Source: Minisyncoccota bacterium
Lineage (GTDB): Bacteria > Patescibacteriota > Minisyncoccia > Phycocordibacterales > CSBR16-193
Direction: 5' to 3'
NCBI GenBank assembly: GCA_040905715.1
Contig: JBBDRA010000003.1
Location: 135,075-199,074 of the forward strand
Length of the DNA stretch: 64,000 bases
Shown: positions 1 through 64,000 of the stretch, piece by piece
Layout of the letters: each line of letters begins with the position of its first letter
How positions within the stretch are numbered: position 1 is the first letter of the stretch
Position numbers and translations under genes: made by a program
Notes under the pieces: model-generated
What the model saw: only the letters and a program-made list of their open reading frames with translations
Database searches by the model: none
Told to the model about the DNA's origin: nothing

Positions 1-27
1 TTAGTAACTAGCGCTGTATTGTTCTTG

Positions 28-101
28 TGCCTGGGGGCGGACTCGAACCGCCGACCCTTCGCTCTTCAGGCGAATGCTCTAGCCAACTGAGCTACCCAGG
101 C
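28..101 (-). tRNA. tRNA-Phe (anticodon GAA)
   Basis: Reverse complement reads GCCTGGGTAGCTCAGTTGGCTAGAGC...TTCGCCTGAAGAGCGAA...GGTTCGAGTCCGCCCCCAGGCA. The cloverleaf has a 7-bp acceptor stem, a GTTCGAGTC T-loop and an anticodon loop CTGAAGA. CCA is not encoded. Confidence 0.8.
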
Positions 102-140
102 AAATGAAAAGTGTTGCGCAAGAGCCTGTATGCTGACAAA

Positions 141-181
141 TGAGTGTAAAAAGTAAAGTTTTACTTTTCTTTTTACACTCA
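141..181. terminator. Perfect 12-bp inverted repeat hairpin (gagtgtaaaaag / ctttttacactc) downstream of tRNA-Phe
   Basis: tgagtgtaaaaagtaaagttttacttttctttttacactca reads directly as a stem-loop with A/T-rich flanks. It could work as a bidirectional terminator. Confidence 0.4.
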
Positions 182-356
182 TGAAGTCAGCGAGCTTTGC
201 TCGTCTGCCGTTAGGCAGACAGGCTCCTGCATTATCTTTGAGTGCCGCCTGGGCAAGCTTTGCTTTCCCAGGCATTCGGCACCAACTCTGCTCGCTCTCG
301 CATGATTGGCGAGCGCAGTCTGGGCAAGGTATTCCCTTACCCAGTTTTTCAAATAC

Positions 357-665
357 TTACTCCTCCACCACTTCCGTCTCGCCGCCTCCAAAATACCCCT
401 GAGCATTTTCGATGGTCCCCTTGAAGCCGTTGTAGAAATCTCCAAGCTGTTCTATGTATGGCTGAATGAAGTAAAATGCTCCAACGGCTATACCGATAAG
501 GAGCACCCAATAGATGAACGTAAATATACGTCCCCATTGCATGGCGCGGTAAAGCTTGTCTACTCGGGAATGATTATGTTCAACGAGCTCAAGGATCCGT
601 TCCAGTTTCCGACGTTCATCAGGTTCCATACGATGTATACTATACCACAGAGAAGTTAGAATCAA
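357..665 (-). CDS. Small hypothetical membrane protein (one predicted TM helix)
   Basis: 102-aa ORF on the same strand as the hsp20 and prsW-like genes. Hydrophobic segment IFTFIYWVLLIGIAVGAFYFI. No recognisable family. Confidence 0.35.
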   Translation of the reverse strand: MILTSLWYSIHRMEPDERRKLERILELVEHNHSRVDKLYRAMQWGRIFTFIYWVLLIGIAVGAFYFIQPYIEQLGDFYNGFKGTIENAQGYFGGGETEVVEE

Positions 666-682
666 AGTGCGCTATTGCTTCT

Positions 683-1177
683 TTATCCAGTTTTTACACG
701 AACCTTAGCTTCGCGATTTTTGTTTATTTTAGGGAGCTTGATCTCTAAGATGCCGTATCGCTCTGTAGCCTCTGCTTCTTCTACCTCTATTTCTTGCGGC
801 AGGGTAATAGTGCGAGAGAATAATCCCCAGTACAATTCTTGATAATAGTACCTATCATCCGGGACTGATTCATTCATGAGTCTGCGTCCACGGATAGTGA
901 CCATTTCACGTGTGATCGTTACGTCAAGGTCGTCCGGAGAAACTCCGGCAACGATTGTTTTAATAATGATCGCGTCACCGCTCTCGTACAGGTCGACCGT
1001 GAGGTGCCCTTCCTCTTCTTCTTGTGTTTCTTGCGTCCAGTACGTGTCTTGGTCGGGCTGATTCATTTCTTGTGTGAATCCTTGCGGCTCGACGGGCTGG
1101 TCAACTTCGATATCGTCATCATCAAAACGCACTGCCCCGGTTAGTCGTTCAAATAGTGATTGTTTACGTCGTGGCAT
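683..1177 (-). CDS. Hsp20/alpha-crystallin family small heat-shock protein
   Basis: 164 aa. The C-terminal block ERYGILEIKLPK matches the conserved G-x-L-x-I-x-x-P-K end of the alpha-crystallin domain. Acidic N-terminal region. Confidence 0.75.
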   Translation of the reverse strand: MPRRKQSLFERLTGAVRFDDDDIEVDQPVEPQGFTQEMNQPDQDTYWTQETQEEEEGHLTVDLYESGDAIIIKTIVAGVSPDDLDVTITREMVTIRGRRLMNESVPDDRYYYQELYWGLFSRTITLPQEIEVEEAEATERYGILEIKLPKINKNREAKVRVKTG

Positions 1178-1880
1178 TGTGTTTTCTAGTTAGAGCCTTA
1201 ATCTTTTCAAAGAAAAGGAGCAAGATGATAATAGCGCCCCAAACAAGCGCGAAGGCAGCGAATAATAGTTCAGGTGTCTCCTTATGTATACTGTCAATTA
1301 TAAGGTAGTTAAAAGCTGTATGCAATATGATTGCTATACACAAGCCAACACTTACGTAGATGATTCGCAATATTATTCCTTTATAGTAAGCGAACGCAAG
1401 AGCAATACCGACTGTTGCTGAAGCAAGGAGATGGAGAAGCGTGGCACCGATGAAGCGCGTATTGCCTGAAACAAGTCCCTGGGTAAGATTGCCGTCCAGA
1501 AGCGGAGTAAGGAGGTAAAAAACATTTTCGAGAGCCGCGAATCCAAGGGCTGCTGTTATCAGATATATTGGTGCGTCAATCGGTTCATCAAAAGATCTTG
1601 TATTAATGCCGGCTATGTATGATGCGGCAAATTTAACAACTTCTTCTATCGCTGATACTAAGAATAGGGCTGCTGTAAATGTGACAGTGAAATATTTATC
1701 TTGAATGAGCTGAAGCTCTAAGGCAACGATAGCAGCTAGCATTCCGGTAGCAAACGTAATGATAAGCTGCCAGGTCGGTTCCGGGTGCTCTTGGTCTTCT
1801 CTAAGCCAAAACCACAGCCAAAAAAGAGCTGGGAGGATACCGCCGGCGATCGCTAATAAAAGAACAGTGGTTTCGGTCAT
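1164..1880 (-). CDS. PrsW-like intramembrane metalloprotease (multi-TM)
   Basis: 238 aa with at least 6 hydrophobic helices. The EEVVKF segment (E-E-x-x-K) and later His-containing helices (LLHLLASA, ILHTAFNY) resemble PrsW signature motifs. Overlaps the hsp20 gene by 14 nt. Confidence 0.5.
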   Translation of the reverse strand: MTETTVLLLAIAGGILPALFWLWFWLREDQEHPEPTWQLIITFATGMLAAIVALELQLIQDKYFTVTFTAALFLVSAIEEVVKFAASYIAGINTRSFDEPIDAPIYLITAALGFAALENVFYLLTPLLDGNLTQGLVSGNTRFIGATLLHLLASATVGIALAFAYYKGIILRIIYVSVGLCIAIILHTAFNYLIIDSIHKETPELLFAAFALVWGAIIILLLFFEKIKALTRKHNATT

Positions 1881-1892
1881 ATAACGTTATAG

Positions 1893-4136
1893 CTATTGAG
1901 AAGGTGTCTTCGGCCACTGATGGACCATAAGAATGTCATCGGTGCTTGTGGTCGGAAGTAATGACCAGATCTTTTCAGTTATAAAGGGCATAAAAGGATG
2001 GAGTGCAATAATGCTTTGAGTCAAAATATAGTACAGCATCCATTCTGCAGACGCTCGAGTAGCGTCGTCGCTCCCATTTATAGCTTCTTTCTTCTCTTCT
2101 ATAATAACATCAGCAAATGTATGCCAGAAGTAGTCATAAAGTTTTTCTGAGGCAATATGGAGGTGGTATTGGTCGATCTCCTTTGTGGTCGTTTCAAAAA
2201 ACTCCCGAAACTCATTTATGCGTTCCTGATCATCTTGCGTGAGTGTGGGTTCTTCTTTTGTTATGTTCTCAGTTGATACATTGCTCAAAACAAAACGAGA
2301 TGCATTCCATATCTTATTGGCGAAGTGCTTGTAAGCCTTGATCTTGTTCTCAGAGAGCGAAAGATCCGTGCCGGGTGTGTTGCCGACAATGAGAGCCATC
2401 CGCAGTGCATCGGTCCCGAATTTTTCTATCTCTTCGAGTGGGTCGATCGCGTTGCCTTTTGATTTACTCATCTTCTCTCCCTTTGCGTCCCGTACCATGC
2501 CATGCAGGTATACTTTCTCAAACGGAATTTCTCCAAGGTGGTAGGTGCTCATTAAGACCATGCGTGAAACCCAGAACGGAAGAATGTCGTGCCCGGTCTC
2601 GAGCATGCTTGTAGGGTGGTACGTCTCCATATCAGTAGTTTTCTCCGGCCAGCCAAGAGTTGAAAAGGTCCAAAGACCTGAAGAGAACCAGGTATCAAGT
2701 GTGTCCGGGTCCTGCTCCCACCCGTCGCCATCAGGTGCTTCTGTTCCTACATAGATCTCTTGCCCGTCAGCCTTCGGCTGATCGGCCGGAGGCCGATACC
2801 ACACAGGTATTCTGTGACCGTACCAGATCTGCCTGCTAATACACCAATCGCGCAAGTTGTTTACCCAGTTAAGGTAGTTTTTAGTAAATCGATCGGGGAT
2901 GAATTGTATGTCGCCGCCTTCGATCGCGGCTCGCATTAAGGTTTTTAAGGTTACTGTCGCCCCATTCTCAATTCCGGTTATTTTTGACTGGGGAAGAGTA
3001 AATTCTTTGTTAACATCGATAAACCACTGCAACTTCGGTAAAGGCTCGATAATCCCGCCGCTTCTTTGAGCAGTTGAAATGTTCTGCTCGATCACGTCCT
3101 CTTTTTCGAGAAGACCATTTTCTCGTAACCACTTTGCTATCTCCTCACGGGCTTCGCGTGTCTTCTTTCCGTTCAGGAGGTCGTTATCCACTGTCATGCG
3201 TGCGCGTTCATCGATAACCTGGATCATGGGCAGATCGTGTCGTTCAGCTATCTCTGCGTCGGTCATGCTGTGCGCAGGAGTTACTCCAACAGCACCTGTG
3301 CCATATTCAGGATCTATTTCGTTATCGGCAACGATGAGCAGACTGAGGTTAACACCGCAGAATGTTACATCGAACTTCTTTCCGATGTACTGCTTGTATC
3401 GTTTGTCCTCCGGGTGAACTGCCACAGCTGTGTCGCCAACCTTTGTCTCCAGACGGGTTGTGGCTACAGGAATGGGGAAGTCAGCGCTGTAACGAAATGT
3501 GTACAGCGTTGCGGTGCCTTCCTCGTGCTCGACTTCTTCATCCGAAACGGTTGTCCGTCCTTTGGGATCCCAGTTCACAATACGATGACCACGGTAGATA
3601 AGTCCGTCATCGTACATTTTTTTAAAAGCGGTATATACTGCTTTTTGTCTTGGCTCGTCGAGTGTGAATGCCTCCCGCTTCCAATCAACTGACGCCCCCA
3701 TCCTCCTAATCTGATTTTGAATCGTTGACTGGCTTTCTGAGGCAAATTGATGGACCTCCTTAAGGAATGCTTCGCGACCGAGATCCTGTTTTTTAATACC
3801 TTTCTTGTCGAGCAGTTTCTCTACTTTCGATTGGGTTGCAATGGCGGCATGGTCCGTGCCTGGGATCCAGAGAGTTCGATATCCACGCATGCGTTTGTAA
3901 CGAACCATGATGTCCTCTATCGTGATGGTCAGAGCGTGTCCGTCATGCAATACACCGGTTACGTTCGGTGGCGGGAGAACAATAGAAAAACGTGGGGCAT
4001 CCGCAGGAATGACACCTTTTTCTATTTGGTCTTCAGGATGAAAACATCCCGACTCTAGCCAGTGGTCATAGATATTTTCTTCAACACTGCCCGGATCGTA
4101 CGGGGAAAGAAGTTCATTCGGGATATTTTGTTCCAT
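1893..4136 (-). CDS. valS: Valyl-tRNA synthetase (class I aaRS), compact 747-aa form
   Basis: HIGH-region PPPNVTGVLHDGHALT and KMSKSKGN motif. Editing-domain-like middle region. The length is short relative to typical ValRS. Confidence 0.85.
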   Translation of the reverse strand: MEQNIPNELLSPYDPGSVEENIYDHWLESGCFHPEDQIEKGVIPADAPRFSIVLPPPNVTGVLHDGHALTITIEDIMVRYKRMRGYRTLWIPGTDHAAIATQSKVEKLLDKKGIKKQDLGREAFLKEVHQFASESQSTIQNQIRRMGASVDWKREAFTLDEPRQKAVYTAFKKMYDDGLIYRGHRIVNWDPKGRTTVSDEEVEHEEGTATLYTFRYSADFPIPVATTRLETKVGDTAVAVHPEDKRYKQYIGKKFDVTFCGVNLSLLIVADNEIDPEYGTGAVGVTPAHSMTDAEIAERHDLPMIQVIDERARMTVDNDLLNGKKTREAREEIAKWLRENGLLEKEDVIEQNISTAQRSGGIIEPLPKLQWFIDVNKEFTLPQSKITGIENGATVTLKTLMRAAIEGGDIQFIPDRFTKNYLNWVNNLRDWCISRQIWYGHRIPVWYRPPADQPKADGQEIYVGTEAPDGDGWEQDPDTLDTWFSSGLWTFSTLGWPEKTTDMETYHPTSMLETGHDILPFWVSRMVLMSTYHLGEIPFEKVYLHGMVRDAKGEKMSKSKGNAIDPLEEIEKFGTDALRMALIVGNTPGTDLSLSENKIKAYKHFANKIWNASRFVLSNVSTENITKEEPTLTQDDQERINEFREFFETTTKEIDQYHLHIASEKLYDYFWHTFADVIIEEKKEAINGSDDATRASAEWMLYYILTQSIIALHPFMPFITEKIWSLLPTTSTDDILMVHQWPKTPSQ

Positions 4137-4293
4137 AAAATCTGGCGCATTTGTATACTATTGATAGTAGCATATAAAAATGGGCGTTTACAGTGAGCTC
4201 TTTTTGGAAAGAGCAAGTCTTTTTAAGAGACAAAACGATATAATGTCTTTTAAAAATAACGCTTAACCTAGCTGTCCTATTTGGATATATAAT

Positions 4294-4327
4294 GTCCTTT
4301 ATATAAAAACACGATTATATAAAGGAC
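4294..4327. promoter_or_regulatory. Perfect 12-bp inverted repeat GTCCTTTATATA-N10-TATATAAAGGAC in the divergent valS / giant-protein intergenic region
   Basis: Read directly from the sequence. Operator-like dyad symmetry in an AT-rich promoter region. A TTGACA-N18-TAGTAT promoter-like element lies at about 4413-4442. Confidence 0.35.
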
Positions 4328-4662
4328 ACTTTCTAAGTATTATAGCTAATTAGAGCCATATTTTGTTTTTTGTAAGGAGTAACACAGCCTTACCACATAA
4401 TAGATTGTTGATATTGACAAGAGCTAGAGAAGGGGCGTAGTATACATTTGAATATGATCTTTCTCTCAAATTCTATTCCTTCCGCTTAAATAGACCTTCT
4501 GTTTATTTAACCGGTTGGCACTAAATGAAATGACATAGATGAAGTGAGTTTCTTTAAGGGCTCTTGTTGTTGTGTGATCGATCAGATCCACTCTTCTTAA
4601 TTTATTGTTATTGATTGAAGTGTAATTAAAAATCTCCCTAGTTGTCTTAACAGTAGTACGAT

Positions 4663-7600
4663 ATGAATTATTACCAACCGATGATGTGCACATATACGAA
4701 ACGATTACTCTCCGTATGGGTAATTGCCTTCTTTGTGTTTGCTTTTGGTGGCGTTGTGTCAGGTGATGCAACCATTGTGTTTGCGGATAGCGCGACGACA
4801 TCTGAGCAAACACAGGAGCAAGAGGATGGCGAACAGAGTCAGTCTCAGACTCTTGGTGACATGGAGCAGAGTCAGGACCAGTCATTCTTTAATAATACTA
4901 ATGATGACAGTGATGATAGTGAAGAGGAGGATAATAAAAATGAACAAGACGACAATAACAAGGACAAGGAAGAAGAGGGTGATGATCAATCTCAAACTCA
5001 AACACAAGATCAAACATTAGACTCCACTTCAACCTCAACTTCAACACAAGACCAGTCTCAAGAGCAGGATGATGAGGGACAGTCTCAGTTTCAGTCACAA
5101 GATGTGAAAGAAAAGGCTCAGTGTGATAACCCAACCCCAAACGATGATCTGAGCGGTTCTATCGGACAAAATGGCGAGGCAACGGTTACGAACGATTCAG
5201 ACGTATGTGAATACGAGGTAGGACTTGCGTCATACAAAAAGTTCGACAATATCATCGACAACCAGGAGATATTTGATTTTGCAACAACAACAATAGGAAC
5301 AAGCACAACGATCGATCTTTCAATTGATGTGCCGCAGTGTGCATATCAGATCGATCTGTTCCACGGAGACGTGCTCATGTCTCTCGATGGACAGCGATAT
5401 ACAGATCGACTTCTTGATGCTGACCACCCAAACAATGCTGCCGGGTTCTGTGAAGTTCCAGAAGATCCTATCCACCCGACAGCTACTATCTCTGCTGATC
5501 CGGATGAAGTAGAAGAAGGCGACTCGACCGAGATCACGTGGGGTTCTGAGGATGCAGTTTCGTGTGAAAGTGATGATTTTGACACGGACAACGCAACATC
5601 AGGAACGATTACAGTAGACAATATTGTGAACGATACTACGTTTGAAGTGACCTGTGAGTCAGAAACCGGACACACGGCTTCTGACAGCGTGACTGTTGTA
5701 GTAACTCAGAAGGAGGAGTCGCAGCAATGTGAAAACCCTGATCCAAATGGTGACCTGAGCGGCTCTATCGGAAAAGATGGCGAGGCAACGGTTACGAACG
5801 ATTCAGACGTATGTGAATACGAGGTAGGACTTGCGTCATACAAAAAGTTCGACAATATCATCGACAACCAGGAGATATTTGATTTTGCAACAACAACAAT
5901 AGGAACAAGCACAACGATCGATCTTTCAATTGATGTGCCGCAGTGTGCATATCAGATCGATCTGTTCCACGGAGACGTGCTCATGTCTCTCGATGGACAG
6001 CGATATACAGATCGACTTCTTGATGCTGACCACCCAAACAATGCTGCCGGGTTCTGTGAAGTTCCAGAAGATCCTATCCACCCGACAGCTACTATCTCTG
6101 CTGATCCGGATGAAGTAGAAGAAGGCGACTCGACCGAGATCACGTGGGGTTCTGAGGATGCAGTTTCGTGTGAAAGTGATGATTTTGACACGGACAACGC
6201 AACATCAGGAACGATTACAGTAGACAATATTGTGAACGATACTACGTTTGAAGTGACCTGTGAGTCAGAAACCGGACACACTGATTCAGATAGTGTAACG
6301 GTTACTGTTATCGACGATGAGATCGAATGGTGTTCGTTTGAAGGTAAGGTCATTGACCACACGGATCACAGCGATGCTAAAACTCACAATGGTAGTGCTG
6401 TAAATTCAGATCGACGTGATGTTGACGGGGTTGAGAACGGACCGGCCTCAAACGTAAATACAGCCGGACAAGAGAAAAACTACTCGACTGACGACTTCTT
6501 CTCGTTAGGTGTTAATGGTTATCTTGTGTACGAATTCACAGACTCTGTGGTATTTGACCAAGCAGGAGCTGACATTGCTATCTACGAGATCACCGGTGGA
6601 GACGAAGATGAACAAACAGAGGAGAAGATAGAAGTATTGGTAAGTACCGATAACGTTACATATGAATCGCTCGGAATGTATACCGGTGACGCGTATGTAG
6701 ATATCGATTCTGCAGACCTACCGTTTGTAAAATACATTAAGCTTGTGGACCACACTCCGCACAACGTTCACGGTGGAGGCGGAGATGGCTACGATGTAGA
6801 CGCGATTATTATTTTGAATGGAAGTTGCGGAGATGCTGTGCTTCCATCAGTAGATCTCAAAGCTAACGGACAAAACGGACCGATCACCATCGACGAAGGA
6901 TCAACCACAACCCTCTCATGGGATGTAGAGGACGCAGATAGCTGTGTTGCCGGAGGCGACTGGAGCGGTTCAAAGACTGCAACGTCAAGCTCAGAGAACC
7001 TTGGCGAGTTGAGCGTCGGCAACTACTCATTCGACCTCACTTGTGCAAACGAACACGGCACCTCAAGTGATAGTGTTGATGTGACTGTCGAGGAGGATAC
7101 GAATGGTGGCGACGATGATAAAGAAATGACGATCGTTGCTTCTAAGATCGTTTGTGAAGATGAATCCGATCTGCCTAACTGGCACAGTGGTTCAAGTATT
7201 GATGCTGATACAGCGCAAACATTTGTCGACAACAATCCATCATGTGAATTTGCTGACGACTGGTCATTCCAATGGGGATATGAGGGAGTTAATGAGCTTC
7301 CAGGTGATCACATTGGAGAAGCTGATGGCTCAGCCGGTGTAGGTACTGATACTGGATCAGGGTCTGATGACTGGAAAACGTTCGGCCCTACCAACGCTAG
7401 CGGAACAGCTACGGTTGAGATAGAAGATACAAAAGATTCTTCACGTATCTGGGTTCGCGAAGTACTGAAGGATGGATTTGTGTCCTTTAGTGACGCAAAC
7501 TCACAGTCAGGCAATGTATCCGCTGAGATGTGGTGCCACAATGATGTTCTCAATTACGATAACTACGACTTTATTTCCAACCCACAGCTGGATAAAACAT

Positions 7601-9564
7601 ATTACTGTGTTTCAATCAACGCACTGATTGACACTGCAACAACGACGCTTCCATCAGTAGATCTCAAAGCTAACGGACAAAACGGACCGATCACCATCGA
7701 CGAAGGATCAACCACAACCCTCTCATGGGATGTAGAGGACGCAGATAGCTGTGTTGCCGGAGGCGACTGGAGCGGTTCAAAGACTGCAACGTCAAGCTCA
7801 GAGAACCTTGGCGAGTTGAGCGTCGGCAACTACTCATTCGACCTCACTTGTGCAAACGAACACGGCACCTCAAGTGATAGTGTTGATGTGAAGGTTAAGA
7901 AAGACGGAAACGGTGGTGGAGGCGACAACAAACCTGACGTTGACCTCAAAGCAAATGGCTCTAACGGACCGATCACTATCGATGAAGGATCGACAACAAC
8001 ATTGTCATGGACACTCGATCATGACCCGGAGACCTGTGTAGCTGGCGGTGACTGGAGTGGTTCAAAGGCTACAAGCTCTGACTCGGAATCACTTGGCCTG
8101 CTTAGTGTTGGTGACTACACGTTTGATCTCACGTGTGCAAACGAACACGGCACCTCAACCGATAGCGTTGATGTGACTGTCGAGGAGGACAACAACGGCG
8201 GTGGAGGGAACAAAGCTCCGACCGTTGACCTCAAGGCAAATGGCAGCAACTCTCTTACTGTAGATGAGGACACCGAAATAACTCTTGATTGGAGTATTGG
8301 CAACAACCCGGAGACATGTGTCGCCGGAGGCGATTGGAGTGGCTCTAAGGCTACAAGTTCTGATTCAGAACTTCTTGGTGAACTCAGTGAGGGAAATTAC
8401 AGTTACACGCTAACGTGTGCAAACGAACACGGCACCTCAAGTGACAGTGTTAATGTGACTGTTGAGGATGACAACAACGGTGGTGGAGGTGGTACCGGTG
8501 GAGGCAGTATAGTTACCGGCGGATGGATCGGCAATGGTATCGAACCTGACAGGAGACCGGAAGGTGAAGTGCTTGGTATTCAGTCATGTTCATACCTTGA
8601 AGACTTCTTGCACATTGACTGGAACAACGACCCTGTTGAAGTTGCTAAGCTTCAGTACTTCCTCAGAGAGTTTGAAGGCTACAATATCGATGTGACCACG
8701 GTCTTTGACCAGCACACCTATAACACAGTAGTTGATTTCCAGGAGCGATACTTCGACGAAGTACTTGCTCCGTGGGATCACACAGGGGGTACCGGCTTCG
8801 TTTACATCACTACTAAAACGAGGATCAACGAGATCGTTTGTCAGGAGGAGATCAACTTCACCGATGCGGAGCGCGAAGAGATGAGAGAGTTCCGTTCCTA
8901 CCTTGCTTCTATAGGGGGTGATTGGAGAGGTGGTCAAGGTGGTTTTGGAGCGGTTAGCGACACCAATGGTAGTGTTGCCGGAGTGAATGGTGTTGGTGGC
9001 GATAGCCCTGCTGCAGATGATCAGGATGATAATGCAGATGAAACAGGAACAACCTCAACCAGTAGTGGAGCAACGGACACCACGAACGGCTATCTAAGTA
9101 CGGTGGCTGATGTGTTAGGTACAGGTACAGGCACCATGGCCTCCTTCGCCGCTTCAGCTCTTAACTTCCCAAACACTACTGCTGAAGCTGCGCAGTGCTT
9201 GGTTAATCTTCTTTTGGTCCTTGCTATCATATTCTTGATAGGTACGATCATTGTGAACGCCCAAGAAACAGAGCACCTTTCAAAGAACACGCTGTGGGCT
9301 CGGCGCATCATGATCTATATTCTTGGAACCATTGTTGCCGGAGGTATTGCTTACTTTACAGCGCTATTCTGTCTCATTGTTCCATTGCTCGTTGTTCTTA
9401 TTATTCTTGCGGTCTCACTCTTGCTTGTGGTCAACAAGGATAATGGAGAAATTGAAAACGACGCAGTGTCTAATGGTGACCATGGATCTTCGTCCGGTAA
9501 TGGAGAAAAGAAAGGTCTTCGTGATTCAGTTCGATTTCACGAGGGGCATTCACATTCTCACTAG
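4663..9564 (+). CDS. Giant (1633 aa) acidic repeat-rich surface protein: N-terminal signal/anchor, D/E/Q/S/T low-complexity region, tandem ~200-aa repeats, four Ig-like ~85-aa repeats, PG_binding_1-like domain, C-terminal TM helices, His-rich tail
   Basis: N-terminal hydrophobic segment LLSVWVIAFFVFAFGGVVSG. Ig-like repeats carry the pattern LSW..C.AGGDWSGSK...G.Y.F.LTCANEHGTS.DSV.V. The segment VAKLQYFLREFEGYNIDVTTVFDQHTYNTVVDFQERY matches the peptidoglycan-binding-domain-1 signature. C-terminal helices are LVNLLLVLAIIFLIGTIIV and ALFCLIVPLLVVLIILAVSLLLVV. The tail is HEGHSHSH. Confidence 0.7.
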   Translation: MNYYQPMMCTYTKRLLSVWVIAFFVFAFGGVVSGDATIVFADSATTSEQTQEQEDGEQSQSQTLGDMEQSQDQSFFNNTNDDSDDSEEEDNKNEQDDNNKDKEEEGDDQSQTQTQDQTLDSTSTSTSTQDQSQEQDDEGQSQFQSQDVKEKAQCDNPTPNDDLSGSIGQNGEATVTNDSDVCEYEVGLASYKKFDNIIDNQEIFDFATTTIGTSTTIDLSIDVPQCAYQIDLFHGDVLMSLDGQRYTDRLLDADHPNNAAGFCEVPEDPIHPTATISADPDEVEEGDSTEITWGSEDAVSCESDDFDTDNATSGTITVDNIVNDTTFEVTCESETGHTASDSVTVVVTQKEESQQCENPDPNGDLSGSIGKDGEATVTNDSDVCEYEVGLASYKKFDNIIDNQEIFDFATTTIGTSTTIDLSIDVPQCAYQIDLFHGDVLMSLDGQRYTDRLLDADHPNNAAGFCEVPEDPIHPTATISADPDEVEEGDSTEITWGSEDAVSCESDDFDTDNATSGTITVDNIVNDTTFEVTCESETGHTDSDSVTVTVIDDEIEWCSFEGKVIDHTDHSDAKTHNGSAVNSDRRDVDGVENGPASNVNTAGQEKNYSTDDFFSLGVNGYLVYEFTDSVVFDQAGADIAIYEITGGDEDEQTEEKIEVLVSTDNVTYESLGMYTGDAYVDIDSADLPFVKYIKLVDHTPHNVHGGGGDGYDVDAIIILNGSCGDAVLPSVDLKANGQNGPITIDEGSTTTLSWDVEDADSCVAGGDWSGSKTATSSSENLGELSVGNYSFDLTCANEHGTSSDSVDVTVEEDTNGGDDDKEMTIVASKIVCEDESDLPNWHSGSSIDADTAQTFVDNNPSCEFADDWSFQWGYEGVNELPGDHIGEADGSAGVGTDTGSGSDDWKTFGPTNASGTATVEIEDTKDSSRIWVREVLKDGFVSFSDANSQSGNVSAEMWCHNDVLNYDNYDFISNPQLDKTYYCVSINALIDTATTTLPSVDLKANGQNGPITIDEGSTTTLSWDVEDADSCVAGGDWSGSKTATSSSENLGELSVGNYSFDLTCANEHGTSSDSVDVKVKKDGNGGGGDNKPDVDLKANGSNGPITIDEGSTTTLSWTLDHDPETCVAGGDWSGSKATSSDSESLGLLSVGDYTFDLTCANEHGTSTDSVDVTVEEDNNGGGGNKAPTVDLKANGSNSLTVDEDTEITLDWSIGNNPETCVAGGDWSGSKATSSDSELLGELSEGNYSYTLTCANEHGTSSDSVNVTVEDDNNGGGGGTGGGSIVTGGWIGNGIEPDRRPEGEVLGIQSCSYLEDFLHIDWNNDPVEVAKLQYFLREFEGYNIDVTTVFDQHTYNTVVDFQERYFDEVLAPWDHTGGTGFVYITTKTRINEIVCQEEINFTDAEREEMREFRSYLASIGGDWRGGQGGFGAVSDTNGSVAGVNGVGGDSPAADDQDDNADETGTTSTSSGATDTTNGYLSTVADVLGTGTGTMASFAASALNFPNTTAEAAQCLVNLLLVLAIIFLIGTIIVNAQETEHLSKNTLWARRIMIYILGTIVAGGIAYFTALFCLIVPLLVVLIILAVSLLLVVNKDNGEIENDAVSNGDHGSSSGNGEKKGLRDSVRFHEGHSHSH
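5118..6304. repeat. Two near-perfect tandem copies of a 606-bp unit inside the giant gene
   Basis: Spurious ORFs at 5324..5512 and 5930..6118 are identical (offset 606 nt), and so are those at 5346..5675 and the tail of 5952..6362. The encoded ~185-aa segments, GEATVTNDSDVCEYEV...FEVTCESETGHT, are identical between copies. Confidence 0.8.
6835..7095. repeat. Copy 1 of a ~255-bp perfect repeat (Ig-like domain) inside the giant gene
   Basis: Encodes LPSVDLKANGQNGPITIDEGSTTTLSWDVEDADSCVAGGDWSGSKTATSSSENLGELSVGNYSFDLTCANEHGTSSDSVDV. It is identical to the copy at about 7648-7905 at the protein level and essentially identical at the nucleotide level. Confidence 0.75.
7648..7905. repeat. Copy 2 of the ~255-bp perfect repeat; two more diverged copies follow at about 7920-8190 and 8220-8470
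   Basis: Same peptide as copy 1. Copies 3 and 4 are roughly 70% identical (DLKANGSNGPITIDEGSTTTLSWTLDHDPETCVAGGDWSGSKATSSDSE...). Confidence 0.75.
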
Positions 9565-9585
9565 AAAAAGTCTTTATACTAATGA

Positions 9586-9628
9586 AAAGAAAAACACCGG
9601 TTTTTGCACCGGTGTTTTTCTTTTTGTG
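9586..9628. terminator. Rho-independent bidirectional terminator between the giant gene (+) and tsaD (-)
   Basis: aaaaaCACCGGTttttgcACCGGTGtttttctttttgtg: a 7-bp GC-rich stem with an A-run upstream and a T-run downstream. Confidence 0.6.
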
Positions 9629-9637
9629 TAGTAGCAC

Positions 9638-10840
9638 CTAGTCTTTTTTAATTCGCTTTTCTTCAAGAGAAAGGTTGCCAATAGCTTGGATCTGGCTAGG
9701 GTCTTGAAGTATAAGTGAAGGGTCGTATTGTGAGCGAATCCATCCAGCTAGGGCGATCATGAGCGCGTTGTCGCCGGTGAGTGCACGTGAGGCAATATGT
9801 GCCTCTGGAAGGCCACTATGAGCCTTAAATGAGCTTATAAGGCGTGTATTAGCGGCTACTCCTCCGGCAATAAGGATAGAGGATGCTCCATACGCATCAC
9901 ATGCACGCTCTGTTTTGGTCAGGAGGGTTTCAACGACTGCATCTTCAAATTCTCGAGATATACCCTGCTTTTGTTTATCAGTAAGTTCAGCAGTCGACTC
10001 GGCGATCTTTATGTTTTCTATGCCGTTGCGTACGGCTGTTTTTATTCCGGAAAAAGAGAAATTAAGATCGCCGGAGTTAAGCATTGGCCGAGGAAGAGCG
10101 AAGGGCGATGCGGTATCATCTTCACGTGCTTGTGTTGCCAGTTTTGATATTTCCGGACCTCCCGGATAGGGAAGCCCTAGCAAGCGCGCCACCTTGTCGA
10201 ATGCTTCTCCCGCAGCGTCGTCTACCGTCTGGCCAATGATCGAGTAGTCGCCCCAGGCTTTGATGAATACAAGCTCAGTGTGACCACCTGATACAAGAAG
10301 CGCGAGAGCGGGAAATTCTATTTTGCGTAATGGCTGCGCGGTGGCGCTTGCGGGGTCTTCTATAAGAAGGGAGGATATATGCCCTTCCATGTGGTTGACC
10401 GGTATTACCGGTACCTGCCAAGCGGCGCTGAGTGACTTGGCAAGATTGATACCAACCCAAAGCGTTGGTTCCAGGCCGGGGCCGTGTGTGACAGCGACAG
10501 CATCGATGTTTGGCTTGGGAGTTTTGGATAGGAAGGCGAGAAGAGCTTCGGCGAGTCCGGTCTCTCGAGCAAGTAGTTCGGTTATCTGGTTTTGTACCGT
10601 TTGTGATATATCGGGGACAGATGTGCCGAGAGCGGTTTTTTCAAGTGTCTTTTTTATAAGAGGAACAGCGTTTTGTGCATGCTCACGCTTTGCCAGGGAA
10701 GGAAAGACGCCGCCGTACTCTCGGTGAATGTCAATCTGGGAGAGTATCTCGTGGGCGTGTATTGTGACCGATGAACCGTCGATGTCGATTAATGCAAAGG
10801 AGGTTTCATCACAGCTTGTTTCGATCGAGAGAAGCTTCAT
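9638..10840 (-). CDS. tsaD: tRNA N6-adenosine threonylcarbamoyltransferase TsaD/Kae1 family (400 aa, C-terminal extension)
   Basis: N-terminus MKLLSIETSCDETSFALI matches the TsaD signature (GIETSCDDT). Metal-binding HMEGH. ASKH-fold glycine-rich motifs. Confidence 0.85.
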   Translation of the reverse strand: MKLLSIETSCDETSFALIDIDGSSVTIHAHEILSQIDIHREYGGVFPSLAKREHAQNAVPLIKKTLEKTALGTSVPDISQTVQNQITELLARETGLAEALLAFLSKTPKPNIDAVAVTHGPGLEPTLWVGINLAKSLSAAWQVPVIPVNHMEGHISSLLIEDPASATAQPLRKIEFPALALLVSGGHTELVFIKAWGDYSIIGQTVDDAAGEAFDKVARLLGLPYPGGPEISKLATQAREDDTASPFALPRPMLNSGDLNFSFSGIKTAVRNGIENIKIAESTAELTDKQKQGISREFEDAVVETLLTKTERACDAYGASSILIAGGVAANTRLISSFKAHSGLPEAHIASRALTGDNALMIALAGWIRSQYDPSLILQDPSQIQAIGNLSLEEKRIKKD

Positions 10841-11529
10841 AGGTAATTATCTATAACTTTGTTGCAATAGCGGTTGAACAGATGTTTCAGCCTCCTTTGT
10901 ATATGAATGTTGCCACACCTTACATGGCAAACCCCTTTATAGTAAGAATAAGTTTTCGATCCTTTTGTTCTAAGATCTTTGGATACAGTGGTAAAATTTT
11001 TCAGAGGTAACTTGAGCTGTTGTGACCAATAGTGTTTGATCGTATCAGGGTCTTGGTCTGCCCGAATATTAAGTTCACAACGTATTTGACTATCTTCGAT
11101 TCTGTAAAGTTTTCTCAGGCTGGCTATGAAAAACTTTAGCACAAAGGGATCTGAATTTCCGAGTGCCGTTTCCCCATTTCTTTTTGAACCTTCACCTAAA
11201 TAGAGAAGAGCAAGAGAAAGTTCTAAAAAAGTTTCTTGCGTCGTATCTATTTTTTCGAACACCTCTTCTGCTTCCTTTTGGGCGTGGGCGATTCTTTTCT
11301 CCTTTTCGTTCTTATGCCATTGCGTAGCCTTTTTTCGAGCTTCAACAAGACCTCTTTCCCATCTTTTGCGTAACTGGTCTTGGTGTTTTTTAGAAATCTT
11401 TATATCTTTGAACCATCCACTAAGAGTGGAACGGGGTATACCAAGCTTGACTTCGATATCTCGTATAGAATTTCCCGATTGGCGCAGAAGCAAAGCTTTT
11501 TCTTTTTTATGGAACCACTTAGACTGCAT
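10837..11529 (-). CDS. HTH + LAGLIDADG-like homing-endonuclease-family protein
   Basis: N-terminal HTH (IRDIEVKLGIPRSTLSGWF). The internal block LALLYLGEGSK resembles single-motif LAGLIDADG endonucleases (hydrophobic-hydrophobic-G-D/E-G-S). Overlaps the tsaD stop by 4 nt. The attribution is tentative. Confidence 0.4.
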   Translation of the reverse strand: MQSKWFHKKEKALLLRQSGNSIRDIEVKLGIPRSTLSGWFKDIKISKKHQDQLRKRWERGLVEARKKATQWHKNEKEKRIAHAQKEAEEVFEKIDTTQETFLELSLALLYLGEGSKRNGETALGNSDPFVLKFFIASLRKLYRIEDSQIRCELNIRADQDPDTIKHYWSQQLKLPLKNFTTVSKDLRTKGSKTYSYYKGVCHVRCGNIHIQRRLKHLFNRYCNKVIDNYL

Positions 11530-11579
11530 GTATACAGTATATCATCTATGGTTCCAATACTTGATGTGGAAAAGAAATG

Positions 11580-11653
11580 TGGGCGTGATAGGAGTTGAAC
11601 CTATGACCTCCTGCGTGTCGAGCAGACGCTCTAACCAACTGAGCTACACGCCC
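11580..11653 (-). tRNA. tRNA-Val (anticodon GAC), unusual C at position 33
   Basis: Reverse complement GGGCGTGTAGCTCAGTTGGTTAGAGCGTCTGCTCGACACGCAGGAGGTCATAGGTTCAACTCCTATCACGCCCA. Anticodon arm TCTGC-TCGACAC-GCAGG, short variable arm. Confidence 0.65.
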
Positions 11654-11658
11654 GCGTG

Positions 11659-11730
11659 TGACCCCACGGGGAATCGAACCCCGATTTTAAGCTTGAAAAG
11701 CTCACGTCCTAACCGTTAGACGATGGGGTC
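11659..11730 (-). tRNA. tRNA-Glu (anticodon TTC)
   Basis: Reverse complement GACCCCATCGTCTAACGGTTAGGACGTGAGCTTTTCAAGCTTAAAATCGGGGTTCGATTCCCCGTGGGGTCA. The anticodon loop is TTTTCAA. Confidence 0.8.
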
Positions 11731-11798
11731 AGAACGAAATTATCCTATCATTTTTTTGCGATAAATGCCAAAATTTGCTACTTTTGATACACCAATTT

Positions 11799-11881
11799 GG
11801 AGGGGTCGGATAATGGCTATTCCACCGCTTTCGAAAAGCGGCGCCTTCACGGGCTTGCGGGTTCGAGTCCCGCCCTCTCCG
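11799..11881 (+). tRNA. tRNA-Ser (anticodon CGA), long variable arm; apparent integration site of the downstream AT-rich island
   Basis: GGAGGGGTCGGATAATGGCTATTCCACCGCTTTCGAAAAGCGGCGCCTTCACGGGCTTGCGGGTTCGAGTCCCGCCCTCTCCG. Anticodon arm CCGCT-TTCGAAA-AGCGG, T-arm GCGGG-TTCGAGT-CCCGC. Confidence 0.75.
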
Positions 11882-11950
11882 CAGTAAAAATTTAGTATCG
11901 GAAGACCCGAATACCCTTATTTTTAGGGATTTCTAGAAACCGATGAAAGT

Positions 11951-12125
11951 GCAAAAAGTTCGAACCTTTGTGGGGCAGTAGTCACGTGATATAGACAGTG
12001 TCTCCTGAAATAACCATATTTTGCAATGCATATTTAGAACGAGTCATGGGTTCGAACTTTTGTGATTTTTGCTAAAAACAATAAAGTTCTATTTCAAGCC
12101 ATATTTTCAGTTCGAATCTTAGAGA
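11951..12125. promoter_or_regulatory. Three copies of a GTTCGAAC(C/T)TTTGTG-like motif between tRNA-Ser and the first island gene
   Basis: aaagGTTCGAACCTTTGTGggg at about 11958, gGGTTCGAACTTTTGTGatt at about 12048 and cAGTTCGAATCTTAGAG at about 12109. The GTTCGAAC core is palindromic. Confidence 0.3.
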
Positions 12126-12190
12126 CTTTTTTTCCGACATTGATTCCTCGCTCGATTGACTAAGGGTATATTTTCAATAGAATTAAAATA

Positions 12191-13132
12191 ATGTTGCTAG
12201 ACGCTTATAAAAAAATGTTCCTTATTCGAATTGCAGAGGAACAATTGGCTGATTATTATCTTAAAAATAAGATAATGAGCCTCGTTCATTTTTATGTTGG
12301 GCAGGAAGCGATAGCGGTCGGGGTATGTGATGCTTTACATAAAAATGATCGTGTTATGGGTAATCATCGATCCCATGGACACTATTTGGCTAAAGGGGGC
12401 GATCTTAAAAAAATGGTATGTGAATTGTTCGGAAAGGAATGTGGTTCGTCACATGGTAAAGGTGGCTCAATGCACATGATTGATACTTCAGTTAATTTCA
12501 TTGGATCAACACCAATTCTATCTAGCGCTGTACCGCTTTCATGCGGTAGTGCGCTTGAACAAAAATATCACAAAAGCGACATGATAACAGTCGTGTTTTT
12601 GGGTGACGGCGCATTTGAAGAAGGAGGTGTATATGAATCTTTGAATTTGTCCACGCTTTTTAAATTACCACTACTTATCGTTCTTGAGAATAATCTCCGG
12701 TCTATTGACACACGTCTTTGGGAACGTCGATCTTCCGCACACGATACTAAAAAGATCGTTACTGGATTTGGAGTGCAATATGTAAAAGCTGATGGGAATG
12801 ATTATTTAGATGTAGTAGGAAAAGTTAGAAAGCTTATTCCTGAAGTGCGCGAAGGAAAACCTGCTCTTATTGAGTGTATGACTTATCGTCATATGGCACA
12901 CAGCGGACCAACTTTTGAGGAAGAAACCCGCGAGGAGGATACTATAGAACAACGAAAGGAAAACGATTCAGTATTGAAGATTAGACAAAAAATACTCGAT
13001 TCAGGAATCACGGAGGAAGAGGTTATTGCCGTGGAGAATAATATTAAAAAAACTGTTACCAATGCCATCGTGTTTGCTAAGAGGGCACCTTTTCCGAAGA
13101 AAGAAAGCTTATACACCGATCTTTATGTCTAA
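12191..13132 (+). CDS. TPP-dependent 2-oxoacid (pyruvate/acetoin) dehydrogenase E1 component, alpha subunit
   Basis: YVGQEAIAVGV...GNHRSHGHYLAKGGD...GKGGSMHM...FLGDGAFEEGGVYESLN is the hallmark of E1 alpha (TPP-binding). Confidence 0.85.
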   Translation: MLLDAYKKMFLIRIAEEQLADYYLKNKIMSLVHFYVGQEAIAVGVCDALHKNDRVMGNHRSHGHYLAKGGDLKKMVCELFGKECGSSHGKGGSMHMIDTSVNFIGSTPILSSAVPLSCGSALEQKYHKSDMITVVFLGDGAFEEGGVYESLNLSTLFKLPLLIVLENNLRSIDTRLWERRSSAHDTKKIVTGFGVQYVKADGNDYLDVVGKVRKLIPEVREGKPALIECMTYRHMAHSGPTFEEETREEDTIEQRKENDSVLKIRQKILDSGITEEEVIAVENNIKKTVTNAIVFAKRAPFPKKESLYTDLYV

Positions 13133-14165
13133 TAGAATTATCACATACACTGAAGCAATTAAAGAAGCCACAGACCAAATAATGGATGTGGATCATAATG
13201 TTGTTGTTATGGGACTCGAAGTTTCATATAAAAATGGTGCAGACGGAACAACGGCCGGACTTAAGAAAAAATATCCTCACCGCATAATTGAAACACCTCA
13301 ATCAGAAAATGCAGTAACAGGAATGGCAGTTGGCGCTGCTATAACAGGCCTTCATCCTATTGTGCATCATGGCCGAGTTGAGTTCGCGCTCTTTGCTGCT
13401 GATCAAATATTTACACAGGCTGCGAAGTGGAATTATATGTTTGGCGGTGGACATCCTGTTCCAGTTGTGTTTAGGATAAACATCGGTCGTCAGTGGGGTC
13501 AGGGTCCTCAGCATACACAAGCTCTCTATTCACTCTTTGGTAACGCGCTTGGTATTAAAGTCGTTATTCCTTCTACGCCATCTATGGCAAAGGGTCTACT
13601 TATCTCGGCGGTTCGTGATAAAAATCCTGTAGTTATATTGGAGCCACGTTGGCTTTTTTCTTTGAAACAAAACGTGTCAATTGAATCATATGATAAACCG
13701 CTGGATAAAGCTGTTGTGGTGAATGAGGGAGCGGATGTTACAATTGTTGCTTATGGGGATGGTTTAATCGCGGCACATGAAGCTTTAGAACTGATTGGTG
13801 ATGATGTCGGCGTGGATCTTATAGATCTTGTTTCTATAAATCCGATTGATTATGAAACCGTCTATAAATCAGTAAAAAAAACAGGTCGAATTATCACAAT
13901 TGATACTACAAATCACGCCTTTAGTGTTGGCTCAGATATAATTTCTAATGTTGCGCAACAGAAGTTGCTACATTTGAAGAATATTCCAATTTCAATTTCT
14001 TGCCCCGATGTTCCGGTTCCGACATCAACAATACTGACTGAATCTTATTACCCAACCAAAGTGGACATTGCTAATACTGTGTTACGTCAATTGGGTAAAC
14101 CTACCATTAAGCACGATCTAACTTTTGAAGAAATTCACACTTCTCCTAATTACATTATTAAATAA
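13125..14165 (+). CDS. TPP-dependent dehydrogenase E1 component, beta subunit (transketolase-like)
   Basis: Start chosen at ATG 13125 (MSNRIITYTEAIKEA...), overlapping the alpha stop by 8 nt. ETPQSENAVTGMAVGAAITGLHPIV...ILEPRWLF... is typical of E1 beta. The ORF track's upstream start at 13026 would overlap alpha by 107 nt and is rejected. Confidence 0.8.
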   Translation: MSNRIITYTEAIKEATDQIMDVDHNVVVMGLEVSYKNGADGTTAGLKKKYPHRIIETPQSENAVTGMAVGAAITGLHPIVHHGRVEFALFAADQIFTQAAKWNYMFGGGHPVPVVFRINIGRQWGQGPQHTQALYSLFGNALGIKVVIPSTPSMAKGLLISAVRDKNPVVILEPRWLFSLKQNVSIESYDKPLDKAVVVNEGADVTIVAYGDGLIAAHEALELIGDDVGVDLIDLVSINPIDYETVYKSVKKTGRIITIDTTNHAFSVGSDIISNVAQQKLLHLKNIPISISCPDVPVPTSTILTESYYPTKVDIANTVLRQLGKPTIKHDLTFEEIHTSPNYIIK

Positions 14166-14346
14166 ATTGAACAAAAGATATTTATAAATAACATAAAATA
14201 AAAATTGATTTCATCCACTCGGACTTATCTATCTTCGATGTTTTGTGGTTTATATAGCTATTAATTACAAATCTATCAAAAGCGATAGGGGTGCTTAGAG
14301 ATTACATTTTACTATAGACTTAGGTAATGTTTTATGGTACTATAAT

Positions 14347-15921
14347 ATGGAAAATATGGAAAATAATAAACAAAAGTTTATAAGAGATAAAAACCTCCCT
14401 AAATCTATACGATCTGTAGTCCGCATGTATCCATCTAATCAGATCAACAGATTGTTCTATGGCGGACTACCTCACTTGGGTAATACACTTTTGAACTCTT
14501 GGAAATCTGTTGAAATACAAGAAGCCGCCAAAGTGTACGATGAGTATAGTCTATCCACAAACCTTCTCATTAGAGGCTTCAAGGAGCCTACGGTAGATAA
14601 AGTAAGATTAGGTGTCGGCAGTCCTGCACGTTTTAAGCCTTTTGATAGGTGTCTTGCGGGTATTAAAAATGCCTTGAAAGATAGAATTCTTTCTGACTAT
14701 CAATTAGCTGCGGGATATAGTGAGGATAAAAAACCAGTCATGAGATACTTAAAAGTTTCTCATGACTTAGAAACAAATGAGAATAATATTATTTTTACAC
14801 ATTCAAGTACACAGGCATTTACTCTTGTAATGGAAGCCATACTAGATTATGGAGATGTTGTTATTATGACAGCTCCTAATTATGGTCTTTTTTCTTTTAT
14901 CCCAGAAAGAGTTGGGGGTAAAGTCAGGCTTTTACCTCTTACGAGCACTGACAATTGGAAGATAAACCCTCAAGATCTAAAAAAACTCATTTCTAATACT
15001 AATGATGAACTTAAACAAGATTATGATGTGAATCGTGAAAAATATGTTTTAAGACGTTCTGATATAGCACCAAAAGTTTCTGCTTTTCTCAATTTAAATC
15101 CACATAACCCAACAGGGGTCGTTTATAGTAAAAAAGATGAGTCATTATTATTAGAAATTTCTAATATTTGCAAGGCCGCTGGTGTATTTATTATAGATGA
15201 TTTAGCTTATTCTGGTTTAGAATTTGATAGAAGTTCTACTGCATTACCCATGAATAGTTTAAAAGATCACTTTGAGAATACAATATCATTGTACTCTCTT
15301 TCTAAATCTTACGGGTTAGCTGGTTTAAGATCGGGTATGATCATTGCTAATGAGGTGATTATCTCTTTAATAAGAGATAAAATTTTTCAGAATCTAGATT
15401 CGTTGTCTTTACTGCAATCGGCAGCCATGAGTTCAACCTTCTTAATTGAGGATGATGCCACTACAGAAAAAGAGAAGTACTTTACTGATATTGCTAAGAA
15501 ATATTATGAGAGATATGTTTTTGCAAAATCAATTATTATAGGAGCTGATAAAATTAAAAGGAAAGAGAGAATACTTCTTAAGAAAATAATTCGTAATAAT
15601 AATCTTATTCTTGATATCGATAAATCTATGAGTGGTATCAAGGAGGTTAGTATAATACTTGATCCAGAATCAGGATTTTTTGTTCTTTTAGATTTTAGTA
15701 AATTGATTGGAAAATCTTATAAAGGATTTAAAATTACTGATGATACGACCTTGTTACAGTTTCTATACACCTCAGGCAATATTAAATTATTGACAGGCAA
15801 AGCATTTTGTTGGCCTAATCAAGACCAACTTGTTGCAAGAGTAACTATTGCATTTGATGACTACGAAGAATTACTGAAATCTTTCTTACGCCTCAAATCA
15901 TCTATAGAATTATTAAAATGA
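14347..15921 (+). CDS. PLP-dependent aminotransferase, class I/II fold, with ~150-aa C-terminal extension
   Basis: NPHNPTGVVYSKKDESLLLEI...FIIDDLAYSGLEFD...SLSKSYGLAGLRSGMIIAN carries the pyridoxal-lysine motif S-x-S-K-x-x-G-x-x-G-x-R of class I aminotransferases. Confidence 0.65.
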   Translation: MENMENNKQKFIRDKNLPKSIRSVVRMYPSNQINRLFYGGLPHLGNTLLNSWKSVEIQEAAKVYDEYSLSTNLLIRGFKEPTVDKVRLGVGSPARFKPFDRCLAGIKNALKDRILSDYQLAAGYSEDKKPVMRYLKVSHDLETNENNIIFTHSSTQAFTLVMEAILDYGDVVIMTAPNYGLFSFIPERVGGKVRLLPLTSTDNWKINPQDLKKLISNTNDELKQDYDVNREKYVLRRSDIAPKVSAFLNLNPHNPTGVVYSKKDESLLLEISNICKAAGVFIIDDLAYSGLEFDRSSTALPMNSLKDHFENTISLYSLSKSYGLAGLRSGMIIANEVIISLIRDKIFQNLDSLSLLQSAAMSSTFLIEDDATTEKEKYFTDIAKKYYERYVFAKSIIIGADKIKRKERILLKKIIRNNNLILDIDKSMSGIKEVSIILDPESGFFVLLDFSKLIGKSYKGFKITDDTTLLQFLYTSGNIKLLTGKAFCWPNQDQLVARVTIAFDDYEELLKSFLRLKSSIELLK

Positions 15922-16790
15922 AAATATATATTGTCTCATCAGAAAAGCACGCAGGAAAAATCCAAGAGGATGTTTATATGCGTGATGTTTACAGGAATAA
16001 TGGTTTTTCTTGCGAAATTCGCATCTTAAAAGACATTGTAAAGATCTCAAAACCCTTTGATGTGGTAATTTTAAAAAGTATCTGGGGATATCACTTACAT
16101 CATCGTGATTTTCTAAAGCAGATATTAATACTCAAGAAAAAAAATATTAAACTAATAAATGATTATGATTTTATTTTTTGGAATATTGACAAATATAAGT
16201 ACTTAGAGGAATTAAAGGACGTAAATGTAATTCCAACCACACTACTTAATTTTAAAAATACAAAGAAAAAATCAGAGATTATAGATATAATATTACAAAC
16301 AAATACAACATTAAATACGGATGTATTAGTTATTAAGCCTTGTATTTCAGAAAGTGGGTACTTAACACTTAAATACGATAAAGCAAAAGATAATAAAATT
16401 ATTATTTCCTCACTACAAAAGAATAAACAACTTAATTTTATTGCACAACCATATAGATCCAGTGTCTTGTCTGGAGAGATTTCCGTAGTTGTAATCAATG
16501 GAGTTCCTTTATACGGTATAAAGAGATTTCCTGGAATTTTTTGCGAAAAATTAAATCCAGTCTATATAAAGTTTGATAGTTTACCAATTACTATAAAAAA
16601 AGAAGTGAACGTATTAGGATCGTTTTTCTTAGCCAAGTTTGGTAGTTATCCTAATATATGCAGAATTGATTTCTTGAAGTTTAATACTACTTATGAAGTT
16701 TTGGAGGTAGAATTGATAGATCCTGATTTATTCTTTAGGTACACACCAGACAGTTTGAGAGAAAAAGCAACTCTCATGATTAATAAATAA
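15918..16790 (+). CDS. ATP-grasp-like ligase (RimK/GshB-like), divergent
   Basis: VIKPCISESGY...FIAQPYRSSVLSGEISVVVINGVPLYGIKRF resembles the ATP-grasp C-terminal half (IxQxY...GxEIRVxVIGG). Weak. Confidence 0.4.
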   Translation: MKIYIVSSEKHAGKIQEDVYMRDVYRNNGFSCEIRILKDIVKISKPFDVVILKSIWGYHLHHRDFLKQILILKKKNIKLINDYDFIFWNIDKYKYLEELKDVNVIPTTLLNFKNTKKKSEIIDIILQTNTTLNTDVLVIKPCISESGYLTLKYDKAKDNKIIISSLQKNKQLNFIAQPYRSSVLSGEISVVVINGVPLYGIKRFPGIFCEKLNPVYIKFDSLPITIKKEVNVLGSFFLAKFGSYPNICRIDFLKFNTTYEVLEVELIDPDLFFRYTPDSLREKATLMINK

Positions 16791-16803
16791 TTTATAATTA
16801 ACT

Positions 16804-17274
16804 ATGTATAGAAAAGGAGTTTCAGCAATTATAGTCAACCAAGAGAATGAGTTTCTCTTGGTTAATTTAGAATCTTTTGAGGAGAAGTATTTTGCTATTC
16901 CGGGTGGTGGAGTTGAGCAGGAAGAAGAACTAAAAGATGCTGTGTATAGAGAAATAGAAGAAGAGTTGAATATAGAGAAAAAATCTCTTTTACTGATTGG
17001 AAAAAGTAATTTACCAGTAATGATTAAATTTAAAACCATTAAGTTTAATGATGGTGGTAAAGAATTTGATGGAATGGAAAGATATTTTTTCGGATTTAAA
17101 TTTATTGGTGATGATAAGATAATAACCCCGAACCCCGGAGAGGTGCGAACTTACAAATGGGTTGCGTACGACAATTTGAAAGACTATCTTTTATTTGATA
17201 ATCAATTAGAAGAAACAACAGAAAAAATACTTGAAATATTCAGCACGGAAATAACCCCTAACAAAGGATCATAA
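16804..17274 (+). CDS. NUDIX hydrolase
   Basis: NUDIX box GGGVEQEEELKDAVYREIEEELNI (G-x5-E-x7-R-E-U-x-E-E-x-G-U). Confidence 0.85.
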   Translation: MYRKGVSAIIVNQENEFLLVNLESFEEKYFAIPGGGVEQEEELKDAVYREIEEELNIEKKSLLLIGKSNLPVMIKFKTIKFNDGGKEFDGMERYFFGFKFIGDDKIITPNPGEVRTYKWVAYDNLKDYLLFDNQLEETTEKILEIFSTEITPNKGS

Positions 17275-17383
17275 ATATTATTATTTGACACCATAATCAT
17301 ATCGTGTTAATTTGTACATAGATTCATTATATGTTGTTCTGATTTTAAGATCTGTTCTTCACATCCAAAAACGGAGGTAAGTC

Positions 17384-18073
17384 ATGAAAGAAGTATCGAA
17401 AAGTTACGAAGAAGTTAAGACGATGCAGGAGTCCTTTTGGGAAACCATCCACAGCAGAGGCGAGTGGTGGGATTTGTGTTTCGTTCCCAACCCACTCGCC
17501 ACTGACCTTCAAGAAATTCTCCCAGCGAGATCAAAAATTTTGGAGGTCGGTTGCTCTTCAGGGAGAGATGCGAGGTACTTCGCATCTCATGGTCACTTCA
17601 TTGTGGCTATGGATTTTTCAAAAAATGCCTTGAAGCGAATGATGGATCACGCAAGAAAACAAGGCATTGATGTACAAATAACACCTGTACACAAAAACGT
17701 GGCGGAAGGTCTCCCTGATTTTCAGGCGGATTCAATTGATTGTTTCTATTCTCGGTCATCTCTTCATGTTGATGATGACACTATGGTGCAGTTGGCTAAA
17801 AAGATTAGCCTCTACACAAAAAAGGGTGGTATTATTGCTATCGAAGGAAGAACTGAGAATGACACCCCGATATTGGAAAGTGAGGATATCGGTGATGGGT
17901 TGGCAATCAATTGGAAGCAGGGAGGGCACCTACGACGCATTTGGAGAAAAGACTTTTGTATACAACTTGCGAAAGATCTTTCCTGGGAGATTATAACTCT
18001 CGAGGATCGTCATGATGATCTAGGAAACGAAAAGAACCTCCTGCGTTTTGTTGCCAAAAAAGGCTCTGTGTAA
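17384..18073 (+). CDS. Class I SAM-dependent methyltransferase
   Basis: Motif I ILEVGCSSGRDARYFASHGHFIVAMDFS and later acidic motifs. Rossmann-fold MTase. Confidence 0.7.
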   Translation: MKEVSKSYEEVKTMQESFWETIHSRGEWWDLCFVPNPLATDLQEILPARSKILEVGCSSGRDARYFASHGHFIVAMDFSKNALKRMMDHARKQGIDVQITPVHKNVAEGLPDFQADSIDCFYSRSSLHVDDDTMVQLAKKISLYTKKGGIIAIEGRTENDTPILESEDIGDGLAINWKQGGHLRRIWRKDFCIQLAKDLSWEIITLEDRHDDLGNEKNLLRFVAKKGSV

Positions 18074-18153
18074 AATACAGAGCCTTTTTTTATAATTTAT
18101 AATTTATTTTAAAGTCTGTATACTGATATGTAAGCATACGGAGCTAAATTTTT

Positions 18154-19380
18154 ATGAAAAGACCAACATTATTATTTGTAGAAGAATATGAAAATACACT
18201 ATCAAGGAGCGTGGTGTCAAACAGAACTATCAACTTAGTCTTGATAAGATTTAAGCAGAATATGTTCTTTAGTCAAACCCATCTCAAAAAAACATCTAAT
18301 ATTCCTTGTTTCGTTTTTAATAAAGCAGAATCCATGGAACATGAAGTTGAGAGGTTTAGAGAATTCTGTAATAAAAATGAAATTGTTGTTGACTATTTTT
18401 ATAATGACTCTGAATACAACCAAGAAGTGATCCAGAAGTTTGCTTCGTTACTTAGACTTCCCGGCGCTCTTAATGAGTATCAAGCTCTCTGTGTAAGAGA
18501 TAAAGCGGTAATGAAAGATAAAATGCAGGAACTTGGATATCGAACAATGCCATATCAAGAACTCAATTCCATTGATGATGCCTTGGAATTCTCAGAAAAA
18601 AACGATGGTTTCCCATTTATTATTAAATGGCGTAAAGGAATGTCATCGAAAGAAGTGTATAGGATTGAAAATAAGAATCAACTAGAATCATTACAGTTAG
18701 ATTATTCTACAGGGAGATTTATAGCGGAAACATACTGTCCTTACTTAATATGGAGCTTTGATTCCCTTATTCAGGACGGTGGGGTGGTTGGAACTTTTCT
18801 TACTTGGCTTCCATATACTAATCTTAGTTTCGCCGAGAAAAAGGATAAGTTTGCTCAGATTACAGTTGCAGAAGATCATGAGAATATTAAATTCGACGGA
18901 AGAAAAATAACCCAAGACATTATCAGTGAGTTTGGCTTGAAAAATGGATATATAGAAATTGAGTTTTTTGTTGACTCTCAAGGGCAGCCTATAATATGTG
19001 AGTTTGCATGGAGAACTGCTGGTGAACACATGTTGTCAAATCAAAGCATTGCGTTTGGGGTAGACGCTTGTTCTTTATTAACCGATATTGTGGTTGGAAG
19101 AAAAATACAGCCTCTTCCATTAAGTGGTAAACAGTGTGTCGGTGACATGTTCCTGCCGTTGACTAATGGAATTGTCGCTGAAATTTCTACATATCAGGAT
19201 TTAAGTGACCTTGCTGGGGTAATCGATGGAAACATTACATACAAGGCGGGAGATGTCATTGAGTCAAAAAGGCAATATACGAGTTGTGCTGGCTGGATTC
19301 AGGTTACTGGACAAACCCCTGAAGAGGTTTTAGATAGAATGTTAAAAGTATATGAAAAGTTTAAAATTGTCACAGTTTAA
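18154..19380 (+). CDS. ATP-grasp domain carboxylate-amine ligase
   Basis: CVRDKAVMKDKMQELGYRTMPYQEL...GFPFIIKWRKGMSSKEVYRIEN...GYIEIEFFVDSQGQPIICEFAWRTAGE is the ATP-grasp pattern (a pre-ATP-grasp lysine-containing strand followed by an E/D-rich catalytic loop). The true start may be an internal Met at about 18334. Confidence 0.55.
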   Translation: MKRPTLLFVEEYENTLSRSVVSNRTINLVLIRFKQNMFFSQTHLKKTSNIPCFVFNKAESMEHEVERFREFCNKNEIVVDYFYNDSEYNQEVIQKFASLLRLPGALNEYQALCVRDKAVMKDKMQELGYRTMPYQELNSIDDALEFSEKNDGFPFIIKWRKGMSSKEVYRIENKNQLESLQLDYSTGRFIAETYCPYLIWSFDSLIQDGGVVGTFLTWLPYTNLSFAEKKDKFAQITVAEDHENIKFDGRKITQDIISEFGLKNGYIEIEFFVDSQGQPIICEFAWRTAGEHMLSNQSIAFGVDACSLLTDIVVGRKIQPLPLSGKQCVGDMFLPLTNGIVAEISTYQDLSDLAGVIDGNITYKAGDVIESKRQYTSCAGWIQVTGQTPEEVLDRMLKVYEKFKIVTV

Positions 19381-19446
19381 TCAATCTATCGCAACATGTT
19401 TAATTATTAATAAACACCAGACGAAATATGGATAATAAAATTAGGT

Positions 19447-20340
19447 ATGAAAAAATTTAATAAAATAGCAATCATTAACACGGTTAAGATTACTGAAGAA
19501 TCAAAAGAAAAAATCCAGCTTTACTCAAAAGAGCCTATTGTTTATCCTGAGTTTGACACAGAAAGTGAAGCGGAAATTTGTCAAAGAATTGATAACGCTG
19601 ACGCAGTCTTGGGTAATTTTCATTCAATTATAAATGCTTCTATTTTGGAACATTCACCGAATCTTAAGTATATTGGAATTTGTGGAACAAGTTTGACGAA
19701 TATTCATTTAGAGGAGGTGCGAAGAAAAAACATAGTTATAAAAAATGTCACTGATTATGGCGATGATGCGACGGCTGAGTATATTTTTACTCAACTACTT
19801 AATCTTCTCAGAGGATTTGGTCAATATATGTGGAGAGATGGCCCTAGTGAGCTTAATTCAAAAACAATTGGAATTGTTGGTTTAGGAGCAACTGGAAAGA
19901 AAGTTGCTAATATAGCCTTGGGGTTTAAGATGAAAGTCTTTTATTACAGTAAAACCAGAAAAACAGACTGGGAGAATAAGGGAATTCAATATTTGCCTAT
20001 CAATGATTTACTTGAAAAAAGTGACATTATAACTATACATGTCCCTAGAGATACTAAAGTAATTGGAACTGATGAACTAGATACAATGGGTAATGGAAAG
20101 ATTTTAATCGATACATGTCTAGGAAATATTTATAAAGATATTAACGCTGTTAAAAAATGGCTTAAAAATAAAGATAATTTTCTCATAAGAGATCATCATT
20201 CTGAAATAAAAAAAGATCTTGGTCATTTGGAGGGTTTAATATATACAGAGGATGTGATAGCTGGAATGACCTTAGAATCTAGAAATTTATTGAGTGTAAA
20301 AGTTATAGATAACATTGAAGCATATTTAAAAACTAATTGA
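19447..20340 (+). CDS. D-isomer-specific 2-hydroxyacid dehydrogenase (NAD-binding)
   Basis: NAD-binding GxGxxG in IGIVGLGATGKKVANIALGFKMKV. The catalytic-domain layout is typical of the D-2-hydroxyacid dehydrogenase family. Confidence 0.75.
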   Translation: MKKFNKIAIINTVKITEESKEKIQLYSKEPIVYPEFDTESEAEICQRIDNADAVLGNFHSIINASILEHSPNLKYIGICGTSLTNIHLEEVRRKNIVIKNVTDYGDDATAEYIFTQLLNLLRGFGQYMWRDGPSELNSKTIGIVGLGATGKKVANIALGFKMKVFYYSKTRKTDWENKGIQYLPINDLLEKSDIITIHVPRDTKVIGTDELDTMGNGKILIDTCLGNIYKDINAVKKWLKNKDNFLIRDHHSEIKKDLGHLEGLIYTEDVIAGMTLESRNLLSVKVIDNIEAYLKTN

Positions 20341-20404
20341 TTAGATCTTTGAAAAAGTTATAGTGGACACCAAAAAGTTTAGATCTAATCCCCTGATTAA
20401 AAAA

Positions 20405-20433
20405 GTGCCCAGACAGTAAAACTGTTTGGGCAC
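20405..20433. terminator. Bidirectional hairpin terminator between convergent dehydrogenase (+) and ndk (-) genes
   Basis: GTGCCCAGACAGtaaaaCTGTTTGGGCAC: 11/12 complementary arms preceded by AAAAA. Confidence 0.5.
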
Positions 20434-20855
20434 TACAGCATGCGGAAAACCTCGATGTCTTTTTTAGCTTCCGCGCTGTTTCTGGAACGGTGTATGACAT
20501 TCTTATAATACCTCACACCGTCGATCATGAGTGGTTCTGGTGTACCGAGTTTAAATCGGATACTTTCAGGAGCACAATCAGTGGGACTAAGTTCTGTGCC
20601 TGTGATTTGAAGAAGTGTATTAATGGCATCTCTCCCAACCACAAGTCCTGTTTCAACATATGCGTTTACATAGGGTTTAAAGACCGCATTCCTGTACCTT
20701 TCGGGAAGGTCGGAATATACGATTTCTAGTGCCCAGTGTGGCATTATAAGCTTCTTAGTCTCTGGGATGCTTAGACCACCATTCTCAATCATTTTCTTGA
20801 CTTTATCATGGAATACTAAACCGTGAGGCTTGATCATGTAGAAGCTGGTTTCCAA
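20433..20855 (-). CDS. ndk: Nucleoside diphosphate kinase
   Basis: N-terminus ETSFYMIKPHGL (cf. ERTFxMIKPDGV). The C-terminal NVIHRSRNSAEAKKDIEVF parallels NxxHGSDSxESAxREIxxFF, including the catalytic His. Confidence 0.8.
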   Translation of the reverse strand: METSFYMIKPHGLVFHDKVKKMIENGGLSIPETKKLIMPHWALEIVYSDLPERYRNAVFKPYVNAYVETGLVVGRDAINTLLQITGTELSPTDCAPESIRFKLGTPEPLMIDGVRYYKNVIHRSRNSAEAKKDIEVFRML

Positions 20856-21120
20856 AGTACGGCCCTCCTTTCTTATTTAAGGTTTCCTATTCTGATAAGG
20901 ATAATATAATATATTTATGTTTCCGTCAAATGCAAAAATTTATAACCTAATAAGAGATTTACATAATATTGTTATACGTAACTAATCTCTTAGTAAAAAA
21001 TTGATAATTCTCATCAAACTTCAGAATAGATCAGGGATTATGTCTTAAGTAAAATAAGAAAACATATATTCTAAGCCACATTCAGTTTGAGACCGAGACA
21101 GTTTCGAACTTTTTCTGTAT

Positions 21121-22431
21121 TTACGCCATCAAATCAACTTTCTTGTCTTTTACTGTTAACCTACTCTTAAGACAATTCATCAGCTCTCGCTTCTCATCGT
21201 TGGTACCCTCCTGCAGAAGGTACTTTGCATACGTCCTCATATCAAACTCTTTTATTTTTGATTCATCTTCATGCAAGATTCCTTTCCTAAATTTATTGAA
21301 TCGTTTCAGTTCATCTTCAAACTTCTTTTGTATACCTAGTTCGCTGACACTCACTTTATCAATGATTCCAATTAGTTGTTTTATTAAATCTTCTTCACGC
21401 AGATACGGATTTTTGCAGTGTCGATCTCGTGATCTACCACAACCGTAGTAGATGTATTTGGCGGTCGTGCCGTCACGGAGTTTTTTGTATTTCTCTTCAG
21501 CTGAGATACCTGATCCGCACTTGCCACAGAGCATGAGTTTGGTGAAGGCAAACTCCTTATGCTCTCTAACAATCTTATCTCGTTTCAAATGCTCTTGAGC
21601 TTCGTCAAATAGCTCTTTAGTGATGAGCGGTTTGTGCTTTCCTTGATACCAGTTGCCGGAGTCTCGTGGATACTCAAAGACACCGTAATAGAACGGATTG
21701 TCGAGCAGTCGGTAGATACCGCTAAGAGTAAGTGGTTTGTTTCCTCTGGTATGGAAATTAAGTTCAAATCGAAGCCAATGATACAACTTTCTGCCAGACC
21801 ATTTATCGTGTGCCACCTTCTCAAACATCTGCCTTACCACATGACCGCGCTCAGGATCGACTAGTAACAAACCTTTCTTGTCGGTTCGTTTTTGGTTGAG
21901 ATATCCTAATGGTGCCACCGTCGGCCAGTATCCCATCTCACAACGTGCCCTGAGTCCTCGCTTCACGTTAATGCCTCGGTTATCGTTCTCAAGCTTGGCC
22001 TGTGAGCCAAGAATCATTAGGAGGAACTTCTCATTCGGATTATTAGTGAACACCTGTCCATATGTTCGTATCTCATGGAGTTTCCCTTGGTCCATTAGAT
22101 CAACAACTGCGCCGAGGTCTCCGGCATTCCTCGACAGACGATCAGGTGCCCATGCCAGAATACCGGTATACTTGCCAACCCTAACCTCATCCATCAGCTC
22201 ATTGAATACTGGCCTCTGAGCAGTATCTTTGGCTGAATGACTCTCGCGCTTAATATCTACCACTTCAAGCCCTTCACGCTCAGCCAACTGAAGCATCTCC
22301 TTGATCTGCGAATCGATTGAAAGTACCTGACGTTCTTCGCTCTCGGTACTTTTTCGTGAGTACAAGCAGTACTTTATCTTTTCTTTCGGTACTACTTGGT
22401 TTTGCTCCTTTTCTTGTACTGGTATCTCCAT
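21121..22431 (-). CDS. Large serine recombinase (resolvase-domain integrase)
   Basis: N-terminal resolvase domain YCLYSRKSTESEERQVLSIDSQ with catalytic Ser. Recombinase domain, zinc-ribbon cysteines (CGKCGS...YYGCGRSRDRHC) and a C-terminal coiled-coil. Confidence 0.9.
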   Translation of the reverse strand: MEIPVQEKEQNQVVPKEKIKYCLYSRKSTESEERQVLSIDSQIKEMLQLAEREGLEVVDIKRESHSAKDTAQRPVFNELMDEVRVGKYTGILAWAPDRLSRNAGDLGAVVDLMDQGKLHEIRTYGQVFTNNPNEKFLLMILGSQAKLENDNRGINVKRGLRARCEMGYWPTVAPLGYLNQKRTDKKGLLLVDPERGHVVRQMFEKVAHDKWSGRKLYHWLRFELNFHTRGNKPLTLSGIYRLLDNPFYYGVFEYPRDSGNWYQGKHKPLITKELFDEAQEHLKRDKIVREHKEFAFTKLMLCGKCGSGISAEEKYKKLRDGTTAKYIYYGCGRSRDRHCKNPYLREEDLIKQLIGIIDKVSVSELGIQKKFEDELKRFNKFRKGILHEDESKIKEFDMRTYAKYLLQEGTNDEKRELMNCLKSRLTVKDKKVDLMA

Positions 22432-22542
22432 TACTCCAATGAATGACAGAATAGGTTTGAGGAGTCCAGAGCGTCCCGAGTTGATAAGAAGTTGATAAAA
22501 ATCACTTTACTTTATTGGTAATTAATGGTAAGTTAGAAGTTA

Positions 22543-22746
22543 ATGGATAATGAATCTAAAAACTTGGAAGATTTGCCTGAGATATTGACCCTGCGACAAG
22601 CCGCAAATGTTCTTAATTGTCACCCTAATACCTTGAGAAACTGGGATAATGAAGGAGTACTTAAGGCAATTCGTATCGGTCGCCGGAAAGATCGACGATA
22701 TAAAAAAGAGGATGTGTTTAAAATTTTGAAACAAAACAATGGCTAA
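22543..22746 (+). CDS. Excisionase/MerR-like HTH DNA-binding protein (candidate recombination directionality factor)
   Basis: 67 aa. ILTLRQAANVLNCHPNTLRNWDNEGVLKAIRIGRRKDRRY is an Xis/HTH_17-type motif. Divergent from the recombinase gene, and it overlaps the mod start. Confidence 0.65.
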   Translation: MDNESKNLEDLPEILTLRQAANVLNCHPNTLRNWDNEGVLKAIRIGRRKDRRYKKEDVFKILKQNNG

Positions 22747-24406
22747 AGATTACTCAAAAATGAATAAGGAAGAATTACTGAATGAGATTACGAAATTAGA
22801 ATCTCGCAAGTCTTATGGTTTGGTGTGGGAAGATAAGCCAGAGGATGTTGTTGAACAGTGTAAAACTCAAATACCGATTCTTACTGAAGTTAAAAAATAT
22901 TTTATCGAAAAAGATTTGGATAAGCCGACAAATCTTTTGATCGAAGGAGATAATTATCATGCTTTAGCAACATTGAATTATACTCATAGAAAACAAATTG
23001 ACATTATTTATATTGACCCACCGTACAATACTGGTGCAAAGGATTGGAAATACAATAACGATTATGTGGATGAGAATGATTCATTTAGACATAGTAAATG
23101 GTTGTCGATGATGAACCATCGGTTACGTTTATCTAGAAACTTACTTACGGACGAAGGCGCCTTAATTTGCGCGATTGATCATAATGAACAAGAAGCGCTG
23201 GGCGTAATGTTGGATGAGCTTTTTCCAGAAAGAGAGAAAGTTTGTGTAACCATCATACATAATCCTGGTGGGATTCAAGGAAACAATTTTTCTTACACAC
23301 ACGAATATGCATACTTTGTTTTCCCTAAAAATGGCACGTATATCTCAAAGGTTATTAGAGACGATGTAAAGCCTACTCCGCTTAGAGATTGGGGCGGTGA
23401 AGAATCTAAACGCGAATCTGCTAGAAATTGTTTTTACCCAATTCATGTAGATAAAGAAATGAATGTTACGGGATTTGGTGATGTGTTACCAGAAAATAAA
23501 CATCCCAAGTCTGCTGTATTAAAAGAAAAAGATGGATCAATGGTAATTTACCCCATTGACTCTGATGGAGTTGAACGTAAGTGGAGATTTGCGCGACATA
23601 CTGTTGAAAGTATTGAAGATGAACTTAGATGTGAAATAGTAAATGGTGAACCATCAATACGCCGATACAAACAAAAATATAGATGGAAAACTGTTTGGAA
23701 TGATAGTAAATACAATGCAAATGTCCACGGTACACAATATCTTGCAGGTATTATTAAGGAAAAATTCCCTTATCCTAAATCAATCTTTACAGTAGAAGAT
23801 TGTATTAAGGCCATTATTCACGATAAACAAACTGCAACCGTATTAGATTTTTTTGCTGGATCAGGTACAACTGGTCATGCGGTTTTGAAACTTAACGAAG
23901 AAGATGGAGGTAATCGTCGATTCATTCTTTGCACTAACAATGAGAATAAAATCGCTGAAGAAGTAACTTATCCTCGGGTTAAGAACGTTATCAAGGGGTA
24001 CGGTGACGTAGAAGGTATTCCCGCGAATCTCCGATACTACAAAACTGATTTTGTGGATGTTGAATCAGTTCACAGTGTTTCAGATCAAAAGAAAATAGAG
24101 CTTACATATAAAGCAGGTCGGATGATTGCTCTACGAGAGGACACGCTAGAGGAGACTGAGAAGAATGACTGGTGGCAAATATTTACTGACAAAAAAGGAA
24201 AAACCACAGCTATTTATTTTAAAGAGGATAAAGAAAAACTTGATGATCTTGTAAAGAAAATCAGTAAATCTGAATCTGCTGTTCTTTACATATTTAGCTG
24301 GGGTAAAAATGAGTATAAGAACGAGTTTACTGGCCATAAAAACATACGGGTCGAAGATATCCCAGAACCGATCCTTGAGGTATACAAGGAAATTAACAAG
24401 AAATAA
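22739..24406 (+). CDS. Type III restriction-modification Mod subunit (N6-adenine/N4-cytosine DNA methyltransferase, beta class)
   Basis: Motif IV IDIIYIDPPYNT precedes motif I VLDFFAGSGTTGHAV. It lies directly upstream of a helicase-nuclease Res gene. Confidence 0.8.
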   Translation: MAKDYSKMNKEELLNEITKLESRKSYGLVWEDKPEDVVEQCKTQIPILTEVKKYFIEKDLDKPTNLLIEGDNYHALATLNYTHRKQIDIIYIDPPYNTGAKDWKYNNDYVDENDSFRHSKWLSMMNHRLRLSRNLLTDEGALICAIDHNEQEALGVMLDELFPEREKVCVTIIHNPGGIQGNNFSYTHEYAYFVFPKNGTYISKVIRDDVKPTPLRDWGGEESKRESARNCFYPIHVDKEMNVTGFGDVLPENKHPKSAVLKEKDGSMVIYPIDSDGVERKWRFARHTVESIEDELRCEIVNGEPSIRRYKQKYRWKTVWNDSKYNANVHGTQYLAGIIKEKFPYPKSIFTVEDCIKAIIHDKQTATVLDFFAGSGTTGHAVLKLNEEDGGNRRFILCTNNENKIAEEVTYPRVKNVIKGYGDVEGIPANLRYYKTDFVDVESVHSVSDQKKIELTYKAGRMIALREDTLEETEKNDWWQIFTDKKGKTTAIYFKEDKEKLDDLVKKISKSESAVLYIFSWGKNEYKNEFTGHKNIRVEDIPEPILEVYKEINKK

Positions 24407-24408
24407 TT

Positions 24409-26688
24409 ATGTTTACACTTAAAACCTTTCAAGAAAAAGCGATAGCTGAATTACGGAAAAACTTCCTAGAACTTTGGAGTACAGGGAATAAGAGGCTAGA
24501 ACTTATATTCAAATCACCAACTGGATCAGGAAAAACAGTAATGACTGCACAGTTTTTGCGTGACTTAACTGGTGATCCACAATTCAACGCTGACAAAGCA
24601 TTCGTGTGGTTTACCTTTAACGAGGAATCATACGAACAAAGCAAGAAGAAGCTTTTTAAATATTATGGCGGTGCCGGAGAAATCGAACTCCTTGATTTAA
24701 ATGATCTTACCCGTAACGCCAAACTGGAGAAAAACAGTGTCTTCTTTATTAACTGGCAGAAGGTAAAGTCTTCTACTAAAGATGGTCGTAAGTTACGAAA
24801 AGACAACGAGAATGACATTACTTTTGACTCATTCATAGAAAAATCAAAAGCAGATGGTCGTGAGATTGTATTGATTGTTGATGAAGCACATCGAGATGCG
24901 AACACTGACCTTGCTCAGGAACTTATTGATCTCATTGATCCGCGCATTATTCTCAAAATTACAGCCACTCCGAAGAATGAACCGTCGTATTCTGATGTGA
25001 AAAATAAGAAGGTCGGTTTTGTAGACGTTGAGCGTAAGGCTGTAATCGAGGAAGGTTTGATTAAAGAAAAAGTTATTACCCAAACTAAGGAAGATATTGA
25101 GAAAGAGGCAAAGAGAGAAATTGACCAAGATTTATTATTGCTCGATTTAGCGTATCAAAAGCGTCTCGAGCTTAAGAAGAGTTATGAAAAGCTTGGTATT
25201 GATATTAATCCTCTTGTACTGGTCCAACTTCCCAATGATGATAAAGCTCGCAAGGAAACCTTAGATAAATCAAAGAAGGATGTCGTTCTTGATTTTCTAA
25301 AAGATAAAGGTGAAGAAGATCACAATGTTGCTGTTTGGCTTTCAAACGACAAAGAAAATTTGGATGAAATTGAAAAAAATGACTCAGAGATAAATTTCTT
25401 AGTTTTCAAACAGGCGGCTGCCACTGGTTGGGATTGTCCTCGAGCGGCTATCTTGGTGATGTACCGAGAGATTAAAAGTCCGGTCTTTCACATACAAACT
25501 GTCGGGCGAATTCTTCGTATGCCTGAAGCTATTCACTATCCAAGTCCTGATCTAAATATTGGATATCTATATACAAACTACGAGCGAAATCAGATCCTCG
25601 CTGAATACGATAAGCAAAAAGGAGAAAATCGTCCTGCGACACAGATAAGTCGACGCAAGAAAGATGTTAAACCAATCAAGCTCGACTCTGTATTTATGAG
25701 TCGTGCTGACTACAACGACCTTGGTGACTCATTCCAGAAGACATTTAAGCAAGTCGCGAATAAAGAGTTGGGTATTAAAGATGGAAATACTAAAGCACAG
25801 ATTAAGAAGACACTGAAAGAACAGAACCTAGATGTCACAGATGTGAAAGTAGAGAGTAGTCTTATTGTGGATGCTGAAATAGAAAACTACGATAATTTTA
25901 TTGAGGAACTAAGAGCAAATACGGTAGAGCTTTCAAATGAAATTTCACGTAATGATCTGGAGCGTCTCTACAATCTCCTTTGTTTCAATATCATTTCTAA
26001 ACAAGAGGATGAGAACAAGAAATTTGCTCCTGAACGTTCATGGGGAAAGTTGAAAACTGCACTCAACGTCTACTTCTCAAATATGCTAGACATCCCTCGT
26101 GAGGATTACTACAAAGTCATTGTAAATGATCTACTCCGACCAGATAGTGTATTGCGCCCTATTCTTGGGGAGACACTTGAGAAATATCGTCCAATCCGTG
26201 AAAAGGAAGTCAAAGAGAAAGCTAAGCGAACTCGACGTGATGAAGTGTTGGAAATACCACGAGAGTATCTATTCTTCACAGATCTGTATGAAGAGATGAA
26301 AGTGAAGAAGTCTGCGATGCATCCTTTCTATATTCAGAAGGAACCTGTTCAAAATGAAAATGAGTTTATCAAATATCTTGAGGCATCAAGTAAGGTCGAG
26401 TGGTGGTATAAGAATGGTGACTCTGGAAGTGAATATTTCTCAATTCCTTATTATCACGAAACAGAAAATCGTGAACGCCTTTTCTATCCTGACTGGATTG
26501 TGAAGACTAAGAACAAAGTTTGGATCCTCGATACCAAAGCTGGCTTTACTGCCGAAAGCAACGATACTCAATACAAAGCAGAAGCATTGAAAGGATGGTT
26601 AAAGGGAAAGAATAAATTTGACGGCGGTATTGTGGTGCCAGACGGTCCGAACGGGTGGAAAATTGGTGGTAAGAAATTAATTTTATAA
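24409..26688 (+). CDS. Type III restriction enzyme Res subunit (SF2 helicase + C-terminal PD-(D/E)xK-like nuclease)
   Basis: Walker A SPTGSGKTVMTAQ and DEAH box LIVDEAHRD. Late helicase motifs QAAATGWDCP...QTVGRILR. C-terminal YPDWIV...VWILDTKAG. Starts 2 nt after mod. Confidence 0.8.
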   Translation: MFTLKTFQEKAIAELRKNFLELWSTGNKRLELIFKSPTGSGKTVMTAQFLRDLTGDPQFNADKAFVWFTFNEESYEQSKKKLFKYYGGAGEIELLDLNDLTRNAKLEKNSVFFINWQKVKSSTKDGRKLRKDNENDITFDSFIEKSKADGREIVLIVDEAHRDANTDLAQELIDLIDPRIILKITATPKNEPSYSDVKNKKVGFVDVERKAVIEEGLIKEKVITQTKEDIEKEAKREIDQDLLLLDLAYQKRLELKKSYEKLGIDINPLVLVQLPNDDKARKETLDKSKKDVVLDFLKDKGEEDHNVAVWLSNDKENLDEIEKNDSEINFLVFKQAAATGWDCPRAAILVMYREIKSPVFHIQTVGRILRMPEAIHYPSPDLNIGYLYTNYERNQILAEYDKQKGENRPATQISRRKKDVKPIKLDSVFMSRADYNDLGDSFQKTFKQVANKELGIKDGNTKAQIKKTLKEQNLDVTDVKVESSLIVDAEIENYDNFIEELRANTVELSNEISRNDLERLYNLLCFNIISKQEDENKKFAPERSWGKLKTALNVYFSNMLDIPREDYYKVIVNDLLRPDSVLRPILGETLEKYRPIREKEVKEKAKRTRRDEVLEIPREYLFFTDLYEEMKVKKSAMHPFYIQKEPVQNENEFIKYLEASSKVEWWYKNGDSGSEYFSIPYYHETENRERLFYPDWIVKTKNKVWILDTKAGFTAESNDTQYKAEALKGWLKGKNKFDGGIVVPDGPNGWKIGGKKLIL

Positions 26689-26690
26689 TT

Positions 26691-27383
26691 ATGTCATCCC
26701 GTCAAGTAACAAATTGGATTTCTCTTTCTGACATGATGACAGGGTTAATGCTGGTCTTTCTCTTGATTGCTGTTTTGAGTATTGCGCAGGTTGTTGCAAA
26801 AGAAGAAGAGCGACAGGAATTATTGAATGAATATGATTTATCTAAGGAGGAAATTTACAATGATCTAGAAGATACGTTTGGAGACAAAAAAGAAGAATGG
26901 GGAATTGAGATAAGTCGAGATTTGAGCATCAAATTTCAAAATCCTGACGTATTGTTTGGTTATTTAAGTTCTGATATCTCCTCAGAATTTGAAACTATTC
27001 TAGAAGAATTTATTCCTTCGTATCTAAAGATAATAAATAAAGAAAAATATCAAGACAAAATTAAAGAAGTTCGCGTTGAGGGTCATACAGCTGATTGGAA
27101 TGATTATATGTTTACGGTTAAATTGTCTCAAGAAAGGGCAAATGCTGTATTAAGGACTATACTTAACAGTAGCTATTACAACAATTTAGATGCTAAAACA
27201 AAAGATAAAATTAAGTTTTGGTTTACAGCTAATGGACTGGGAAATGGTAGAACTTTGGACTCAGAAGGTGAGTTTACTTATTATTCCGATAAAGATATAA
27301 GCACAAACTCTCGTCGAGTTGAGTTTAGGATTGTGACAACAAGTGATGAACTAATTGAGGAGATTATCAATAGACAGCAATAG
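26691..27383 (+). CDS. MotB/ZorB-like protein: N-terminal TM with conserved Asp plus C-terminal OmpA-like peptidoglycan-binding domain
   Basis: WISLSDMMTGLMLVFLLIA parallels the MotB channel helix (W..yADfMTamMafFlv), including the protonatable Asp. The C-terminal VRVEGHTADWNDY...LSQERANAVLRTIL is the OmpA/MotB signature. Confidence 0.7.
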   Translation: MSSRQVTNWISLSDMMTGLMLVFLLIAVLSIAQVVAKEEERQELLNEYDLSKEEIYNDLEDTFGDKKEEWGIEISRDLSIKFQNPDVLFGYLSSDISSEFETILEEFIPSYLKIINKEKYQDKIKEVRVEGHTADWNDYMFTVKLSQERANAVLRTILNSSYYNNLDAKTKDKIKFWFTANGLGNGRTLDSEGEFTYYSDKDISTNSRRVEFRIVTTSDELIEEIINRQQ

Positions 27384-27389
27384 AACATT

Positions 27390-28427
27390 ATGACTTTAAT
27401 GACAATATTTATAGTGGTTTGGATTGTGCTAACAATTTACATTCCATACAAATTTAAAGAAAGAGGTATCCAAGAGATGCAAACTATTGCAACTACGTTT
27501 GGTATCCTTGGAACATTTATCGGTATTATTGTTGCTTTGTATAATTTTGATACTTCGAACATTGAAGCCGCGGTTCCATTGTTGCTCGACGGATTAAAGT
27601 TTGCTTTTGTAACATCTATTTTTGGAATGTTAACATCTTTACTTATTGGACTTTTTCCTCAAAAATTTGGACACGGTGTTGCCAATGAAGAGGGTGTAAC
27701 TGAAGACAAGGATAAATCAGAGCCAGAATTACTCGCTGAGTTACTTTCAGAAGTTAAAATTCTTAATGGGAATATATCTGGAGAAAGCGATACTACTTTA
27801 ATTACGCAAATTCAAAAAATGCGAACAAGTATTGTAGATAAGCAAGATGATCTAAATAAGGCTTTTGACAAATTTGCCGAAGATATGGTTAATAGTAATA
27901 TTGACGCTCTCGCAGAAGCTATTGAAAAAGTAATGGGTGATTTTAACACGACAGTTAATGAAAAGTTGGGCAGGACCTTTGATGATTTTAAGAAATCAGT
28001 GGAAAATCTTAATGTTTGGCAATCTGAGTATAAAGCTCAGATATTGTCTCAAACTGAAAATATGAAATCAGTTGCAGACTCACTAAGTACTACAGAAAAA
28101 AGTATGAGTGAGGTTAAAGATTCTTATCAAGAAATTGTTTCTATAAAAGAAAAATTTGATGAGCTTCTTAAAAACCTGAATGCGCAATTACAAGGTAGTT
28201 TAGATTTTGCAGACGCAATGAAAGACTTAACAACTGATCTAGAAGGATCGGGCGATGTTATAAAAGAAGAGATGAAAGAGATTACTTATGGAGCTGCTAC
28301 AGAAATGGAAAAAACAATGAATAAAACATTAGCTGATTTTGGGAGTAGTTTAGCAGATATTTCTGGAAAATTAGCGGAGAATTTTGGAAAAATGCAGCGA
28401 GCACTTGATAGTCATGAAAATAACTAA
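27390..28427 (+). CDS. MotA/ExbB/TolQ-like proton-channel protein with ~240-aa C-terminal coiled-coil tail (compact ZorA-like)
   Basis: Three N-terminal TM helices carry the MotA-family motifs FGILGTFIGIIVAL and LKFAFVTSIFGMLTSL. The remainder is E/K/L/Q-rich and predicted coiled-coil. Confidence 0.6.
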   Translation: MTLMTIFIVVWIVLTIYIPYKFKERGIQEMQTIATTFGILGTFIGIIVALYNFDTSNIEAAVPLLLDGLKFAFVTSIFGMLTSLLIGLFPQKFGHGVANEEGVTEDKDKSEPELLAELLSEVKILNGNISGESDTTLITQIQKMRTSIVDKQDDLNKAFDKFAEDMVNSNIDALAEAIEKVMGDFNTTVNEKLGRTFDDFKKSVENLNVWQSEYKAQILSQTENMKSVADSLSTTEKSMSEVKDSYQEIVSIKEKFDELLKNLNAQLQGSLDFADAMKDLTTDLEGSGDVIKEEMKEITYGAATEMEKTMNKTLADFGSSLADISGKLAENFGKMQRALDSHENN

Positions 28428-28432
28428 TATCT

Positions 28433-29245
28433 ATGGAAAAGGACGAATTTAACAATAAAATATCGGATATAGTAAGCTATTTTGATGACATTAAACAAAG
28501 AATCGGTGCTAAAGATACGGGGTTTGTGATAGTGCCAAGAGAATTGAAAACTCCAACTGGTAAATTTAATGCTGGTAAACCAATTACTGGTGCTGAATTA
28601 CAAAGAATTTCTAAAAATTGGAAATCAAAAGATCCTTTGATTGATGAGGAAGGTAATGCGTTCGTTCTTTATATACCTGATTTTACAAGTAATCATTATA
28701 GGAGAGGCTTTTCTCCAGAAAATTTACCAAAGTATCATACTTCTTGGTGTTGGACATTAGATAATATGAAGGAATCAGGAAGAATGAAAAGATATATTAA
28801 AAAGACGGATATAGAAACAAATATCTTTAAAGGGAAAAAGGATGGAGATAGAAATATTGAGAGTGTATTATATGCTTGTCAAAATTGTAGAAAAACATTA
28901 GAAGATATTTACGGAAGAAATATGTATTTTGACGTTAAAAATATGGATATGCTCAAGTTTTTCTCTTTGTACGGAAAACATTATTTATATGACCCTAAAG
29001 TGAAAAAACCTTATTCTGTAATGTATCCAAAACATTGGGATGAAATTTCAAAGAAATATAGAGAAAAAGCAAATTGGAAGTGTGATCAGTGTGGTGAGTC
29101 TTTCGCGAATAACAAAAAGGAATTAGATGTTCACCATATAAATGGAATTAAAAGTGATGTTAGGGATACAAACCTAAAAGTTTTATGTAAAAAACATCAT
29201 GCTGAACAACCTATGCATAGTCATTATAACAAAATTATAAATTAG
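28433..29245 (+). CDS. HNH endonuclease (ZorE-like)
   Basis: C-terminal HNH motif CDQCGESF...DVHHINGIKSDVRDTNLKVLCKKHHA, plus an earlier CQNCRK cysteine pair (zinc-binding). Starts 5 nt after the preceding gene. Confidence 0.7.
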   Translation: MEKDEFNNKISDIVSYFDDIKQRIGAKDTGFVIVPRELKTPTGKFNAGKPITGAELQRISKNWKSKDPLIDEEGNAFVLYIPDFTSNHYRRGFSPENLPKYHTSWCWTLDNMKESGRMKRYIKKTDIETNIFKGKKDGDRNIESVLYACQNCRKTLEDIYGRNMYFDVKNMDMLKFFSLYGKHYLYDPKVKKPYSVMYPKHWDEISKKYREKANWKCDQCGESFANNKKELDVHHINGIKSDVRDTNLKVLCKKHHAEQPMHSHYNKIIN

Positions 29246-29250
29246 TATTT

Positions 29251-30723
29251 ATGAATTTAACAAAAACAGACTTTAAAGAATACTTAATTTGCCCCAAATG
29301 GTTATGGGTAAAGAAAAAGAAACCTGAACTTGCAGTTGAGGGTGAGATGTCGCTATTCCTGAAGAAACTTATTAAAGATGGATATGAGGTTGAGGAATTC
29401 GCTCAGCAGATGTTTCCAAGTGGTGTTGAGATAACTGGCAACTCAGGTGTACTGAAAGAAAAAACTCAGGAATATCTAGAAAAAAATCAAACAATGTTTC
29501 AAGCGACTTTTGAGACAGACAGAGGCTTGTTTGCAAAGGCAGACGTTCTCGAATTTGATGAAGAAAGTGGTAAGTGGAATATCTATGAAATTAAGGCAAG
29601 TTCTTCAATCAAGACCGATCTTCAACATAATCATCTAAAAGATATTACATTTCAAACAATCGTCGCCGAAGAATCAGGGATTCCTATAAATAAAAGTTTT
29701 ATCATCCATATCAATAAGGAATACAAACGAGAGGGTGAAATAAACCCAAGAGAATTATTTGTTATAGAAGACGTCTCTAAAGATGTCCAAGAAGGTAAAG
29801 AAAAAGTAAACCAAGAAATTGAGACTGCTTTAGATTTTTTAAGTAAAGATAAAATCTCAATGGAAGGTTGTGAGTGTTTATACAAATCACACGGACAAAG
29901 ATGTGATTCATTCACAGTCTTTAACCCTAAGGTGCCTGAATATTCAGTTCATCATATCGTTGGTGGAAAGAAACTCCTCTCACTTATTGAAACTGATGTA
30001 TTTGATGTGAAAGAGATTCCAGAAGATTTTAATCTTACCGATAAGCAACAAGAAAAAGTCACACTCCAAAAAACCGGTAAGCCAATAATCGATGAAGAGT
30101 CAATCAGAGAAACGCTTTCTAATTTAACTTTCCCTCTGTATTTCTTAGATTATGAGACTTTTGGTAAGCCATATCCAATACTTGATGGATACACCTCAAA
30201 TCAGCAGATTGTATTTCAATACTCACTACATATTCTAAAGGAAGATGGTTCTTTAGAGCATCGTGAGTATTTAGCTGATGATTTTGAGAATGCCACAAAA
30301 GGACTCCTTGATCATATGAATGAGCATATTGGCCCTACAGGAACTGTTGTCGTCTGGTATGAATCATTTGAAAAAGGAAGAAATAGGGAGCTTGCTGAAA
30401 TACATTCAGAATATGCTGACTTTCTGCACAATATAAACAGCCGAATCTACGATCTAATGCTTATATTTAAAAAAGATTACCTACACCCTGATTTTTATGG
30501 GAGTGCCTCTATCAAAAAAGTGCTTCCTGTAATGCTTCCAGAATTATCCTACAAGAACTTAGAAGTTCAAGACGGAACAATGGCTATGAGCGAATGGGAG
30601 AAGATAGCTACTGGAAAAATTACAGGTGAAGAGGCAGAAGAATTACGAAAACATCTACTGGAATACTGTGAACGAGATACGTTTGCGATGGTTGAGTTGT
30701 TTAAGAAGCTACAACAATTATAA
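29251..30723 (+). CDS. Cas4/RecB-like PD-(D/E)xK nuclease with Fe-S cysteine set, fused to a C-terminal RNase-H-like domain (DUF2779-like architecture)
   Basis: N-terminal YLICPKWLW. Catalytic ADVLEFDE...IYEIKAS (D...ExK). The Cys cluster CECLYKSHGQRC together with the N-terminal Cys gives a Cas4-type 4-Cys arrangement. The C-terminal LYFLDYETF...VVVWYESFEKG resembles the FLDFET RNase-H-like domain. Confidence 0.6.
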   Translation: MNLTKTDFKEYLICPKWLWVKKKKPELAVEGEMSLFLKKLIKDGYEVEEFAQQMFPSGVEITGNSGVLKEKTQEYLEKNQTMFQATFETDRGLFAKADVLEFDEESGKWNIYEIKASSSIKTDLQHNHLKDITFQTIVAEESGIPINKSFIIHINKEYKREGEINPRELFVIEDVSKDVQEGKEKVNQEIETALDFLSKDKISMEGCECLYKSHGQRCDSFTVFNPKVPEYSVHHIVGGKKLLSLIETDVFDVKEIPEDFNLTDKQQEKVTLQKTGKPIIDEESIRETLSNLTFPLYFLDYETFGKPYPILDGYTSNQQIVFQYSLHILKEDGSLEHREYLADDFENATKGLLDHMNEHIGPTGTVVVWYESFEKGRNRELAEIHSEYADFLHNINSRIYDLMLIFKKDYLHPDFYGSASIKKVLPVMLPELSYKNLEVQDGTMAMSEWEKIATGKITGEEAEELRKHLLEYCERDTFAMVELFKKLQQL

Positions 30724-30762
30724 ATATGATGCATGTTATTGAACTTATAAATTATCTTACAG

Positions 30763-31605
30763 ATGTTTTCAAAGTTAATTTTTTTAAAAGACAAACTGTT
30801 TCTTAAAATAAGAAACAAAAAGGATGTAAGACTATACACCTTCAAATCAAAACTACTGCTATATGGAAAAAGAAATTTTAAGCAATATTTCACGATAGCA
30901 AGAGACGGAACTGTGACAGAGAGGATTCTTTTGAATGTACCTGATGTTTCATTAAGAGAAGAAATTATTTGTAAACACTACCTTTCTTTTTTAGTTAAAA
31001 ACTTAATAAAGGAACCTATCGGTATCAACTTGCTAAAAAGGGATCAGCCATGGGATTTTAGTGTTGAGCTCAGTAATGGTGATAAGTTTAATATAGAAAT
31101 CACATCAATCGCTGAAAACAAGGAGTTGTTTGAGAAATTAAAACGTGAAGAGGAGTTTGAAAAAATAGTCGCGAGAAAAAATATTTTATTGCGCGAACTC
31201 AAAAAAATCCATTTCTGGTTTCGTAACAAAAAGGCAAAACAGACCATCAATGATGCTGAAGAAAATTTTTTAAATAAAAACGATAAAGTATTGAATCCTT
31301 TTTACAATTATCCAAGCAGGATTTTCTATAGTAGTTACATAAAGAATGAGGGGGACTCTCTGAAAGATTTGATATCAGGAGCAATTAAAAGAAAGGTGTC
31401 CAAGTCTCATTTAGATAAAGATAAAACTATTTTAATAATTGATAACCGAACTATCCAATTCGGCCTGGAAGACATTTTTTGGGTAATTAAGGAGTTAGAA
31501 GTTGAGTGTGCACACATTCCTTTTCCTGAGATTTATTTCTACACAGGCCACTACTCAGATGACGATGGGAATAATGCTAGGTATTCATTCGTACCCCTTA
31601 AGTAA
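30763..31605 (+). CDS. Hypothetical protein (280 aa), possible degenerate PD-(D/E)xK-like core
   Basis: AT-rich ORF with no clear family. DFSVELSNGDKFNIEITS might be a D...E-x-(K/T) nuclease-like core. Speculative. Confidence 0.35.
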   Translation: MFSKLIFLKDKLFLKIRNKKDVRLYTFKSKLLLYGKRNFKQYFTIARDGTVTERILLNVPDVSLREEIICKHYLSFLVKNLIKEPIGINLLKRDQPWDFSVELSNGDKFNIEITSIAENKELFEKLKREEEFEKIVARKNILLRELKKIHFWFRNKKAKQTINDAEENFLNKNDKVLNPFYNYPSRIFYSSYIKNEGDSLKDLISGAIKRKVSKSHLDKDKTILIIDNRTIQFGLEDIFWVIKELEVECAHIPFPEIYFYTGHYSDDDGNNARYSFVPLK

Positions 31606-31663
31606 CCAGAAAAACATTAAAAACATGCTCACGTCCCTCAGCTATCGAGTTTTCTGAGGGGGG

Positions 31664-32278
31664 TTACCGTTTATTTCTCCTTATCTTTTTTCTATCAAGA
31701 AGTTTCTGAAGATTATCCGCCACCTCTTTAGCTCCGTCTATTTTCAATTTATCTTTTACATCATAAAACTGATCAAAGAAATCATTTATAATATGACGCA
31801 CCTCCTCGCTAGTTCGTTCTTTGGTTCCAAGTTCTTTAATTCTTTTCGATAGCTCGTGAACCAAATCTTCTTTACTTATTTTCTGTTTTTTTCTGCCTCT
31901 ATACTTTTCTATATTGGGTTCTTTATAACCACAAACCCGACATGTTTCTCCAGATTCAAGTTTGTGTGGATGAGTAACTGGATCGACATAAGTTGTACGA
32001 ACTGGTTTGTATCTCGGATTGTTGTATTGAAGCCAGAATATAATAAGGCGAGCATTTTCGTTTTTGATGCCTTTAATAACCGCTGACTCAGCCATGTCAT
32101 TTATGTTCTGCCGACCTATTTCCAATATCGCATCAGTCTGATCACGAAAGTCTTTATCATCCTTACGCCATCTGTAGTAGGTGGTTCGATCAAGGCCGAT
32201 TTTCTTACAGGCAAAAGACACAATTGGTGTCTCTGCCAATATTTGTAATAGTTTCGATTTATCACCCAACCTAGCCAT
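31664..32278 (-). CDS. Phage terminase small subunit (TerS)-like HTH protein
   Basis: N-terminal HTH PIVSFACKKIGLDRTTYYRWRKDDKDF followed by NARLIIFWLQYNNPRY. Compare the aaIFwLKNRrPExW pattern of phage TerS proteins. Confidence 0.5.
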   Translation of the reverse strand: MARLGDKSKLLQILAETPIVSFACKKIGLDRTTYYRWRKDDKDFRDQTDAILEIGRQNINDMAESAVIKGIKNENARLIIFWLQYNNPRYKPVRTTYVDPVTHPHKLESGETCRVCGYKEPNIEKYRGRKKQKISKEDLVHELSKRIKELGTKERTSEEVRHIINDFFDQFYDVKDKLKIDGAKEVADNLQKLLDRKKIRRNKR

Positions 32279-33587
32279 TAATCTTTACCCGTTTCTTACC
32301 CGTATATTTCTCCCATCTATTCAAGATCACTTCCGTATAGACATTCGATTTTTCCATGAGGAAACAACGCCTATTTAACCTATTGGCTGCGATTAAGGTA
32401 GATCCGCTTCCACCAAACGGTTCATACACCAATTCGTCTCTTTTCGTTAGTATCTTTATATACGGAATCAGTATTTCTACAGGTTTCGTGCCAAAGATAA
32501 TTCCCTGACCGCTAGATTTTTCATCCGCCGCATTATGTTCAATAAAGTCAGTTGGGCAGTACTTTTTGTTTTTTCCATATGACTCCCAGTGTGGTTTGCC
32601 GGATATAGCAAACAGAGCGGTTTCGTATTCATTTTCAACAAGTTCCCCCTCTTGTTCTAAATTAACCTCTTTGTTATCCGTACCAACCATAGCAATGTCA
32701 TACTTTGAAAAGAGTTTGTGCTTTCCGGCATACCCTTGATTTCTGTTGGGGAGATGCCAGATAAGCATATTCCTGACTTTCCAGTATTTCTCCATCTCAT
32801 TCCAGATCGTCCTGATATTTTTCCAGTTTTCATAGACAATGATAGCGAAATGCTCGTCTTGTATTTTATTCACATTCGCCATCCACTTTTCGGTAAAGTC
32901 TTCGGGGATAGATTCGGTTTCTAAGTACCTTCTGTTTTTCTTGGCTCCAAAGCCGGTGGTTGCTTCACCGTGTTTAGTCTTGCCGTGTAGGTAATCTAAA
33001 ATATATGGAGGGTCCGTCATAACCATCTGGGCTTTTTCTTTACCAAACAGTTTTGTGACATCTGCCTCTGTTGTGCTATCACCACACATTAAGCGTGACC
33101 CATCGAGATCATAGATATCTCCCTTTTTGACAGTGACTTCTTTGATATCCAGTTTTTCTAGTTCTTTTTGGAGATCAAAAAGTTCTTCTTCGTGATCTTC
33201 GTCGAAAATAATATCTAGTTCTTCGGAATCAAATCCGATGTCAGCTAGAATGGTTTCATCGAATTCTGCCAAAAGGTCATAATTAAATTCTCCTTGATTT
33301 TTGTTTAAACGAAGATTTAATTCTTTTTCTTTTTCCTCGGTTAGATCAAGAAAAACCACAGGAATAGTTGTGTGACCAAGCTCCTTACACACCTCGAGTC
33401 GAAAGTGGCCACCAATAACGACATTGGTTCTCTCTTTATTTTTATTAACAATCAACGGATCAATTGTGCCAAAACGATTGATACTCTCTTTTAATTGTTT
33501 TTTCTGAAATTCATCCCATGTACGAGGATTATATTCAGAAGCGTGAAGTAGATTTATATCTACATATTCTATTTTGATGTTGCTCAT
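32271..33587 (-). CDS. ParB-like nuclease domain fused to N6-adenine/N4-cytosine DNA methyltransferase (orphan MTase)
   Basis: N-terminal ParB/Srx domain (IEYVDINLLHASEYNPRTW...GGHFRLEVCKELG). MTase motif IV MVMTDPPY and motif I VYEPFGGSGSTLIAA. No adjacent restriction endonuclease. Confidence 0.8.
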   Translation of the reverse strand: MSNIKIEYVDINLLHASEYNPRTWDEFQKKQLKESINRFGTIDPLIVNKNKERTNVVIGGHFRLEVCKELGHTTIPVVFLDLTEEKEKELNLRLNKNQGEFNYDLLAEFDETILADIGFDSEELDIIFDEDHEEELFDLQKELEKLDIKEVTVKKGDIYDLDGSRLMCGDSTTEADVTKLFGKEKAQMVMTDPPYILDYLHGKTKHGEATTGFGAKKNRRYLETESIPEDFTEKWMANVNKIQDEHFAIIVYENWKNIRTIWNEMEKYWKVRNMLIWHLPNRNQGYAGKHKLFSKYDIAMVGTDNKEVNLEQEGELVENEYETALFAISGKPHWESYGKNKKYCPTDFIEHNAADEKSSGQGIIFGTKPVEILIPYIKILTKRDELVYEPFGGSGSTLIAANRLNRRCFLMEKSNVYTEVILNRWEKYTGKKRVKING

Positions 33588-33677
33588 AATAACTTAATAA
33601 TTAAACTAATAAACCGTAGCTTTTTGCTACGGTCTTATTTAATCATTAAAAATTTTTGGATTTCATAAAAAAGTACC

Positions 33678-34388
33678 TCACTTTTTTATGAACTTTTTAA
33701 ATACCCGATCCCTTATCTTTTTTATTTGGTCGGATATATTATATATCTCTGACTTACTCGGTCTTTTTCCAGTCTTATCTTCTATAAAGTCTGCTATATC
33801 CTCTGATGTTCTGGTGATATATTCTTGGTCTCCATAGTCAAAATAAATTCTTTTGTTTTCCCATTGATCTTTGATTGCGAGTTTTCTATCTAAATCTTTT
33901 ATTTTCTTGTTAGAAAAAAGTCTCTTACCAAAAAACTTATTTGTAAACTCTTTTATAGTTAACCAATCTTTGTCAGTTAATTTATTATTTATAGTAAGTT
34001 GTACCGCTCTATTTCCAACAGTTGGTTTGATAGAAAAAGGTAACCCTGGAAGTTTTTTAATTTCACCAGTTATTATGTATTGTCTTATCGTCTCAAACCA
34101 GTTATCAGGATAATTAAAGTCCTTAATTATCTCTTGGATACTTGCAGTAAAATAGTTTATGAGTTCCTCCGCATTTTCCTTATGTAGTAATTTATTAAAC
34201 CAAGCCTCAATTGATTGATCCTCATCTTTAGATTCGCTATCTCCATAAAGGCCTTCAGGGATTTCTAAATAGGATCGAATTTCTTGAATTCTTTTTCCAA
34301 ATTCTGGATCACTAAAAGCCAATCGTATATTGTCTTTGTTTCTAGAGCCGTATTCACTTATTTTCCGTTTTAAACCCTTATCTTTCAT
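33678..34388 (-). CDS. Hypothetical protein (236 aa), basic/acidic K/E-rich
   Basis: ORF with island-like AT-rich composition. No recognisable motif. Confidence 0.35.
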   Translation of the reverse strand: MKDKGLKRKISEYGSRNKDNIRLAFSDPEFGKRIQEIRSYLEIPEGLYGDSESKDEDQSIEAWFNKLLHKENAEELINYFTASIQEIIKDFNYPDNWFETIRQYIITGEIKKLPGLPFSIKPTVGNRAVQLTINNKLTDKDWLTIKEFTNKFFGKRLFSNKKIKDLDRKLAIKDQWENKRIYFDYGDQEYITRTSEDIADFIEDKTGKRPSKSEIYNISDQIKKIRDRVFKKFIKK

Positions 34389-34726
34389 TGTTTTGATGAT
34401 AGTTTGTTTGTATTATGAAAGCAACAGTTATATGCTCCCTCGTGTAGTATTTGTTGCATTTTTTACAAGTTACAGCCCGACCCGACCTCCTCAAAATCCG
34501 CTATACTAAAACCACCAAGAAACCCTTGTGGGGCTTGAAATAATTTATTACTTAACCCGAACTGCCCGCCGAAGAGTTTTGCGATGAGGTGGAGAGGGCG
34601 AGCGCAGTATTTTTGAAAAAAATACGTCGCGCGGACTCGAAAAGGTTCTTTAGATATTTTGTGAGCTTGCCTGCTGGCAGGCAGGGAACGAGACAAAATA
34701 TCAAAAACCTGTACTGATCCTGTAAG

Positions 34727-34750
34727 GATCGAGTCCCGCCGCCTCCGCAG
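34727..34750 (+). repeat. Direct repeat of the tRNA-Ser 3' end (attR-like)
   Basis: TCGAGTCCCGCCgcCTCCGCAG here versus TCGAGTCCCGCCctCTCCGCAG at 11862-11883, 20/22 identical in the same orientation. It is followed by a 9-bp inverted repeat CCTCCGCAG...CTGCGGAGG. Confidence 0.55.
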
Positions 34751-34836
34751 ATTTGAGTGTAGCAAAAAGCTGCGGAGGAGAGCAGGGTGTTTTTAAGCGT
34801 TTAGGTGGATTTGAGAGAGTCTGACTTGCACAACAT

Positions 34837-35730
34837 TTGTTTAAGCTGGGTACGTACTTTATTGCGGTTCCTGCGGAATATTTGTATAGTGTTGTTACTA
34901 TGACAAATAAACAAAACAATGTTAATATCTCACCGCGTAAGAGTAAGAAAGTTGTTGCTATAAGTTTTCTTTTCTCAGTCTTTCTGGCTGTGTTATCAAT
35001 TTTTATATCAAATCTTATTATTACACCAAGTCCTTGGGGACCGGTGTATTTTTTTTGGGGTTTTGAAATAGCTAAAATTTTTAGTGCGAGTGTGCTTTTT
35101 ACATTTATAGCATCAGTGCCGTTCATTATTCTAAATTTTTTTGCTGTATTTATTTTTAGAAAACACAGAAGTATTAGGGTTGGATTATTACTGGGTTATT
35201 TGAGTATAATATTAATCTATTTAGTATCATTAGCGCTTTATGGATCTATCCCTTCACTGAATACTATAAATCAAGTTGGTCCGGAAGATGCAAGTCAATG
35301 TGCAGAAATGCAAGTTACTAATAGTACAGAAGGTGCGTTAAGAAACTATTGTTATATAGAAGTTGCTGAAGAGACCTTGAACATTGATTTGTGTGATGAT
35401 CTTGTGAGTGAATATGTAGCCGGAGATATACAATCATGTAAAGATAATATAAATCTTAAGCTTGCATTGGAAAACCTGGATGCTAATTATTGTGAAAATA
35501 TAGTTTACAGCAATAATCGTAATACCTGTAACCTATCTATGTCATTACAAACTGAAAATTATAGTCTTTGCACTAAAATTATTGAGGGAGGCGTCCTTGA
35601 TACTGAGATGTGCTACATGAGGTTCATCAAGCAATATAACTCAGAGGAGATAAGAAACGAACTTTGTCCACTAATAAAAAACCACAGGGATAATGTGAAT
35701 AATCCTTGTAATAAACCCATACCTGAGTAG
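34837..35730 (+). CDS. Multi-TM membrane protein with Cys-rich extracytoplasmic C-terminal domain
   Basis: 4-5 hydrophobic helices, then a C-terminal region with about 14 cysteines (CAEMQV...CYIEV...CDDLV...CKDNI...CENIVY...CNLS...CTKII...CYMRF...CPLIK...CNKP). Confidence 0.4.
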   Translation: MFKLGTYFIAVPAEYLYSVVTMTNKQNNVNISPRKSKKVVAISFLFSVFLAVLSIFISNLIITPSPWGPVYFFWGFEIAKIFSASVLFTFIASVPFIILNFFAVFIFRKHRSIRVGLLLGYLSIILIYLVSLALYGSIPSLNTINQVGPEDASQCAEMQVTNSTEGALRNYCYIEVAEETLNIDLCDDLVSEYVAGDIQSCKDNINLKLALENLDANYCENIVYSNNRNTCNLSMSLQTENYSLCTKIIEGGVLDTEMCYMRFIKQYNSEEIRNELCPLIKNHRDNVNNPCNKPIPE

Positions 35731-35877
35731 TTTGTTTAACATTTAGTCAGTAAGTTTCAACCTTGCGGTTTGGGACATTTGGCATAATTATTTTTGCTTT
35801 AACAAACCCTCGTGAATTATTTCACGAGGGTTTGCTTAAATTCTATAAGCCGTAAGCTGCAACCTATAAGCTAATCT

Positions 35878-36801
35878 TTACACAAACAACTCCTTATAAA
35901 TATCTTCCAACGCTCGGACACCGTCACCGGCAGCAATGTTATTCTGGTGATAAAGCACGTTCGTGCAATCTCCGGCAGCCCAAATACCATCATCAGTTGC
36001 TTTCTGGGTCCATGGGTCGATCTTGATCTGCTTAAAGTCATTCAGTTCAACAATGTTCTCAACGAAAGAAGTATTCGGTACGAGCCCGATCTCAACAAAC
36101 ACACCGGTTGCTGCAAGCTCGTGTGTTTCTTCGGTTGCGAGGTCTTTGTAAACAATTGCTTCTACCATCGCATCGCCTTTGATCTCGATCGGCTCGGCGT
36201 TAGTGATACCGGTGAACTTCTCGTTCTTTTGGAGTTTTTCGACGGTGATCGGGTCACCTTTGAATTCTTCACCTCGGTGAAGAAGAGTAACGCTTTTGGT
36301 GTATGCAACAAGTTGCATGGCGGTTTCAAGGCCTGCGTTACCACCACCGACCACAACAACATCCTGATCAGCAAACATCGGCCCGTCGCAAGATGCGCAG
36401 TATGTTACTCCTTTGTTGTCAAACTTTTCTGCTCCGGGGATCTTAAGCTTGCGCCGGTGGCTACCGGTACCTACGAGAACCGCCTTGCTCTCTATCTCTG
36501 TGCTGTTCTCAGAGATGGTCTTGAAGTGAAACGGTTCGATTTTTTCGATCATTTTGACGCGTTCTCCTTTGAACACAGTCAAGATGTTTTCGGCGTATGC
36601 ATTAAGGTGTTCCTCGAGTTGTTTTGCAAGGTCGTGTCCGGAGATCGAAGGAGTTCCGATCCAGTTCTGAATATCAGTTGAGACTTCACTTTGTCCTCCG
36701 AACGTATCGGTGACAAATGCGGTTTTAAGTCGTTTACGGGAAGCGTATACCCCTGCTGCTACTCCTGCAGGACCGCCACCTATGATCGTTAGGTCGTACA
36801 T
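35878..36801 (-). CDS. trxB: Thioredoxin reductase
   Basis: FAD-binding DLTIIGGGPAGVAAGVYAS. Redox-active CASCDG. NADPH-binding VVVVGGGNAGLETA. Confidence 0.85.
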   Translation of the reverse strand: MYDLTIIGGGPAGVAAGVYASRKRLKTAFVTDTFGGQSEVSTDIQNWIGTPSISGHDLAKQLEEHLNAYAENILTVFKGERVKMIEKIEPFHFKTISENSTEIESKAVLVGTGSHRRKLKIPGAEKFDNKGVTYCASCDGPMFADQDVVVVGGGNAGLETAMQLVAYTKSVTLLHRGEEFKGDPITVEKLQKNEKFTGITNAEPIEIKGDAMVEAIVYKDLATEETHELAATGVFVEIGLVPNTSFVENIVELNDFKQIKIDPWTQKATDDGIWAAGDCTNVLYHQNNIAAGDGVRALEDIYKELFV

Positions 36802-36950
36802 AATTGATTCAGTCTTATTTTATCCGTTCTCATCTCAGTTTTTATCGTTGCATTGTACCAAGTATTCAGTATGCCGTATACCGTATTCAGTGATCGCTCT
36901 GCGGCGGAGCCGCAGAGCGATACAGGATACTCGATACTGAATACAGAAGG

Positions 36951-38192
36951 CTATTTCAATTTGGATCGTCGTAGAAATGCCGGTACTGCGCCCCAGTCGT
37001 CATCGTCATCATCGTCCTCCTCAATATCAACTTTCTTCGGAGTTTCCGCTGGCTGACTTTTTGGCTCTGCCTGTTGTTTCGAACCTGTAAAGGTATTAAA
37101 GATACGTCCTGACGTTGAGGGTTCTTCGCGTTCCTGTTGAATGGGTTGTGTCTGCTGCGTCGCCTGTTGCTGAGGCGGCGTCATGTTCTCGGGGATACCG
37201 CTTCCGGCAATCGGCCCGCCGCTCTGCACGCTTTTCTCAGGGAAGCCACTAGCAATAACCGTGATCTTGATCTCGTCCTTGCGCAGCTTGTCGCTGTTTA
37301 CTGTACCAAAGATGATCTTGGCGTTCTGGTCAACTGATTCAGTGATCGTTTTAGCTGCTTCCTGGATCTCGAACATGGTTACGTCAGCACCGCCGGCGAT
37401 AGAGAAGAGTACACCTTGTGCGCCGTCAATAGAAAGCTCGAGAAGAGGGGAGTTGATCGCCGCCTTCGCTGCCTCAACAGCTCGATTTTCACCACTTGCT
37501 GTACCGACACCCATAAGTGCGTGTCCGGCGTTTTCCATGATAGATCGAATATCAGCAAAATCGATGTTAGCTACTTCACCCGGTGTGGTGATAAGGTCGG
37601 AGATACCTTCAACAGCTTGGCGTAACACTTCATCACACATGGCAAACGCGTCTCTCGCACGTGTTTCTTTGTCGATCGAAGCGAGAAGTTGATCGTTCGG
37701 GATGATGATGATCGCGTCAACACTCTTGCGGAGTTCCGAGAGTGCATTATCTGCTATTTCTCGTCGGCGCTGACCTTCAAAAAAGAATGGCTTGGTTACC
37801 ACACCTACCGTGAGCGCCCCTTGCTCTTTAGCTGCTCGGGCAACAATAGGAGCCGCGCCGGAGTAGGTCCCGCCACCAACACCACCGGCTACAAAAACCA
37901 TATCCGACCCCTTTATGCTTTCCTGGATCTCCTCAGTGGTTTCTTCGGCAGCCTTGCGTCCCATTTCCGGGTTCATTCCGGCACCGAGCCCGCGGGTTAT
38001 GTTCTTTCCAATGTGGATCTTTTTCTTCGCTAGTGAATGGTGGAGGTCTTGAGAATCAGTGTTGATAGCAACAAATTCCACTCCTTTTACTTTGGAGTTG
38101 ATCATGTGGTCAACCGCATGCCTTCCTGAGCCACCGACTCCGAGGACTTTGATGCGTGCAAACGCTTCAACTTCTGGTTTCACTTGTGGCAT
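36951..38192 (-). CDS. ftsZ: Cell division protein FtsZ
   Basis: Tubulin signature GGGTYSGAAPIVA. LGVGGSGRHAVDHM and NTDSQDL motifs. Acidic C-terminal tail. Confidence 0.9.
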   Translation of the reverse strand: MPQVKPEVEAFARIKVLGVGGSGRHAVDHMINSKVKGVEFVAINTDSQDLHHSLAKKKIHIGKNITRGLGAGMNPEMGRKAAEETTEEIQESIKGSDMVFVAGGVGGGTYSGAAPIVARAAKEQGALTVGVVTKPFFFEGQRRREIADNALSELRKSVDAIIIIPNDQLLASIDKETRARDAFAMCDEVLRQAVEGISDLITTPGEVANIDFADIRSIMENAGHALMGVGTASGENRAVEAAKAAINSPLLELSIDGAQGVLFSIAGGADVTMFEIQEAAKTITESVDQNAKIIFGTVNSDKLRKDEIKITVIASGFPEKSVQSGGPIAGSGIPENMTPPQQQATQQTQPIQQEREEPSTSGRIFNTFTGSKQQAEPKSQPAETPKKVDIEEDDDDDDDWGAVPAFLRRSKLK

Positions 38193-38437
38193 AAATGAAT
38201 TTCAGCTTATTTCTTGCCTTTGGTCACGAACATACACGCTGCCAAGTTTTATTGCAGTTGTACCGGCAAAAGACGTTTTTGCCTTACAGCTGCATTCAGA
38301 GCAGTTTTGTGCTATGTCTACTGGTCGGTAAGCCCGGTTGCAAACATAGAATGCATAATTTCGTGAGTCAAAGATTACGTTGAAAACATCATATCATACT
38401 TTACAGGGATGCAAAGCCACCCTGTACGCTTTATTTG

Positions 38438-39643
38438 TTACGGAAGAAATTGCTTGATCCAGCGAAATATTTGGGGGACAAGACGCTTAAGCCAAAGACC
38501 TCGCCTACCAGCACTATCACCTGATGACAGGCCGTAGATACAGATGCCATAGGCAACTGCCCATCGGGCATCTTGTATCTGTCGCGAAGTTTGTTTACCG
38601 AACTCGACTGAAGCTACTCTTGAAGGAAGTTCGAGAGAACTTTTTGCCAGGTCACTTATGTTGGCAATTCTGGCTCCACCTCCGGTAATGATGATGCCCG
38701 CCGGAAGCATTTTGTTGCGCTTGATCCGTTTGAGATGTGTTTCTATTAATTCAAAAATATCCGACAGACGGGCGTTTACTATTTCATTGAGTTGTTGACG
38801 GGAAATGTTCGTGCCGGTTCGTTCGCCGTGCTTGATCTGTTGCGCTTCTTCAAGAGGTATCTTCAAGCCAAGCGCAATGTCGTTGGTGATATCTGTTGAG
38901 CCAAGAGAAAAAGTTTCAAGTGATATTGGAAGATTGTTTTCAAATACAGCTATCGATACGGTCTCAGCGCCGATGTTCGCTAAAACACAGCCGGCGATCT
39001 TTTGGCTTTTAGAGAGACTTACTAAACTGGCAGCGATAGGTGAAGCAACGTAGTCGGTGACTTCAACGCCGGCGTTCTCGACTGCGTCGACCAGATCGCT
39101 CACGTGTGGTTCGAGGGCTGTTATGAATAGGTACTTTGCCTCAATTCTCATACCTTTGAGGCCAATCGGACTTCCCATTACCGGCTGACCGTCTATGGAG
39201 TGTTGGAGAGGGATCCGGTGAATGATTCGACGGTTCTGGAGTTGTGCTGGCGGAATGTTCGCCTCGCAAGCCTCTTCGATCGTGGTAAGATCTAGTTCAC
39301 TTATTTCGTTGTCGCCCCGAGAAACAGTTGATGTACCTTCGGCAGTTATGCTTTCAAGACTGATACCACCTATAGCAAGATAGCCCTCCTCGACGGTAAC
39401 CCCACTTGCTTTTTCCGCCTCCGCAAGGGCGACAGCAATACTGCTGGTTACTTCATTGGTGTTTATAATGTAGCCGTGTCGTAGGCCACGAGATTCAGCA
39501 ATACCGGTACCAATAACGTGAGGAACTGCTTTGCCTTGAGCGTTGCGTGAACGTTCAGCAATAACAACCTTAACGTGGTGAGTTCCAATATCTATTCCTG
39601 CTGTTGTGTTGCGTGACATAATAAGGAGAGAAGCACGCCACAC
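38438..39643 (-). CDS. ftsA: Cell division protein FtsA (actin-like ATPase)
   Basis: GIDIGTHHVKVVIAE phosphate-1 motif, IITGGGA adenosine motif, and the position immediately upstream of ftsZ. The true start may be an internal Met (MSRNTTAG...). Confidence 0.8.
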   Translation of the reverse strand: MWRASLLIMSRNTTAGIDIGTHHVKVVIAERSRNAQGKAVPHVIGTGIAESRGLRHGYIINTNEVTSSIAVALAEAEKASGVTVEEGYLAIGGISLESITAEGTSTVSRGDNEISELDLTTIEEACEANIPPAQLQNRRIIHRIPLQHSIDGQPVMGSPIGLKGMRIEAKYLFITALEPHVSDLVDAVENAGVEVTDYVASPIAASLVSLSKSQKIAGCVLANIGAETVSIAVFENNLPISLETFSLGSTDITNDIALGLKIPLEEAQQIKHGERTGTNISRQQLNEIVNARLSDIFELIETHLKRIKRNKMLPAGIIITGGGARIANISDLAKSSLELPSRVASVEFGKQTSRQIQDARWAVAYGICIYGLSSGDSAGRRGLWLKRLVPQIFRWIKQFLP

Positions 39644-39668
39644 GTTTCGTTTTAATTGTGCAAAGTGG

Positions 39669-40088
39669 TTACACTTTAAAACGGTGGCGGATACGAGCTT
39701 CGCTTGCTTCCATTCTACCCCCGTGTTCCATTCCTTTCAAATGAAAACAGCCGTGGATAAAGAGAAAAACTAAAAAGTGATCCAGTTCACGATCAAAATC
39801 AGGTGCTTTCATTCGGGCGATCTCCGGGCAGATAACGATCTCGCCGCTTGTGTCTGAATACGTAAAACTCAACACATCGGTCGGCTTGTCTTTGTTGCGA
39901 TACGTGCGGTTGAGTGTCTGTGATCGCTTTCGTCCAACAAGGACAAGTGAGCATTCAAAGTGTTTGCCGAGGATCGCATTCTTTATAGCTTCATAATCAA
40001 ACCCCGTCGTCCTGCGGACGACGGGGTTTGAGGTCAATGTTGTGGAGATGGAAAAATGAGAAGCCAAATATTCAGCAAGGATCTTCAT
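39669..40088 (-). CDS. ybeY: rRNA maturation endoribonuclease YbeY
   Basis: Zinc-binding HGCFHLKGMEH (H-G-x-L-H-L-x-G-x-x-H) near the C-terminus, 139 aa. Confidence 0.8.
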   Translation of the reverse strand: MKILAEYLASHFSISTTLTSNPVVRRTTGFDYEAIKNAILGKHFECSLVLVGRKRSQTLNRTYRNKDKPTDVLSFTYSDTSGEIVICPEIARMKAPDFDRELDHFLVFLFIHGCFHLKGMEHGGRMEASEARIRHRFKV

Positions 40089-40109
40089 AACAGATGTACT
40101 GTTTGTCCG

Positions 40110-40361
40110 CTAGTTTCGTCGTCGGTTATCGGTCTTTTCACCGATTTTGCCGAGTTTTACAAGCCATTCGATACGAGCCTTTCGCTCTAATTTCTCAAGT
40201 CGTCTCTGTTTAGTAAGCTCGCTGGAAAGCGGTCGCTGAAAATAGCGGTGCTTACGGGCAGACGAAAGGGTATTTGAGCTTTGTACGCGACGGGTAAAAC
40301 GACGCAGCAAGCTGGTGTTGTTCTCGTTTCCTTTTTTGATTACTTCTGCATTTCGTGCCAT
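40110..40361 (-). CDS. rpsU: 30S ribosomal protein S21
   Basis: 83 aa, basic. The LLRRFTRRV...ARKHRYFQRP block parallels S21 ALRRFKRxxxKxGxLxExRxRxxYEKP. Confidence 0.6.
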   Translation of the reverse strand: MARNAEVIKKGNENNTSLLRRFTRRVQSSNTLSSARKHRYFQRPLSSELTKQRRLEKLERKARIEWLVKLGKIGEKTDNRRRN

Positions 40362-40512
40362 AGGTTGTTTAGATTAGCACAAGAGAAGAAAACAGGCAAT
40401 ATTTTGTTTATTTTTCGTAAAGTGTGTAATAGAAACGTATTTAGTATCCTGCATCCGGTATTCAGTACACCGCGACCAAAAGGTGAGGTGTGCACTGGCT
40501 TTTGGATACAGA

Positions 40513-41745
40513 TCACATCGTGTACCGCTTGAGATAACTGACCAGCTGGTCTAGAGGTACGGTTTCTTGGGCTCGAGTGTGGGCGTTACGGACTATAACA
40601 ACGTTTTCCATTGCCTCCTTTTGACCCATGATGATCGTGTACGGCAGTTTGAGTTGTTCTGCTCGAGCGAGCTGTTCGCGGATCTTGTCGCGGACAAGAG
40701 AGTGGTACACCGGAATGCGGGCAATTCGCAATTCGTCAATAAGCGCGAGACTTTTTTGCCGGGCAACATCACCAAGGTGTGCGAAAAAGTGTTTTGGCTG
40801 CAAAGGTGTTTTTCTCTGTCGGCGAGTTTTATTTCGAGGTGTATAGGAGAGAGAGATGCCAACGGCACTGATGTCGTGGCCGAGGCGGATCTTTCGACTG
40901 AGGCGGTTGTAGCGAGTCCCCATTGCCAGCGGTGCCGTTTTTTCTTCGAAGTCATCGTCCATTTCTCGGATAGAAAAAACGGTTTGGGATGAGATGTTTC
41001 GGTTGCCTACCAAGGTGTTCTTGATGCGATACGGCACGCCGAGTTCCTCGAGGTGTTCAAGGACATCCATAAAATGATGGCGGCTGGCGTCGCTGAGATA
41101 ACTGATCGCTTTGGGCGCTTCCTCGTTAAGCCGCTGGCAGATCTCGTCATTCGAGAACTGAAGCATATCGAACACATCATTTTTTAAAATATCGTGGAAT
41201 TTTGGTGGCAGGTCGCCAATACGGTCACGATAAAATTGGATCAGTGCTCGTTCGAACCGCTGGATCGATTCACGATCGCCAATACTGTTCACGTCTACGA
41301 TCAAGTTCTGATAACCTTCCTCGCGCAAAATGCAGTACGCGGTCTGGATCGTAAGTGCGTCAGCAACACTGTGTGATGCACCGATCACATCGAGACCAAG
41401 ATGGATGTTGCCGTCGCTCGATACGCCACTAACGCTTTTATTACGTGCATAAAAAAGGAGGAGAGGGTAGGAGCACTTATGAAATTTGTTTGCGTGATAA
41501 AAACGTAGGAGGGAAGTCTTCTCTTCAGGTGCGCATAAAAAGAGCGAGCGATCATAGGCGTGAAAGCGCTTTGAATCAGTTCGGTCTGTGCGAGATATGG
41601 TAGGAGCTTTGATCGGTGCAAATCCGTAATACATTGCGATCTCAGCCGGTGCGTCAAACTGCCGTAAGAGAGGAAGCGGCTCGGGAAATATAGTCGGCGT
41701 ATCGTACATATTGCGTTCCTCTGGTGCTGAAGAAAATGGTGCCAT
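40513..41745 (-). CDS. Histidyl-tRNA synthetase-like class II protein with degenerate catalytic motifs (HisS/HisZ family)
   Basis: ALTIQTAYCILREEGYQNLIVDVNSIGD parallels HisRS ELIMLTARWWRALGI..LELNSIG. GTRYNRL parallels GGRYDGL. The C-terminal LPYTIIMGQKEAMENVVIVRN resembles the anticodon-binding domain. The N-terminal motif 1/2 region (LRFYHANKF vs FRYERPQKGRYRQFHQ) is poorly conserved. Confidence 0.5.
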   Translation of the reverse strand: MAPFSSAPEERNMYDTPTIFPEPLPLLRQFDAPAEIAMYYGFAPIKAPTISRTDRTDSKRFHAYDRSLFLCAPEEKTSLLRFYHANKFHKCSYPLLLFYARNKSVSGVSSDGNIHLGLDVIGASHSVADALTIQTAYCILREEGYQNLIVDVNSIGDRESIQRFERALIQFYRDRIGDLPPKFHDILKNDVFDMLQFSNDEICQRLNEEAPKAISYLSDASRHHFMDVLEHLEELGVPYRIKNTLVGNRNISSQTVFSIREMDDDFEEKTAPLAMGTRYNRLSRKIRLGHDISAVGISLSYTPRNKTRRQRKTPLQPKHFFAHLGDVARQKSLALIDELRIARIPVYHSLVRDKIREQLARAEQLKLPYTIIMGQKEAMENVVIVRNAHTRAQETVPLDQLVSYLKRYTM

Positions 41746-41775
41746 AGTGCCTATATTAATGGATAAATTATTCGA

Positions 41776-42363
41776 TCATTGATCCTGCTTGTAACTTCCG
41801 GGTAACAGGTTTAGTTCTTGAAGTGGAAAAAGGCGGATAAGCGGTCGCCCTTGAATAAGTTCGCGTTCGAGCGGTCCCCAGCTGCGAGAGTCTGAACTTG
41901 CCTGGCGGTTATCTCCTAAAACAAAGTATTCATCGTTCTTGAGAGAGGTTCGGAGACTGTCTATTTTTGTATGTTCAACGTATGGTTCATCAAGAAGAAT
42001 TCCATTGGGGTGTTCAGCGTTGTGTATGATGACATCTCCCCGGTTTATCTCCACTGTTTCTCCGGGCAGACCGACAATACGCTTAATGAAGAACGTGGAC
42101 CTGTCTTCAGGGGAACGAAATACGATCACGTCACCACGATGAGGATTATTGAGCTGATAACTTAGTTGGTCAACGATCAGATACTCACCGGTATCAAATG
42201 TCGGAGCCATTGACTGACCATTGACAATGAACGGTTGGGCAATAAAGATCCTGAACGGTACAACAATGATCAGTGCAATAAATGCAAAGCGAATAACATC
42301 AATAAAAAATGAGGAGGCAATCGAGCGCGGCTGAGGAGGGGTTTGGGGATGTTCAAGGCTCAT
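41776..42363 (-). CDS. lepB: Signal peptidase I
   Basis: N-terminal TM. Catalytic-Ser box GQSMAPTF, Lys box, and box E VLGDNRQASSDSRSWGP. Confidence 0.85.
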   Translation of the reverse strand: MSLEHPQTPPQPRSIASSFFIDVIRFAFIALIIVVPFRIFIAQPFIVNGQSMAPTFDTGEYLIVDQLSYQLNNPHRGDVIVFRSPEDRSTFFIKRIVGLPGETVEINRGDVIIHNAEHPNGILLDEPYVEHTKIDSLRTSLKNDEYFVLGDNRQASSDSRSWGPLERELIQGRPLIRLFPLQELNLLPGSYKQDQ

Positions 42364-42560
42364 ACCACGAGTGTTACAAGAGCTATTGTACTTTACGAAT
42401 GGTCATTGACACAAGCTCTTATTGATTTTTTAAATTTTTTGGCACATATAGTATGTCAATCAGAGCAGACATTTGCTTACAGTATCGGTGCGTCTTGTTA
42501 AGAAATACAAAAATGATCGTTTGACTTGTTTGTAGATGCGAATGGTCTTAGAATACCTTT

Positions 42561-43202
42561 ATGATAACCCACTACATTATTGGTCTTGGCAATCCCGGTG
42601 AAAAATATCAGGACACACCTCACAACGTCGGCTTCCACGTGCTCGATGAGCTTTTGAATACTTGGCAGGGCGGCAGCTGGAAGCACGACAATGTACTCAG
42701 TGCTTCGATCGCTCGTTTTGAGTTTTCTAATACCTTGTTTGTATTTATAAAACCACAGACATTTATGAATCGTTCTGGTGAGACGCTCCGCGCACTGACC
42801 AAACAGGTTGATCCCGGGGACCTCATAGAGAACATGCTCGTTATTCACGATGATATTGATCTGCCTGAAGGAAGGATCAAGATAACGCAACGCAGTGGTG
42901 CCGGTGGGCATCGCGGTATTGAGTCTATCGCTCAGGTACTTGGAAGCAATGAGTTTAAACGACTGAAAATAGGTATTGCTCCGCTCGATGAGAATGGGGA
43001 GATGCGTAAACCTAAAGGTGAGCGCGCTGTCTCTGACTATGTTCTCGGACAGCGTCCGCGGTTTTCAAAGCGGGTGAGTGAAGAGATCGCACCGCTCACC
43101 GCGGATGCTATCTGTGTTCTTGTTCGTGACGGGGTTGAGAAAGCAATGTCATTATATAATGCGCAGTCTGAAGATCGAACCGAGAAACAAGGAGAAGAAT
43201 AA
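42561..43202 (+). CDS. pth: Peptidyl-tRNA hydrolase
   Basis: YIIGLGNPGEKYQDTPHNVGFHVLD matches the Pth N-terminal signature (GLGNPGxxYxxTRHNxGF). Confidence 0.9.
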   Translation: MITHYIIGLGNPGEKYQDTPHNVGFHVLDELLNTWQGGSWKHDNVLSASIARFEFSNTLFVFIKPQTFMNRSGETLRALTKQVDPGDLIENMLVIHDDIDLPEGRIKITQRSGAGGHRGIESIAQVLGSNEFKRLKIGIAPLDENGEMRKPKGERAVSDYVLGQRPRFSKRVSEEIAPLTADAICVLVRDGVEKAMSLYNAQSEDRTEKQGEE

Positions 43203-43240
43203 AACAGTCATTTATTTTGCTTGCGATATGAACGCATTAC

Positions 43241-43270
43241 AAAAACCGATCACGTGAGTGATCGGTTTTT
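43241..43270. terminator. Bidirectional hairpin terminator between convergent pth (+) and rpsA (-)
   Basis: aaaaACCGATCACgtgaGTGATCGGTtttt. Confidence 0.5.
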
Positions 43271-43298
43271 GTATTTTGTTTCGGTAATTTCTCTTACA

Positions 43299-44576
43299 CT
43301 ATTCTGTCGTATTTGTTGAAGGTTGTTGGGTCGGTCGGCTTACTTGCTTGTTAACCGGATTGCCTTCCTCGTCAACAAGAGTCAATGCCATGCGCTGGCT
43401 GTTCGGATCGAACAAGGTGATCTTAAGTGGATACGTTTTTCCGAGCTCGAGAGTTTCACGAAGTGCATCGGTGTTGCCGAACTCAGAAACATGGATCAAG
43501 CCGGCGATACCTTCTTCGATCGAAGCGAGGGCGCCGTGCTTGTTGTACTTGATGATCACACCTCGTACGATCTCACCGCGTTGGTAGCGCTTCTCAGCTT
43601 CTTTCCATGGATTTGCTTTCAAAGCCTTGATCGAAAGTGAGATCTTACCGTCTTTGATGTCGACGATCTTTACACGCACTTCGTCACCGACATTATAGAG
43701 TTCCTTAGGGTCTTCCACCAATGACCAATCGATCTCAGAGATGTGGACAAGTCCTTCAAGTCCGTCTTCGATCTTAACGAAGATACCGAAGTCAACGATA
43801 CCGGTAACTTCGCCGGCAACTTCATCGCCGAGTTTGTAGCGGTCGATGATCTTCTCTTTGTTCTCGGCGTCAGGAGTTTTCTCTGAGAAGATGAGTTTCG
43901 ATTCGCTTGGCACTGCCGAGATGATCGAGACCGAAAGTTTTTCGCCAACCAGTTTGCGCAACTCGTCAAGGATGCGGTCTTTGTCGCCGTCCTCAACACG
44001 TGGGTAGTGCTCGGTTTTGAGCTGGGAAGCAGGCAAGAAGCCCTGGATGCCTTGCCAGCTGATGATCAAGCCTCCTTTGTTTGCCTCAGTTACCGGTAGT
44101 TCGAGAACTGTTTTGTTCGCTACTAACTCCTCAGCCTCGCTCCAGATCAGTGCCTGGCGAGCTTCTTTCAAGCTGATCTCAGTGTAGCCTTGGTAACCCT
44201 CGCGCTCTACAACCTTTCCAGTAACGGTATCACCGATCGCGACACGCTTTATAAGGTCGCGAGCGTTTATGTATTCCTTTCCAAAAATGATACCGGTGCC
44301 GAACGGAGGCAGATCGATATAAAGAGTGTTTTTACCGTGTCCGATGACCGGTCCTTCTACAATGTCACCTTCTTGAGGCGGTTCCGGTGTTTCCTCGAGA
44401 ATGCTGGACATCACATCACCGCGATCATCCAAGTTGACGTCCTGCAGATCTTCCGGCGTCTGTCCCTGATGGGTGATCTCCGGTGTTTTGCTTGCGATTC
44501 CGCTACCAGCCTTTTCTGGCTCTGCTGCCGGAGCAGCTGTTTGCGTCACTTCGTCTTTATCTGTTGCTGTTGCCAT
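43299..44576 (-). CDS. rpsA: 30S ribosomal protein S1 (multiple S1 RNA-binding domains) with acidic N-terminal extension
   Basis: Repeated S1-domain motifs (GDIVEGPVIGHG..., VTGKVVEREGYQGYTEISL, VAGEVTGIVDFGIFVKIEDGLEGLVHISEI, IVRGVIIKYNKHGALASIEEGIAGLIHVSEF). Confidence 0.8.
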   Translation of the reverse strand: MATATDKDEVTQTAAPAAEPEKAGSGIASKTPEITHQGQTPEDLQDVNLDDRGDVMSSILEETPEPPQEGDIVEGPVIGHGKNTLYIDLPPFGTGIIFGKEYINARDLIKRVAIGDTVTGKVVEREGYQGYTEISLKEARQALIWSEAEELVANKTVLELPVTEANKGGLIISWQGIQGFLPASQLKTEHYPRVEDGDKDRILDELRKLVGEKLSVSIISAVPSESKLIFSEKTPDAENKEKIIDRYKLGDEVAGEVTGIVDFGIFVKIEDGLEGLVHISEIDWSLVEDPKELYNVGDEVRVKIVDIKDGKISLSIKALKANPWKEAEKRYQRGEIVRGVIIKYNKHGALASIEEGIAGLIHVSEFGNTDALRETLELGKTYPLKITLFDPNSQRMALTLVDEEGNPVNKQVSRPTQQPSTNTTE

Positions 44577-44987
44577 AAAATAAAGGGCCTTACGTGCTCC
44601 TATATAAAATTAAGAGGTACGTAAAGCGGGGCAGAGCTCAGGGGTCACCGGCGCCATTTCTCGTTGCCGTATTCATCGCCGGCGGATTAGCCTGTGCTCT
44701 GCGGTTTGATAATGCTACCTAATATCGTTTTCCGAGGCTCCTTTTCAGGAATCTCTGGGAAGGCAGTAGTGGTGGAAAGTATACTGAATAAAAAGCCAAT
44801 GTCAAAGCTTTTTAGAACTCCATAGTGGTTTGGTAGTGGGTTGATTTTACTCTCGCACTACTTGGTTGGGTGTGGTATGCTATGAAAAACTCGGGAAAAC
44901 TCGATTTTTGAGTGTAATTGACTGTATTTCCATTTCCGACTGTTTTGTTCATATTATTTTGTTTGCCGTATCATTTTTTGACTGACC

Positions 44988-45629
44988 ATGATCATCACCT
45001 ACCACTCAGCAGCATGCTTCAAAGTGCAATTTGGCGACACTACGCTCGCCTTCAATCCTATATCTAAAAAAAGTTCGTCTTATAAACCGGTTCGATTTAG
45101 CGCCGATGTTGCGCTGGTGAGTATCCAGCACCCTGATTTCAATGGGGTTGACCAGGTCAAGCATGGAGATAAAGAGCCTTTCATCGTTCGCGGTCCGGGT
45201 GAATACGAAGTAAACGGCGTGGCTATACGTGGATACCTTTCGAGTTCTGAATATGACGGCAAGAGACACCACAACACTATTTATGTGGTCGAACTAGATG
45301 GAATGAGACTTTGTTATCTTGGTGCGTTGGGCGAGAAAGAGATCTCGCACGAAGCTCGTGAAGCGCTTGAAGATATCGATATTTTGTTCGCACCGATCGG
45401 TGGCAACGGCGTTCTGGATGCGACCAGCGCATATAAGCTATCGGTTGCTCTAGAGCCACGGATCATCATTCCGATGCTTCACGATGGAAGCGGTTCAAGC
45501 GATGACAGTATTGCCACCTTCCTTGAGGAAGGTGGCCGGGAAAAGGTGACTTCAGTCGACAAACTAACGGTGAAACAAAAAGATGTTGCCACTAAAGAAG
45601 GGGAGATCGTGGTTCTGGCAGCACAATAG
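44988..45629 (+). CDS. UPF0173/YtkL-like metallo-beta-lactamase-fold protein (metal-binding motif not conserved)
   Basis: N-terminus MIITYHSAACFKVQFGDTTLAFNP parallels the UPF0173 start (M-K-I-T-Y-x-G-H-S). The canonical HxHxDH appears as SIQHPDFNG. Confidence 0.5.
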   Translation: MIITYHSAACFKVQFGDTTLAFNPISKKSSSYKPVRFSADVALVSIQHPDFNGVDQVKHGDKEPFIVRGPGEYEVNGVAIRGYLSSSEYDGKRHHNTIYVVELDGMRLCYLGALGEKEISHEAREALEDIDILFAPIGGNGVLDATSAYKLSVALEPRIIIPMLHDGSGSSDDSIATFLEEGGREKVTSVDKLTVKQKDVATKEGEIVVLAAQ

Positions 45630-45640
45630 TTCGACAGTCT

Positions 45641-46039
45641 ATGGGTTCATGGCTCACAAATTTGCGTAAGAAACCGCCGGAAGCAAGACAGAAGTATGCG
45701 CTTTTAACTGCCGGCACGATCACGTTTGTTCTCATTGGTGTGTGGGTTATGATGAGTGTGCCGACCTGGACGAATACACAAAACGAAGAGACGGTCTTCT
45801 CTTCTTCGATGTCATCTATCACGTCAACGTTTCAGGATCTGTTCGAGTCTTTTGATCTTGTGAGCACATCGACTCCACCAAACGCTGAGGAAAATGTTGA
45901 TTCACCGTACATGATCGAAGGGGCAACATCTACTGCAACGTCTATAGATGAAGCGAATGATCAGGAGGCTAACGCCACCTCTTCTGAGGGGTATTCGAGC
46001 GCAACTACAAGCACATCGACTATTGATACAGTTGAATGA
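45641..46039 (+). CDS. Hypothetical TM-anchored Ser/Thr-rich low-complexity protein
   Basis: Single N-terminal TM (LLTAGTITFVLIGVWVMM) followed by an S/T/E-rich tail. Confidence 0.35.
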   Translation: MGSWLTNLRKKPPEARQKYALLTAGTITFVLIGVWVMMSVPTWTNTQNEETVFSSSMSSITSTFQDLFESFDLVSTSTPPNAEENVDSPYMIEGATSTATSIDEANDQEANATSSEGYSSATTSTSTIDTVE

Positions 46040-46102
46040 GGCGAGGGAAAGGTATAAGATACGAGAATTACGCGTTATAGCTTAGCGCTAACGTCACGGA
46101 CC

Positions 46103-48607
46103 ATGGCAGAAAAAAATAATTCCAATAATAAAAACGAGGAGAACAAAGAAGAAGGCAAGACCTCTACGCCGGAAGAATTGGCGCTGGCGAAACAGGTGGT
46201 TAGCGCGAGTATCACTGACGAGATGAAGGAGTCGTATCTCGATTATGCGATGTCAGTTATTACGTCGCGCGCCCTGCCTGATGTAAAAGACGGCTTAAAG
46301 CCTGTGCAGCGCCGTATTCTCTATGCAATGCACACAATGAACCTTAACGCCGGGGGGAAGTTTCGTAAGTCGGCCGCTATTGTCGGTGAAGTTCTCGGTA
46401 ACTATCATCCACACGGTGACTCTTCTGTGTATGCAGCGATGGTTAACCTGGCTCAATCATGGTCGCTACGCTACCCGCTTGTATGGGGTCAAGGAAACTT
46501 TGGTTCGATCGACGATGATCCGCCTGCCGCTCAGCGTTATACGGAGGCAAAAATGACCAAGATATCAGGTGACATGCTCAACGATATTGAAAAGAGCACG
46601 GTTGACTGGCGGTCTAACTATGACGGTACAAAAAAAGAGCCGATCGTTTTGCCGGCAGGAGTACCGAACCTGCTTTTGAATGGAACATTGGGTATCGCTG
46701 TGGGTATGGCGACTAATATTCCGCCACATAATCTCAATGAGGTGATCGATGCGACAATGCATCTGATCGATACCCCGAAGGCTACCAACGAAGACATTCT
46801 TGGTTTTATAAAAGGACCTGACTTTCCGACCGGCGGGATCGCTTTTAACGAAGCTGATATTCATCATGCGAGCGCTACTGGAAAAGGGGGAGTGGTTGTG
46901 CGTGGAGAAGCGGAGATCGTGGAGGGAGCAAAGGGAACACATCAGATCATTATTACTTCGGTTCCGTATCGTACGAATAAAGCCGATCTGATAATTAAGA
47001 TCGCTGATCTGGTGCGAAATAAAAAGATCGAGGGTATTAAAGATATCCGCGATGAATCAACTGACGAGATCCGCGTCGTGATCGATCTGAAAGGGGGAGG
47101 GCACCCGCAAAATGTGCTTAATAACATTTACAAATACACGCAACTTGAAGATACATTTCATTACAACATCGTAACGCTTGTTGACGGTATTCCGCAGACC
47201 CTTTCACTCAAAGGAGTGCTTGAGCAGTTTGTCCTGCACCGAGTTGATGTGATCACCCGGCGCACAAAGCATGATCTGGCGAAAGCAGAGGCTCGTGAGC
47301 ATATACTGATCGGGCTGAAGAAGGCGCTTGATCACATCGATGCGATCATCAAACTCATAAAGAAATCAAAAGATACGCAGACCGCGCACGCGAATTTGAT
47401 GAAGGAGTTTAAGTTCTCTGACCGACAGGCGACCGCTATTCTTGAGATGCGCTTGCAAAAACTGGCCGGTCTGGAGCGTCAAAAGATCGAAGAGGAATTG
47501 AAAGCAGTACAGCAACTGATCGCTGAACTTAAGGAAATTCTTTCCAGTGAGAAGAAGATCCGGAAGGTTATTAAGGACGAATTGACAGAAATGCAAAAAT
47601 TGTACGGCGACGATAGGCGAACAAAGATCGTGAAAACGGGAGTTAAGTCAATGTCGGTTGAGGATCTTATTCCGGATGAAGAATCTACGTTGGTGCTGAC
47701 AGCAAGTGGATACATCAAGCGCATGAGCCCTGACGAGTTTAAAAAGCAGAAGCGAGGTGGTGTTGGCGTGGTAGATATCGCAACCAAAGATGACGACTTT
47801 GTTCATACATTCCTGACCGCAAATACGCACAACGATCTGCTCTTCTTTACTGATGCTGGTAAGGTGTACCAGACAAAAATGTATGATGTGCCGGAAGGTA
47901 AGCGGGCGACTCGCGGTAAATCGATCATGAACTTCTTGCCAATAGAAGGTGATGAGCGTATTACAACTGTGTTGCCGATGCCCAAGGAGATCAAGAAAAG
48001 CGACGACCTTTCAGTTCTCATGATGACAAAACAAGGTGTGACCAAGCGGGTGAAGGCAGAGAATTTTTATGACGTGCGCCGAAGTGGGTTGATCACAATG
48101 AAGCTCGGCGACAATGATCAGCTCATCTGTGCTGATTTTGTGAGTGCCGGAGATGATGTGATAACGGTGAGTGCTCATGGTCAAGCAATTCGATCAAGCG
48201 CCAAAGAGATCCGTGAGATGGGACGAAGTGCTGCCGGTGTGCGTGGTATGAAACTCGGGAAGGATGACTATGTTATCGGTGCGCAGGTCATAAGAAGCGA
48301 TGCGGTCAACCCCGGCCTGCTTGTATTGACCGCGGCAGGGTTTGGTAAAATTACCGATATTGATGAGTACAAAAAGCAAAAACGTGGCGGGAGCGGGATC
48401 AAAACATCAAAGGTGACAAAGAAAACCGGTGATATTATTGCCGCGCGTGTAGTAACCGACGAAGAAGAGCTTGTGGTAATGTCTAAGAAGAGCCAGGTGA
48501 TTCGGACCAGTTTGACCGAAATTCCTCGTCTTGGTCGGGTTTCTCAAGGGGTGCGCATCATGAAGCTTCGTGAAAACGACGCAATCGCTTCGTTCATCTG
48601 TCTTTAA
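46103..48607 (+). CDS. gyrA: DNA gyrase subunit A
   Basis: [37 protein letters not shown]. GyrA-box-like [18 protein letters not shown] in the C-terminal beta-pinwheel repeats. Confidence 0.9.
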
Positions 48608-48660
48608 ATGAAATGCACGTAGAGTATTAGGCCGTAAATTCATTTGAACGTAAGGAAAGT

Positions 48661-48700
48661 AAAAGAAACAATAGTATGGTGCTATTGTTTCTTTTGTTTA
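48661..48700 (+). terminator. Hairpin terminator after gyrA
   Basis: aaaaGAAACAATAGtatggtgCTATTGTTTCttttgttt. Confidence 0.4.
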
Positions 48701-48810
48701 TCACTATATTTTTTAGGCTTTATCTATATAGAATAGATAGAAAAGTTATCCCCTGGAACTCGTACTCCGCCCTGTTATACTAATTACAATTAATGTAAGC
48801 TTGAACCGCC

Positions 48811-49338
48811 ATGACTGACCCTGCACATAACTGCGAACAACTTGGTTTACAGCCCGGACAACATGTAGCTGATCTTGGGTCAGGTGCCGGGTACTATACG
48901 ATAGAGCTTGCTAAACGTGTTGGCACAGAAGGAAAGGTGTTTGCGATCGATGTGCGCAAGGATCTATTGGAAAAAGTAAAAAGTGCAGCACGAGATGAAG
49001 GGTTTGAAAATGTTGAAGTGGCTTGGGGAAATATAGAGGTGGAGAATGGAACCCGACTGCGTAGTGATTCGATCGACGTTGTGATCATAGCGAACACACT
49101 TTTTCAGATAGAAGATCAGGCTGGCTTGGCACGGGAGACGGTGCGCATTCTCAAGCCGAAGGGTACGTTGCTCGTGGTTGATTGGACAGGTTCGCACGGT
49201 GGAATTGGGCCGGTTGAAGAGCAGGTTGTGCCGGAAGAGAAAGCGCGAGAGTTATTTGAACTTGCCGGTCTTGAATTTGCAAATTCTATATCGACCGGTG
49301 AACATCATTACGGATTTATAATGGAAAATCGAACATGA
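48811..49338 (+). CDS. Small class I SAM-dependent methyltransferase
   Basis: Motif I VADLGSGAGYYTIELAKRVG, motif II KVFAIDV and an acidic motif. 175 aa. Confidence 0.6.
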   Translation: MTDPAHNCEQLGLQPGQHVADLGSGAGYYTIELAKRVGTEGKVFAIDVRKDLLEKVKSAARDEGFENVEVAWGNIEVENGTRLRSDSIDVVIIANTLFQIEDQAGLARETVRILKPKGTLLVVDWTGSHGGIGPVEEQVVPEEKARELFELAGLEFANSISTGEHHYGFIMENRT

Positions 49339-50633
49339 CAGATCTATCCCCCTTCAAGGTTGCTGTTTTAATTGGCTTTGGGCTCATGCTTTTTGGCGGT
49401 TTTATTGCGCTTACGTTGTTTTCCGGTGCGGGTGGTGGTGAGACGGTGACTATTAATCTATGGGGCACGGCGCCACAAAGTATTGTAAGAGAGGCTATTA
49501 AACAATCTGTGCCGGACGATACAACGGTTCGAGTTGAGTATATAGAAAAGGAAGCGGATACATTTGATACAGAGTTATTAGAAGCACTTGCTGCAGGAGA
49601 GGGGCCTGACCTGTTTTTCTTGCCGCAAGACAAAATATTGAAGCACCAAGGCAAACTTTGGACTATTCCGTTTGAGTCGTATGAAGAGCGAAGGTTCCAG
49701 GATACGTTTGCGAGTGTTACTGAGGTTTACCTTACATCGCAAGGATCGATCGGTCTGCCGATCATTGTTGATCCAATGGTGATGTACTGGAACCGAACGC
49801 TTTTCGATCAACATAGAATTTCCGCACCCCCGCAAACATGGGATAGTTTTAACAACGAGCCTCTTCGTTCGTTTATCGACAGAGATGGCCAGCAGATAGA
49901 CCAAGCAATGATCGCTTTTGGTAACTTTAGTAATATTACAAACGCAAAAGACATACTTACCACACTGGTCATGCAGTCAGGGTCTCCGTTAGTAGAGCGC
50001 CAAGGTCTAGATACGTATCGGGCGGTCATGGGCATTTCTCAGGAAGGACAGGTGATCTCTTCGGCTGTCGCTGCAGTGAACTTCTATACCCAATTTGCCG
50101 ATCCGAATAAGGTTGTCTATACCTGGAACAACTCTCTCCCTGATTCAAAGCAGATGTTCTTGAACGGTGACTTGGCGGTTTACGTAGGTTTTGCCTCAGA
50201 GCGTAATGATCTTATGCGGGAGAATCCTAACTTGGATTTTGGGGTGGCTATGCTTCCTCAGTCTTCCGGGAGAGATCAGCAATTAACCGGTGCGCGACTG
50301 GAGGCCCTTGCGATACCGTCTCAATCGCAAAAGAAAGGGGTGGCACTCACTGCTGCGGCACTGCTCACGGAAGGTGAGGGTGCGCGCATTATTGCTGAAT
50401 GGAGCGGCTTGCCACCGGCACGCCGAGATCTGTTGTCTGAAACACAGAGTCGGTCGCATATGGACGTATTCCATGATTCTGCTTTTATTTCTCGAAGCTG
50501 GTTCGATCCGGAGCCGGAATCAAGCACAGAGGTTTTTCGGGAAATGATACAGTCGATCCAGTCAGGTCGGTTGCAGCCAGCTGAAGCTATAGGTCGAGCG
50601 AATAGAGAGCTGCAAAATCTTTTGGACCAGTGA
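49335..50633 (+). CDS. Extracellular solute-binding protein, family 1-like (ABC transporter SBP), N-terminal membrane anchor
   Basis: N-terminal TM, then ITINLWG, PDLFFLPQD, LPIIVDPMVMYWNRTLFD and GDLAVYVGFASE, which parallel family 1 SBP blocks. Confidence 0.55.
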   Translation: MTDLSPFKVAVLIGFGLMLFGGFIALTLFSGAGGGETVTINLWGTAPQSIVREAIKQSVPDDTTVRVEYIEKEADTFDTELLEALAAGEGPDLFFLPQDKILKHQGKLWTIPFESYEERRFQDTFASVTEVYLTSQGSIGLPIIVDPMVMYWNRTLFDQHRISAPPQTWDSFNNEPLRSFIDRDGQQIDQAMIAFGNFSNITNAKDILTTLVMQSGSPLVERQGLDTYRAVMGISQEGQVISSAVAAVNFYTQFADPNKVVYTWNNSLPDSKQMFLNGDLAVYVGFASERNDLMRENPNLDFGVAMLPQSSGRDQQLTGARLEALAIPSQSQKKGVALTAAALLTEGEGARIIAEWSGLPPARRDLLSETQSRSHMDVFHDSAFISRSWFDPEPESSTEVFREMIQSIQSGRLQPAEAIGRANRELQNLLDQ

Positions 50634-50634
50634 T

Positions 50635-51111
50635 ATGACCACGATACTAAAACACAATAAACTAATGTGGGCGGTATGTAGTACTGTTGCGTTGCTTGCT
50701 GTAGTTGTTGGAGGGGTCGCGCCCACGCAAGCTAGCGCGCAGGAGCCTGGTGACTGTCGAGCAGATGGAGGGGGTGGCGTGTTGAGCGGGCTCGTTCCAT
50801 GCGGGTGCGATACTAATGGGGACGATATAGTGAATGGCGATGAGCGCTGTGATTTTTCAGATATAATGACGCTGATCCAGAATATTATCACCTGGATCAT
50901 TCTGTTCACTATCCCGGTCGCTGCTTTGATGTTCTCGTATGCTGGCTTCTTATTGATATCTGCGCAGGGTGACGAAGGGAAAATAAGGCAAGGCAAGCAG
51001 ATATTTGGATATGTGCTGACAGGTTTTGTGTTTGTGCTAGCAGCGTGGCTGATCGTGTACACAGTTGCCAGTGTGTTATTAGACGACGAATTTTTACAAT
51101 TTCTTGAGTAA
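50635..51111 (+). CDS. VirB2/TrbC-like small secreted hairpin-membrane protein, paralog 1 of 6
   Basis: Signal peptide, a Cys-containing N-terminal region, then two hydrophobic helices separated by the short polar loop ISAQGDEGKIRQGKQ. Confidence 0.45.
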   Translation: MTTILKHNKLMWAVCSTVALLAVVVGGVAPTQASAQEPGDCRADGGGGVLSGLVPCGCDTNGDDIVNGDERCDFSDIMTLIQNIITWIILFTIPVAALMFSYAGFLLISAQGDEGKIRQGKQIFGYVLTGFVFVLAAWLIVYTVASVLLDDEFLQFLE

Positions 51112-51535
51112 TAATATGATCAATAAAAAGTATATCTCACTTGTTTTCTCGTATTGTCTCGTGTTCGTTTTTCTTGTAGCGCTGGTCACTCCTGTTGTTG
51201 TCGGGGCTCAAAGTGGGACAATCCCCGGTGATTCCGGAATACAGAATCCGCTTGGTGAAGATGGGCCAACTACATTAATGAGTTTCATTGAGATCATCAT
51301 TACTAATATAGTATTACCTATCGCTTCGGTAGTTGTGGTTCTAGCGATTATTTACAGCGGTTTTCTCTTTGTTGCAGCGCGTGGGAACCCGACTAAGCTT
51401 GAACATGCTCGTACGGCATTTACTTGGACAGTTGTTGGTACTGCTGTGCTTTTGGGCTCCTGGGTTATCGCAGCGGCGATCGAGGGGACGCTCTGTGAGA
51501 TCACTGACGGTAATATTCCGGGACTGTGTAATTAA
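51104..51535 (+). CDS. VirB2/TrbC-like small secreted hairpin-membrane protein, paralog 2
   Basis: Signal peptide plus two hydrophobic helices with loop AARGNPTKLEHART. C-terminal Cys pair. Confidence 0.45.
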   Translation: MSNNMINKKYISLVFSYCLVFVFLVALVTPVVVGAQSGTIPGDSGIQNPLGEDGPTTLMSFIEIIITNIVLPIASVVVVLAIIYSGFLFVAARGNPTKLEHARTAFTWTVVGTAVLLGSWVIAAAIEGTLCEITDGNIPGLCN

Positions 51536-51543
51536 TTCTAGCC

Positions 51544-51918
51544 ATGCGTAACTCTGTTTCTACCCAGTTTAAACTCATAGCAGCCTCACTGTTCGGATTG
51601 CTGATCATGACGGCCCCGTTTACAGTCAGTGCTCAGTCACCGGGAACGTTTGCGGAGGTTGTGGGCGAATTTATTAGTATACTTAACGTTCTTTTCCCGC
51701 TTCTTGTTCTGGCTGCCATCATGATGTTTTTTTTGGGGCTGGCTAAATACGTTTTTCGAGCTGATGAAGAACCAATGGTGCAGCAAGGAAAGTTCTTGAT
51801 GACTTGGGGACTCTTGGCGATATTTGTCTTATTCTCGATCTGGGGAATACTAGGTTTTATTTACGGCGAGTTTGGCTTTACTGATCCGTTCGGTGCGTTC
51901 TTGCTCCCAACGAGTTAG
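51544..51918 (+). CDS. VirB2/TrbC-like small secreted hairpin-membrane protein, paralog 3
   Basis: FLGLAKYVFRADEEPMVQQGKFLMTWGLLAIFVLFSIWGI is the conserved paralog core. Confidence 0.5.
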   Translation: MRNSVSTQFKLIAASLFGLLIMTAPFTVSAQSPGTFAEVVGEFISILNVLFPLLVLAAIMMFFLGLAKYVFRADEEPMVQQGKFLMTWGLLAIFVLFSIWGILGFIYGEFGFTDPFGAFLLPTS

Positions 51919-51935
51919 TTGCCTTCTTGTAGATC

Positions 51936-52343
51936 GTGTATACAAATTTCTATATGAAAAAATTCTTAAAAGAACAATGTTTTCTTCAAATGGTTATTTC
52001 AAGCTTGTTCATGTTACTCGTTGTTCCTGGTGTGGTGCGTGCGAGTAGCCATCTTGAAGTGGAAACAATGCTTGAAAACGTGATAGGGATCATTGAGACA
52101 TTAATTCAGGTCTCTTTTGTTCTTATATTGGTAGCCTTTTTCTGGGGACTCGCTCGGTATGTTTTTAATGCGGGCAGCGAAGCGTCGATCCAGCAAGGCA
52201 AGCGCATTATGACCGGTGGCGTTATTGCTTTGACGGTCGCTTCACTGATCTGGGGAATTATAACGTGGGTTCGTGTTGAATTAGGGATCAGTGACACGTC
52301 TACTATAGAAATAATAGAAGGTCCTGGTGGGAGCGGGGCATAG
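51936..52343 (+). CDS. VirB2/TrbC-like small secreted hairpin-membrane protein, paralog 4
   Basis: FWGLARYVFNAGSEASIQQGKRIMTGGVIALTVASLIWGI. Confidence 0.5.
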   Translation: MYTNFYMKKFLKEQCFLQMVISSLFMLLVVPGVVRASSHLEVETMLENVIGIIETLIQVSFVLILVAFFWGLARYVFNAGSEASIQQGKRIMTGGVIALTVASLIWGIITWVRVELGISDTSTIEIIEGPGGSGA

Positions 52344-52521
52344 AAGGGGTCGAGCGGAGGAGGAAGTCTACTTCCTCGTTCATCTTATTCCTTCAGGCTG
52401 CCCGGCGCAGCCGTGTATATAGTGTTGTTGTCCACAGAAGGGTCTAGTATAATGTTGTATGGGCTATTATAATGTTAAAAGCTACCTTTATTACCAATTA
52501 TCACTAACAGGAGCTAGTCAT

Positions 52522-52884
52522 ATGAAAAAACAATTTTTAATGTACGGAACGCTTGCAGCAGTAATGGTGTTGACACCAGCTGTAGCTCTTGCGCAGGACC
52601 TGTCAGGAGTAGAAAACCTCATTGATTCGGTGCAAGATATTGTTAACACTTTAATTCCGATCATGTTTGCATTGATCGTTATCGCATTCTTTTATGGATT
52701 GGCGCGATACGTATTCAATGCTGACAACGAAGACGCTCGTGATCAAGGAAAGCGGATTATGGTGGGTGGTGTTATTGCACTAACCGTTGCAGCTTTGATC
52801 TGGGGTATTGTTTCTTGGATCGGTAACATTCTTGGAATTGAAGAAGATTCTAACCAGACCGTACCAACTATAAGCGTACGTTAG
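52522..52884 (+). CDS. VirB2/TrbC-like small secreted hairpin-membrane protein, paralog 5
   Basis: Start chosen at the ATG (MKKQFLMYG...) preceded by AGGAG. FYGLARYVFNADNEDARDQGKRIMVGGVIALTVAALIWGI. Confidence 0.5.
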   Translation: MKKQFLMYGTLAAVMVLTPAVALAQDLSGVENLIDSVQDIVNTLIPIMFALIVIAFFYGLARYVFNADNEDARDQGKRIMVGGVIALTVAALIWGIVSWIGNILGIEEDSNQTVPTISVR

Positions 52885-52893
52885 CTTTAACTG

Positions 52894-53166
52894 ATGCCTT
52901 CTAACGTTCCAGAACTGCTCGATAAGATAAACGCCACGATCCTTAATCCACTGATCCTGCTCATGTTTACTGTCGCGACAGTACTCTTTGCATGGGGAGT
53001 GATAACATTCATCACGAGTGAAGAAGGGGGAGAGGCTCGACAGCAAGGAAAAACAAACCTTGTATACGGACTGCTCGGACTCTTTATCATGATCGCGGTC
53101 TACGGAATTATTAGGATCATTGGTGCGACGTTCGGTATACCTATCGCTGACCTCTATATTTTCTAG
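52894..53166 (+). CDS. VirB2/TrbC-like small hairpin-membrane protein, paralog 6 (no obvious cleavable signal)
   Basis: FAWGVITFITSEEGGEARQQGKTNLVYGLLGLFIMIAVYGI. Confidence 0.45.
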   Translation: MPSNVPELLDKINATILNPLILLMFTVATVLFAWGVITFITSEEGGEARQQGKTNLVYGLLGLFIMIAVYGIIRIIGATFGIPIADLYIF

Positions 53167-53184
53167 CTGAAAGCTAAAAAGAAA

Positions 53185-53230
53185 TGAAAAAAGCTCCCTG
53201 TGCGCGCTGCGCAGAGGGAGCTTTGGTTTG
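53185..53230. terminator. Strong GC-rich bidirectional hairpin terminator after the paralog array
   Basis: aaaaAGCTCCCTgtgcgcgctgcgcagAGGGAGCTttggttt. Confidence 0.55.
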
Positions 53231-53248
53231 ATCGAAATGAACAGGTCG

Positions 53249-53830
53249 CTAATAATCCTTATATAAAGGCTGAACGACGATCGAACGATCAATCGGAGCA
53301 GTCACGTACACTGTGTCGTCCTCACCGATGTCTGGTTCTTCTCCGGGCAATATCCAAACCCCTTTATCGTTCCGGTCAGCCTTGAAGAGGTAATAGAAGT
53401 TACCCTCTTGGGAGGAAGTAACCTTTAGGGTCCAGGGCGTCCCGGGCTCACCTTCCAACCGGATCATCCGTTCCTCTCCCGCCTCCACGAAAATCTCTTC
53501 ACCTGCCCGATTGTATTGGGTCCATGGGACCGGCTCATTCCGAGTGCGTTGAACTCGACGATCAGATCTGTGTTCTTGATCGTCGGACAACAGCGGTGGA
53601 AGAAAGATAAAGGCGCCGATGATAACACCTGCCCAGATAAGTGTTTTTTTGAGAGAAGAGTTTCTTGCTCCAGAGGGAAGAGACATCTTGGGGATGTACG
53701 CCTTCATCGTTGCAAGATCGATCTTCCTCGTTTTTTTGGTTTTGCTCGTGAGGCTTTGGTCTCTAATAAGTCTCCAGACGCCAATGCAGAATACTATGAG
53801 TAAAAGGACGCTAACGAGTATAAGTGCCAT
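53249..53830 (-). CDS. Hypothetical membrane-anchored protein
   Basis: N-terminal TM ALILVSVLLLIVFCIGVW and a second TM (LIWAGVIIGAFIFLPPLL). No family recognised. Confidence 0.35.
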   Translation of the reverse strand: MALILVSVLLLIVFCIGVWRLIRDQSLTSKTKKTRKIDLATMKAYIPKMSLPSGARNSSLKKTLIWAGVIIGAFIFLPPLLSDDQEHRSDRRVQRTRNEPVPWTQYNRAGEEIFVEAGEERMIRLEGEPGTPWTLKVTSSQEGNFYYLFKADRNDKGVWILPGEEPDIGEDDTVYVTAPIDRSIVVQPLYKDY

Positions 53831-53973
53831 TTGGGTACCTCCGTGTTTGGTTGTGGTAAGGTTCAGTCAGTAGATATTATTACATATATGAATACATATG
53901 TCAATTTATATTGAATATAAAAAACTGCTCGTTGCTTGTGCAACGAGCAGGGGGTTAAAATAACATCTTACGT

Positions 53974-55275
53974 TTAGTCAATGTGCGCCTTGGAAATTGA
54001 TGTGACGCTCTTGATAAGATCATCGAAGGTGCCGCCTGTCATAAGCAAGTGATTGTTGCCCTGTTGAAGAGCTCTTTCCATTTGCTGGAGTTGGTAGGCA
54101 AGTCTGCCTTCGTCGTCTTTCATTTTCTTGGCTAGCTGTCCAACACCAAGAGCACGGGCCTTGTAGAGAGCTTTCTCAGCTTCTGCACGAGCTTTACCCT
54201 CAGATTCAATTACCTTTGCGCTCCCGATCCCTTCGAGTTCTAGTCGTTCTCTCTCTGCTTGGGCGTTCGTTATGGTCGTGCGTTTTTGAGCCAACGCACT
54301 GCTTGCCTCGGAAACTGATGCATTAACTACGCGAGGGATCCCAAAATCGGAAACCCAAACGCCTTCAACATCGATACCCCACCACTCCTTTTGTTTTGTG
54401 GAAGCATTTGATCCAGCTTCCACATCGTTTTCGGGTGGTTGCGCATCCGGTTCGCCGACCAGGAATTCGACAGCTTTGGTCAGTTGGTCGTTGATCCAGT
54501 GATGTCGCCGGGTTCCCTGTGCCAATGTTGTTTTTCCAGCAATGGCCTGAAGTGCAGGCTCAGCTGTCTGCATTTGATGCCGGTTGGCTTTGTTAACACT
54601 GCCCACCATTTTCAGAAATAGAGCATGGGCACCGGGTTCCCCATCTATCTTCCAGCGAACGACTACTCGGGGGCATGTGCTGATCCGTGCACCGTATGGT
54701 GACTGAGCGTCTTCTTCCCGTAACAGTTTCCCTTCCTCACCATCCGGATACTTAGCTGTTGCTGCCGGCTCCCAGACTACCTCAAAGGCATCTTCAACGA
54801 TAAACGCTTCATCGTTTTCAGAGGCACTTGTGCTGACAGGATTTCCCAATTCGTCTTTCTTGATGACAGAACCAAACTCAAGTTGTATGTAGTTTTGGGT
54901 TGCTGTTTCAAGAGAGGAGATGCCAAAGGGAACGAAGTGAATACCGGTGTCTGCGTGTTTGATCGGTGCTCCAAAGTAGAGTACTGTACCGATTTCGTCT
55001 ACTCTAACTTTTTTGAAACTAAAGATCGTGTAAATTGCAACCACGATTATGCCGGGAATTAACCAGCGGACGTCTGTAAACACAATAGGCAAGAGTAATC
55101 CCGCCAAAGCGATGACTAAGTAGATCCAGATGACTGTGCGAAGGAAGCTTACTTCCGTCTTCTTCATATCTTTACATATCCGTTCGATCGCTTCCTTTTT
55201 TCTCTGGTCAGCGGTACTGGGTTTTTCCGAGGCGGTTGAATCAGAACTCATGACGATCTTTCCTTCCTCTCCCAA
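53974..55275 (-). CDS. SPFH/band-7 (stomatin/prohibitin/flotillin-HflK-like) domain membrane protein
   Basis: N-terminal TM pair, then an SPFH-like core. The C-terminal Ala/Glu/Lys-rich helical region (AEAEKALYKARALGVGQLAKKMKDDEGRLAYQLQQMERALQQGNNHLLMTGG) is typical of band-7 proteins. Confidence 0.5.
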   Translation of the reverse strand: MGEEGKIVMSSDSTASEKPSTADQRKKEAIERICKDMKKTEVSFLRTVIWIYLVIALAGLLLPIVFTDVRWLIPGIIVVAIYTIFSFKKVRVDEIGTVLYFGAPIKHADTGIHFVPFGISSLETATQNYIQLEFGSVIKKDELGNPVSTSASENDEAFIVEDAFEVVWEPAATAKYPDGEEGKLLREEDAQSPYGARISTCPRVVVRWKIDGEPGAHALFLKMVGSVNKANRHQMQTAEPALQAIAGKTTLAQGTRRHHWINDQLTKAVEFLVGEPDAQPPENDVEAGSNASTKQKEWWGIDVEGVWVSDFGIPRVVNASVSEASSALAQKRTTITNAQAERERLELEGIGSAKVIESEGKARAEAEKALYKARALGVGQLAKKMKDDEGRLAYQLQQMERALQQGNNHLLMTGGTFDDLIKSVTSISKAHID

Positions 55276-55449
55276 TAGGGAGATATGTTGTAAGGTGCAC
55301 TTTGTGGGAGAACGAACTGGTTATAATAGTACTTAAATTAATGAATTTGTCAATATATTATATGGGTAATATTTTGACAAATAGGTGTTTAATGTTATAT
55401 TAAGTACACCTGATTGTTCCTTTTATACACTTGTTTGAAGGAGTGAAGT

Positions 55450-56154
55450 ATGACTTTGTCACCGACTGCATCCGTGTTTGGTTTATTTCTTGTTGTTGGG
55501 CTTCCGATCTTCTTAATGGTAGGGGTCTTTTGGGTGCTGATTCGAGGTTCTAAAAACATGGAGATTGAGGCTGAACGTAAGAAGCAGGCTGCGCGTAACC
55601 CACGGAAGCGCTACTATGGGCCCCCGTTTAAAGTTTGGCAGACGGTTTATGTTCCGGATATGGAACGTAAAGCTGTTGCTCAAAGTTTCCAAGTCCCAAA
55701 AGTAATCAATAAGCGGACAAAGGCAATGCTGCTCTCGGAGCAGTTTCCTTACTGGAGAAGCGGAAAAGTCTCCTTGGTTCGTACAACGCCTTATGACTTA
55801 GGTTTCGAGGCGGGGTGCGAAGGCCACGTTGCGGTCGACCTGAAAACTGAGCGTAAAACGATACTCATTAGAAGGGTCTTGGCGCGCGCTAAGAGTCTTG
55901 GGTTGAAACCGTGCCACCCGGTACTCCCTCTGTTTTTACGACTCCAATTAGATACCAAGGACAAGATAGAGGTTGTTGTCGATCCGGTCTCCTGTAACGA
56001 TACACGTTTATTCCGATGCATATTGCACTATGGGTTCAGTAATGATCGGAGTAGTAGTGTGGAGCGCTTCCGTGTTGAAGAGTTTGTGCCAATCGATGAG
56101 GGCGACGGAGTGGACGTGTTCACCCGACTGATCTTTGCTTTGCCGAACGAATGA
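55450..56154 (+). CDS. Hypothetical membrane-anchored protein
   Basis: N-terminal TM (VFGLFLVVGLPIFLMVGVFWVLI). No recognisable family. Confidence 0.35.
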   Translation: MTLSPTASVFGLFLVVGLPIFLMVGVFWVLIRGSKNMEIEAERKKQAARNPRKRYYGPPFKVWQTVYVPDMERKAVAQSFQVPKVINKRTKAMLLSEQFPYWRSGKVSLVRTTPYDLGFEAGCEGHVAVDLKTERKTILIRRVLARAKSLGLKPCHPVLPLFLRLQLDTKDKIEVVVDPVSCNDTRLFRCILHYGFSNDRSSSVERFRVEEFVPIDEGDGVDVFTRLIFALPNE

Positions 56155-56182
56155 TTATTTGGATTGATGTTTTTCACCAAAT

Positions 56183-56214
56183 CAAGCCCTCGCCTATAAA
56201 GCGAGGGCTTTTAA
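56183..56214 (+). terminator. Hairpin terminator
   Basis: aAGCCCTCGCctataaaGCGAGGGCTtttaaa. Confidence 0.45.
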
Positions 56215-56267
56215 ACAGGTGTTATATTTCTAACTGTTGAAGGTATTTTTAGTGGTTACTTATTATG

Positions 56268-56350
56268 TGGGCAGGGGGAGACTCGAACTCCCAAGCCGTA
56301 AAGGCACTAGCTCCTAAGGCTAGCGTGTATACCAATTCCACCACCTGCCC
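56268..56350 (-). tRNA. tRNA-Leu (anticodon TAG), long variable arm
   Basis: Reverse complement GGGCAGGTGGTGGAATTGGTATACACGCTAGCCTTAGGAGCTAGTGCCTTTACGGCTTGGGAGTTCGAGTCTCCCCCTGCCCA. Anticodon arm CTAGC-CTTAGGA-GCTAG. Confidence 0.8.
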
Positions 56351-56357
56351 ATTTATT

Positions 56358-58019
56358 CTATTGTACTAGCGCCACAACTGGTGTGAGTACGTAGCGCGTT
56401 GCCTCGCGCATCCACTCGTGTTCTCGGATCACATCCGCGATCGGCGGGCTCACCGTATAATACAGGGATACGAGAGAATTGCCAACCGGATTCGGCAGAA
56501 GTGTGTTGTCACGAAAATTACGAAGATGAACTATATCCTGATCAAGGTCAGTGCCGAATGCAGCTGTTGCGATGAAGCATCCACCACCGTCCTCAGGAGC
56601 CTCTTCGACCACGGCTACAGCGCACTGGAAAGTGAGAGTCCGCTCTTCTGTTTGTATGTCTACCTGTGCCTTCTTGATTCCAACGGTACCGTATACTCCA
56701 ATTGCACGGTCTGGATCATCGTTATCTTGATTAAGATCATTGTCGCCGTCCCATATATAGCTAAACTCTCGCGTATTAGCCCCGAACGCGTTTGCGCGCC
56801 ATTGGATTTCTTCACCAATAACATGCGGCGGACTTTCAACGTCGCAGGAGAGTCGGGCACTGTCAAGTTCTTCGGGTGGAAACTGCATGAACTCCGCCTT
56901 GCAGGGGAGTGTAATAGACTGATTTCCGGATGAGATAGTGACAATGCCATCCTTTATGCCGTCATTAAAGTATTCTTTGGTAACTGTGTGCTCACTGCTT
57001 TCAAGTCCCTCTGATCCTTCCCAGTCATACACAACGTCGTTTATACCGCCACGGGCGTTTGCTTCCCAGGTTATTTCATTTGTACGCGTATTTAGTTCTG
57101 CAGTGCACGAGCCGGTTAGTGGTGGTTCGATGACCTGTATAGACCGAGAACAAGTAAAGCTGGTACGGCTTTCTCCATCGGTGGAAACCGAAACAGAGGC
57201 TGTTTTTTGCCCCGTACTTTCGTATCGGATCACTCTTTGCTCTCCGGTTCCTTCAAGATCACCGCTTCCATCCCACTCATACTGATAGCGACCGGTACTG
57301 CCGCCAATAGCAAACGCGCGCCAATTAGCTTCTTGGTTAATTTCTATGCGTTCCTTCTCAGGTTCACATGATCCGGTTATGCCGGTAGTATCTATGTCCT
57401 CAGCTATTACTTCCTGTAGAACGGTAAATATCCGCTCTGCCATTATTTCGTATCCCTCGTCGTTTGGATGGACCGGATCGGAAAGACGCGATGGTTTACC
57501 GTGAATGTCTTGCATAATGTTGCGCACATACGCCGCATCGGTCTCGTCGGCAAGATCTTGATAGTCTTGTTCACGATCAAATCGAAACAGCTGTCCATGG
57601 GCGCTGGCTAAAATGACATGCGCTCCGTTATCCTGGATCCGAGTTACAATTTCCTCGAGGTTATCAAATGTTTCTTCTTTAGGTACATCTTGAAGTATAT
57701 CGTTGCCGCCAAGTAAAACTATGACAATGTCCGGATCTTTTCTGAGAACCGCGGTATCAAGTCTATTTAGAGCATCTTCAGTTGTGTCGCCGGTTCGACC
57801 TTCATTGTCGATCGAAAGTTCTGTCCAACGTTCCAGGTCGGAAACATATCCATTGTCGCTTGAACCAACGCCAACCGTGAGGCTGTCACCGAATGCGACA
57901 ATATCAAGATTATTGACTGGTGTTGCAGCAGAAAGGGTGAAGACAGGTATAAGTAAGACCGCGCCAACAAGTGCGCCAATGAGGAGCATGATCGTAATGA
58001 GTCGGCGGGAAAATATCAT
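56358..58019 (-). CDS. Secreted SGNH/GDSL hydrolase with three Ig-like repeat domains and a conserved Cys-containing C-terminal segment
   Basis: Signal peptide. Block I VAFGDSLTVGVG (GDS-L), block III LLGGNDIL, block V DPVHPNDEGY (DxxH). Three repeats of about 90 aa (WEANARGG..YDWEGSEGL, WRANAFGA..YIWDGDNDL, NWRAFAIGG..YEWDGSGDL). The C-terminus is GGGCFIATAAFG...LRNFRDNTLL. Confidence 0.75.
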   Translation of the reverse strand: MIFSRRLITIMLLIGALVGAVLLIPVFTLSAATPVNNLDIVAFGDSLTVGVGSSDNGYVSDLERWTELSIDNEGRTGDTTEDALNRLDTAVLRKDPDIVIVLLGGNDILQDVPKEETFDNLEEIVTRIQDNGAHVILASAHGQLFRFDREQDYQDLADETDAAYVRNIMQDIHGKPSRLSDPVHPNDEGYEIMAERIFTVLQEVIAEDIDTTGITGSCEPEKERIEINQEANWRAFAIGGSTGRYQYEWDGSGDLEGTGEQRVIRYESTGQKTASVSVSTDGESRTSFTCSRSIQVIEPPLTGSCTAELNTRTNEITWEANARGGINDVVYDWEGSEGLESSEHTVTKEYFNDGIKDGIVTISSGNQSITLPCKAEFMQFPPEELDSARLSCDVESPPHVIGEEIQWRANAFGANTREFSYIWDGDNDLNQDNDDPDRAIGVYGTVGIKKAQVDIQTEERTLTFQCAVAVVEEAPEDGGGCFIATAAFGTDLDQDIVHLRNFRDNTLLPNPVGNSLVSLYYTVSPPIADVIREHEWMREATRYVLTPVVALVQ

Positions 58020-58499
58020 GACATTAGTAAACTCCTTCCCAGGGAGAGTGTCAAGGGTCTGGGAAGGAAATTATCTAGAGTTGTCTTATAAAAAGTTCGA
58101 GTGTGATAGTACTCGAACGTAACATTATTTTTTCCTCCACGGGAAAACTACGTTTTCTCGACCCCTTTCCTTGGTTCAAATCTAAGATGGCCGAGATATA
58201 GAAAATCACCCATATAAAAATGAGTGACGTCACTTGTCCGCCCACTTGGATTTGGCCCCGCGAGTTCTAAGTATTTTGCTTCGCTCACTCTCAAAATAAA
58301 ACTTCTTGTGTTTTCTTCGAAAAAATCCGCGAAGCGAATGTGTGCTTTTTTGGATATGGAACGTTACACTTGCAAAAAACACACATTCGCCTGGCCGGCG
58401 CCTCACATCACTTCGCGATATGTTCCGGCGCTTCAAATCCAAACGAAAGATCATAAATGACCTTTCTCTGGGCGGACAAAAAACCGCTCCGCTTTTTTG

Positions 58500-58572
58500 T
58501 CCGCCCACTTGGATTTGAACCAAGGACCGTTCGCTTAAGAGGCGACTGCTCTACCAACTGAGCTATGGGCGG
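58500..58572 (-). tRNA. tRNA-Lys (anticodon CTT)
   Basis: Reverse complement CCGCCCATAGCTCAGTTGGTAGAGCAGTCGCCTCTTAAGCGAACGGTCCTTGGTTCAAATCCAAGTGGGCGGA. Anticodon loop CTCTTAA. The acceptor stem begins with C. Confidence 0.65.
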
Positions 58573-58620
58573 ATATATAGGTTGTTGAAATTTTATAACA
58601 CAAAAATACTTGTATTGCAC

Positions 58621-58641
58621 GTGTGGGCGAGGCGGGAGTCG
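58621..58641. repeat. 21-nt direct repeat of the tRNA-Leu(TAA) 3' end about 220 bp from the gene
   Basis: GTGTGGGCGAGGCGGGAGTCG occurs at 58621-58641 and again at 58838-58858, where it overlaps the tRNA-Leu 3' acceptor/T-arm. Confidence 0.45.
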
Positions 58642-58840
58642 CCGTCAGCTCACATCAATCTTTTATTTCGCTTCGCTCATAAAAGATTGTGTGGCTCCTG
58701 GCCGGGCTCGCCTGCCTCTCCAGGTATTCGAGACATGGCTCCGCCTTTCGACTCCCGACGAACACGCATAAATGCGTGTTCTCCTCTTCTCTGTGATTAA
58801 CAATAGTGTAGGTACCATAGGTATCCAGTTTATTGTTGTG

Positions 58841-58922
58841 TGGGCGAGGCGGGAGTCGAACCCGCATCCGCATGGCGGACAGCATTTTAAGTGCTGCGTG
58901 TATACCATTCCACCACTCGCCC
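58841..58922 (-). tRNA. tRNA-Leu (anticodon TAA), long variable arm
   Basis: Reverse complement GGGCGAGTGGTGGAATGGTATACACGCAGCACTTAAAATGCTGTCCGCCATGCGGATGCGGGTTCGACTCCCGCCTCGCCCA. Anticodon arm CAGCA-CTTAAAA-TGCTG. Confidence 0.8.
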
Positions 58923-59037
58923 TATCGCTTTTTGCCTTTTCCTCCTAAGGCGGACCAGCCTCGGGCTGGCAATTCCCGACGCACCTAAAGCAGTTTAGAT
59001 GCTCCTCAACCACTGCGAAAACCCGAAGGTTTTCTTG

Positions 59038-59109
59038 AGGCCGAGGCGGGAATCGAACCCGCGTGTAAGGGTTTTGCAAACCCGTGCCTTACCACTTGGC
59101 GACTCGGCC
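59038..59109 (-). tRNA. tRNA-Cys (anticodon GCA)
   Basis: Reverse complement GGCCGAGTCGCCAAGTGGTAAGGCACGGGTTTGCAAAACCCTTACACGCGGGTTCGATTCCCGCCTCGGCCT. Anticodon loop TTGCAAA. 3-bp D-stem. Confidence 0.65.
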
Positions 59110-59135
59110 GTCTGTCTCTATAACATCATACTGTA

Positions 59136-59459
59136 TCACAGATCTCGTGACACCTCCTCAATGCGCTGGCGATGTTTTTCGCCACGATCGAGTTCAACGC
59201 TCAGCCACGGAATACGACCAAGTTCAGTGTGAGATTTCATGTATTCTTTGAGCTCGTATATTTTTTTCTGGCCGAGAGCAACGATTTCATCGGTTCGCTC
59301 GTCAGGGAATACCGTAATGTAGATGGTTGCGTACTGGTAGTCGCTACTCACTTTTGTATTCGTCACTGTCACGAGGCAGTTAGTAGGGGTGACGTCATTA
59401 AAAAAAGCAGCAGCTTCGTGCTTTAAAAGTTCAGCTACTTGTTCCTGTCGGCGAGCCAT
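59136..59459 (-). CDS. rbfA: Ribosome-binding factor A
   Basis: 107 aa, KH-like. RRQEQVAELLKHEAAAFF...VTVTNTKVSSDYQYATIYITVF parallels the RbfA pattern (R..rvae.i..ela.il...vtit.vevs.Dl..akvyvsvl). Sits directly downstream of infB. Confidence 0.75.
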   Translation of the reverse strand: MARRQEQVAELLKHEAAAFFNDVTPTNCLVTVTNTKVSSDYQYATIYITVFPDERTDEIVALGQKKIYELKEYMKSHTELGRIPWLSVELDRGEKHRQRIEEVSRDL

Positions 59460-59477
59460 AACGAAGCAATTAAAACA

Positions 59478-61001
59478 TTATCTTTTAATAATGTCAAAAG
59501 CCTCAATGAAGTCTCCTGGCTGGATCTCGATCCGCGCCTCGATCTCTGTACCGAATTCCATTCCTTCTTCAACTTTTGATACGTCTGCTTTCTGTTGCTG
59601 AAGATTTTTTATGGTGCCTTTGGCTATCTCCGCCTCTCGTCGATAGATAGAGATCTTTTCGCCAACTTTGAGAACACCTTCCTCGACTCGACCGCCGAGA
59701 ACTTGCCTGTGTTTTGTTTGACTAAACCGTCGAAGAACTTTTGCTTTACCGGTAGTTTCTTTCTCCTCGATCGTTGGTGTGCGTCGTTCAACCGCTGTGG
59801 TAAGCCAATCAACAGCGTCATAGATAATATCAAATGTACCCATTTCGATATCATCGCGTTGCGCAATGGTTTTTGCAGTGTTGCTTATATCAATATTAAA
59901 ACCAACGATGATCGCTTTGTTGTTGGTCGATGCTAGCATGACGTCGTTTTCATTGACCGGACCGATACCTTTGTGAACGACATCGAGCCTCACTCGTTCA
60001 TTTTCAAGCTTCTTAAGTTCGTGACTCAACCCTTCAATGCCACCGGTTGTATCGGCTTTCAAAATGATCGGAATACTTTCTTGCTCGGGGTTACCTGCAT
60101 CTTCTGCTGGTCTATCAGTTCCTCCTGATAGCTGTTGTTCAATATCCTGCTCGGCCTCTTTCTTGTTTGCAACTGTTTTCCATTTTGCACCTGCTGCTGG
60201 CATGTCGCTCCAGCCGACAATGTTAACAGGTTGAGATAATGTTGCTTCATTAATGGATTCACCGCGAAAGTTTTCCATAATACGTACTGGGGCATACGTA
60301 GGTCCGGCGGTAACAAATACATTTTTAGTAAGTGTGCCGTTCGTCACAATAAGTGTTGCGGCTATGCCGCGCTTGGGATCACGTTTACTCTCGAGAACAA
60401 CGCCGGAAGCGGGTGCGGCCGGGTCAGCTGATAGTTCTTCCATTTCAGCTACCAGTCCGATCATTTCAAGTAGTCCGTCGATGCCGGTGCCTTTGAGTGC
60501 CGATATTTCAACGATCGGTACGTTGCCTCCGAATTGTTCAATATAGACCTCATGCTCAAGCAAGCTTTGTTTGGTTCGCTCAACGTCAGCGTTTTCCTTG
60601 TCGATCTTGTTAACTGCCACAATGTACGGGATCTCAGCTGCACGTATGGCATCGAGAGCTTCTTTGGTCTGTGGCTTCATACCGTCATCAGCGGCAACGA
60701 TGAGAATGGCAATGTCGGCAACCTCAGCTCCACGGGCACGGACACCTGAAAACGCTTCGTGGCCGGGTGTGTCCAAAAAGGTCATGCTGTGTTCCTTGCC
60801 GTCTGATCCGGTTGAGGTGACTTCGTATGCGGAAACGTGCTGGGTGATACCCCCGGCTTCACTGTCCACTACTTTGGTATGCCGAATAGTATCAAGTAGC
60901 GTGGATTTTCCGTGGTCGATATGGCCCATTACGGCTATGATCGGCGGTCGTGTTGTAGTAGAGGTGGTTGTACTCATAGGTAGTAGTTTTTTATTCATCA
61001 A
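59478..61001 (-). CDS. infB: Translation initiation factor IF-2, compact form lacking long N-terminal domains
   Basis: G-domain [36 protein letters not shown]-terminal beta-barrel domains. 507 aa. Confidence 0.9.
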
Positions 61002-61022
61002 ACACCCTCTTTCCTCCGGGTG

Positions 61023-61526
61023 TTACTTCTTGTTGCCTTGCGTTAGAACTCGGGCGAGGTCAATAACATTCTGTTCCTCCTCAGATAATTCCTGGTGGGG
61101 CTTAAAGCTCGTCACGCGCTTAGAGAAGACATTTGTTCGCTCGCGTGCATAAAGACTTGAGAGCACAATGCCATCACCGCGCTCAGAAATCAAGGCTGTA
61201 GCAAAACTATGGTTGCCACCAGACCCATCTCCGGCGAATGGATTGAACCGAACCGTTTCAACTCCACGAACAGCAGTTTGCATTCTATTTTCTAGATCAT
61301 TGATGTGGGTTTCTGTTTTTTCCCGAAATCCATTGAGTTTATCGAGGTTCTTGTAGATCGCAACTAATGTGTCCTCTAGAGTTTCAGCGTTTTTTGTAGC
61401 TAAGAGGATGCTGAATTTTCGCTCAATACGAATGATCCAGTAAATGAGGAATAGCACAAGTGCTACGAGAACAACAATAACAGCAATTACAAGAATATCG
61501 AGTGAAACAGGTAGGTCAATGTTCAT
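61023..61526 (-). CDS. DUF4446-like membrane protein (N-terminal TM, coiled-coil, conserved RFNPF...GGN.SFA...VLSSLY core)
   Basis: [65 protein letters not shown] recalls the DUF4446 conserved block. Tentative. Confidence 0.4.
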
Positions 61527-61788
61527 AGATGTGCAACAGAGTACGTGAAATGATTAAATATCCCCAATAGGATCGGGGAAGGCAAAACAAGGCCAATAAA
61601 GTCACTTTTGATTATATACGGGACACAACAGAAGTGCAATTCAGGGATATTCACGCGTACCCCATAACTAGAAAAATGGGTCTAAATATGATATAGTTTG
61701 AGTATAGAAAGAAGCGGGCGAATGACTTCCATGGCAGTGTGTCGGGTATGAATTATCTATTAACTAACGCATATTCTCAAAAATTGTT

Positions 61789-64000
61789 ATGAACATGCCT
61801 CCATTCCACAACTTTACAACAAAGGGCAAGGAAGCGATTCGCAAAGCGCACGAGCTTGCGATCGAGCGTGGGCAGAACCACGTGAACCCGCTCCACTTGC
61901 TTACGGCTCTGATTCTGCAGGAAGAGTCAATGGTGACATCGATCCTCGACAAACTCGAGATCGATACCATCATGCTGACCGATTCTCTGATTGAGCAGAT
62001 CGAGGCACCGGAGGCCGCTCACACTATGTCGCCGTCGTACCAGATCTACCTCACTCCTGAGCTGGCAACCATTATCGAGGATTCTGCTCGTATTGCTCAA
62101 GAGCTTGGCGATGAGTTTGTTTCAACCGAACACCTTTTTATCTCTACGATCGAATCGCCGGGCAATGCTAAAGAGATGCTGAATCAATTTCACATCGAAA
62201 AGGAGAGTGTATTGGCTGTACTTGAGGAGCTTAAGCACAGTTCAATGGTGGATACTGAGGAGACACCAAAGAAAAATAAGAATCTTGCCCGGTATACCCG
62301 CAATCTCACTCAGGAAGCGGCTGAAAATAAGATCGACCCGGTCATTGGACGAGAAGAGGAGATCGCTCGCATCATTCAGATCCTCTCACGACGCACAAAA
62401 AACAACCCAATGCTTATCGGTGAAGCCGGTGTCGGTAAGACCGCCATCGTCGAGGGTCTGGCAGCAAAAATTGCATCCGGGGATGTGCCGGAGTCATTGA
62501 AAGATAAGGAGATCGTTTCGCTCGACCTCGGTCTCTTGATCGCCGGTACGAAATACCGCGGAGAGTTCGAGGAGCGTCTTAAAAATATTATTAAAGAGGT
62601 CGAACGATCAGAAGGTCAGATCGTGCTCTTTATCGATGAGATCCACACGATCGTCGGTGCTGGTGCGGCTGACGGTTCGGTTGATGCTTCGAACATGCTT
62701 AAACCAGCGCTTGCTCGTGGAGGGTTGCGCGCTGTTGGGGCTACAACATTCAAGGAATATCAGCGTCATATTGAAAAAGATCCGGCACTCACTCGTCGTT
62801 TTCAGCCTGTGCATGTAAATGAGCCGACCGATGAAGACACTATTACGATTCTTCGTGGACTCAAGGAACGCTATGAGCTGTACCACGGTGTCGGTATCAC
62901 CGACGAATCTATCCGCTCAGCGGTGACGCTTTCGAGTCGATATATAACCGATCGTTTTCTGCCAGATAAGGCTGTTGATTTGATCGATGAATCTGCTTCA
63001 TATCTCAAGATCTCTCTTGAGAATATGCCGCCGCAACTTCAGGAAACTCACCAGCAGATCATGAAACTCGAGATCGAGCGAGAAGCTTTGAGAAAGGAAG
63101 CGGAAGAAAATAATAATAAAAAAGCAAAAACGCGTACGAAGCAAATTGATCGCGAGATCGCTGATCTGCGTGAGAAGACATCCGAGTTAGAATTGAAATG
63201 GAAGAACGAAAAGGAGACTGTGTCAGGTATTAAAGTAGATAAAGAACAGCTCGAACGGCTGCGCCTAGAAGCGGAAGCGGCAGAATCACAAGCTGACCTC
63301 ACGAAAGCCGCGGAGATTCGCTACGGAGCCATTCCGGCGATCGAAAAGGATCTGGAAAATAAAACAAAACGCCTCAAGCAACTTCAAAAAAGTCGACGGA
63401 TCCTGCATGAAGAGATCACAGGCGAGGATGTCGCAAGTGTGGTCTCACGCTGGACCGGTATCCCGGTAGCACGAATGCTTGAGGAGGAAGCAGAGAAACT
63501 TAATCGAATGGAAGAGATGCTCAAGGCTCGGGTTATTGGGCAGGAAGAGGCTGTCCAGAAAATAGCTGATACGGTTAAGCGATCGCGCGCAGGTATTGCT
63601 GATCCTAACCGACCGATCGGCTCGTTCATGTTCCTTGGTCCGACCGGTGTTGGAAAAACAGAGCTGACCAAGGCCCTTGCTGAATTTATGTTTGACGATG
63701 ATGAGGCATTGATCCGAGTTGATATGTCAGAGTTCATGGAGCGACACGCTGTGTCCAAGCTCGTCGGTTCACCTCCGGGATATGTAGGTCATGAAGAGGG
63801 TGGTAACTTAACCGAACAAGTACGCCATCGACCGTATTCGGTCATTCTTTTTGATGAGATCGAAAAAGCGCATCCGGAAGTGTTCAATATTCTACTTCAG
63901 GTGCTCGATAACGGTCACTTAACTGATGCAAAGGGAAAAAAGGTCAACTTTAAGAACACGGTTATTGTTATGACCTCAAACGTTGGAGCAAGCTATATTG
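61789..64000 (+). CDS. clpB: AAA+ chaperone ClpB (partial, continues beyond window end)
   Basis: Clp N-domain repeats. Walker A of NBD1 [16 protein letters not shown] long coiled-coil middle domain typical of ClpB. Start of NBD2 Walker [18 protein letters not shown]. Start at ATG 61789 or 61795. Confidence 0.85.

Follow-up and report, generated by a model that had tools for sequence, protein, structure and literature searches.

A large, acidic, probable surface protein with a predicted wall-binding module and long internal repeats, encoded between valS and tsaD in Paceibacteria

The gene, its neighbours and its domain architecture

Within the window (the whole 64-kb stretch of DNA that was analysed), a predicted surface-protein gene lies between valS, divergent upstream, and tsaD, convergent downstream (Table 1). 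An identical protein is recorded at NCBI as a hypothetical protein of MAGs labelled "MAG: Candidatus Paceibacterota", a label that confirms the CPR affiliation claimed in the initial annotation. Searching the PDB with the whole protein as query returned no match. D and E make up 19.3% of its residues, versus 4.0% for K and R, and its net charge is -15.3 per 100 residues, compared with -9.9 to +1.5 for neighbouring proteins; acidity is a trait of this protein and not of the proteome.

Domain borders were mapped by phmmer against homologues. The resulting architecture consists of an N-terminal hydrophobic signal or anchor, an acidic spacer, about ten beta-sandwich modules, a divergent PG_binding_1 module and C-terminal transmembrane (TM) helices. 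The composition and the hydrophobic segment at residues 13–41 bear out the earlier description of a giant, acidic protein in which an N-terminal signal or anchor is followed by an acidic spacer. The N-terminal segment may be a Sec signal peptide, which would be cleaved, or an N-terminal anchor. Homologues of the acidic spacer were found only among near-identical proteins.

The Ig-like repeats that had been claimed were recognised by profile searches, with matches to K319L-like_PKD (PF22352; 59.4 bits against a cut-off of 27, in six stretches), InlK_D3 (41.6 bits against 25) and PKD (PF00801; 29.9 bits against 23.5). The X domain, aligned over 24 sequences, has four conserved cysteines, and its AF2 model (pLDDT 94) is a seven-strand beta-sandwich whose PDB fold matches were generic and FnIII-like only (TM below 0.5). 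A weak match of this domain to DUF5873 (E = 0.002; 19 bits against a cut-off of 32.6) was disregarded. The M2 ("KIVC") domain, which also carries four conserved cysteines, is kept in homologues P0002–P0014, and M1 homologues are limited to P0007 and, weakly, P0022. No Pfam family was found for X, M1 or M2, and the M1 and M2 profiles had no match in the PDB. Since these three domains match no characterised family, no binding activity can be assigned to them.

At the C-terminus, the claimed TM helices correspond to hydrophobic segments at residues 1505–1536 and 1549–1595. The arrangement of the first is common to most family members, and the second, by its sequence, may form a TM2–TM3 hairpin, followed by a presumably cytoplasmic tail. 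Sortase anchoring of the LPXTG type was rejected, as no sorting motif ([LIVN]P.[TSA]G) occurs anywhere in the protein.

Table 1. Genes, domains and repeat elements of the locus, with positions counted from the first letter of the window
Feature	Position	Strand	Residues and remarks	Basis
valS (valyl-tRNA synthetase)	1893..4136	-	divergent upstream neighbour, conserved	
Surface-protein CDS	4663..9564	+	1,633 aa; stop included	
N-terminal hydrophobic segment	4699..4785	+	aa 13-41; preceded by K13 R14	Kyte-Doolittle scan
Acidic low-complexity spacer	4795..5115	+	aa 45-151; D/E/Q/S/T-rich; net charge -29	sequence
Repeat unit 1	5116..5721	+	aa 152-353; X domain (152-268) and Ig-like IgA (269-353)	
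Exact 505-nt core, unit 1	5171..5675	+	offset 606 to 5777-6281	
129-nt patch, unit 1	5310..5438	+	27 differences from sibling assembly L001	
Repeat unit 2	5722..6303	+	aa 354-547; X and IgA	
Exact 505-nt core, unit 2	5777..6281	+		
129-nt patch, unit 2	5916..6044	+	same 27 differences from L001	
M1 domain	6304..6828	+	aa 548-722; uncharacterised	
IgB copy 1 (PKD-like)	6829..7098	+	aa 723-812; exact 245 nt at 6840-7084	
M2 ("KIVC") domain	7099..7638	+	aa 813-992	
IgB copy 2	7639..7917	+	aa 993-1085; exact 245 nt at 7647-7891	
IgB copy 3	7918..8190	+	aa 1086-1176; 74-79% nt identity to copy 2	
IgB copy 4	8191..8472	+	aa 1177-1270; 62-65% nt identity	
Gly-rich hinge	8473..8547	+	aa 1271-1295	sequence
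Ct module	8548..8937	+	aa 1296-1425; divergent PG_binding_1 three-helix domain and C-terminal helix	
Linker	8938..9174	+	aa 1426-1504; G/S/T/D-rich; from wall-binding module to membrane anchor	
TM1 hydrophobic helix	9175..9270	+	aa 1505-1536	hydrophobicity scan
Hydrophobic segment	9307..9447	+	aa 1549-1595; 47 aa with central Pro	hydrophobicity scan
Short C-terminal tail	9448..9561	+	aa 1596-1633; ends in HEGHSHSH	sequence
tsaD	9638..10840	-	convergent downstream neighbour, conserved	

The Ct module and the valS-tsaD position

The PG_binding_1-like motif flagged in the initial annotation lies at residues 1326–1363 (nt 8638–8751), the same span as the Pfam match to PF01471. When the domain was scanned alone, this match scored 24.1–24.4 bits against a gathering cut-off of 23 (E = 3–4e-5) and covered only positions 4–41 of the 57 in the profile; scanning the full-length protein gave 19.5 bits, below the cut-off. 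Across the Ct family, PF01471 was matched in 24 of 26 members (best E = 8.7e-10). In a Foldseek search of the PDB with an AF2 model of the module (pLDDT 85; core 96–98), the top 14 matches were all proteins with PG-binding domains, including SleB (6tci; TMt 0.78, rmsd 2.5), CtpB, 5tv7, EpsAB, the AP3 and FTEbC1 endolysins, SleC and 4xxt, with probabilities of 0.9–1.0 and weak E-values (0.17 or worse). The family-wide profile match thus bears out the PG_binding_1-like assignment, and the modelled segment has the expected structural similarity, its top PDB folds being PG_binding_1 domains only. We regard Ct as a predicted divergent PG_binding_1 module that may bind peptidoglycan.

Ct shares a profile match and a helical bundle with the PG_binding_1 domains of SleB, CtpB, phage endolysins and C. 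difficile 5tv7; the TM score against the SleB N-domain was 0.78, and the rmsd over the PG_binding_1 fold matches ranged from 2.1 to 2.8 Å. Unlike those domains, Ct sits on a non-enzymatic fibre rather than a hydrolase or protease, is extended by a pair of conserved cysteines (C14 and C98 of the module), a PWG-x-TG-(F/Y)VY motif and an additional helix at the C-terminus, and in all cases has a low-complexity linker and then TM helices after it. An exhaustive HMMER search with the module recovered 5,819 representative clusters at E <= 1e-3. Typical members of the family have a hydrophobic segment at the N-terminus, the same poly-Gly hinge ahead of the module and one to three hydrophobic helices about 70–100 residues past it.

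Genomic context was compared across the best 80 of 191 confirmed genomic matches, all of them from Patescibacteria. Among these 80 loci, tsaD was convergent downstream in 65 and valS divergent upstream in 51, and both genes flanked the ORF in 49. ORF lengths ranged from 249 to 1,677 residues, the shortest being cut by contig ends. Paceibacteria lineages with the valS-tsaD arrangement share only 43–78% identity in ValRS, and the sister species L003, at 78% in ValRS and 85% in Ct, has a different module order. The Paceibacteria valS-tsaD surface-protein locus is a definition made here and not a published family; the gene in the window falls within it, having the Ct module, linker and TM helices between a divergent valS and a convergent tsaD. 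In this window, the gene represents an orthologue defined by its position and conserved throughout Paceibacteria, in which the ectodomains vary between species and the PG-binding and TM anchor is conserved. As a separate observation, no att-like direct repeat of the tRNA-Ser end of at least 14 nt was found on the far side of the low-GC island.

Collectively, we consider it probable that the gene encodes a fibrillar surface protein of a Paceibacterota (CPR) bacterium with a predicted wall-binding module and a predicted C-terminal membrane anchor; a candidate host-attachment role in an episymbiont is plausible. Points that weigh against this explanation include a PG_binding_1 cut-off that is passed only when the domain is scanned alone, the weak Foldseek E-values of the Ct model, and an N-terminus that, if uncleaved, would mean anchoring at both ends instead of one. 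The conserved valS-tsaD position fits a core envelope component as well as a specialised adhesin. It is possible, though we lean against it, that the protein is not a host adhesin at all and instead serves as a structural part of the envelope (a wall-membrane tether, a surface coat or an S-layer-like spacer), with an ectodomain that varies under phage or grazer pressure and not through host matching. A position conserved over lineages so diverged in ValRS is typical of core genes, a conserved anchor with a variable ectodomain suits such a component, and profile searches of the protein and its domains against Pfam found no recognised adhesin or lectin domain. By contrast, no SLH or other S-layer anchoring or lattice family appeared among the Pfam matches at E <= 1, Ig/PKD rods with distal variable domains form a classic adhesin layout, and an attachment role has been proposed for similar giant proteins of Vampirococcus, a CPR bacterium in culture (PMC8080830). 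The structural and adhesin readings are not mutually exclusive.

Giant PKD/DUF11 membrane proteins with a proposed attachment role have been described in CPR bacteria (PMC8080830), and the large exoproteins of P. danicum have been suggested to undergo domain reshuffling (PMC11809585). The giant proteins of Vampirococcus lugosii and Patescibacterium danicum (PMC8080830; PMC11809585) resemble the present one in phylum, in size (>1,300 aa), in their predicted membrane or surface location, in PKD, DUF11 and fibronectin-type modules (DUF11 occurring here in homologues P0004–P0024), and in proposed attachment and rapid domain reshuffling. The likeness described is one of features. The present protein differs in having a defined conserved anchor (PG_binding_1-like module and TM helices) and a conserved valS-tsaD position, and no FhaB-type domain was found among its Pfam matches.

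Internal repeats and the 129-nt patch

The near-perfect duplication of a 606-bp unit noted in the initial annotation was recovered as an exact core of 505 nt (167 codons, 100% identical), but the unit is not perfect from end to end: overall identity is about 96%, and the edges are diverged, with 12 mismatches in 5119–5170 and 10 in 5676–5700. The 5' edge retains 78% nucleotide identity, with five synonymous and five non-synonymous codons, and the 3' edge 52%, with seven synonymous codons. A second Ig-like unit was likewise correctly described as present in two identical and two diverged copies, being exact over 245 nt at an offset of 807 (6840–7084 and 7647–7891) and diverged at about 7939–8244 (74–79% identity) and 8214–8526 (62–65%). 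Only the 606-nt units are strictly tandem; a 180-residue unrelated domain parts the two identical Ig units. Tandem Repeats Finder reported no repeat, as both periods are longer than the 500 nt that it allows.

Exact matches of 505 and 245 nt are too long to have arisen by chance. A duplication invented by the assembler was also rejected, because diverged edges and unique junctions of its own bound each copy and because three assemblies agree, the same repeat structure being found in two further assemblies, L001 and L002. The "very recent duplication" proposed earlier is contradicted by edges that are 22–48% diverged and rich in synonymous changes. The duplication is old, with only the core homogenised, and gene conversion is the putative homogenising process.

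Predictions of length and phase variation fared differently. The repeat offsets are multiples of three (202 and 269 codons), so that recombination would alter length and not phase, and between 4137 and 9564 we found no homopolymer of at least 8 bases and no 2–6-nt unit repeated at least five times; phase variation is not supported. In-frame change of length by 202 or 269 codons is possible, but none was seen, as the three full-length assemblies have equal copy number and all encode 1,633 residues. Exact in-frame repeats of at least 100 nt were found in 14 of the 80 related loci (the best 80 of 191 matches).

Rib/alpha-C of group B Streptococcus, SasG/Aap, Esp and Bap are repeat-bearing wall-anchored surface proteins of Gram-positive bacteria, and they combine an export signal, a distal non-repeat or ligand region, an Ig-like stalk of in-frame DNA repeats and a C-terminal envelope attachment. 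The present protein resembles this group in its N-terminal signal, distal non-repeat region and C-terminal envelope attachment, and in an Ig-like stalk encoded by long identical or near-identical in-frame DNA repeats (cores of 505 and 245 nt here), the number of which recombination may change. It differs in lacking an LPXTG motif and any Rib, G5 or E match in Pfam, in attaching through a PG_binding_1-like module and a polytopic C-terminal membrane anchor, and in having only two identical copies per repeat family, with no copy-number variation across three assemblies.

Comparison of the window with L001 revealed identity over 11,882 nt (11.9 kb) save for a 129-nt patch, which is swapped in both copies of the repeat. 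Relative to L001, the patch is 21% diverged, with 15 synonymous and 6 non-synonymous codons, and its 27 differences span 11 of the 12 substitution types and fall mostly at third codon positions. The six amino-acid differences lie where the X-domain family itself varies, and homologues show either residue state; LLDA-H and KLDW-H, for instance, each occur among them. Within the 64-kb window, no further copy of the patch (blastn) or of any protein domain (tblastn) was detected, and no closer X-domain homologue was found among 5.8 billion database proteins. A JGI metagenome scan with a 41-mer beside the patch gave no match.

Neisseria pilE/pilS and Borrelia vlsE are antigenic variation systems based on gene conversion, and they share with the present case the swapping of a short surface-gene segment for a diverged, synonymous-rich homologue in otherwise identical genomes. 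In contrast to both, no silent cassette array was found in the 64 kb or among database proteins, the adjacent tandem copy is the only candidate donor, and the pattern here is possibly an assembly artefact; a silent donor cassette of the pilS/vls type was rejected on these grounds. A diversity-generating retroelement was also rejected, given that the substitutions are of 11 of 12 types, mostly synonymous and not adenine-specific. The two in-genome unit copies are identical, unlike a TR/VR pair, and no reverse transcriptase was seen among the ORFs scanned.

We give an even chance to the explanation that the true 606-nt units differ, at least in the patch, with one variant per copy, and that a k=55 de Bruijn assembler merged the internal bubble and traversed the shared node twice, making the 505-nt repeat artificially exact. 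Each assembly would then show a single variant in both copies, and a copy number of two would be a minimum only. In line with such a collapse, the same 27 substitutions appear in both copies of genomes otherwise identical over 11,882 nt; they are mostly synonymous, the variants therefore being old alleles or paralogues, and their 21% divergence equals that of the paralogous 5' edge (22%). With no other X copy in 64 kb and no closer homologue, the other tandem copy is the only evident donor. In the fragmented WEC58 assembly, one contig begins exactly 55 nt short of the 245-nt repeat's end, the mark left where an edge of a k=55 de Bruijn graph exits a collapsed repeat node, and this break in a fourth assembly makes assembler bubble collapse as likely as real concerted evolution. 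metaSPAdes merges bulges aggressively; the contig of the sibling MAG L003 has a SPAdes-style name, and related loci with exact repeats longer than 141 nt are all on NODE_ (SPAdes) contigs. On the other hand, the diverged repeat edges were assembled correctly, and the same variant appears in two of the three full-length assemblies, which fits chance but also a dominant strain.

Alternatively, both copies may truly carry the same patch within each strain, opposite variants having been fixed by conversion between the tandem copies, or by import from an unsampled relative followed by conversion. Such concerted evolution or allele switching, which we consider rather unlikely, would amount to simple surface-antigen variation with the X domain as its target. 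The patch pattern shared by window and L001, with its 27 substitutions in both copies, also fits here; the six amino-acid changes at family-variable positions, with both states found in homologues, point in this direction, as does the recurrence of exact in-frame repeats across separate studies, in 14 of the 80 orthologous loci. Other large surface proteins of CPR bacteria have likewise been suggested to undergo domain reshuffling and antigenic variation (PMC11809585). Several points speak against this reading: it calls for two or more recent events in strains that otherwise match throughout 11.9 kb, neither the 64-kb window nor the database proteins yielded a silent donor cassette, the absence of adenine specificity excludes a diversity-generating retroelement, and the k=55 contig break marks the repeats as collapsed graph nodes. 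The exactness of the repeats may be overstated in part by short-read assembly, and gene conversion, as invoked in our preferred explanation, rests on repeat identity that is possibly partly made by the assembler. As a caution, in MAGs built from short reads, graph simplification can produce long repeats that look exact and a semblance of concerted evolution, for which read-level checks are needed first.

Proposed mechanism and significance

In our proposed model, the N-terminal signal or anchor would direct export of the protein, three hydrophobic helices at the C-terminus would fix it in the cytoplasmic membrane, and the divergent PG_binding_1 module, about 80 residues further out, would serve as a non-covalent tether to the wall. 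Beyond this module, a glycine hinge would lead into an outward rod of about ten beta-sandwich modules, predicted to comprise four PKD-like IgB domains, M2, M1 and two IgA and X pairs, and to end in a probably disordered acidic tip of 107 residues. The disulfide-stapled X domains near the tip would be the best candidates for ligand contact. The signal and the PG-binding/TM anchor would stay fixed while every species builds its own ectodomain anew out of shuffled modules; the long exact repeats would be old in-frame domain duplications whose cores were homogenised by intragenic gene conversion. Recombination between copies could add or remove whole domains, but would not be able to switch the gene off.

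A wider and, in our view, improbable reading is that the valS-tsaD locus encodes the principal envelope fibre of the class Paceibacteria, with a fixed anchor and an ectodomain under constant reconstruction through in-frame duplication, exchange of modules and gene conversion within the gene, and that the 129-nt patch represents a true switch between two allelic states, made uniform over the two X domains of a given strain. If true, an ultra-small bacterium would have a minimal means of varying its surface that needs no cassettes.

CPR/Patescibacteria account for a large share of bacterial diversity, and their cell build and cell contact are mostly unknown beyond cultured Saccharibacteria. What is new here is a recognisable conserved anchor, made up of a PG_binding_1-like module and TM helices, in thousands of protein clusters, together with a fixed chromosomal position, between valS and tsaD, that houses a highly variable surface protein. 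Together, the anchor and the locus offer a handle for surface proteomics, cryo-ET labelling, recombinant peptidoglycan-binding assays and comparisons of ectodomain turnover.

Domain organization of the proposed fibre protein

The gene of the proposed surface fibre, here the fibre gene (ORF 4663..9564, + strand), encodes a product of 1,633 aa. NCBI lists an identical protein, annotated as hypothetical and derived from Candidatus Paceibacterota MAGs, under two accessions (17.5 kb and 523 kb contigs), a 99%-identical protein (P0001) comes from a third MAG, and in a fourth, WEC58, the gene is split into two fragments. The protein contains 19.3% D+E and 4.0% K+R, giving a net charge of -15.3 per 100 aa; since thirteen other proteins of the window range only from -9.9 to +1.5, this acidity is peculiar to the fibre protein. 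The intergenic region upstream (4137-4662) is unusually long at 526 nt and contains a single good sigma-70-like site (TTGACA-18-TAGTAT, 4414-4443), from which a leader of ~220 nt would result.

Domain map of the fibre protein
Feature	Position (aa)	Remark
Hydrophobic N-terminus	13-41	
Acidic low-complexity spacer	45-151	
[X + IgA] unit, two copies	152-353 and 354-547	
M1	548-722	
IgB, single copy	723-812	
M2	813-992	
IgB, three copies	993-1270	
Gly hinge	1271-1295	
Ct module	1296-1425	
G/S/T/D-rich linker	1426-1504	
Hydrophobic helices	1505-1536 and 1549-1595	second has a central Pro and is long enough for a hairpin
His-rich tail	1596-1633	

The Ig units scored above Pfam thresholds of the PKD type (K319L-like_PKD, 59.4 bits, six stretches). 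The X domain, a widely conserved unit of 115 aa with four conserved Cys and the motifs VGLASYxKFDxIIDNQ and CAYQIDLFxGxxLxSLDGQRYGxRLL, has no Pfam family; its AlphaFold2 model is a confident seven-strand beta-sandwich (pLDDT 94) that matched only generic FnIII-like sandwiches in the PDB (TM < 0.5). Homologues of M1 and M2 were found in proteins of a similar kind, and neither domain matched Pfam or PDB sequences. X and M2 recur in a protein that carries the NCBI label of a Candidatus Woesearchaeota archaeon (DPANN), and X in a Chloroflexi MAG protein (homologues P0014 and P0023; the labels are the sources' own). Ultra-small bacteria and archaea may have surface-protein modules in common. A second architecture was observed in homologues P0004-P0021, which combine the same X and M2 modules with another C-terminus, consisting of a conserved SL(S/T)QVPYTGFEAGP motif, one TM helix and a conserved soluble domain of ~250 aa ending in AVKMAIMKAVK. 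These proteins are without the PG_binding_1-like module and represent an alternative anchoring for the same ectodomain vocabulary.

The initial annotation had proposed a peptidoglycan-binding-like segment, which lies in the Ct module. The PG_binding_1 profile PF01471 scored 19.5 bits against the full-length protein, below the 23-bit cut-off, and 24.1-24.4 bits when the Ct domain was scanned alone. An exhaustive HMMER search returned the module in 5,819 representative clusters at E <= 1e-3, usually 250-300 residues before the C-terminus of proteins of 190 to 6,588 aa. Members typically have a hydrophobic segment at the N-terminus and a poly-Gly hinge ahead of the module, which is followed by a low-complexity linker and one to three hydrophobic helices. 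The AF2 model of the module (pLDDT 85, core 96-98) retrieved only PG_binding_1 proteins as its best PDB folds (SleB N-domain, CtpB, 5tv7, endolysins and SleC), with a TM of 0.78 and an rmsd of 2.5 A to the SleB N-domain. Because this model finds PG_binding_1 folds and 24 of 26 sampled Ct modules match the profile (best E 8.7e-10), the putative wall-binding module of the fibre protein is by both profile and fold a divergent representative of PG_binding_1. The earlier proposal was thus not refuted by the test that it had set itself, a lack of structural similarity in modelling.

Repeats within the fibre gene

Two adjoining 606-nt units share an exact match (5171-5675 and 5777-6281, offset 606) of 505 nt, a length to be read as an upper bound on identity, with two as a lower bound on copy number. 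A second exact repeat, of 245 nt, lies at 6840-7084 and 7647-7891 (offset 807); an unrelated domain of 180 aa lies between its two identical Ig units, and two further copies follow at 74-79% and 62-65% identity. Tandem Repeats Finder reported no repeat in the gene, as these periods exceed the program's limit. The homologous edges of the 606-nt units are diverged (12 mismatches at 5119-5170, 10 at 5676-5700). Codon-by-codon comparison of the two units yielded 78% nucleotide identity at the 5' edge (5 synonymous and 5 non-synonymous codons), complete identity across the 167 codons of the core, and 52% nucleotide identity at the 3' edge, where the protein sequence is largely kept through synonymous changes. 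The units are an old duplication whose core has been homogenised. The repeats noted initially were confirmed and are perfect over the 505-nt and 245-nt cores but not at the edges of the 606-nt units; the very recent duplication offered as one of two causes for them is not what the units show.

The initial interpretation as a whole is partly supported, and its prediction of phase variation needs correcting. Both offsets are divisible by three (202 and 269 codons), and no simple-sequence tracts occur in the gene or its leader, so that unequal recombination would add or remove whole domains and would not cause on/off phase variation. In-frame length variation is possible in principle, but none was observed, the protein being 1,633 aa in all three full-length assemblies.

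Direct repeats that are exact, intragenic and in frame and measure 100 nt or more were present in 14 of 80 orthologous Patescibacteria loci (L003-L082); the two longest are those of L025 (585 nt, offset 852) and L065 (514 nt, offset 1374). Every offset is divisible by 3, and the repeats end as abruptly as in the fibre gene; the trait recurs in the fibre gene family, or in the assembly of that family. In P0002, a Patescibacteria relative, a block of ~250 aa (M2 and an Ig-like unit) is duplicated with protein-identical copies, and the contig stops inside the second copy, another coincidence of long repeat and assembly break.

The window is identical to the sibling assembly L002 over 11,927 nt, and to a second sibling, L001, over 11,882 nt save for 27 substitutions in a patch at 5310-5438 and the same 27 at 5916-6044. 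They change 15 codons synonymously and 6 non-synonymously and include 11 of the 12 types of substitution; the six amino-acid changes fall at family-variable X positions, with both residue states found among homologues. The difference, a divergence of 21% equal to that of the paralogous 5' edge, is old and not recent mutation. DGR mutagenesis was rejected because of the spread of substitution types and the excess of synonymous changes. No further copy of the segment was detected in the 64-kb window, nor a closer homologue in the database, leaving the other tandem copy as the only evident source of the second variant.

We give an even chance to the reading that the genome holds one variant per copy and that, in assembly, the internal bubble was fused and the common node traversed two times. 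metaSPAdes merges bulges aggressively. Three observations favour this reading. The WEC58 contig encoding P0032 (equivalent to window 7030-8841) starts with precisely the last 55 nt of the first 245-nt copy, as expected of a k=55 de Bruijn graph edge that exits a collapsed node; this shows such repeats to be collapsed nodes of the assembly graphs. SPAdes-style contig names occur in the same assembly batch, including the sister-species locus L003, and every exact repeat >141 nt in the related loci sits in a NODE_ contig. That both copies are truly alike in each strain through concerted evolution is a less likely alternative, needing two or more recent events in genomes that do not differ otherwise; mixed populations take up the remaining probability. 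Under either of the first two readings, there was recently a state in which the copies differed at the patch. Read-level confirmation is needed both for the exactness of the repeats and for the apparent concerted swap of the patch.

A conserved valS-tsaD locus in Patescibacteria

Scanning one genome per GTDB species for the Ct module gave 191 confirmed matches, the best 80 of which are from Patescibacteria without exception, including Paceibacterota, Zambryskibacteria, Ryanbacteria, Wildermuthbacteria, Campbellbacteria and the Parcubacteria group. Directly downstream, tsaD is convergent in 65 of these 80 loci, only 66 of which have sufficient downstream sequence; upstream, valS is divergent in 51, only 54 having >6 kb of upstream sequence, and both genes flank the ORF in 49. 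ValRS identity to the window runs from 43% to 78%, indicating that the arrangement spans deep lineages. The ORF between valS and tsaD encodes 249 to 1,677 aa with differing modules, the shortest being truncated at contig ends. In L003, the signal is 67% and the Ct module 85% identical to the window, and the ectodomain has one X domain, another N-terminal domain and a DUF4114-like insert. Given this synteny, the retained signal and Ct module and the differing modules, the fibre gene represents, in this genome, a positional orthologue whose anchor is fixed and whose ectodomain changes fast. We found no description of the valS-tsaD locus or of its anchor architecture in the literature searched, which does not prove that none exists; the conserved anchor and conserved locus are among the most useful outcomes of this analysis, together with the corrected reading of the repeats and the caution about their exactness.

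Further along, an ORF at 10837-11529 (-) overlaps the tsaD start by 4 nt; its 230-aa product has no Pfam match and weak homologues (25-28% identity) in three related loci, L003, L007 and L038. A low-GC island (12000-36000; GC 0.32-0.39 vs 0.46-0.48 in the flanks; boundary 11799-11927) starts just past tRNA-Ser(CGA) at 11799-11882 and encodes a large serine recombinase (21121-22431), a ResIII helicase, a DUF2779 protein and two DNA methyltransferases. At its edge, two sibling assemblies have contig ends, at 11882 and 11927. No att-like direct repeat of at least 14 nt was found for the island, which probably represents an integrative element that varies between strains and carries a restriction-modification system.

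Proposed architecture and place among surface proteins

What is observed is the ORF with its module families and their folds, its hydrophobic segments, the conservation of the anchor and the synteny; on this basis we propose a model in which the protein would be exported by Sec, with three C-terminal helices in the membrane and the K/R-rich loop and His-rich tail inside the cell. The flexible 80-residue linker would put the PG_binding_1 module into the wall, followed by the glycine hinge and a rod of ~ten beta-sandwich modules, which at 3.5-4.5 nm per domain would extend tens of nanometres and end in a disordered, acidic tip. Close to it, the paired X domains would be the likeliest ligand-contact elements. 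The putative ligand may be the surface of a host cell, or a mineral or cations; alternatively, the fibre may bind nothing specific and serve as a coat or spacer.

The fibre protein would work similarly to the repeat-bearing wall-anchored proteins of Gram-positive bacteria (Rib/alpha-C, SasG/Aap and Esp) but lies outside that group, since it has neither an LPXTG motif nor Rib/G5 domains. It belongs to the giant PKD/DUF11-type surface proteins, a loosely defined class already noted in CPR genomes (PMC8080830, PMC11809585). Its core-gene-like synteny argues that the fibre protein is a standard component of the Paceibacteria envelope.

What the first reader, a model, noticed from the sequence alone, without database searches (positions are those of the whole stretch)
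11799..34750. AT-rich ~23 kb island integrated at tRNA-Ser(CGA), bounded by an imperfect 22-nt direct repeat of the tRNA 3' end
The sequence TCGAGTCCCGCCctCTCCGCAG sits at the end of tRNA-Ser (11862-11883). It recurs at 34727-34750 with 20/22 identity in the same orientation. Everything between is visibly more AT-rich than the flanks. The interval also encodes a large serine recombinase, an Xis-like HTH, a TerS-like protein and a ParB-methyltransferase. One caveat applies. Serine integrases normally leave only a 2-bp crossover, not a long tRNA-end duplication. The repeat may therefore mark a composite or older tyrosine-integrase-type insertion. Alternatively, the metabolic half (12.2-20.9 kb) and the defence half may have been acquired separately.
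Basis: partly seen in the sequence, partly recalled or inferred. Interest (0 to 1): 0.7.

Follow-up and report, generated by a model that had tools for sequence, protein, structure and literature searches.

The report
Serine-integrase island beside tRNA-Ser gene
A 22.7-kb block of foreign, AT-rich DNA carrying anti-phage and small-molecule genes sits directly after a serine tRNA gene of a tiny Patescibacteria bacterium and was most likely put there by its own serine integrase; the tRNA-like repeat thought to mark its end is instead part of a separate, conserved folded element found after many tRNA genes.

Summary
tRNA-Ser(CGA) lies at 11799-11882. Its 3' end recurs at 34726-34750 (22/25 identical), and the DNA between has 35% GC against 46-47% in the flanks.

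The repeat is not the island's scar. In relatives without an island, tRNA-Ser(CGA) and also tRNA-Glu, Phe and Val are followed 105-370 nt downstream by a copy of their own 3' end. That copy sits inside a folded element with strong covariation. The window's copy (34566-34750, 51% GC) lies outside the island.

The island's own large serine recombinase (LSR, 21121-22431) very probably inserted it. Close homologues (70-95% identical) lie beside tRNA-Ser genes in five other elements. All five show the same junction, tRNA...CTCCGC-A-N12-TATCGGAWGACCC. One of them also shares the far junction, TACTTAACCCGA-N5-CCGC.

So the island spans 11883-34569 (22,687 bp) between two 4-bp CCGC cores. Independent assemblies break exactly at 11882 and 34566, which suggests a second allele coexists.

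The backbone looks phage-derived (ParB-methyltransferase, TerS-like protein, LSR). The cargo is a Type III restriction-modification system, a type II Zorya system and an 8.7-kb biosynthetic module.

The island is an ordinary kind of element. The tRNA-linked folded element is the unexpected part.

The parts
11799..11882 (+). tRNA-Ser(CGA), the integration target. It is left intact by the insertion.
   Evidence: ARAGORN; Rfam RF00005 at 49 bits.
11859..11914 (+). attL. B arm = tRNA T-arm/acceptor 3' strand (11859-11878). Core = CCGC (11879-11882). Element-side P' arm = 11883-11914, with the motif TATCGGAAGACCC at 11896-11908.
   Evidence: The same layout (CTCCGC, A, 12 nt, TATCGGAWGACCC) follows tRNA-Ser genes next to LSR homologues in L098-L101 (95% identical LSR), L102 (82%), L118 (70%) and L138 (72%). 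A 19-nt stretch is identical to L098-L101.
12191..20855 (.). Cargo slot 1, a biosynthetic module. E1 alpha (12191-13132), E1 beta (ORF 13026-14165), PLP enzyme (14347-15921), ATP-grasp (15918-16790), NUDIX (16804-17274), SAM methyltransferase (17384-18073), L-amino-acid-ligase-type ATP-grasp (18154-19380), D-2-hydroxyacid dehydrogenase (19447-20340), NDK (20433-20855, minus strand).
   Evidence: Pfam. NCBIfam hits are all below equivalog cut-offs. The same gene order, without the methyltransferase, occurs in L141 with no LSR or tRNA nearby.
21121..22431 (-). Large serine recombinase (436 aa), the proposed integrase of the island.
   Evidence: Pfam Resolvase+Recombinase+Zn_ribbon_recom. PHROG 95 integrase at 5e-65. 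8000 homologues, the top 120 at 68% identity or more. Best PDB match is SPbeta SprA/YokA.
22543..22746 (+). HTH_17/MerR-type 67-aa DNA-binding protein; its end overlaps the Mod start codon.
   Evidence: Pfam PF12728 at 8e-11. The same HTH_17-Mod adjacency occurs in L102.
22739..26688 (+). Type III restriction-modification system: Mod (22739-24406) and Res (24409-26688).
   Evidence: PADLOC MTase_III at 5e-75 and REase_III at 2e-15; Pfam N6_N4_Mtase and ResIII.
26691..29245 (+). Zorya type II genes in the order ZorB (26691-27383), ZorA (27390-28427), ZorE (28433-29245).
   Evidence: PADLOC ZorB2 at 1e-66, ZorA2 at 1e-56, ZorE2 at 3e-43.
29251..31605 (+). DUF2779 protein with a Cas4-like nuclease N-terminus (29251-30723), followed by a 280-aa protein with no family match (30763-31605).
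   Evidence: Pfam PF11074 at 2e-37; PADLOC Cas4 at 5e-9.
31664..34388 (-). Element backbone: TerS-like HTH (31664-32278), ParB_N-DNA methyltransferase (32271-33587), 236-aa unknown protein (33678-34388).
   Evidence: Pfam and PHROGs. The order ParB-MTase, TerS-like, variable region, LSR recurs in at least 12 loci. In L098-L101 a large terminase follows the TerS-like gene.
34478..34569 (+). Conserved right end of the element and attR. The 64-nt block is 34478-34541. The P arm includes TACTTAACCCGA (34549-34560). The core CCGC is 34566-34569.
   Evidence: L118 carries TACTTAACCCGAGTGGC-CCGC 12,988 bp from its attL. Related right-end sequences occur in L107, L109, L112 and L119. The 64-nt block is 95% identical in L012. 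Contigs end exactly at 34566.
34570..34750 (+). Native tRNA-linked folded element, not part of the island. P1 = 34633-34638 paired with 34731-34736. P2 = the long hairpin at about 34642-34711. P3 = 34716-34730. The tRNA-Ser 3'-end copy is 34726-34750.
   Evidence: Same architecture downstream of tRNA-Ser(CGA) in L023, L029, L030, L049, L050 and L057. Consensus fold with covariation. GC is 0.508.

Best explanation
The interval 11883-34569 (22,687 bp) is one integrative element of a family that is widespread in Patescibacteria. The element's own large serine recombinase (21121-22431) inserted it at the extreme 3' end of tRNA-Ser(CGA).

Recombination took place between an attB and an attP. attB consists of the tRNA's T-arm/acceptor 3' strand, a CCGC core and the native downstream sequence. 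attP is ...TACTTAACCCGAACTGC-CCGC-AGTAAAAATTTAGTATCGGAAGACCC.... Only the 4-bp CCGC is common to both junctions, and the tRNA stays intact.

The backbone (236-aa gene, ParB-methyltransferase, TerS-like HTH ... LSR) derives from a phage-like element. Close relatives still carry a large terminase and a diversity-generating retroelement. The window's copy has lost these and carries cargo in two variable slots:
- A defence block between the TerS-like gene and the LSR: Type III restriction-modification, type II Zorya and a DUF2779 nuclease.
- An 8.7-kb amino-acid-derived biosynthetic module between the LSR and attL.

The 25-nt tRNA-like repeat at 34726-34750 predates the insertion. It is the 3' tail of a conserved folded element that follows many tRNA genes in this lineage. 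The island simply landed between the tRNA and that element.

Shown: the anatomy, the family-wide conservation of both junctions, and the assembly breakpoints. Inferred: catalysis by this LSR, the current ability to excise, and the functions of the cargo.
For: 1. The LSR is full length with all three domains.
2. LSR homologues sit next to the 3' end of a tRNA-Ser gene: L098-L101 (95% identical, tRNA-Ser CGA), L102 (82%, GCT), L138 (72%, TGA) and L118 (70%, GGA). In each, TATCGGAWGACCC begins 14 nt after ...CTCCGC.
3. L118 also shares the far junction, TACTTAACCCGA-N5-CCGC, after which the sequences diverge. A shared 12-mer arises by chance in 58 of 2000 shuffles. Spacing to the CCGC is identical.
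4. Contigs from independent assemblies end at exactly 11882: L006, and L093, a strain 99.5% identical. Others end at exactly 34566: L002, L003, L004, L097. The island-side unitig L011 overlaps by 30 nt, as expected at a k=31 branch. This pattern is what alleles sharing only flank+CCGC would give.
5. GC is 0.354 against 0.46-0.47 in the flanks.
6. In relatives, TrxB lies 1.8-5 kb from tRNA-Ser/Glu.
7. The backbone synteny ParB-MTase, TerS-like, variable region, LSR recurs in at least 12 loci.
8. The tRNA-end copy occurs downstream of tRNAs in relatives that have only 1.8-5 kb at this locus. There were 19 cases among 113 tRNAs, where my own calculation expects about 0.01 by chance.
9. In L057 the P' motif follows the second copy, so that copy is itself an attB-like target.
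Against: - No contig or read showing the empty attB or the circular attP junction was seen. Allele coexistence is inferred from breakpoints only.
- Both ends are visible in only one other element (L118).
- The P and P' arms show little inverted symmetry, unlike many characterised serine-integrase attP sites.
- The LSR lies 9.2 kb from attL, against 0.7-4 kb in relatives.
- No recombination directionality factor is identified.
- One MAG contig (L005/L092) ends at 11927, not 11882.
- The 64-nt right-end block also occurs in L012 between TrxB and thiol-redox genes. That context does not look like an element.
Confidence: 0.8

Rival explanations
1. A tyrosine-integrase-type insertion split tRNA-Ser. 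The island restored the gene, and the displaced native 3' fragment (34726-34750) marks the right end, so the island would be 11885-34750.
For: The 22/25 repeat is far beyond chance. It extends 3 nt past the tRNA end. It has the orientation and position expected from the classical tDNA-island rule (Islander, PMC4383910 abstract).
Against: - No tyrosine recombinase appears among the ORFs of the interval that I scanned with Pfam and PHROGs.
- The same tRNA-end copy, at the same distance, follows tRNA-Ser(CGA) in relatives with only 1.8-5 kb at this locus. It also follows tRNA-Glu, Phe and Val.
- The segment 34566-34750 is GC-rich like the host.
- Assemblies break at 34566, not at 34726-34750.
- The element-family right end stops at the CCGC core, 34566-34569.
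Confidence: 0.05
2. Two independent elements lie in tandem. A metabolic island (12.2-20.9 kb) would have its own attachment sites, next to a separate LSR defence island (21.0-34.6 kb).
For: The metabolic module exists as a unit without an LSR in L141. The LSR lies in the middle of the interval. Related elements have only a single small gene (L098-L101, L102; L118 has about 3 kb) between the LSR and the tRNA. The methyltransferase inside the module has a different GC (0.436) and is absent from L141.
Against: - The element-specific P' arm, with 19 nt identical to the 95%-LSR elements, lies to the left of the metabolic module at 11896-11914. The module is therefore inside the att-bounded unit.
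- No P or P' motif and no tRNA fragment occurs in 20856-21120.
- No second recombinase is present.
- The two halves have nearly the same GC, 0.349 and 0.359.
Confidence: 0.1
3. The 185-nt segment with the tRNA-like tail (34566-34750) belongs to the mobile element as its right terminus. The copies next to tRNAs in relatives would then be remnants of decayed elements.
For: The segment directly abuts the island. Such copies are present in only about a third of tRNA-Ser(CGA) loci (6 of 19). Element bodies at different tRNAs of one genome resemble each other, with 85% identity over 72 nt between the tRNA-Phe and tRNA-Leu copies.
Against: - The relatives' copies lack the P' motif that a decayed LSR element should leave beside the tRNA.
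- The tail matches each genome's own tRNA sequence, with 0-2 mismatches in 16.
- L118's element ends at the CCGC with no such segment after it.
- The segment's GC is host-like.
- Contigs coming from TrxB run through the segment and stop at 34566.
Confidence: 0.05

Closest known systems
Serine-integrase prophages and islands (SPbeta SprA, Listeria A118, TP901-1, Bxb1, phiC31)
   Same: A three-domain large serine recombinase. Short attachment sites with a very short common core and no long duplication. The Bxb1 abstract states substrates under 50 bp (PMC1470463). The integrase is encoded by the element, with cargo and phage genes between attL and attR.
   Different: Only about 25% identical to any characterised phage integrase. 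The best solved relative is SPbeta SprA at E = 8e-11. The target is the 3' end of tRNA-Ser genes, not a protein-coding gene. The arms show little inverted symmetry. No structural phage genes remain in this copy. No directionality factor is recognised.
SCCmec-type cassette chromosomes (Ccr large serine recombinases); comparison from my own knowledge
   Same: A cargo-rich, non-phage island moved by large serine recombinases into the extreme 3' end of a conserved housekeeping RNA-related gene, without inactivating it. The recombinase gene lies in the middle of the element, not at its edge.
   Different: SCC elements use a CcrA/CcrB pair or CcrC and target rlmH. They are flanked by 15-18-bp direct repeats. 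Here there is a single LSR, a tRNA target and only a 4-bp shared core. The phylum and the cargo also differ.
tDNA genomic islands made by tyrosine integrases (Islander definition, PMC4383910)
   Same: Integration at the 3' end of a tRNA gene, an intact tRNA after insertion, foreign composition, and accessory cargo.
   Different: No tyrosine integrase is present. The nearby tRNA fragment is not a displaced fragment created by this insertion.
Phage-inducible chromosomal islands / phage satellites; comparison from my own knowledge
   Same: An integrase plus a small-terminase-like gene, without a large terminase or structural genes. A close relative with a 95% identical integrase does carry a large terminase, as a helper phage would.
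   Different: No replication, repressor or capsid-remodelling genes are recognised. Packaging or induction has not been tested. The TerS assignment rests on weak profile hits plus synteny.
Zorya type II and Type III restriction-modification defence systems
   Same: All signature proteins match PADLOC profiles strongly.
   Different: The gene order is ZorB-ZorA-ZorE, not A-B-E. ZorA is short, 316-345 aa against profile lengths of 420-590. The host is a Patescibacteria bacterium. The only paper I found that mentions both Zorya and Patescibacteria does so in passing.

Membership tests
Large-serine-recombinase integrative element | Recombinase with an N-terminal resolvase catalytic domain, a recombinase domain and a zinc-ribbon domain. 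| tested here: met
   PF00239, PF07508 and PF13408 all score above their cut-offs. PHROG 95 integrase at 5e-65.
Large-serine-recombinase integrative element | attL and attR share only a very short core, with arms conserved among elements that have related recombinases. | tested here: met
   CCGC is the only sequence common to both junctions. The P' arm is conserved in five elements and the P arm in L118.
Large-serine-recombinase integrative element | The recombinase catalyses attP x attB recombination, and an RDF reverses it. | not testable with these tools
   Only indirect evidence exists: assembly breakpoints exactly at the two cores. No RDF was recognised.
Tyrosine-integrase tDNA island | A tyrosine integrase gene inside the island. 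| tested here: not met
   No Phage_integrase-type hit in the ORFs of 11.8-35.9 kb that I scanned, which were the main ORFs of at least 70 aa plus the 67-aa HTH_17 ORF.
Tyrosine-integrase tDNA island | A displaced tRNA fragment, created by the insertion, marks the distal end. | tested here: not met
   The fragment is present in relatives with only 1.8-5 kb at this locus. It lies 157 nt outside the junction.
Prophage | Genes for large terminase, portal, capsid, tail and lysis. | tested here: not met
   Pfam and PHROGs find only a TerS-like HTH and a ParB-methyltransferase. A large terminase is present in the relatives L098-L101 but not in the window.
Zorya type II | ZorA (MotA-like), ZorB (MotB/OmpA-like) and ZorE (HNH) encoded together. 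| tested here: met
   PADLOC scores of 1e-56, 1e-66 and 3e-43 on adjacent genes at 26691-29245. The order is B-A-E. Function is untested.
Type III restriction-modification | Adjacent Mod methyltransferase and Res helicase-nuclease. | tested here: met
   PADLOC MTase_III at 5e-75 and REase_III at 2e-15.
Known RNA families (tRNA, tmRNA, group I intron, small ribozymes), tested for the tRNA-linked folded element | A match to an Rfam covariance model. | tested here: not met
   No match with E at or below 10 except a chance miRNA hit. No gathering-score match in seven relatives' loci. The Patescibacteria tRNA group I introns in the literature sit in the anticodon loop (PMC13011429 abstract).

The most novel reading that the evidence does not exclude
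The 22-nt 'repeat' belongs to an undescribed family of structured, tRNA-linked elements in Patescibacteria.

Anatomy. A segment of 100-200 nt follows a tRNA gene. It folds into a three-way junction. P1 pairs an upstream GGANTCG with a copy of the tRNA's own T-loop/T-stem. P2 is a long variable hairpin. P3 is a short hairpin with a GTA loop. The segment ends in an exact copy of the tRNA's acceptor 3' strand and discriminator.

The window holds at least two copies: one after tRNA-Ser (34566-34750) and one after tRNA-Leu(TAA) (minus strand, 58839-58625).

Possible roles. It could be a functional RNA, such as a tRNA-end mimic, decoy or processing element. It could be a miniature non-autonomous integrated element with a folded attachment site. 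In either case its tail offers a second attB for the tRNA-targeting serine integrases, as seems to have been used in L057.
Probability: 0.4. Interest if true: 0.7.

Novelty: new member of a known kind. Interest (0 to 1): 0.45.

Why it matters
- **The island.** It shows that Patescibacteria, whose genomes are small (from my own knowledge), exchange defence systems (Type III restriction-modification, Zorya II) and a biosynthetic module on a serine-integrase element. The work also defines, from sequence alone, testable attP and attB sites for a very large recombinase clade. That clade is unusually conserved (about 8000 homologues, the top 120 at 68% identity or more) and recognises the shared 3' end of all tRNA-Ser isoacceptors. 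This is useful for mobile-element annotation in metagenome-assembled genomes and as a candidate integrase toolkit.
- **Method.** The case is a warning. In this lineage a tRNA-fragment repeat near a tRNA is not evidence of an island boundary.
- **The folded element.** If real as an RNA or as a miniature mobile element, the tRNA-linked element would be a new feature of tRNA loci and worth experimental follow-up.

Tried and rejected
- **Third copy of the repeat.** I looked for a third copy, or a tRNA pseudogene around the second copy. There were only two matches and no tRNA-like Rfam hit at 34300-35000.
- **Tyrosine integrase.** I checked the unannotated ORFs of 236, 280, 297, 141 and 100 aa. None had a family hit.
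- **The 64-nt block (34478-34541).** I first took it for native sequence or an ncRNA, because L012 has it beside TrxB and thiol-redox genes. I later found it to be part of the element family's conserved right end. An exact-pattern scan of JGI metagenomes for it found nothing.
- **Inverted symmetry between the P and P' arms.** None was convincing. The only near match to the inverted P' motif (34644-34656, 3 mismatches) is no better than chance.
- **GTTCGAA motifs at 11955-12127 as att remnants.** They are not significant.
- **IMG/VR scans.** The scan for the P' arm gave no hit. The LSR scan gave two loci. The ParB-MTase scan gave one weak locus. None showed a free attP.
- **Identity of the folded element.** I rejected hammerhead and other small ribozymes, tmRNA, SRP RNA, RNase P RNA and a group I intron. 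There are no Rfam hits, and the order of its junction strands does not fit a hammerhead.
- **A universal acceptor-like closing stem in the folded element.** It is present in some copies (the window, L023, L031) but not in all.
- **Exact-protein look-ups.** Look-ups of the LSR and of E1 alpha found nothing on record, probably because contigs break inside the island.

Full report
**1. Checking the observation**

ARAGORN and Rfam both place tRNA-Ser(CGA) at 11799-11882. Its last 25 nt plus trailer, GGTTCGAGTCCCGCCCTCTCCGCAG (11860-11884), recur at 34726-34750 as GGATCGAGTCCCGCCGCCTCCGCAG. No dinucleotide shuffle produced a second match.

GC is 0.462 in the left flank, 0.471 in the right flank and 0.354 across 11883-34565. 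A Mann-Whitney test on 1-kb windows gives p = 5e-19, and GC3 follows the same split. The 185 nt ending at the repeat (34566-34750) are GC-rich (0.508). A further AT-rich 1.1 kb (34751-35877, 0.340) lies between the repeat and TrxB.

**2. Gene content and organism**

- The flanks carry housekeeping genes: TsaD and an HTH protein on the left; TrxB, FtsZ and FtsA on the right.
- The organism is a Candidatus Paceibacterota (Patescibacteria) bacterium. Contigs 100% identical to the window occur in Logan assemblies of SRR27977658/61/62/63 and in NCBI MAGs.
- 12191-20855 holds a biosynthetic module. Its genes are PDH-E1-like alpha and beta subunits, a GntC/VioD-like PLP enzyme, a DcsG-like ATP-grasp, NUDIX, a SAM methyltransferase, an L-amino-acid-ligase-type ATP-grasp, a D-2-hydroxyacid dehydrogenase and, on the other strand, NDK. 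All NCBIfam hits are below equivalog cut-offs.
- 21121-22431 (-) is a large serine recombinase (LSR).
- 22543-31605 (+) holds an HTH_17 protein, a Type III Mod and Res, ZorB2-ZorA2-ZorE2, a DUF2779/Cas4-like nuclease and an unknown protein.
- 31664-34388 (-) holds a TerS-like HTH, a ParB_N-methyltransferase and a 236-aa unknown protein.
- No tyrosine recombinase was found.

**3. The repeat is older than the island**

I printed the DNA downstream of every tRNA-Ser(CGA) in the fetched relatives. This showed that L023, L029, L030, L049, L050 and L057 carry a copy of their own tRNA's last 16-22 nt about 105-185 nt downstream. L049 has only 1.8 kb between TrxB and tRNA-Ser.

A systematic scan found such copies (two mismatches or fewer in 16) for 19 of 113 distinct tRNAs:
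- Ser(CGA): 6 of 19
- Glu(TTC): 8 of 40
- Glu(CTC): 1 of 8
- Phe: 2 of 7
- Val: 2 of 24

By my own calculation, chance would give about 0.01 such cases. The copy tracks each genome's own tRNA sequence.

The DNA between the tRNA and its copy has a common architecture. In the window's subtype an alignment of six copies gives a three-way junction: P1, a long P2 hairpin and a short P3 hairpin with a GTA loop. Of 25 pairs, 18 show compensatory changes. 91.9% of cells are paired, against 64.9% in shuffles and 30-51% when partners are slid. P1 pairs GGANTCG with the copy's CGANTCC, and N co-varies with the T-loop of the cognate tRNA.

A covariance model built from these six finds further copies, for example L018 at 1e-13 and L063 at 3e-11. 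Not all of them are next to a tRNA or keep the tail. Nothing in Rfam matches. The published Patescibacteria tRNA group I introns sit in the anticodon loop. The window holds a second copy, of another subtype, downstream of tRNA-Leu(TAA) on the minus strand at 58839-58625.

**4. The true junctions**

*Size of the recombinase family.* The LSR has about 8000 homologues, and the top 120 are all at least 68% identical.

*Left junction.* In the orientation that puts the LSR on the + strand, the nearest homologue (95% identical, contigs L098-L101) sits in this order: DGR - two methyltransferases - TerS-like - large terminase - LSR - HNH - tRNA-Ser(CGA)(-) - tRNA-Glu(+). The 82% homologue (L102) lies beside tRNA-Ser(GCT). 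The 72% homologue (L138, IMG/VR) lies beside tRNA-Ser(TGA). The 70% homologue (L118) lies beside tRNA-Ser(GGA). In every case the tRNA's ...CTCCGC is followed by A, 12 variable bases and TATCGGAWGACCC (L138 has TATCGGATGTGACCC). In the window this motif is at 11896-11908, and 19 nt are identical to L098-L101.

*Right junction.* Window 34549-34569 reads TACTTAACCCGAACTGC-CCGC. L118 reads TACTTAACCCGAGTGGC-CCGC at a point 12,988 bp from its attL. After the CCGC the two sequences diverge. Related right-end sequences occur in L107, L109, L112 and L119. The common core is therefore CCGC, at 11879-11882 and 34566-34569. The island is 11883-34569, or 22,687 bp counting one core.

*Independent support from assemblies.* Contigs approaching from the left stop at exactly 11882. 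These are L006 and L093, the latter a strain 99.5% identical. Contigs from the right stop at exactly 34566: L002, L003, L004 and L097. The island-side unitig L011 overlaps them by 30 nt, which is k-1 for k=31. A second allele sharing only flank+CCGC, such as an empty site or an excised circle, would produce exactly these ends.

**5. What the island is**

The order ParB-methyltransferase, TerS-like HTH, variable region, LSR, tRNA recurs in at least 12 metagenomic loci. Some of these carry a large terminase, so the backbone is phage-derived. The window's copy has no terminase large subunit and no structural genes. It is a defence and metabolic island, perhaps satellite-like, and not a prophage.

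The metabolic module is syntenic, except for the methyltransferase, with a chromosomal cluster in L141. That cluster has no LSR or tRNA within 10 kb, and its GC equals its surroundings. The module is therefore captured cargo. It lies inside the element, because the element-specific P' arm is to its left. No att-like motif separates it from the LSR.

The HTH_17 gene overlaps the Mod start codon and also precedes Mod in L102, although its orientation relative to the LSR differs there. I therefore assign it to the restriction-modification cassette and not to excision.

**6. Comparison with what is known, and verdict**

The element works like serine-integrase prophages and, in its layout, like SCC cassettes. 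The recombinase is only about 25% identical to any characterised phage integrase. A tRNA 3' end is an uncommon target for this enzyme class; that statement rests on my own knowledge. The element fails the two defining tests of a tyrosine-integrase tDNA island.

The role assigned to the repeat is not supported. The island itself is a new member of a known kind. The tRNA-linked folded element it landed next to is the part I cannot place in any known family.

**7. Limits**

- No read-level proof of attB or attP was obtained.
- Both ends are visible in only one other element.
- All functions are inferred from profiles and synteny.
- The nature of the folded element (RNA, folded DNA site, or remnant) is open.

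Noticed in passing
window 58625-58839 (minus strand), between tRNA-Leu(TAA) and tRNA-Lys: A second tRNA-linked folded element, of a different subtype. P1 is CGGGAGTCG (58757-58749) paired with CGACTCCCG (58641-58633). Its tail GACTCCCGCCTCGCCCAC copies the tRNA-Leu 3' end. Its body is 85% identical over 72 nt to the element downstream of tRNA-Phe, just left of the window (L093 12094-12165).
   Followed up: partly
window 34478-34541; L012 11002-11065: A 64-nt block is 95% identical between the window and a relative whose coding genes are only 72-81% identical to the window's. In L012 it sits 77 nt after TrxB and is followed by thiol-redox genes (peroxiredoxin-like, CcdA, redoxin, DsbA). It contains the hairpin CCACCAAG-AAACC-CTTGTGG. 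A similar motif occurs inside tRNA-linked elements of L095 and L059. It appears to be part of the element family's right end, but the L012 context is unexplained.
   Followed up: partly
window 11963-11976 and 34521-34534: A subterminal direct repeat, AACCYTTGTGGGGC (13/14 identical). One copy lies about 80 nt inside attL and the other about 35 nt inside attR. It may be an accessory-protein site or a small hairpin; I did not test this.
   Followed up: no
window 34837-35730 (+): An AT-rich (0.33 GC) ORF lies between the folded element and TrxB, outside the island. Its N-terminal half reads as hydrophobic (membrane-spanning by eye) and its C-terminal half is cysteine-rich. It has no Pfam, PHROG or NCBIfam hit and no homologue in the fetched relatives' loci. 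It may be an older acquisition.
   Followed up: partly
L014, L024, L030, L045, L053, L060 (relatives' loci): More distant LSR genes (24-34% identical) abut the 3' end of tRNA-Glu in six relatives, convergent with the tRNA. L113 has one beside tRNA-Asn. L106/L107 have one 4 kb from tRNA-Leu. L044 has a 50% homologue in an AT-rich R-M island after tRNA-Glu. Serine recombinases next to tRNA 3' ends look like a general theme in this phylum.
   Followed up: partly
L057 12315-12350: The element-side motif TATCGGAAGACCC follows the second (downstream) copy of the tRNA-Ser 3' end at the usual 13-nt spacing, but no LSR gene is nearby. This looks like the remnant of an element that used the copy, not the tRNA itself, as its attachment site.
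   Followed up: partly
window 26691-29245: The type II Zorya genes are in the order ZorB-ZorA-ZorE, and ZorA is short (316-345 aa), in a Patescibacteria host. A literature search found only one paper mentioning both Zorya and Patescibacteria, and only in passing.
   Followed up: partly
window 17384-18073: The SAM methyltransferase inside the biosynthetic module has a GC of 0.436 (GC3 0.43), against about 0.28-0.40 for its neighbours. It is absent from the otherwise syntenic cluster in L141. It is likely a later insertion into the module.
   Followed up: partly
window 4663-9564: The 1633-aa PKD-repeat surface protein gene contains long internal DNA repeats. One pair is 579 nt at 96.7% identity (5119-5697 and 5725-6303). 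Another is 245 nt at 100% identity (6840-7084 and 7647-7891).
   Followed up: no
L098 3311-4709: The element with the 95% identical LSR carries a diversity-generating retroelement (bAvd plus an RVT_1 reverse transcriptase) and a large terminase. The window's island lacks both.
   Followed up: no

Follow-up and report, generated by a model that had tools for sequence, protein, structure and literature searches.

A five-gene module with two ATP-grasp ligases, recurrent in ultra-small CPR bacteria, as a candidate pathway for nucleotide-coupled amino-acid ligation

In peptidyl-nucleoside clusters of the blasticidin S type, the ligase encoded at the blsI position is proposed to couple the carboxylate of an amino acid with an amine of the nucleoside sugar. 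DcsG, the D-cycloserine synthetase, uses a free amino acid as substrate and acts via an acyl phosphate. More generally, the usual amino-acid-to-nucleoside couplers of peptidyl-nucleoside pathways are ATP-grasp ligases (PMC11641026). In the argolaphos (alp) cluster of Streptomyces monomycini, AlpB is a Nudix protein, AlpC an ATP-grasp protein of the PRK02186 type, AlpE an NDK-like protein, AlpK a dehydrogenase of the 2-HADH family and AlpL a class-I aminotransferase; a TPP-dependent decarboxylase is encoded as well (PMC8976061).

The locus analysed here lies at positions 12191-20855 of the window (i.e. the whole 64-kb stretch of DNA), where an earlier note had named nine genes; profile searches found all nine there and upheld the assignments. 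These genes make up a co-directional, operon-like cassette whose GC content is 0.349, against 0.468 in the flanks. Its description as a low-GC cassette was borne out for composition and not for extent, the low-GC stretch running beyond 20855 to about 34.6-35.8 kb.

Comparison of about 110 related loci delimited a conserved core, i.e. a long class-I aminotransferase, a DcsG-family ATP-grasp protein, a Nudix hydrolase, a LAL-type ATP-grasp ligase and a convergent NDK paralogue. This core is an uncharacterised five-gene module that many ultra-small CPR bacteria share. About 70 Patescibacteria-type loci repeat the order aminotransferase, DcsG-like, Nudix, ligase (62 of 72 have the Nudix gene), which is kept across many genomes with overlapping stop and start codons, and about 40 distant loci (Firmicutes, gut, rumen) have the trio of aminotransferase, DcsG-like protein and ligase. 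Most genomes hold the core amid housekeeping genes (aaRS, FtsW/MurG, ABC-F) in conserved synteny, and in gut operons the trio stands beside genes for a LysR regulator and an ABC importer of polar amino acids, not glycan genes. Although the cassette had been regarded as unusual cargo for a reduced CPR-like genome, the core is carried by at least 70 Patescibacteria contigs; CPR bacteria are its main home and the cassette is typical of them.

We favour the reading, at a little under even odds (roughly 0.45), that the cassette is a nucleotide-coupled amino-acid ligation pathway, the module probably linking an amino acid with a partner of the nucleoside or nucleotide type. The amino-acid side is represented first by a class I/II PLP aminotransferase-fold enzyme of about 520 aa (14347-15921, + strand; Pfam Aminotran_1_2, 6e-31). 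Twelve family members from three lineages share NPxNPTG, DD..Y, SK (the PLP lysine), R328 and R498, the arginine for the alpha-carboxylate being retained. The AlaA and AspAT structures were matched, and the top NCBIfam match, GntC (1.4e-33), fell far under the GntC cut-off. The enzyme is of the amino-acid type, not of the nucleotide-sugar (DegT) type.

Both ATP-grasp calls of the earlier note survived profile searches against solved structures. The gene of the DcsG-family protein (no. 1; 15918-16790, + strand) shares 4 nt with the aminotransferase gene, and its family profile matched DcsG (6jil) with E = 1.8e-18 over residues 23-278, nearly the full length, with invariant K, Q, E, R-x-D and E-x-E positions; the NF058666 DcsG score was 57.9 bits, far under the equivalog cut-off of 360. 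The second, a LAL-type carboxylate-amine ligase (no. 2; 18154-19380, + strand), scored 38.6 bits with Pfam LAL_C2 (cut-off 29.4), and its family profile matched RizA (4wd3) with E = 1.5e-18, BacD and BL00235 being matched as well. Its homologues number at least 120, nearly all from Patescibacteria. The best annotated relatives of this ligase are blsI-position ligases, with 31 % identity over the full length for one from an arginomycin/blasticidin-type cluster (BLASTP 9e-59).

The nucleotide link is drawn from these ligase relatives and from the two remaining core proteins. In the Nudix hydrolase (16804-17274, + strand; Pfam NUDIX, 3.8e-17), the Nudix box GGVEQEEELKDAVYREIEEELNI has an intact REIEEE and departs only in its last G, replaced by N. 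The gene called ndk (20433-20855, - strand, convergent with the operon) does belong to the NDK family (Pfam NDK 3.6e-10, 40 bits); it is, however, a highly divergent cassette-bound paralogue (NCBIfam 33 bits, cut-off 155) that keeps the catalytic His, has GSD changed to RSR and carries a 9-residue insert. Only 61 homologues were found, on contigs that also carry the ligase. The paralogue is present in 20 of the 32 loci with enough downstream sequence, and in L029 it was relocated by rearrangement yet is still adjacent. Distant gut and rumen versions have a Nudix-aminotransferase fusion (L035, L006 and L034) or a cytidylate-kinase-like domain fused to the ligase (L079, L081, L085 and L101), P0073 is an apparent Nudix::ligase fusion, and gut operons additionally encode kinases (AAA_28, dNK-like and APH) and more Nudix proteins. 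The Nudix and NDK proteins could instead serve nucleotide-pool housekeeping, Ham1 and an NTPase being encoded nearby in L037. Both are integral parts of the cassette, a point the earlier note had missed.

From these genes we infer the substrates, the sequence of steps, the product and the biological role as follows. The PLP enzyme would interconvert an alpha-amino acid and a 2-oxo acid, thereby supplying or altering the amino-acid unit. Each ATP-grasp enzyme would turn a carboxylate into an acyl phosphate; one may couple it to an amine, as proposed for blsI-position ligases with an aminonucleoside, and the other may add a further unit or close a ring in the manner of DcsG. The Nudix protein and the NDK paralogue, for which P-loop NMP or nucleoside kinases may stand in elsewhere, could tune how far the nucleotide part is phosphorylated or set it free. 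The predicted product is an amino-acid-derived amide on or alongside a nucleoside- or nucleotide-bearing partner, candidates being a peptidyl-nucleoside or peptidyl-nucleotide-like compound or an NDP-X-linked intermediate. The retention of the residues expected for activity in the aminotransferase, DcsG-like protein, Nudix protein and E1 supports this reading, as do the similar gene list of the argolaphos cluster and the independence of E1 from E2. Against it count the amino-acid type of the aminotransferase, a core without nucleotidyltransferase, a ligase relative in an NRPS cluster (one of the three Streptomyces-type relatives examined, which sits there and not in a nucleoside cluster), the 2-HADH-fold protein without its catalytic triad and identities of at most about 31 % to any characterised enzyme. 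As neither nucleotidyltransferase, glycosyltransferase nor exporter is found in the core, the source of the nucleotide partner and the fate of the product are not visible from the genes.

The cassette opens with a TPP-dependent E1 pair. E1 alpha (12191-13132, + strand; Pfam E1_dh, 2e-59), which possibly begins at an ATG at 12215 instead, follows a promoter-like site at 12156-12183 and overlaps by 8 nt with E1 beta (13125-14165, + strand; Pfam Transket_pyr and Transketolase_C), for which the start at 13125 was preferred over a TTG at 13026 and yields 346 aa, as in the called protein P0121. Such a pair could point to chance-gathered central metabolism, i.e. a pyruvate or acetoin dehydrogenase E1 with its E2 and E3 encoded elsewhere, next to a D-lactate or glycerate dehydrogenase, an alanine or aspartate transaminase and housekeeping NDK and Nudix proteins. 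Both subunits indeed most resemble the E1 of human PDH and that of T. thermophilus 2-oxoacid dehydrogenase: in an alignment with human PDH E1 alpha, the alpha subunit has the GDG...NN TPP motif intact and retains its active-site His (MAHS), and in one with T. thermophilus E1 beta, the beta subunit retains the Glu that activates TPP (QSE) as well as its His (QHTQ). Relatives bear the source name 'acetoin:DCPIP oxidoreductase', and the AlaA and AspAT matches would fit the transaminase. We nevertheless consider this the least probable of the readings. Scores were under the NCBIfam PDH cut-offs (TIGR03182, 286 bits against 394; PRK09212, 254 against 321), the NDK protein is a rare cassette-tied paralogue, the dehydrogenase-fold protein lacks its catalytic residues, and the overlapping gene order is conserved in many genomes. 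No lipoyl-E2 or E3 was detected in the scanned ORFs of the window (all those of at least 300 aa and most of at least 110 aa) or in the 8-10 kb around the E1 genes of the eight relatives checked. The earlier note had held that adjacent E2 and E3 genes in related genomes would speak against a stand-alone E1; none was seen in the 10-kb flanks of the relatives, nor beside the closest non-cassette E1 pairs. Its preference for a biosynthetic, amino-acid-ligating logic over a PDH operon is supported.

Those closest non-cassette pairs (61-71 % identity) sit in Parcubacterial glycan clusters, in the order Zn-ADH, E1 alpha, E1 beta, then PfkB or SDR; these clusters also encode GT1/GT2, epimerases, an ABC2 transporter and Wzx/Wzy. 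For E1-like pairs such as AviB1/AviB2, the building of C-branched sugars has been reported. The cassette might accordingly decorate envelope precursors, an amino acid or short peptide being put on an NDP-sugar or a peptidoglycan or glycan precursor, with E1 performing a sugar-directed two-carbon transfer and the Nudix and NDK proteins handling the NDP carrier. Variant operons with a GH20 hexosaminidase (L028) or an APH kinase (L030), the sugar-1-P nucleotidyltransferase, BshB-like PIG-L deacetylase and GT2 of L035, L006 and L034, and the Peptidase_S66 (LD-carboxypeptidase) gene that recurrently adjoins related loci point the same way. However, genes for a glycosyltransferase or a flippase and genes of the Mur type are missing from the Patescibacterial core and the window cassette alike, the aminotransferase belongs to the amino-acid type, the gut trio keeps company with the importer and not with glycan genes, and neighbours 5-10 kb off may be there by chance in 0.5-Mb genomes; we regard envelope decoration as unlikely, though deserving attention.

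Under nucleotide-coupled ligation, the E2-independent E1 pair and the 2-HADH-fold protein would most likely be accessories that feed or trim a 2-oxo-acid or ketose-type precursor. Across the roughly 110 loci, both are confined to one Paceibacterial subclade, to which the window locus belongs and which presumably gained them before the methyltransferase was privately inserted. The D-2-hydroxyacid-dehydrogenase-fold NAD-binding protein (19447-20340, + strand; Pfam 2-Hacid_dh_C and 2-Hacid_dh) has the fold that its name implied and retains GxGxxG, but its catalytic residues are gone in 16 of 16 orthologues (Arg to Leu in DTCLG, His to Asp/Asn in TE[DN], Glu lost); the gene is missing from the closest relative, L013. 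The class I SAM methyltransferase (17384-18073, + strand; Pfam Methyltransf_25/11) has a GC content of 0.436, against about 0.28-0.36 in neighbouring genes, and a homologue in none of about 115 related loci. A strong terminator-like hairpin (18056-18090, + strand; 16-bp stem and T run) closes it, followed by a promoter-like site (18096-18124) ahead of the ligase. The methyltransferase is an insertion private to this genome, with its own terminator. The weight formerly laid on E1, dehydrogenase and methyltransferase was therefore misplaced.

The copy in the window sits on a strain-variable, mobile low-GC island of about 22.7 kb at tRNA-Ser(CGA) (11799-11882, + strand; ARAGORN and Rfam). This tRNA gene is the left edge, the cassette beginning 309 nt downstream, and assemblies end there (Logan contig L126 exactly at 11882, MAG contig L125 at 11927). 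Near the right edge, a stretch of 25 nt (34726-34750, + strand; family D7) repeats the 3' end of tRNA-Ser in direct orientation with 22/25 positions matching, and three independent assemblies end at 34566. Homology with L013 stops at 20934, just ahead of a large serine recombinase (21121-22431, - strand; Pfam Resolvase, Recombinase and Zn_ribbon_recom), which by its context is the mobility gene of the island. GC content, tRNA position, adjacent recombinase and sibling assemblies breaking at both ends thus confirm the suspected horizontal acquisition of this copy.

The island also carries a type III R-M system and Zorya II, as would suit an anti-phage system sited in a defence island and acting by the synthesis or destruction of a modified nucleotide. 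The Nudix protein matched the PADLOC candidate PDC-S07 (6e-10), and Firmicute and gut versions come with nucleotide kinases and radical-SAM genes with a weak viperin-like match. On the other hand, PADLOC gave no match for the scanned E1 alpha, aminotransferase, DcsG-like protein and ligase, a search of IMG/VR gave no relatives, the core lies mostly in syntenic housekeeping surroundings, and gut versions are LysR-regulated with an amino-acid importer, which makes defence improbable.

The earlier interpretation is thus supported in part: its ligation logic, the E1 without E2/E3 and the acquisition stand, whereas the rarity in CPR and the emphasis on E1, dehydrogenase and methyltransferase do not, and the nucleotide link had escaped it.

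Compared with known systems, the E1 pair shares with the heterotetrameric E1 of pyruvate, branched-chain 2-oxoacid and acetoin dehydrogenases an alpha2beta2-type pair, the TPP motif and one active-site His per subunit; it differs by the missing E2/E3 partners and by scores under the PDH equivalog cut-offs, and its relatives sit within glycan or ligase operons. RizA, BacD/YwfE and BL00235, from dipeptide and dipeptide antibiotic synthesis, have the ATP-grasp fold and LAL_C2 in common with the window ligase but are much more distant from it than blsI-position ligases (35 bits to RizA by single-sequence phmmer). Bacilysin and rhizocticin partner genes are absent here, and the bacilysin- or tabtoxin-like pathway suggested earlier was not sustained, the partner genes looked for being absent from every profile result. 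DcsG is the sole solved structure well matched by the family of ATP-grasp no. 1, with the same catalytic positions; dcsA-F partners were looked for and none was among the profile results, so that its substrate certainly differs from that of DcsG. The blsI-position ligases of blasticidin S/arginomycin-type clusters (Streptomyces and Kitasatospora plasmids NZ_CP107895 and NZ_CP108290) are full-length homologues of the window ligase. The cassette lacks, of the bls-type genes, CGA synthase, blsE/F, arginine 2,3-aminomutase, the DegT aminotransferase and the CMP hydrolase, whereas bls clusters lack a Nudix, NDK or DcsG-like gene. As for argolaphos, the cassette has no C-P chemistry because it has no PEP mutase, and the TPP enzymes belong to different families (E1 here, phosphonopyruvate decarboxylase there); the two parts lists are nonetheless strikingly alike in gene content (PMC8976061).

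By ORF listing and profile scans, all genes that the earlier note had named in the cassette were recovered. The cassette opens with E1 alpha (12191-13132) and E1 beta, whose best start at 13125 gives a 346-aa product matching the called protein P0121 and an 8-nt overlap with E1 alpha. They are followed by a class I/II aminotransferase (14347-15921, 524 aa), a first ATP-grasp enzyme resembling DcsG (15918-16790, 290 aa, overlapping the aminotransferase gene by 4 nt), a Nudix hydrolase (16804-17274), a SAM methyltransferase (17384-18073), a second ATP-grasp enzyme with a LAL_C2 domain (18154-19380, 408 aa; hereafter the ligase), a protein of the 2-hydroxyacid dehydrogenase fold (HADH, 19447-20340) and a convergent NDK-like gene (20433-20855). 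Upstream of the operon, Rfam searches (gathering thresholds, and E up to 1) returned only tRNAs and no riboswitch.

The distribution of these genes was assessed by scoring 29 genome loci and 80 metagenome loci by tblastn with ten window proteins. The order aminotransferase, DcsG-like enzyme, Nudix, ligase recurred in 72 Patescibacteria-type loci, and the NDK-like gene lay convergently downstream in 20 of the 32 loci long enough to be judged; in the locus L029 it was shifted to the opposite side, still adjacent. The ligase has at least 120 homologues (44-92 % identity), nearly all from Patescibacteria (Paceibacterota, Vogel-, Zambryski-, Taylor- and Berkelbacteria), and we regard the ligase identity of 55-92 % as strong conservation within Patescibacteria (CPR). 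The DcsG-like family alone comprises about 300 clusters at 50 % identity. The remaining genes are accessory: E1 alpha/beta was found in only 7 loci and HADH in 14, with a ligase identity of at least 76 % in all of these, and the E1 pair may be placed after HADH and not before the aminotransferase (L032 and L068). In L013, the closest relative (89 % nucleotide identity across the ligase), the ligase is directly followed by NDK, without HADH. The methyltransferase had no counterpart in the other scored loci; its gene has a higher GC content (0.436) and its own terminator with a 16-bp stem, followed by a promoter-like site, and it is a private insertion. At the same place, between Nudix and ligase, four related loci (L002, L014, L016 and L017) carry a conserved minus-strand ORF of about 289 aa without family match that interrupts the operon, so that this junction seems to be an insertion hotspot. 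Some Patescibacterial variants contain an inserted GH20 hexosaminidase, APH kinase or P-loop kinase. In two loci (L027 and L033) the Nudix gene is extended N-terminally by a region weakly matching 2OG-oxygenases, and the called protein P0073 is apparently a Nudix::ligase fusion.

Both ATP-grasp assignments were upheld by profile searches. For the first enzyme, the family profile aligned with the DcsG structure 6jil over almost its full length (E = 1.8e-18, profile positions 23-278). The enzyme itself scored 57.9 bits against the DcsG equivalog cut-off of 360, and dcsA-F partner families were absent from the profile results for the window and the related loci. For the ligase, LAL_C2 scored 38.6 against a Pfam cut-off of 29.4, and its family profile matched the solved L-amino acid ligases RizA (1.5e-18), BacD (1.6e-10) and BL00235 (4.9e-8). 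Its best annotated relatives (full length, 31 % identity, BLASTP 9e-59) occupy the blsI position in blasticidin/arginomycin-type peptidyl-nucleoside clusters on Streptomyces and Kitasatospora plasmids, and a third relative lies inside an NRPS cluster. This closer similarity to blsI-position ligases suggests that the acceptor need not be an amino acid. The aminotransferase scored 108 bits for Aminotran_1_2 (cut-off 19.7), and its invariant residues (N251/N254, D284/D285, Y288, S319-K320, R328 and R498) comprise all class-I hallmarks, including the alpha-carboxylate arginine; it is therefore predicted to act on an alpha-amino acid or a 2-oxo acid.

The two nucleotide-related proteins of the core were inspected at the motif level. 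The Nudix protein (Pfam, 63 bits) displays the box GX5EX7REUXEEXGU in its translation with the REIEEE glutamates present, the replacement of the terminal G by N being the sole change. The NDK-like protein scored 40.3 bits (Pfam cut-off 27) and retains the catalytic His, its NVIH aligning with NIIH of the S. aureus NDK. With a score of 33 against the cut-off of 155 for the housekeeping Ndk model NF001908, RSR in place of GSD and a 9-residue insert, it is distinct from the housekeeping kinase. It has only 61 relatives, all of them cassette-linked, i.e. on the same contigs as the ligase.

Outside Patescibacteria, the trio of aminotransferase, DcsG-like enzyme and ligase was also detected in about 40 Firmicute, gut and rumen contigs, among which three operon types were seen. 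The Firmicute type comprises a sugar-1-P nucleotidyltransferase, a Nudix::aminotransferase fusion, a BshB-like PIG-L deacetylase, a second aminotransferase, the DcsG-like enzyme and the ligase, together with a B12-radical-SAM and a second radical-SAM protein. Gut type 1 comprises LysR, Nudix, aminotransferase, DcsG-like enzyme, AAA_28 kinase, ligase and a polar-amino-acid ABC importer, with a methyltransferase-like gene, a dNK-like kinase, more Nudix genes and APH kinases. In gut type 2 (four independent rumen/gut contigs, L079, L081, L085 and L101), a cytidylate-kinase-like domain is fused N-terminally to the LAL-type ligase, giving ORFs of 592-654 aa, and Nudix follows; the neighbours of the fusion on these contigs include a HisC-like second aminotransferase, a Nudix gene and a PLP decarboxylase. 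Both the recurrence of such fusions and the existence of an NDK specific to the cassette connect the ligation chemistry with a nucleoside, nucleotide or NDP-X partner, and the blsI-position relatives of the ligase lend independent support to this link.

We propose, with a probability of roughly 0.45, that the cassette encodes a nucleotide-coupled amino-acid ligation pathway. The parts list, motifs, conservation and fusions are what the analysis shows; in the inferred chemistry, the PLP enzyme would provide or modify the amino-acid unit and the two ATP-grasp enzymes would form amide bonds or a ring via acyl phosphates, at least one of them acting onto a nucleoside-type amine. The nucleotide moiety would be processed by the Nudix protein and the NDK paralogue, and E1 alpha/beta and the HADH-fold protein would represent subclade-specific precursor or tailoring enzymes.

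Among the accessory genes, the E1 pair contains the Pfam domains E1_dh, Transket_pyr and Transketolase_C. Alignment with E1 enzymes from the PDB, among which human PDH E1 and the T. thermophilus E1 were the nearest structures, indicated that the GDG..NN TPP motif, the TPP-activating Glu of the beta subunit and both active-site His residues (alpha and beta) are retained. These features would suit an ordinary pyruvate dehydrogenase or pyruvate node, but we consider such a function highly improbable: the pair did not reach the PDH equivalog cut-offs (TIGR03182, 286 against 394; PRK09212, 254 against 321), and neither a lipoyl-bearing E2 nor an E3 dihydrolipoamide dehydrogenase was present in the scanned window ORFs, or within 8-10 kb in five related loci (L036, L037, L118, L119 and L120). 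The description of the pair as stand-alone in the earlier note was thus borne out as far as scanned. Of the two findings that the note had named as refuting its reading, E2 and E3 genes beside the pair in related genomes and ATP-grasp assignments failing in profile searches, neither was made. Since pairs free of E2/E3 also occur in relatives, an E2-free E1 alpha/beta is probably a regular trait of these organisms and not an assembly artefact, and where a metabolic reconstruction of CPR lists a 'pyruvate dehydrogenase E1', this is probably no evidence for PDH.

E1 beta has more than 2500 relatives, mostly from Patescibacteria, and in relatives the aminotransferase stands directly 3' of it. Three pairs of the next identity tier (L118, L119 and L120; 61-71 % identical to the window pair) were examined, and each is part of a module (about 6000-9800 in each) made of Zn-ADH, E1 alpha, E1 beta and then PfkB or SDR, without E2/E3. 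All three modules lie inside Parcubacterial surface-glycan/polysaccharide clusters and may represent an undescribed TPP-dependent sugar-modifying unit. This glycan context, together with the sugar-handling genes of variant operons, is what speaks for the main rival to our proposal, namely that the cassette decorates an NDP-sugar, peptidoglycan or glycan precursor; the core, however, contains neither glycosyltransferase nor flippase, and we hold such a role to be rather unlikely.

The HADH protein contains both fold domains (2-Hacid_dh_C, 78.6 bits; 2-Hacid_dh, 60.5 bits) and keeps the NAD-binding GxGxxG as GLGATG. A 2-oxo/2-hydroxy-acid step had been attributed to it, and this found no support: in alignment with glyoxylate reductase (5aov) and glycerate dehydrogenase, Leu (DTCLG) stands in the position of the catalytic Arg and Asp or Asn (TE[DN]) in that of the His, and the Glu is unaligned and unconserved. 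These changes to the triad are common to all 16 orthologues. The protein is, as far as its residues tell, either neofunctionalised or non-catalytic.

The GC content of the window is about 47 % except in a block from about 11.9 to 35.8 kb (0.29-0.40), the first third of which is the cassette (0.349, against 0.468 for the host; 0.35-0.36 against 0.47 for the island as a whole). The block begins right after a tRNA-Ser(CGA) ending at 11882, and its cargo includes a large serine recombinase, a type III R-M system, Zorya II, a DUF2779/Cas4-like nuclease and a ParB-methylase. Near its right edge, at 34726-34750, lies a direct copy (22/25) of the 3' end of the tRNA-Ser. Independent assemblies of the same population end on the left at 11882 or 11927, and three end on the right exactly at 34566; such breaks at both edges are characteristic of an island, here of about 22.7 kb, that varies between strains. 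Composition, tRNA position, recombinase, tRNA-end repeat and presence/absence variation are thus all those of an integrated island. The search for clean att sites yielded only the 22/25 repeat and a weak 22-nt inverted repeat, and look-ups with flanking proteins for an empty-site allele gave only contigs ending at the island edges. Homology with L013 stops at 20934, between NDK and the recombinase, and the island looks composite, i.e. made of donor chromosomal DNA with the cassette and of a recombinase/defence element.

As regards the horizontal acquisition suggested in the earlier note, the window copy is indeed foreign to its host, but the cassette itself is not alien to CPR. The GC content of the window copy matches that of low-GC Paceibacterial genomes with the same E1/HADH variant (L007, L009, L012 and L013; 0.33-0.37). 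In other higher-GC hosts the cassette is likewise 6-10 GC points below the flanks, which suggests repeated transfer within the phylum. A phage-borne auxiliary cassette was discarded, as no relatives of either ATP-grasp enzyme were found in IMG/VR.

Several smaller features were recorded on the island. The 22-nt inverted repeat (11953-11974 and 21093-21114, 82 % complementary) is built around GTTCGAAC and exactly brackets the cassette and NDK. Two further copies of GTTCGAAC occur at 12049 and 12109, and the motif is not enriched window-wide; the bracketing may be due to chance. The stretch of about 180 nt that connects the shared assembly break at 34566 with the copy of the tRNA-Ser 3' end (34567-34750) starts with GGAGAGGGCG, contains a 26-nt hairpin at 34649-34706 and ends in a sequence resembling a tRNA acceptor/T arm. 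ARAGORN and Rfam made no call there, and the stretch may have been left behind by earlier integrations or may encode an unusual tRNA-like RNA. In a related low-GC Paceibacterial genome (L036, 17545-21230), an N6_N4 methylase, a 762-aa protein and a large serine recombinase were found about 9 kb beyond the cassette and NDK, and the cassette-adjacent region may be a recurrent integration spot.

The island of this Paceibacterial genome also carries Zorya type II-like genes (26691-29245), i.e. ZorB2 (26691-27383, PADLOC 1e-66), ZorA2 (27390-28427, PADLOC 1e-56, only 345 aa) and an HNH protein in the ZorE position (28433-29245). A type III R-M pair adjoins the serine recombinase (22739-26688; Mod, PADLOC MTase_III, 5e-75; Res, ResIII/helicase), and further cargo consists of a DUF2779 protein with a Cas4-like nuclease N-terminus (29251-30723) and a ParB_N::N6_N4 DNA-methylase fusion (32271-33587). 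Several nearby ORFs (30763-31605 and 33678-34388) gave no family match. The cassette shares the island with these genes; for the cassette to be a defence system itself appears quite improbable, the PADLOC match being limited to the generic Nudix against a candidate system. Elsewhere in the window, a 1633-aa PKD/Ig-domain surface protein (4663-9564) contains long internal DNA repeats (5119-5697 and 5725-6303, 579 nt, 96.7 % identity; 6840-7084 and 7647-7891, 245 nt, exact), and five tandem paralogues of T4SS_pilin (TrbC/VirB2-like) small membrane proteins are located at 50635-52884.

CPR bacteria are thought to be nearly devoid of biosynthetic capacity. The maintenance of this multi-enzyme ligation pathway in many of them, its sequence conservation and its movement between lineages point to a product of importance for their life as symbionts. 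More tentatively still, the aminotransferase/DcsG-like/Nudix/ligase/NDK-or-NMP-kinase module could be a previously unrecognised cross-phylum pathway to amino-acid-nucleoside/nucleotide conjugates, conserved and passed on islands between lineages in ultra-small, host-dependent Paceibacteria; it might supply an antimetabolite directed at hosts or competitors, or else a building block or cofactor that is nucleotide-linked and specific to the lineage. On that reading, the E1 without E2 would be a new tailoring enzyme, and so would the 2-HADH-fold protein in a neofunctionalised form. As the trio is shared with gut and rumen bacteria, one characterised member would annotate the whole family. The E1 pair lacking E2/E3, the triad-less 2-HADH fold and the specificity of the NDK paralogue all offer testable enzymology.

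Comparison with described pathways eliminated several models. The likeness to bacilysin- or tabtoxin-type clusters drawn in the earlier note could not be upheld, since profile scans of the nine cassette proteins revealed no bacilysin, PEP-mutase or tabtoxin partner families (e.g. BacA/B/C/F or the beta-lactam synthetase TblS), which also speaks against a cluster of the rhizocticin type. An ArgM-like beta-methyl amino-acid logic combining aminotransferase and methyltransferase was rejected (the similarity to ArgM is only generic and the methyltransferase private), as were a puromycin-like aminonucleoside pathway (Pur6 belongs to an unrelated family) and a phosphonate pathway analogous to those of argolaphos and FR-900098 (PEP mutase occurs in no locus). 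The operon was not described in the literature searched on Nudix, ATP-grasp, NDK, cytidylate kinase and DcsG homologues, and within that literature both the gene combination and its host range are undescribed. It can be classed with the known small-molecule pathways built on ATP-grasp ligases, among which those for peptidyl nucleosides come closest. In peptidyl-nucleoside pathways, amino acids are usually coupled to nucleosides by ATP-grasp ligases (PMC11641026). The argolaphos cluster unites a Nudix protein, a PRK02186-type ATP-grasp enzyme and an NDK-like protein with a class-I aminotransferase, a dehydrogenase of the 2-HADH family and a TPP decarboxylase (PMC8976061).
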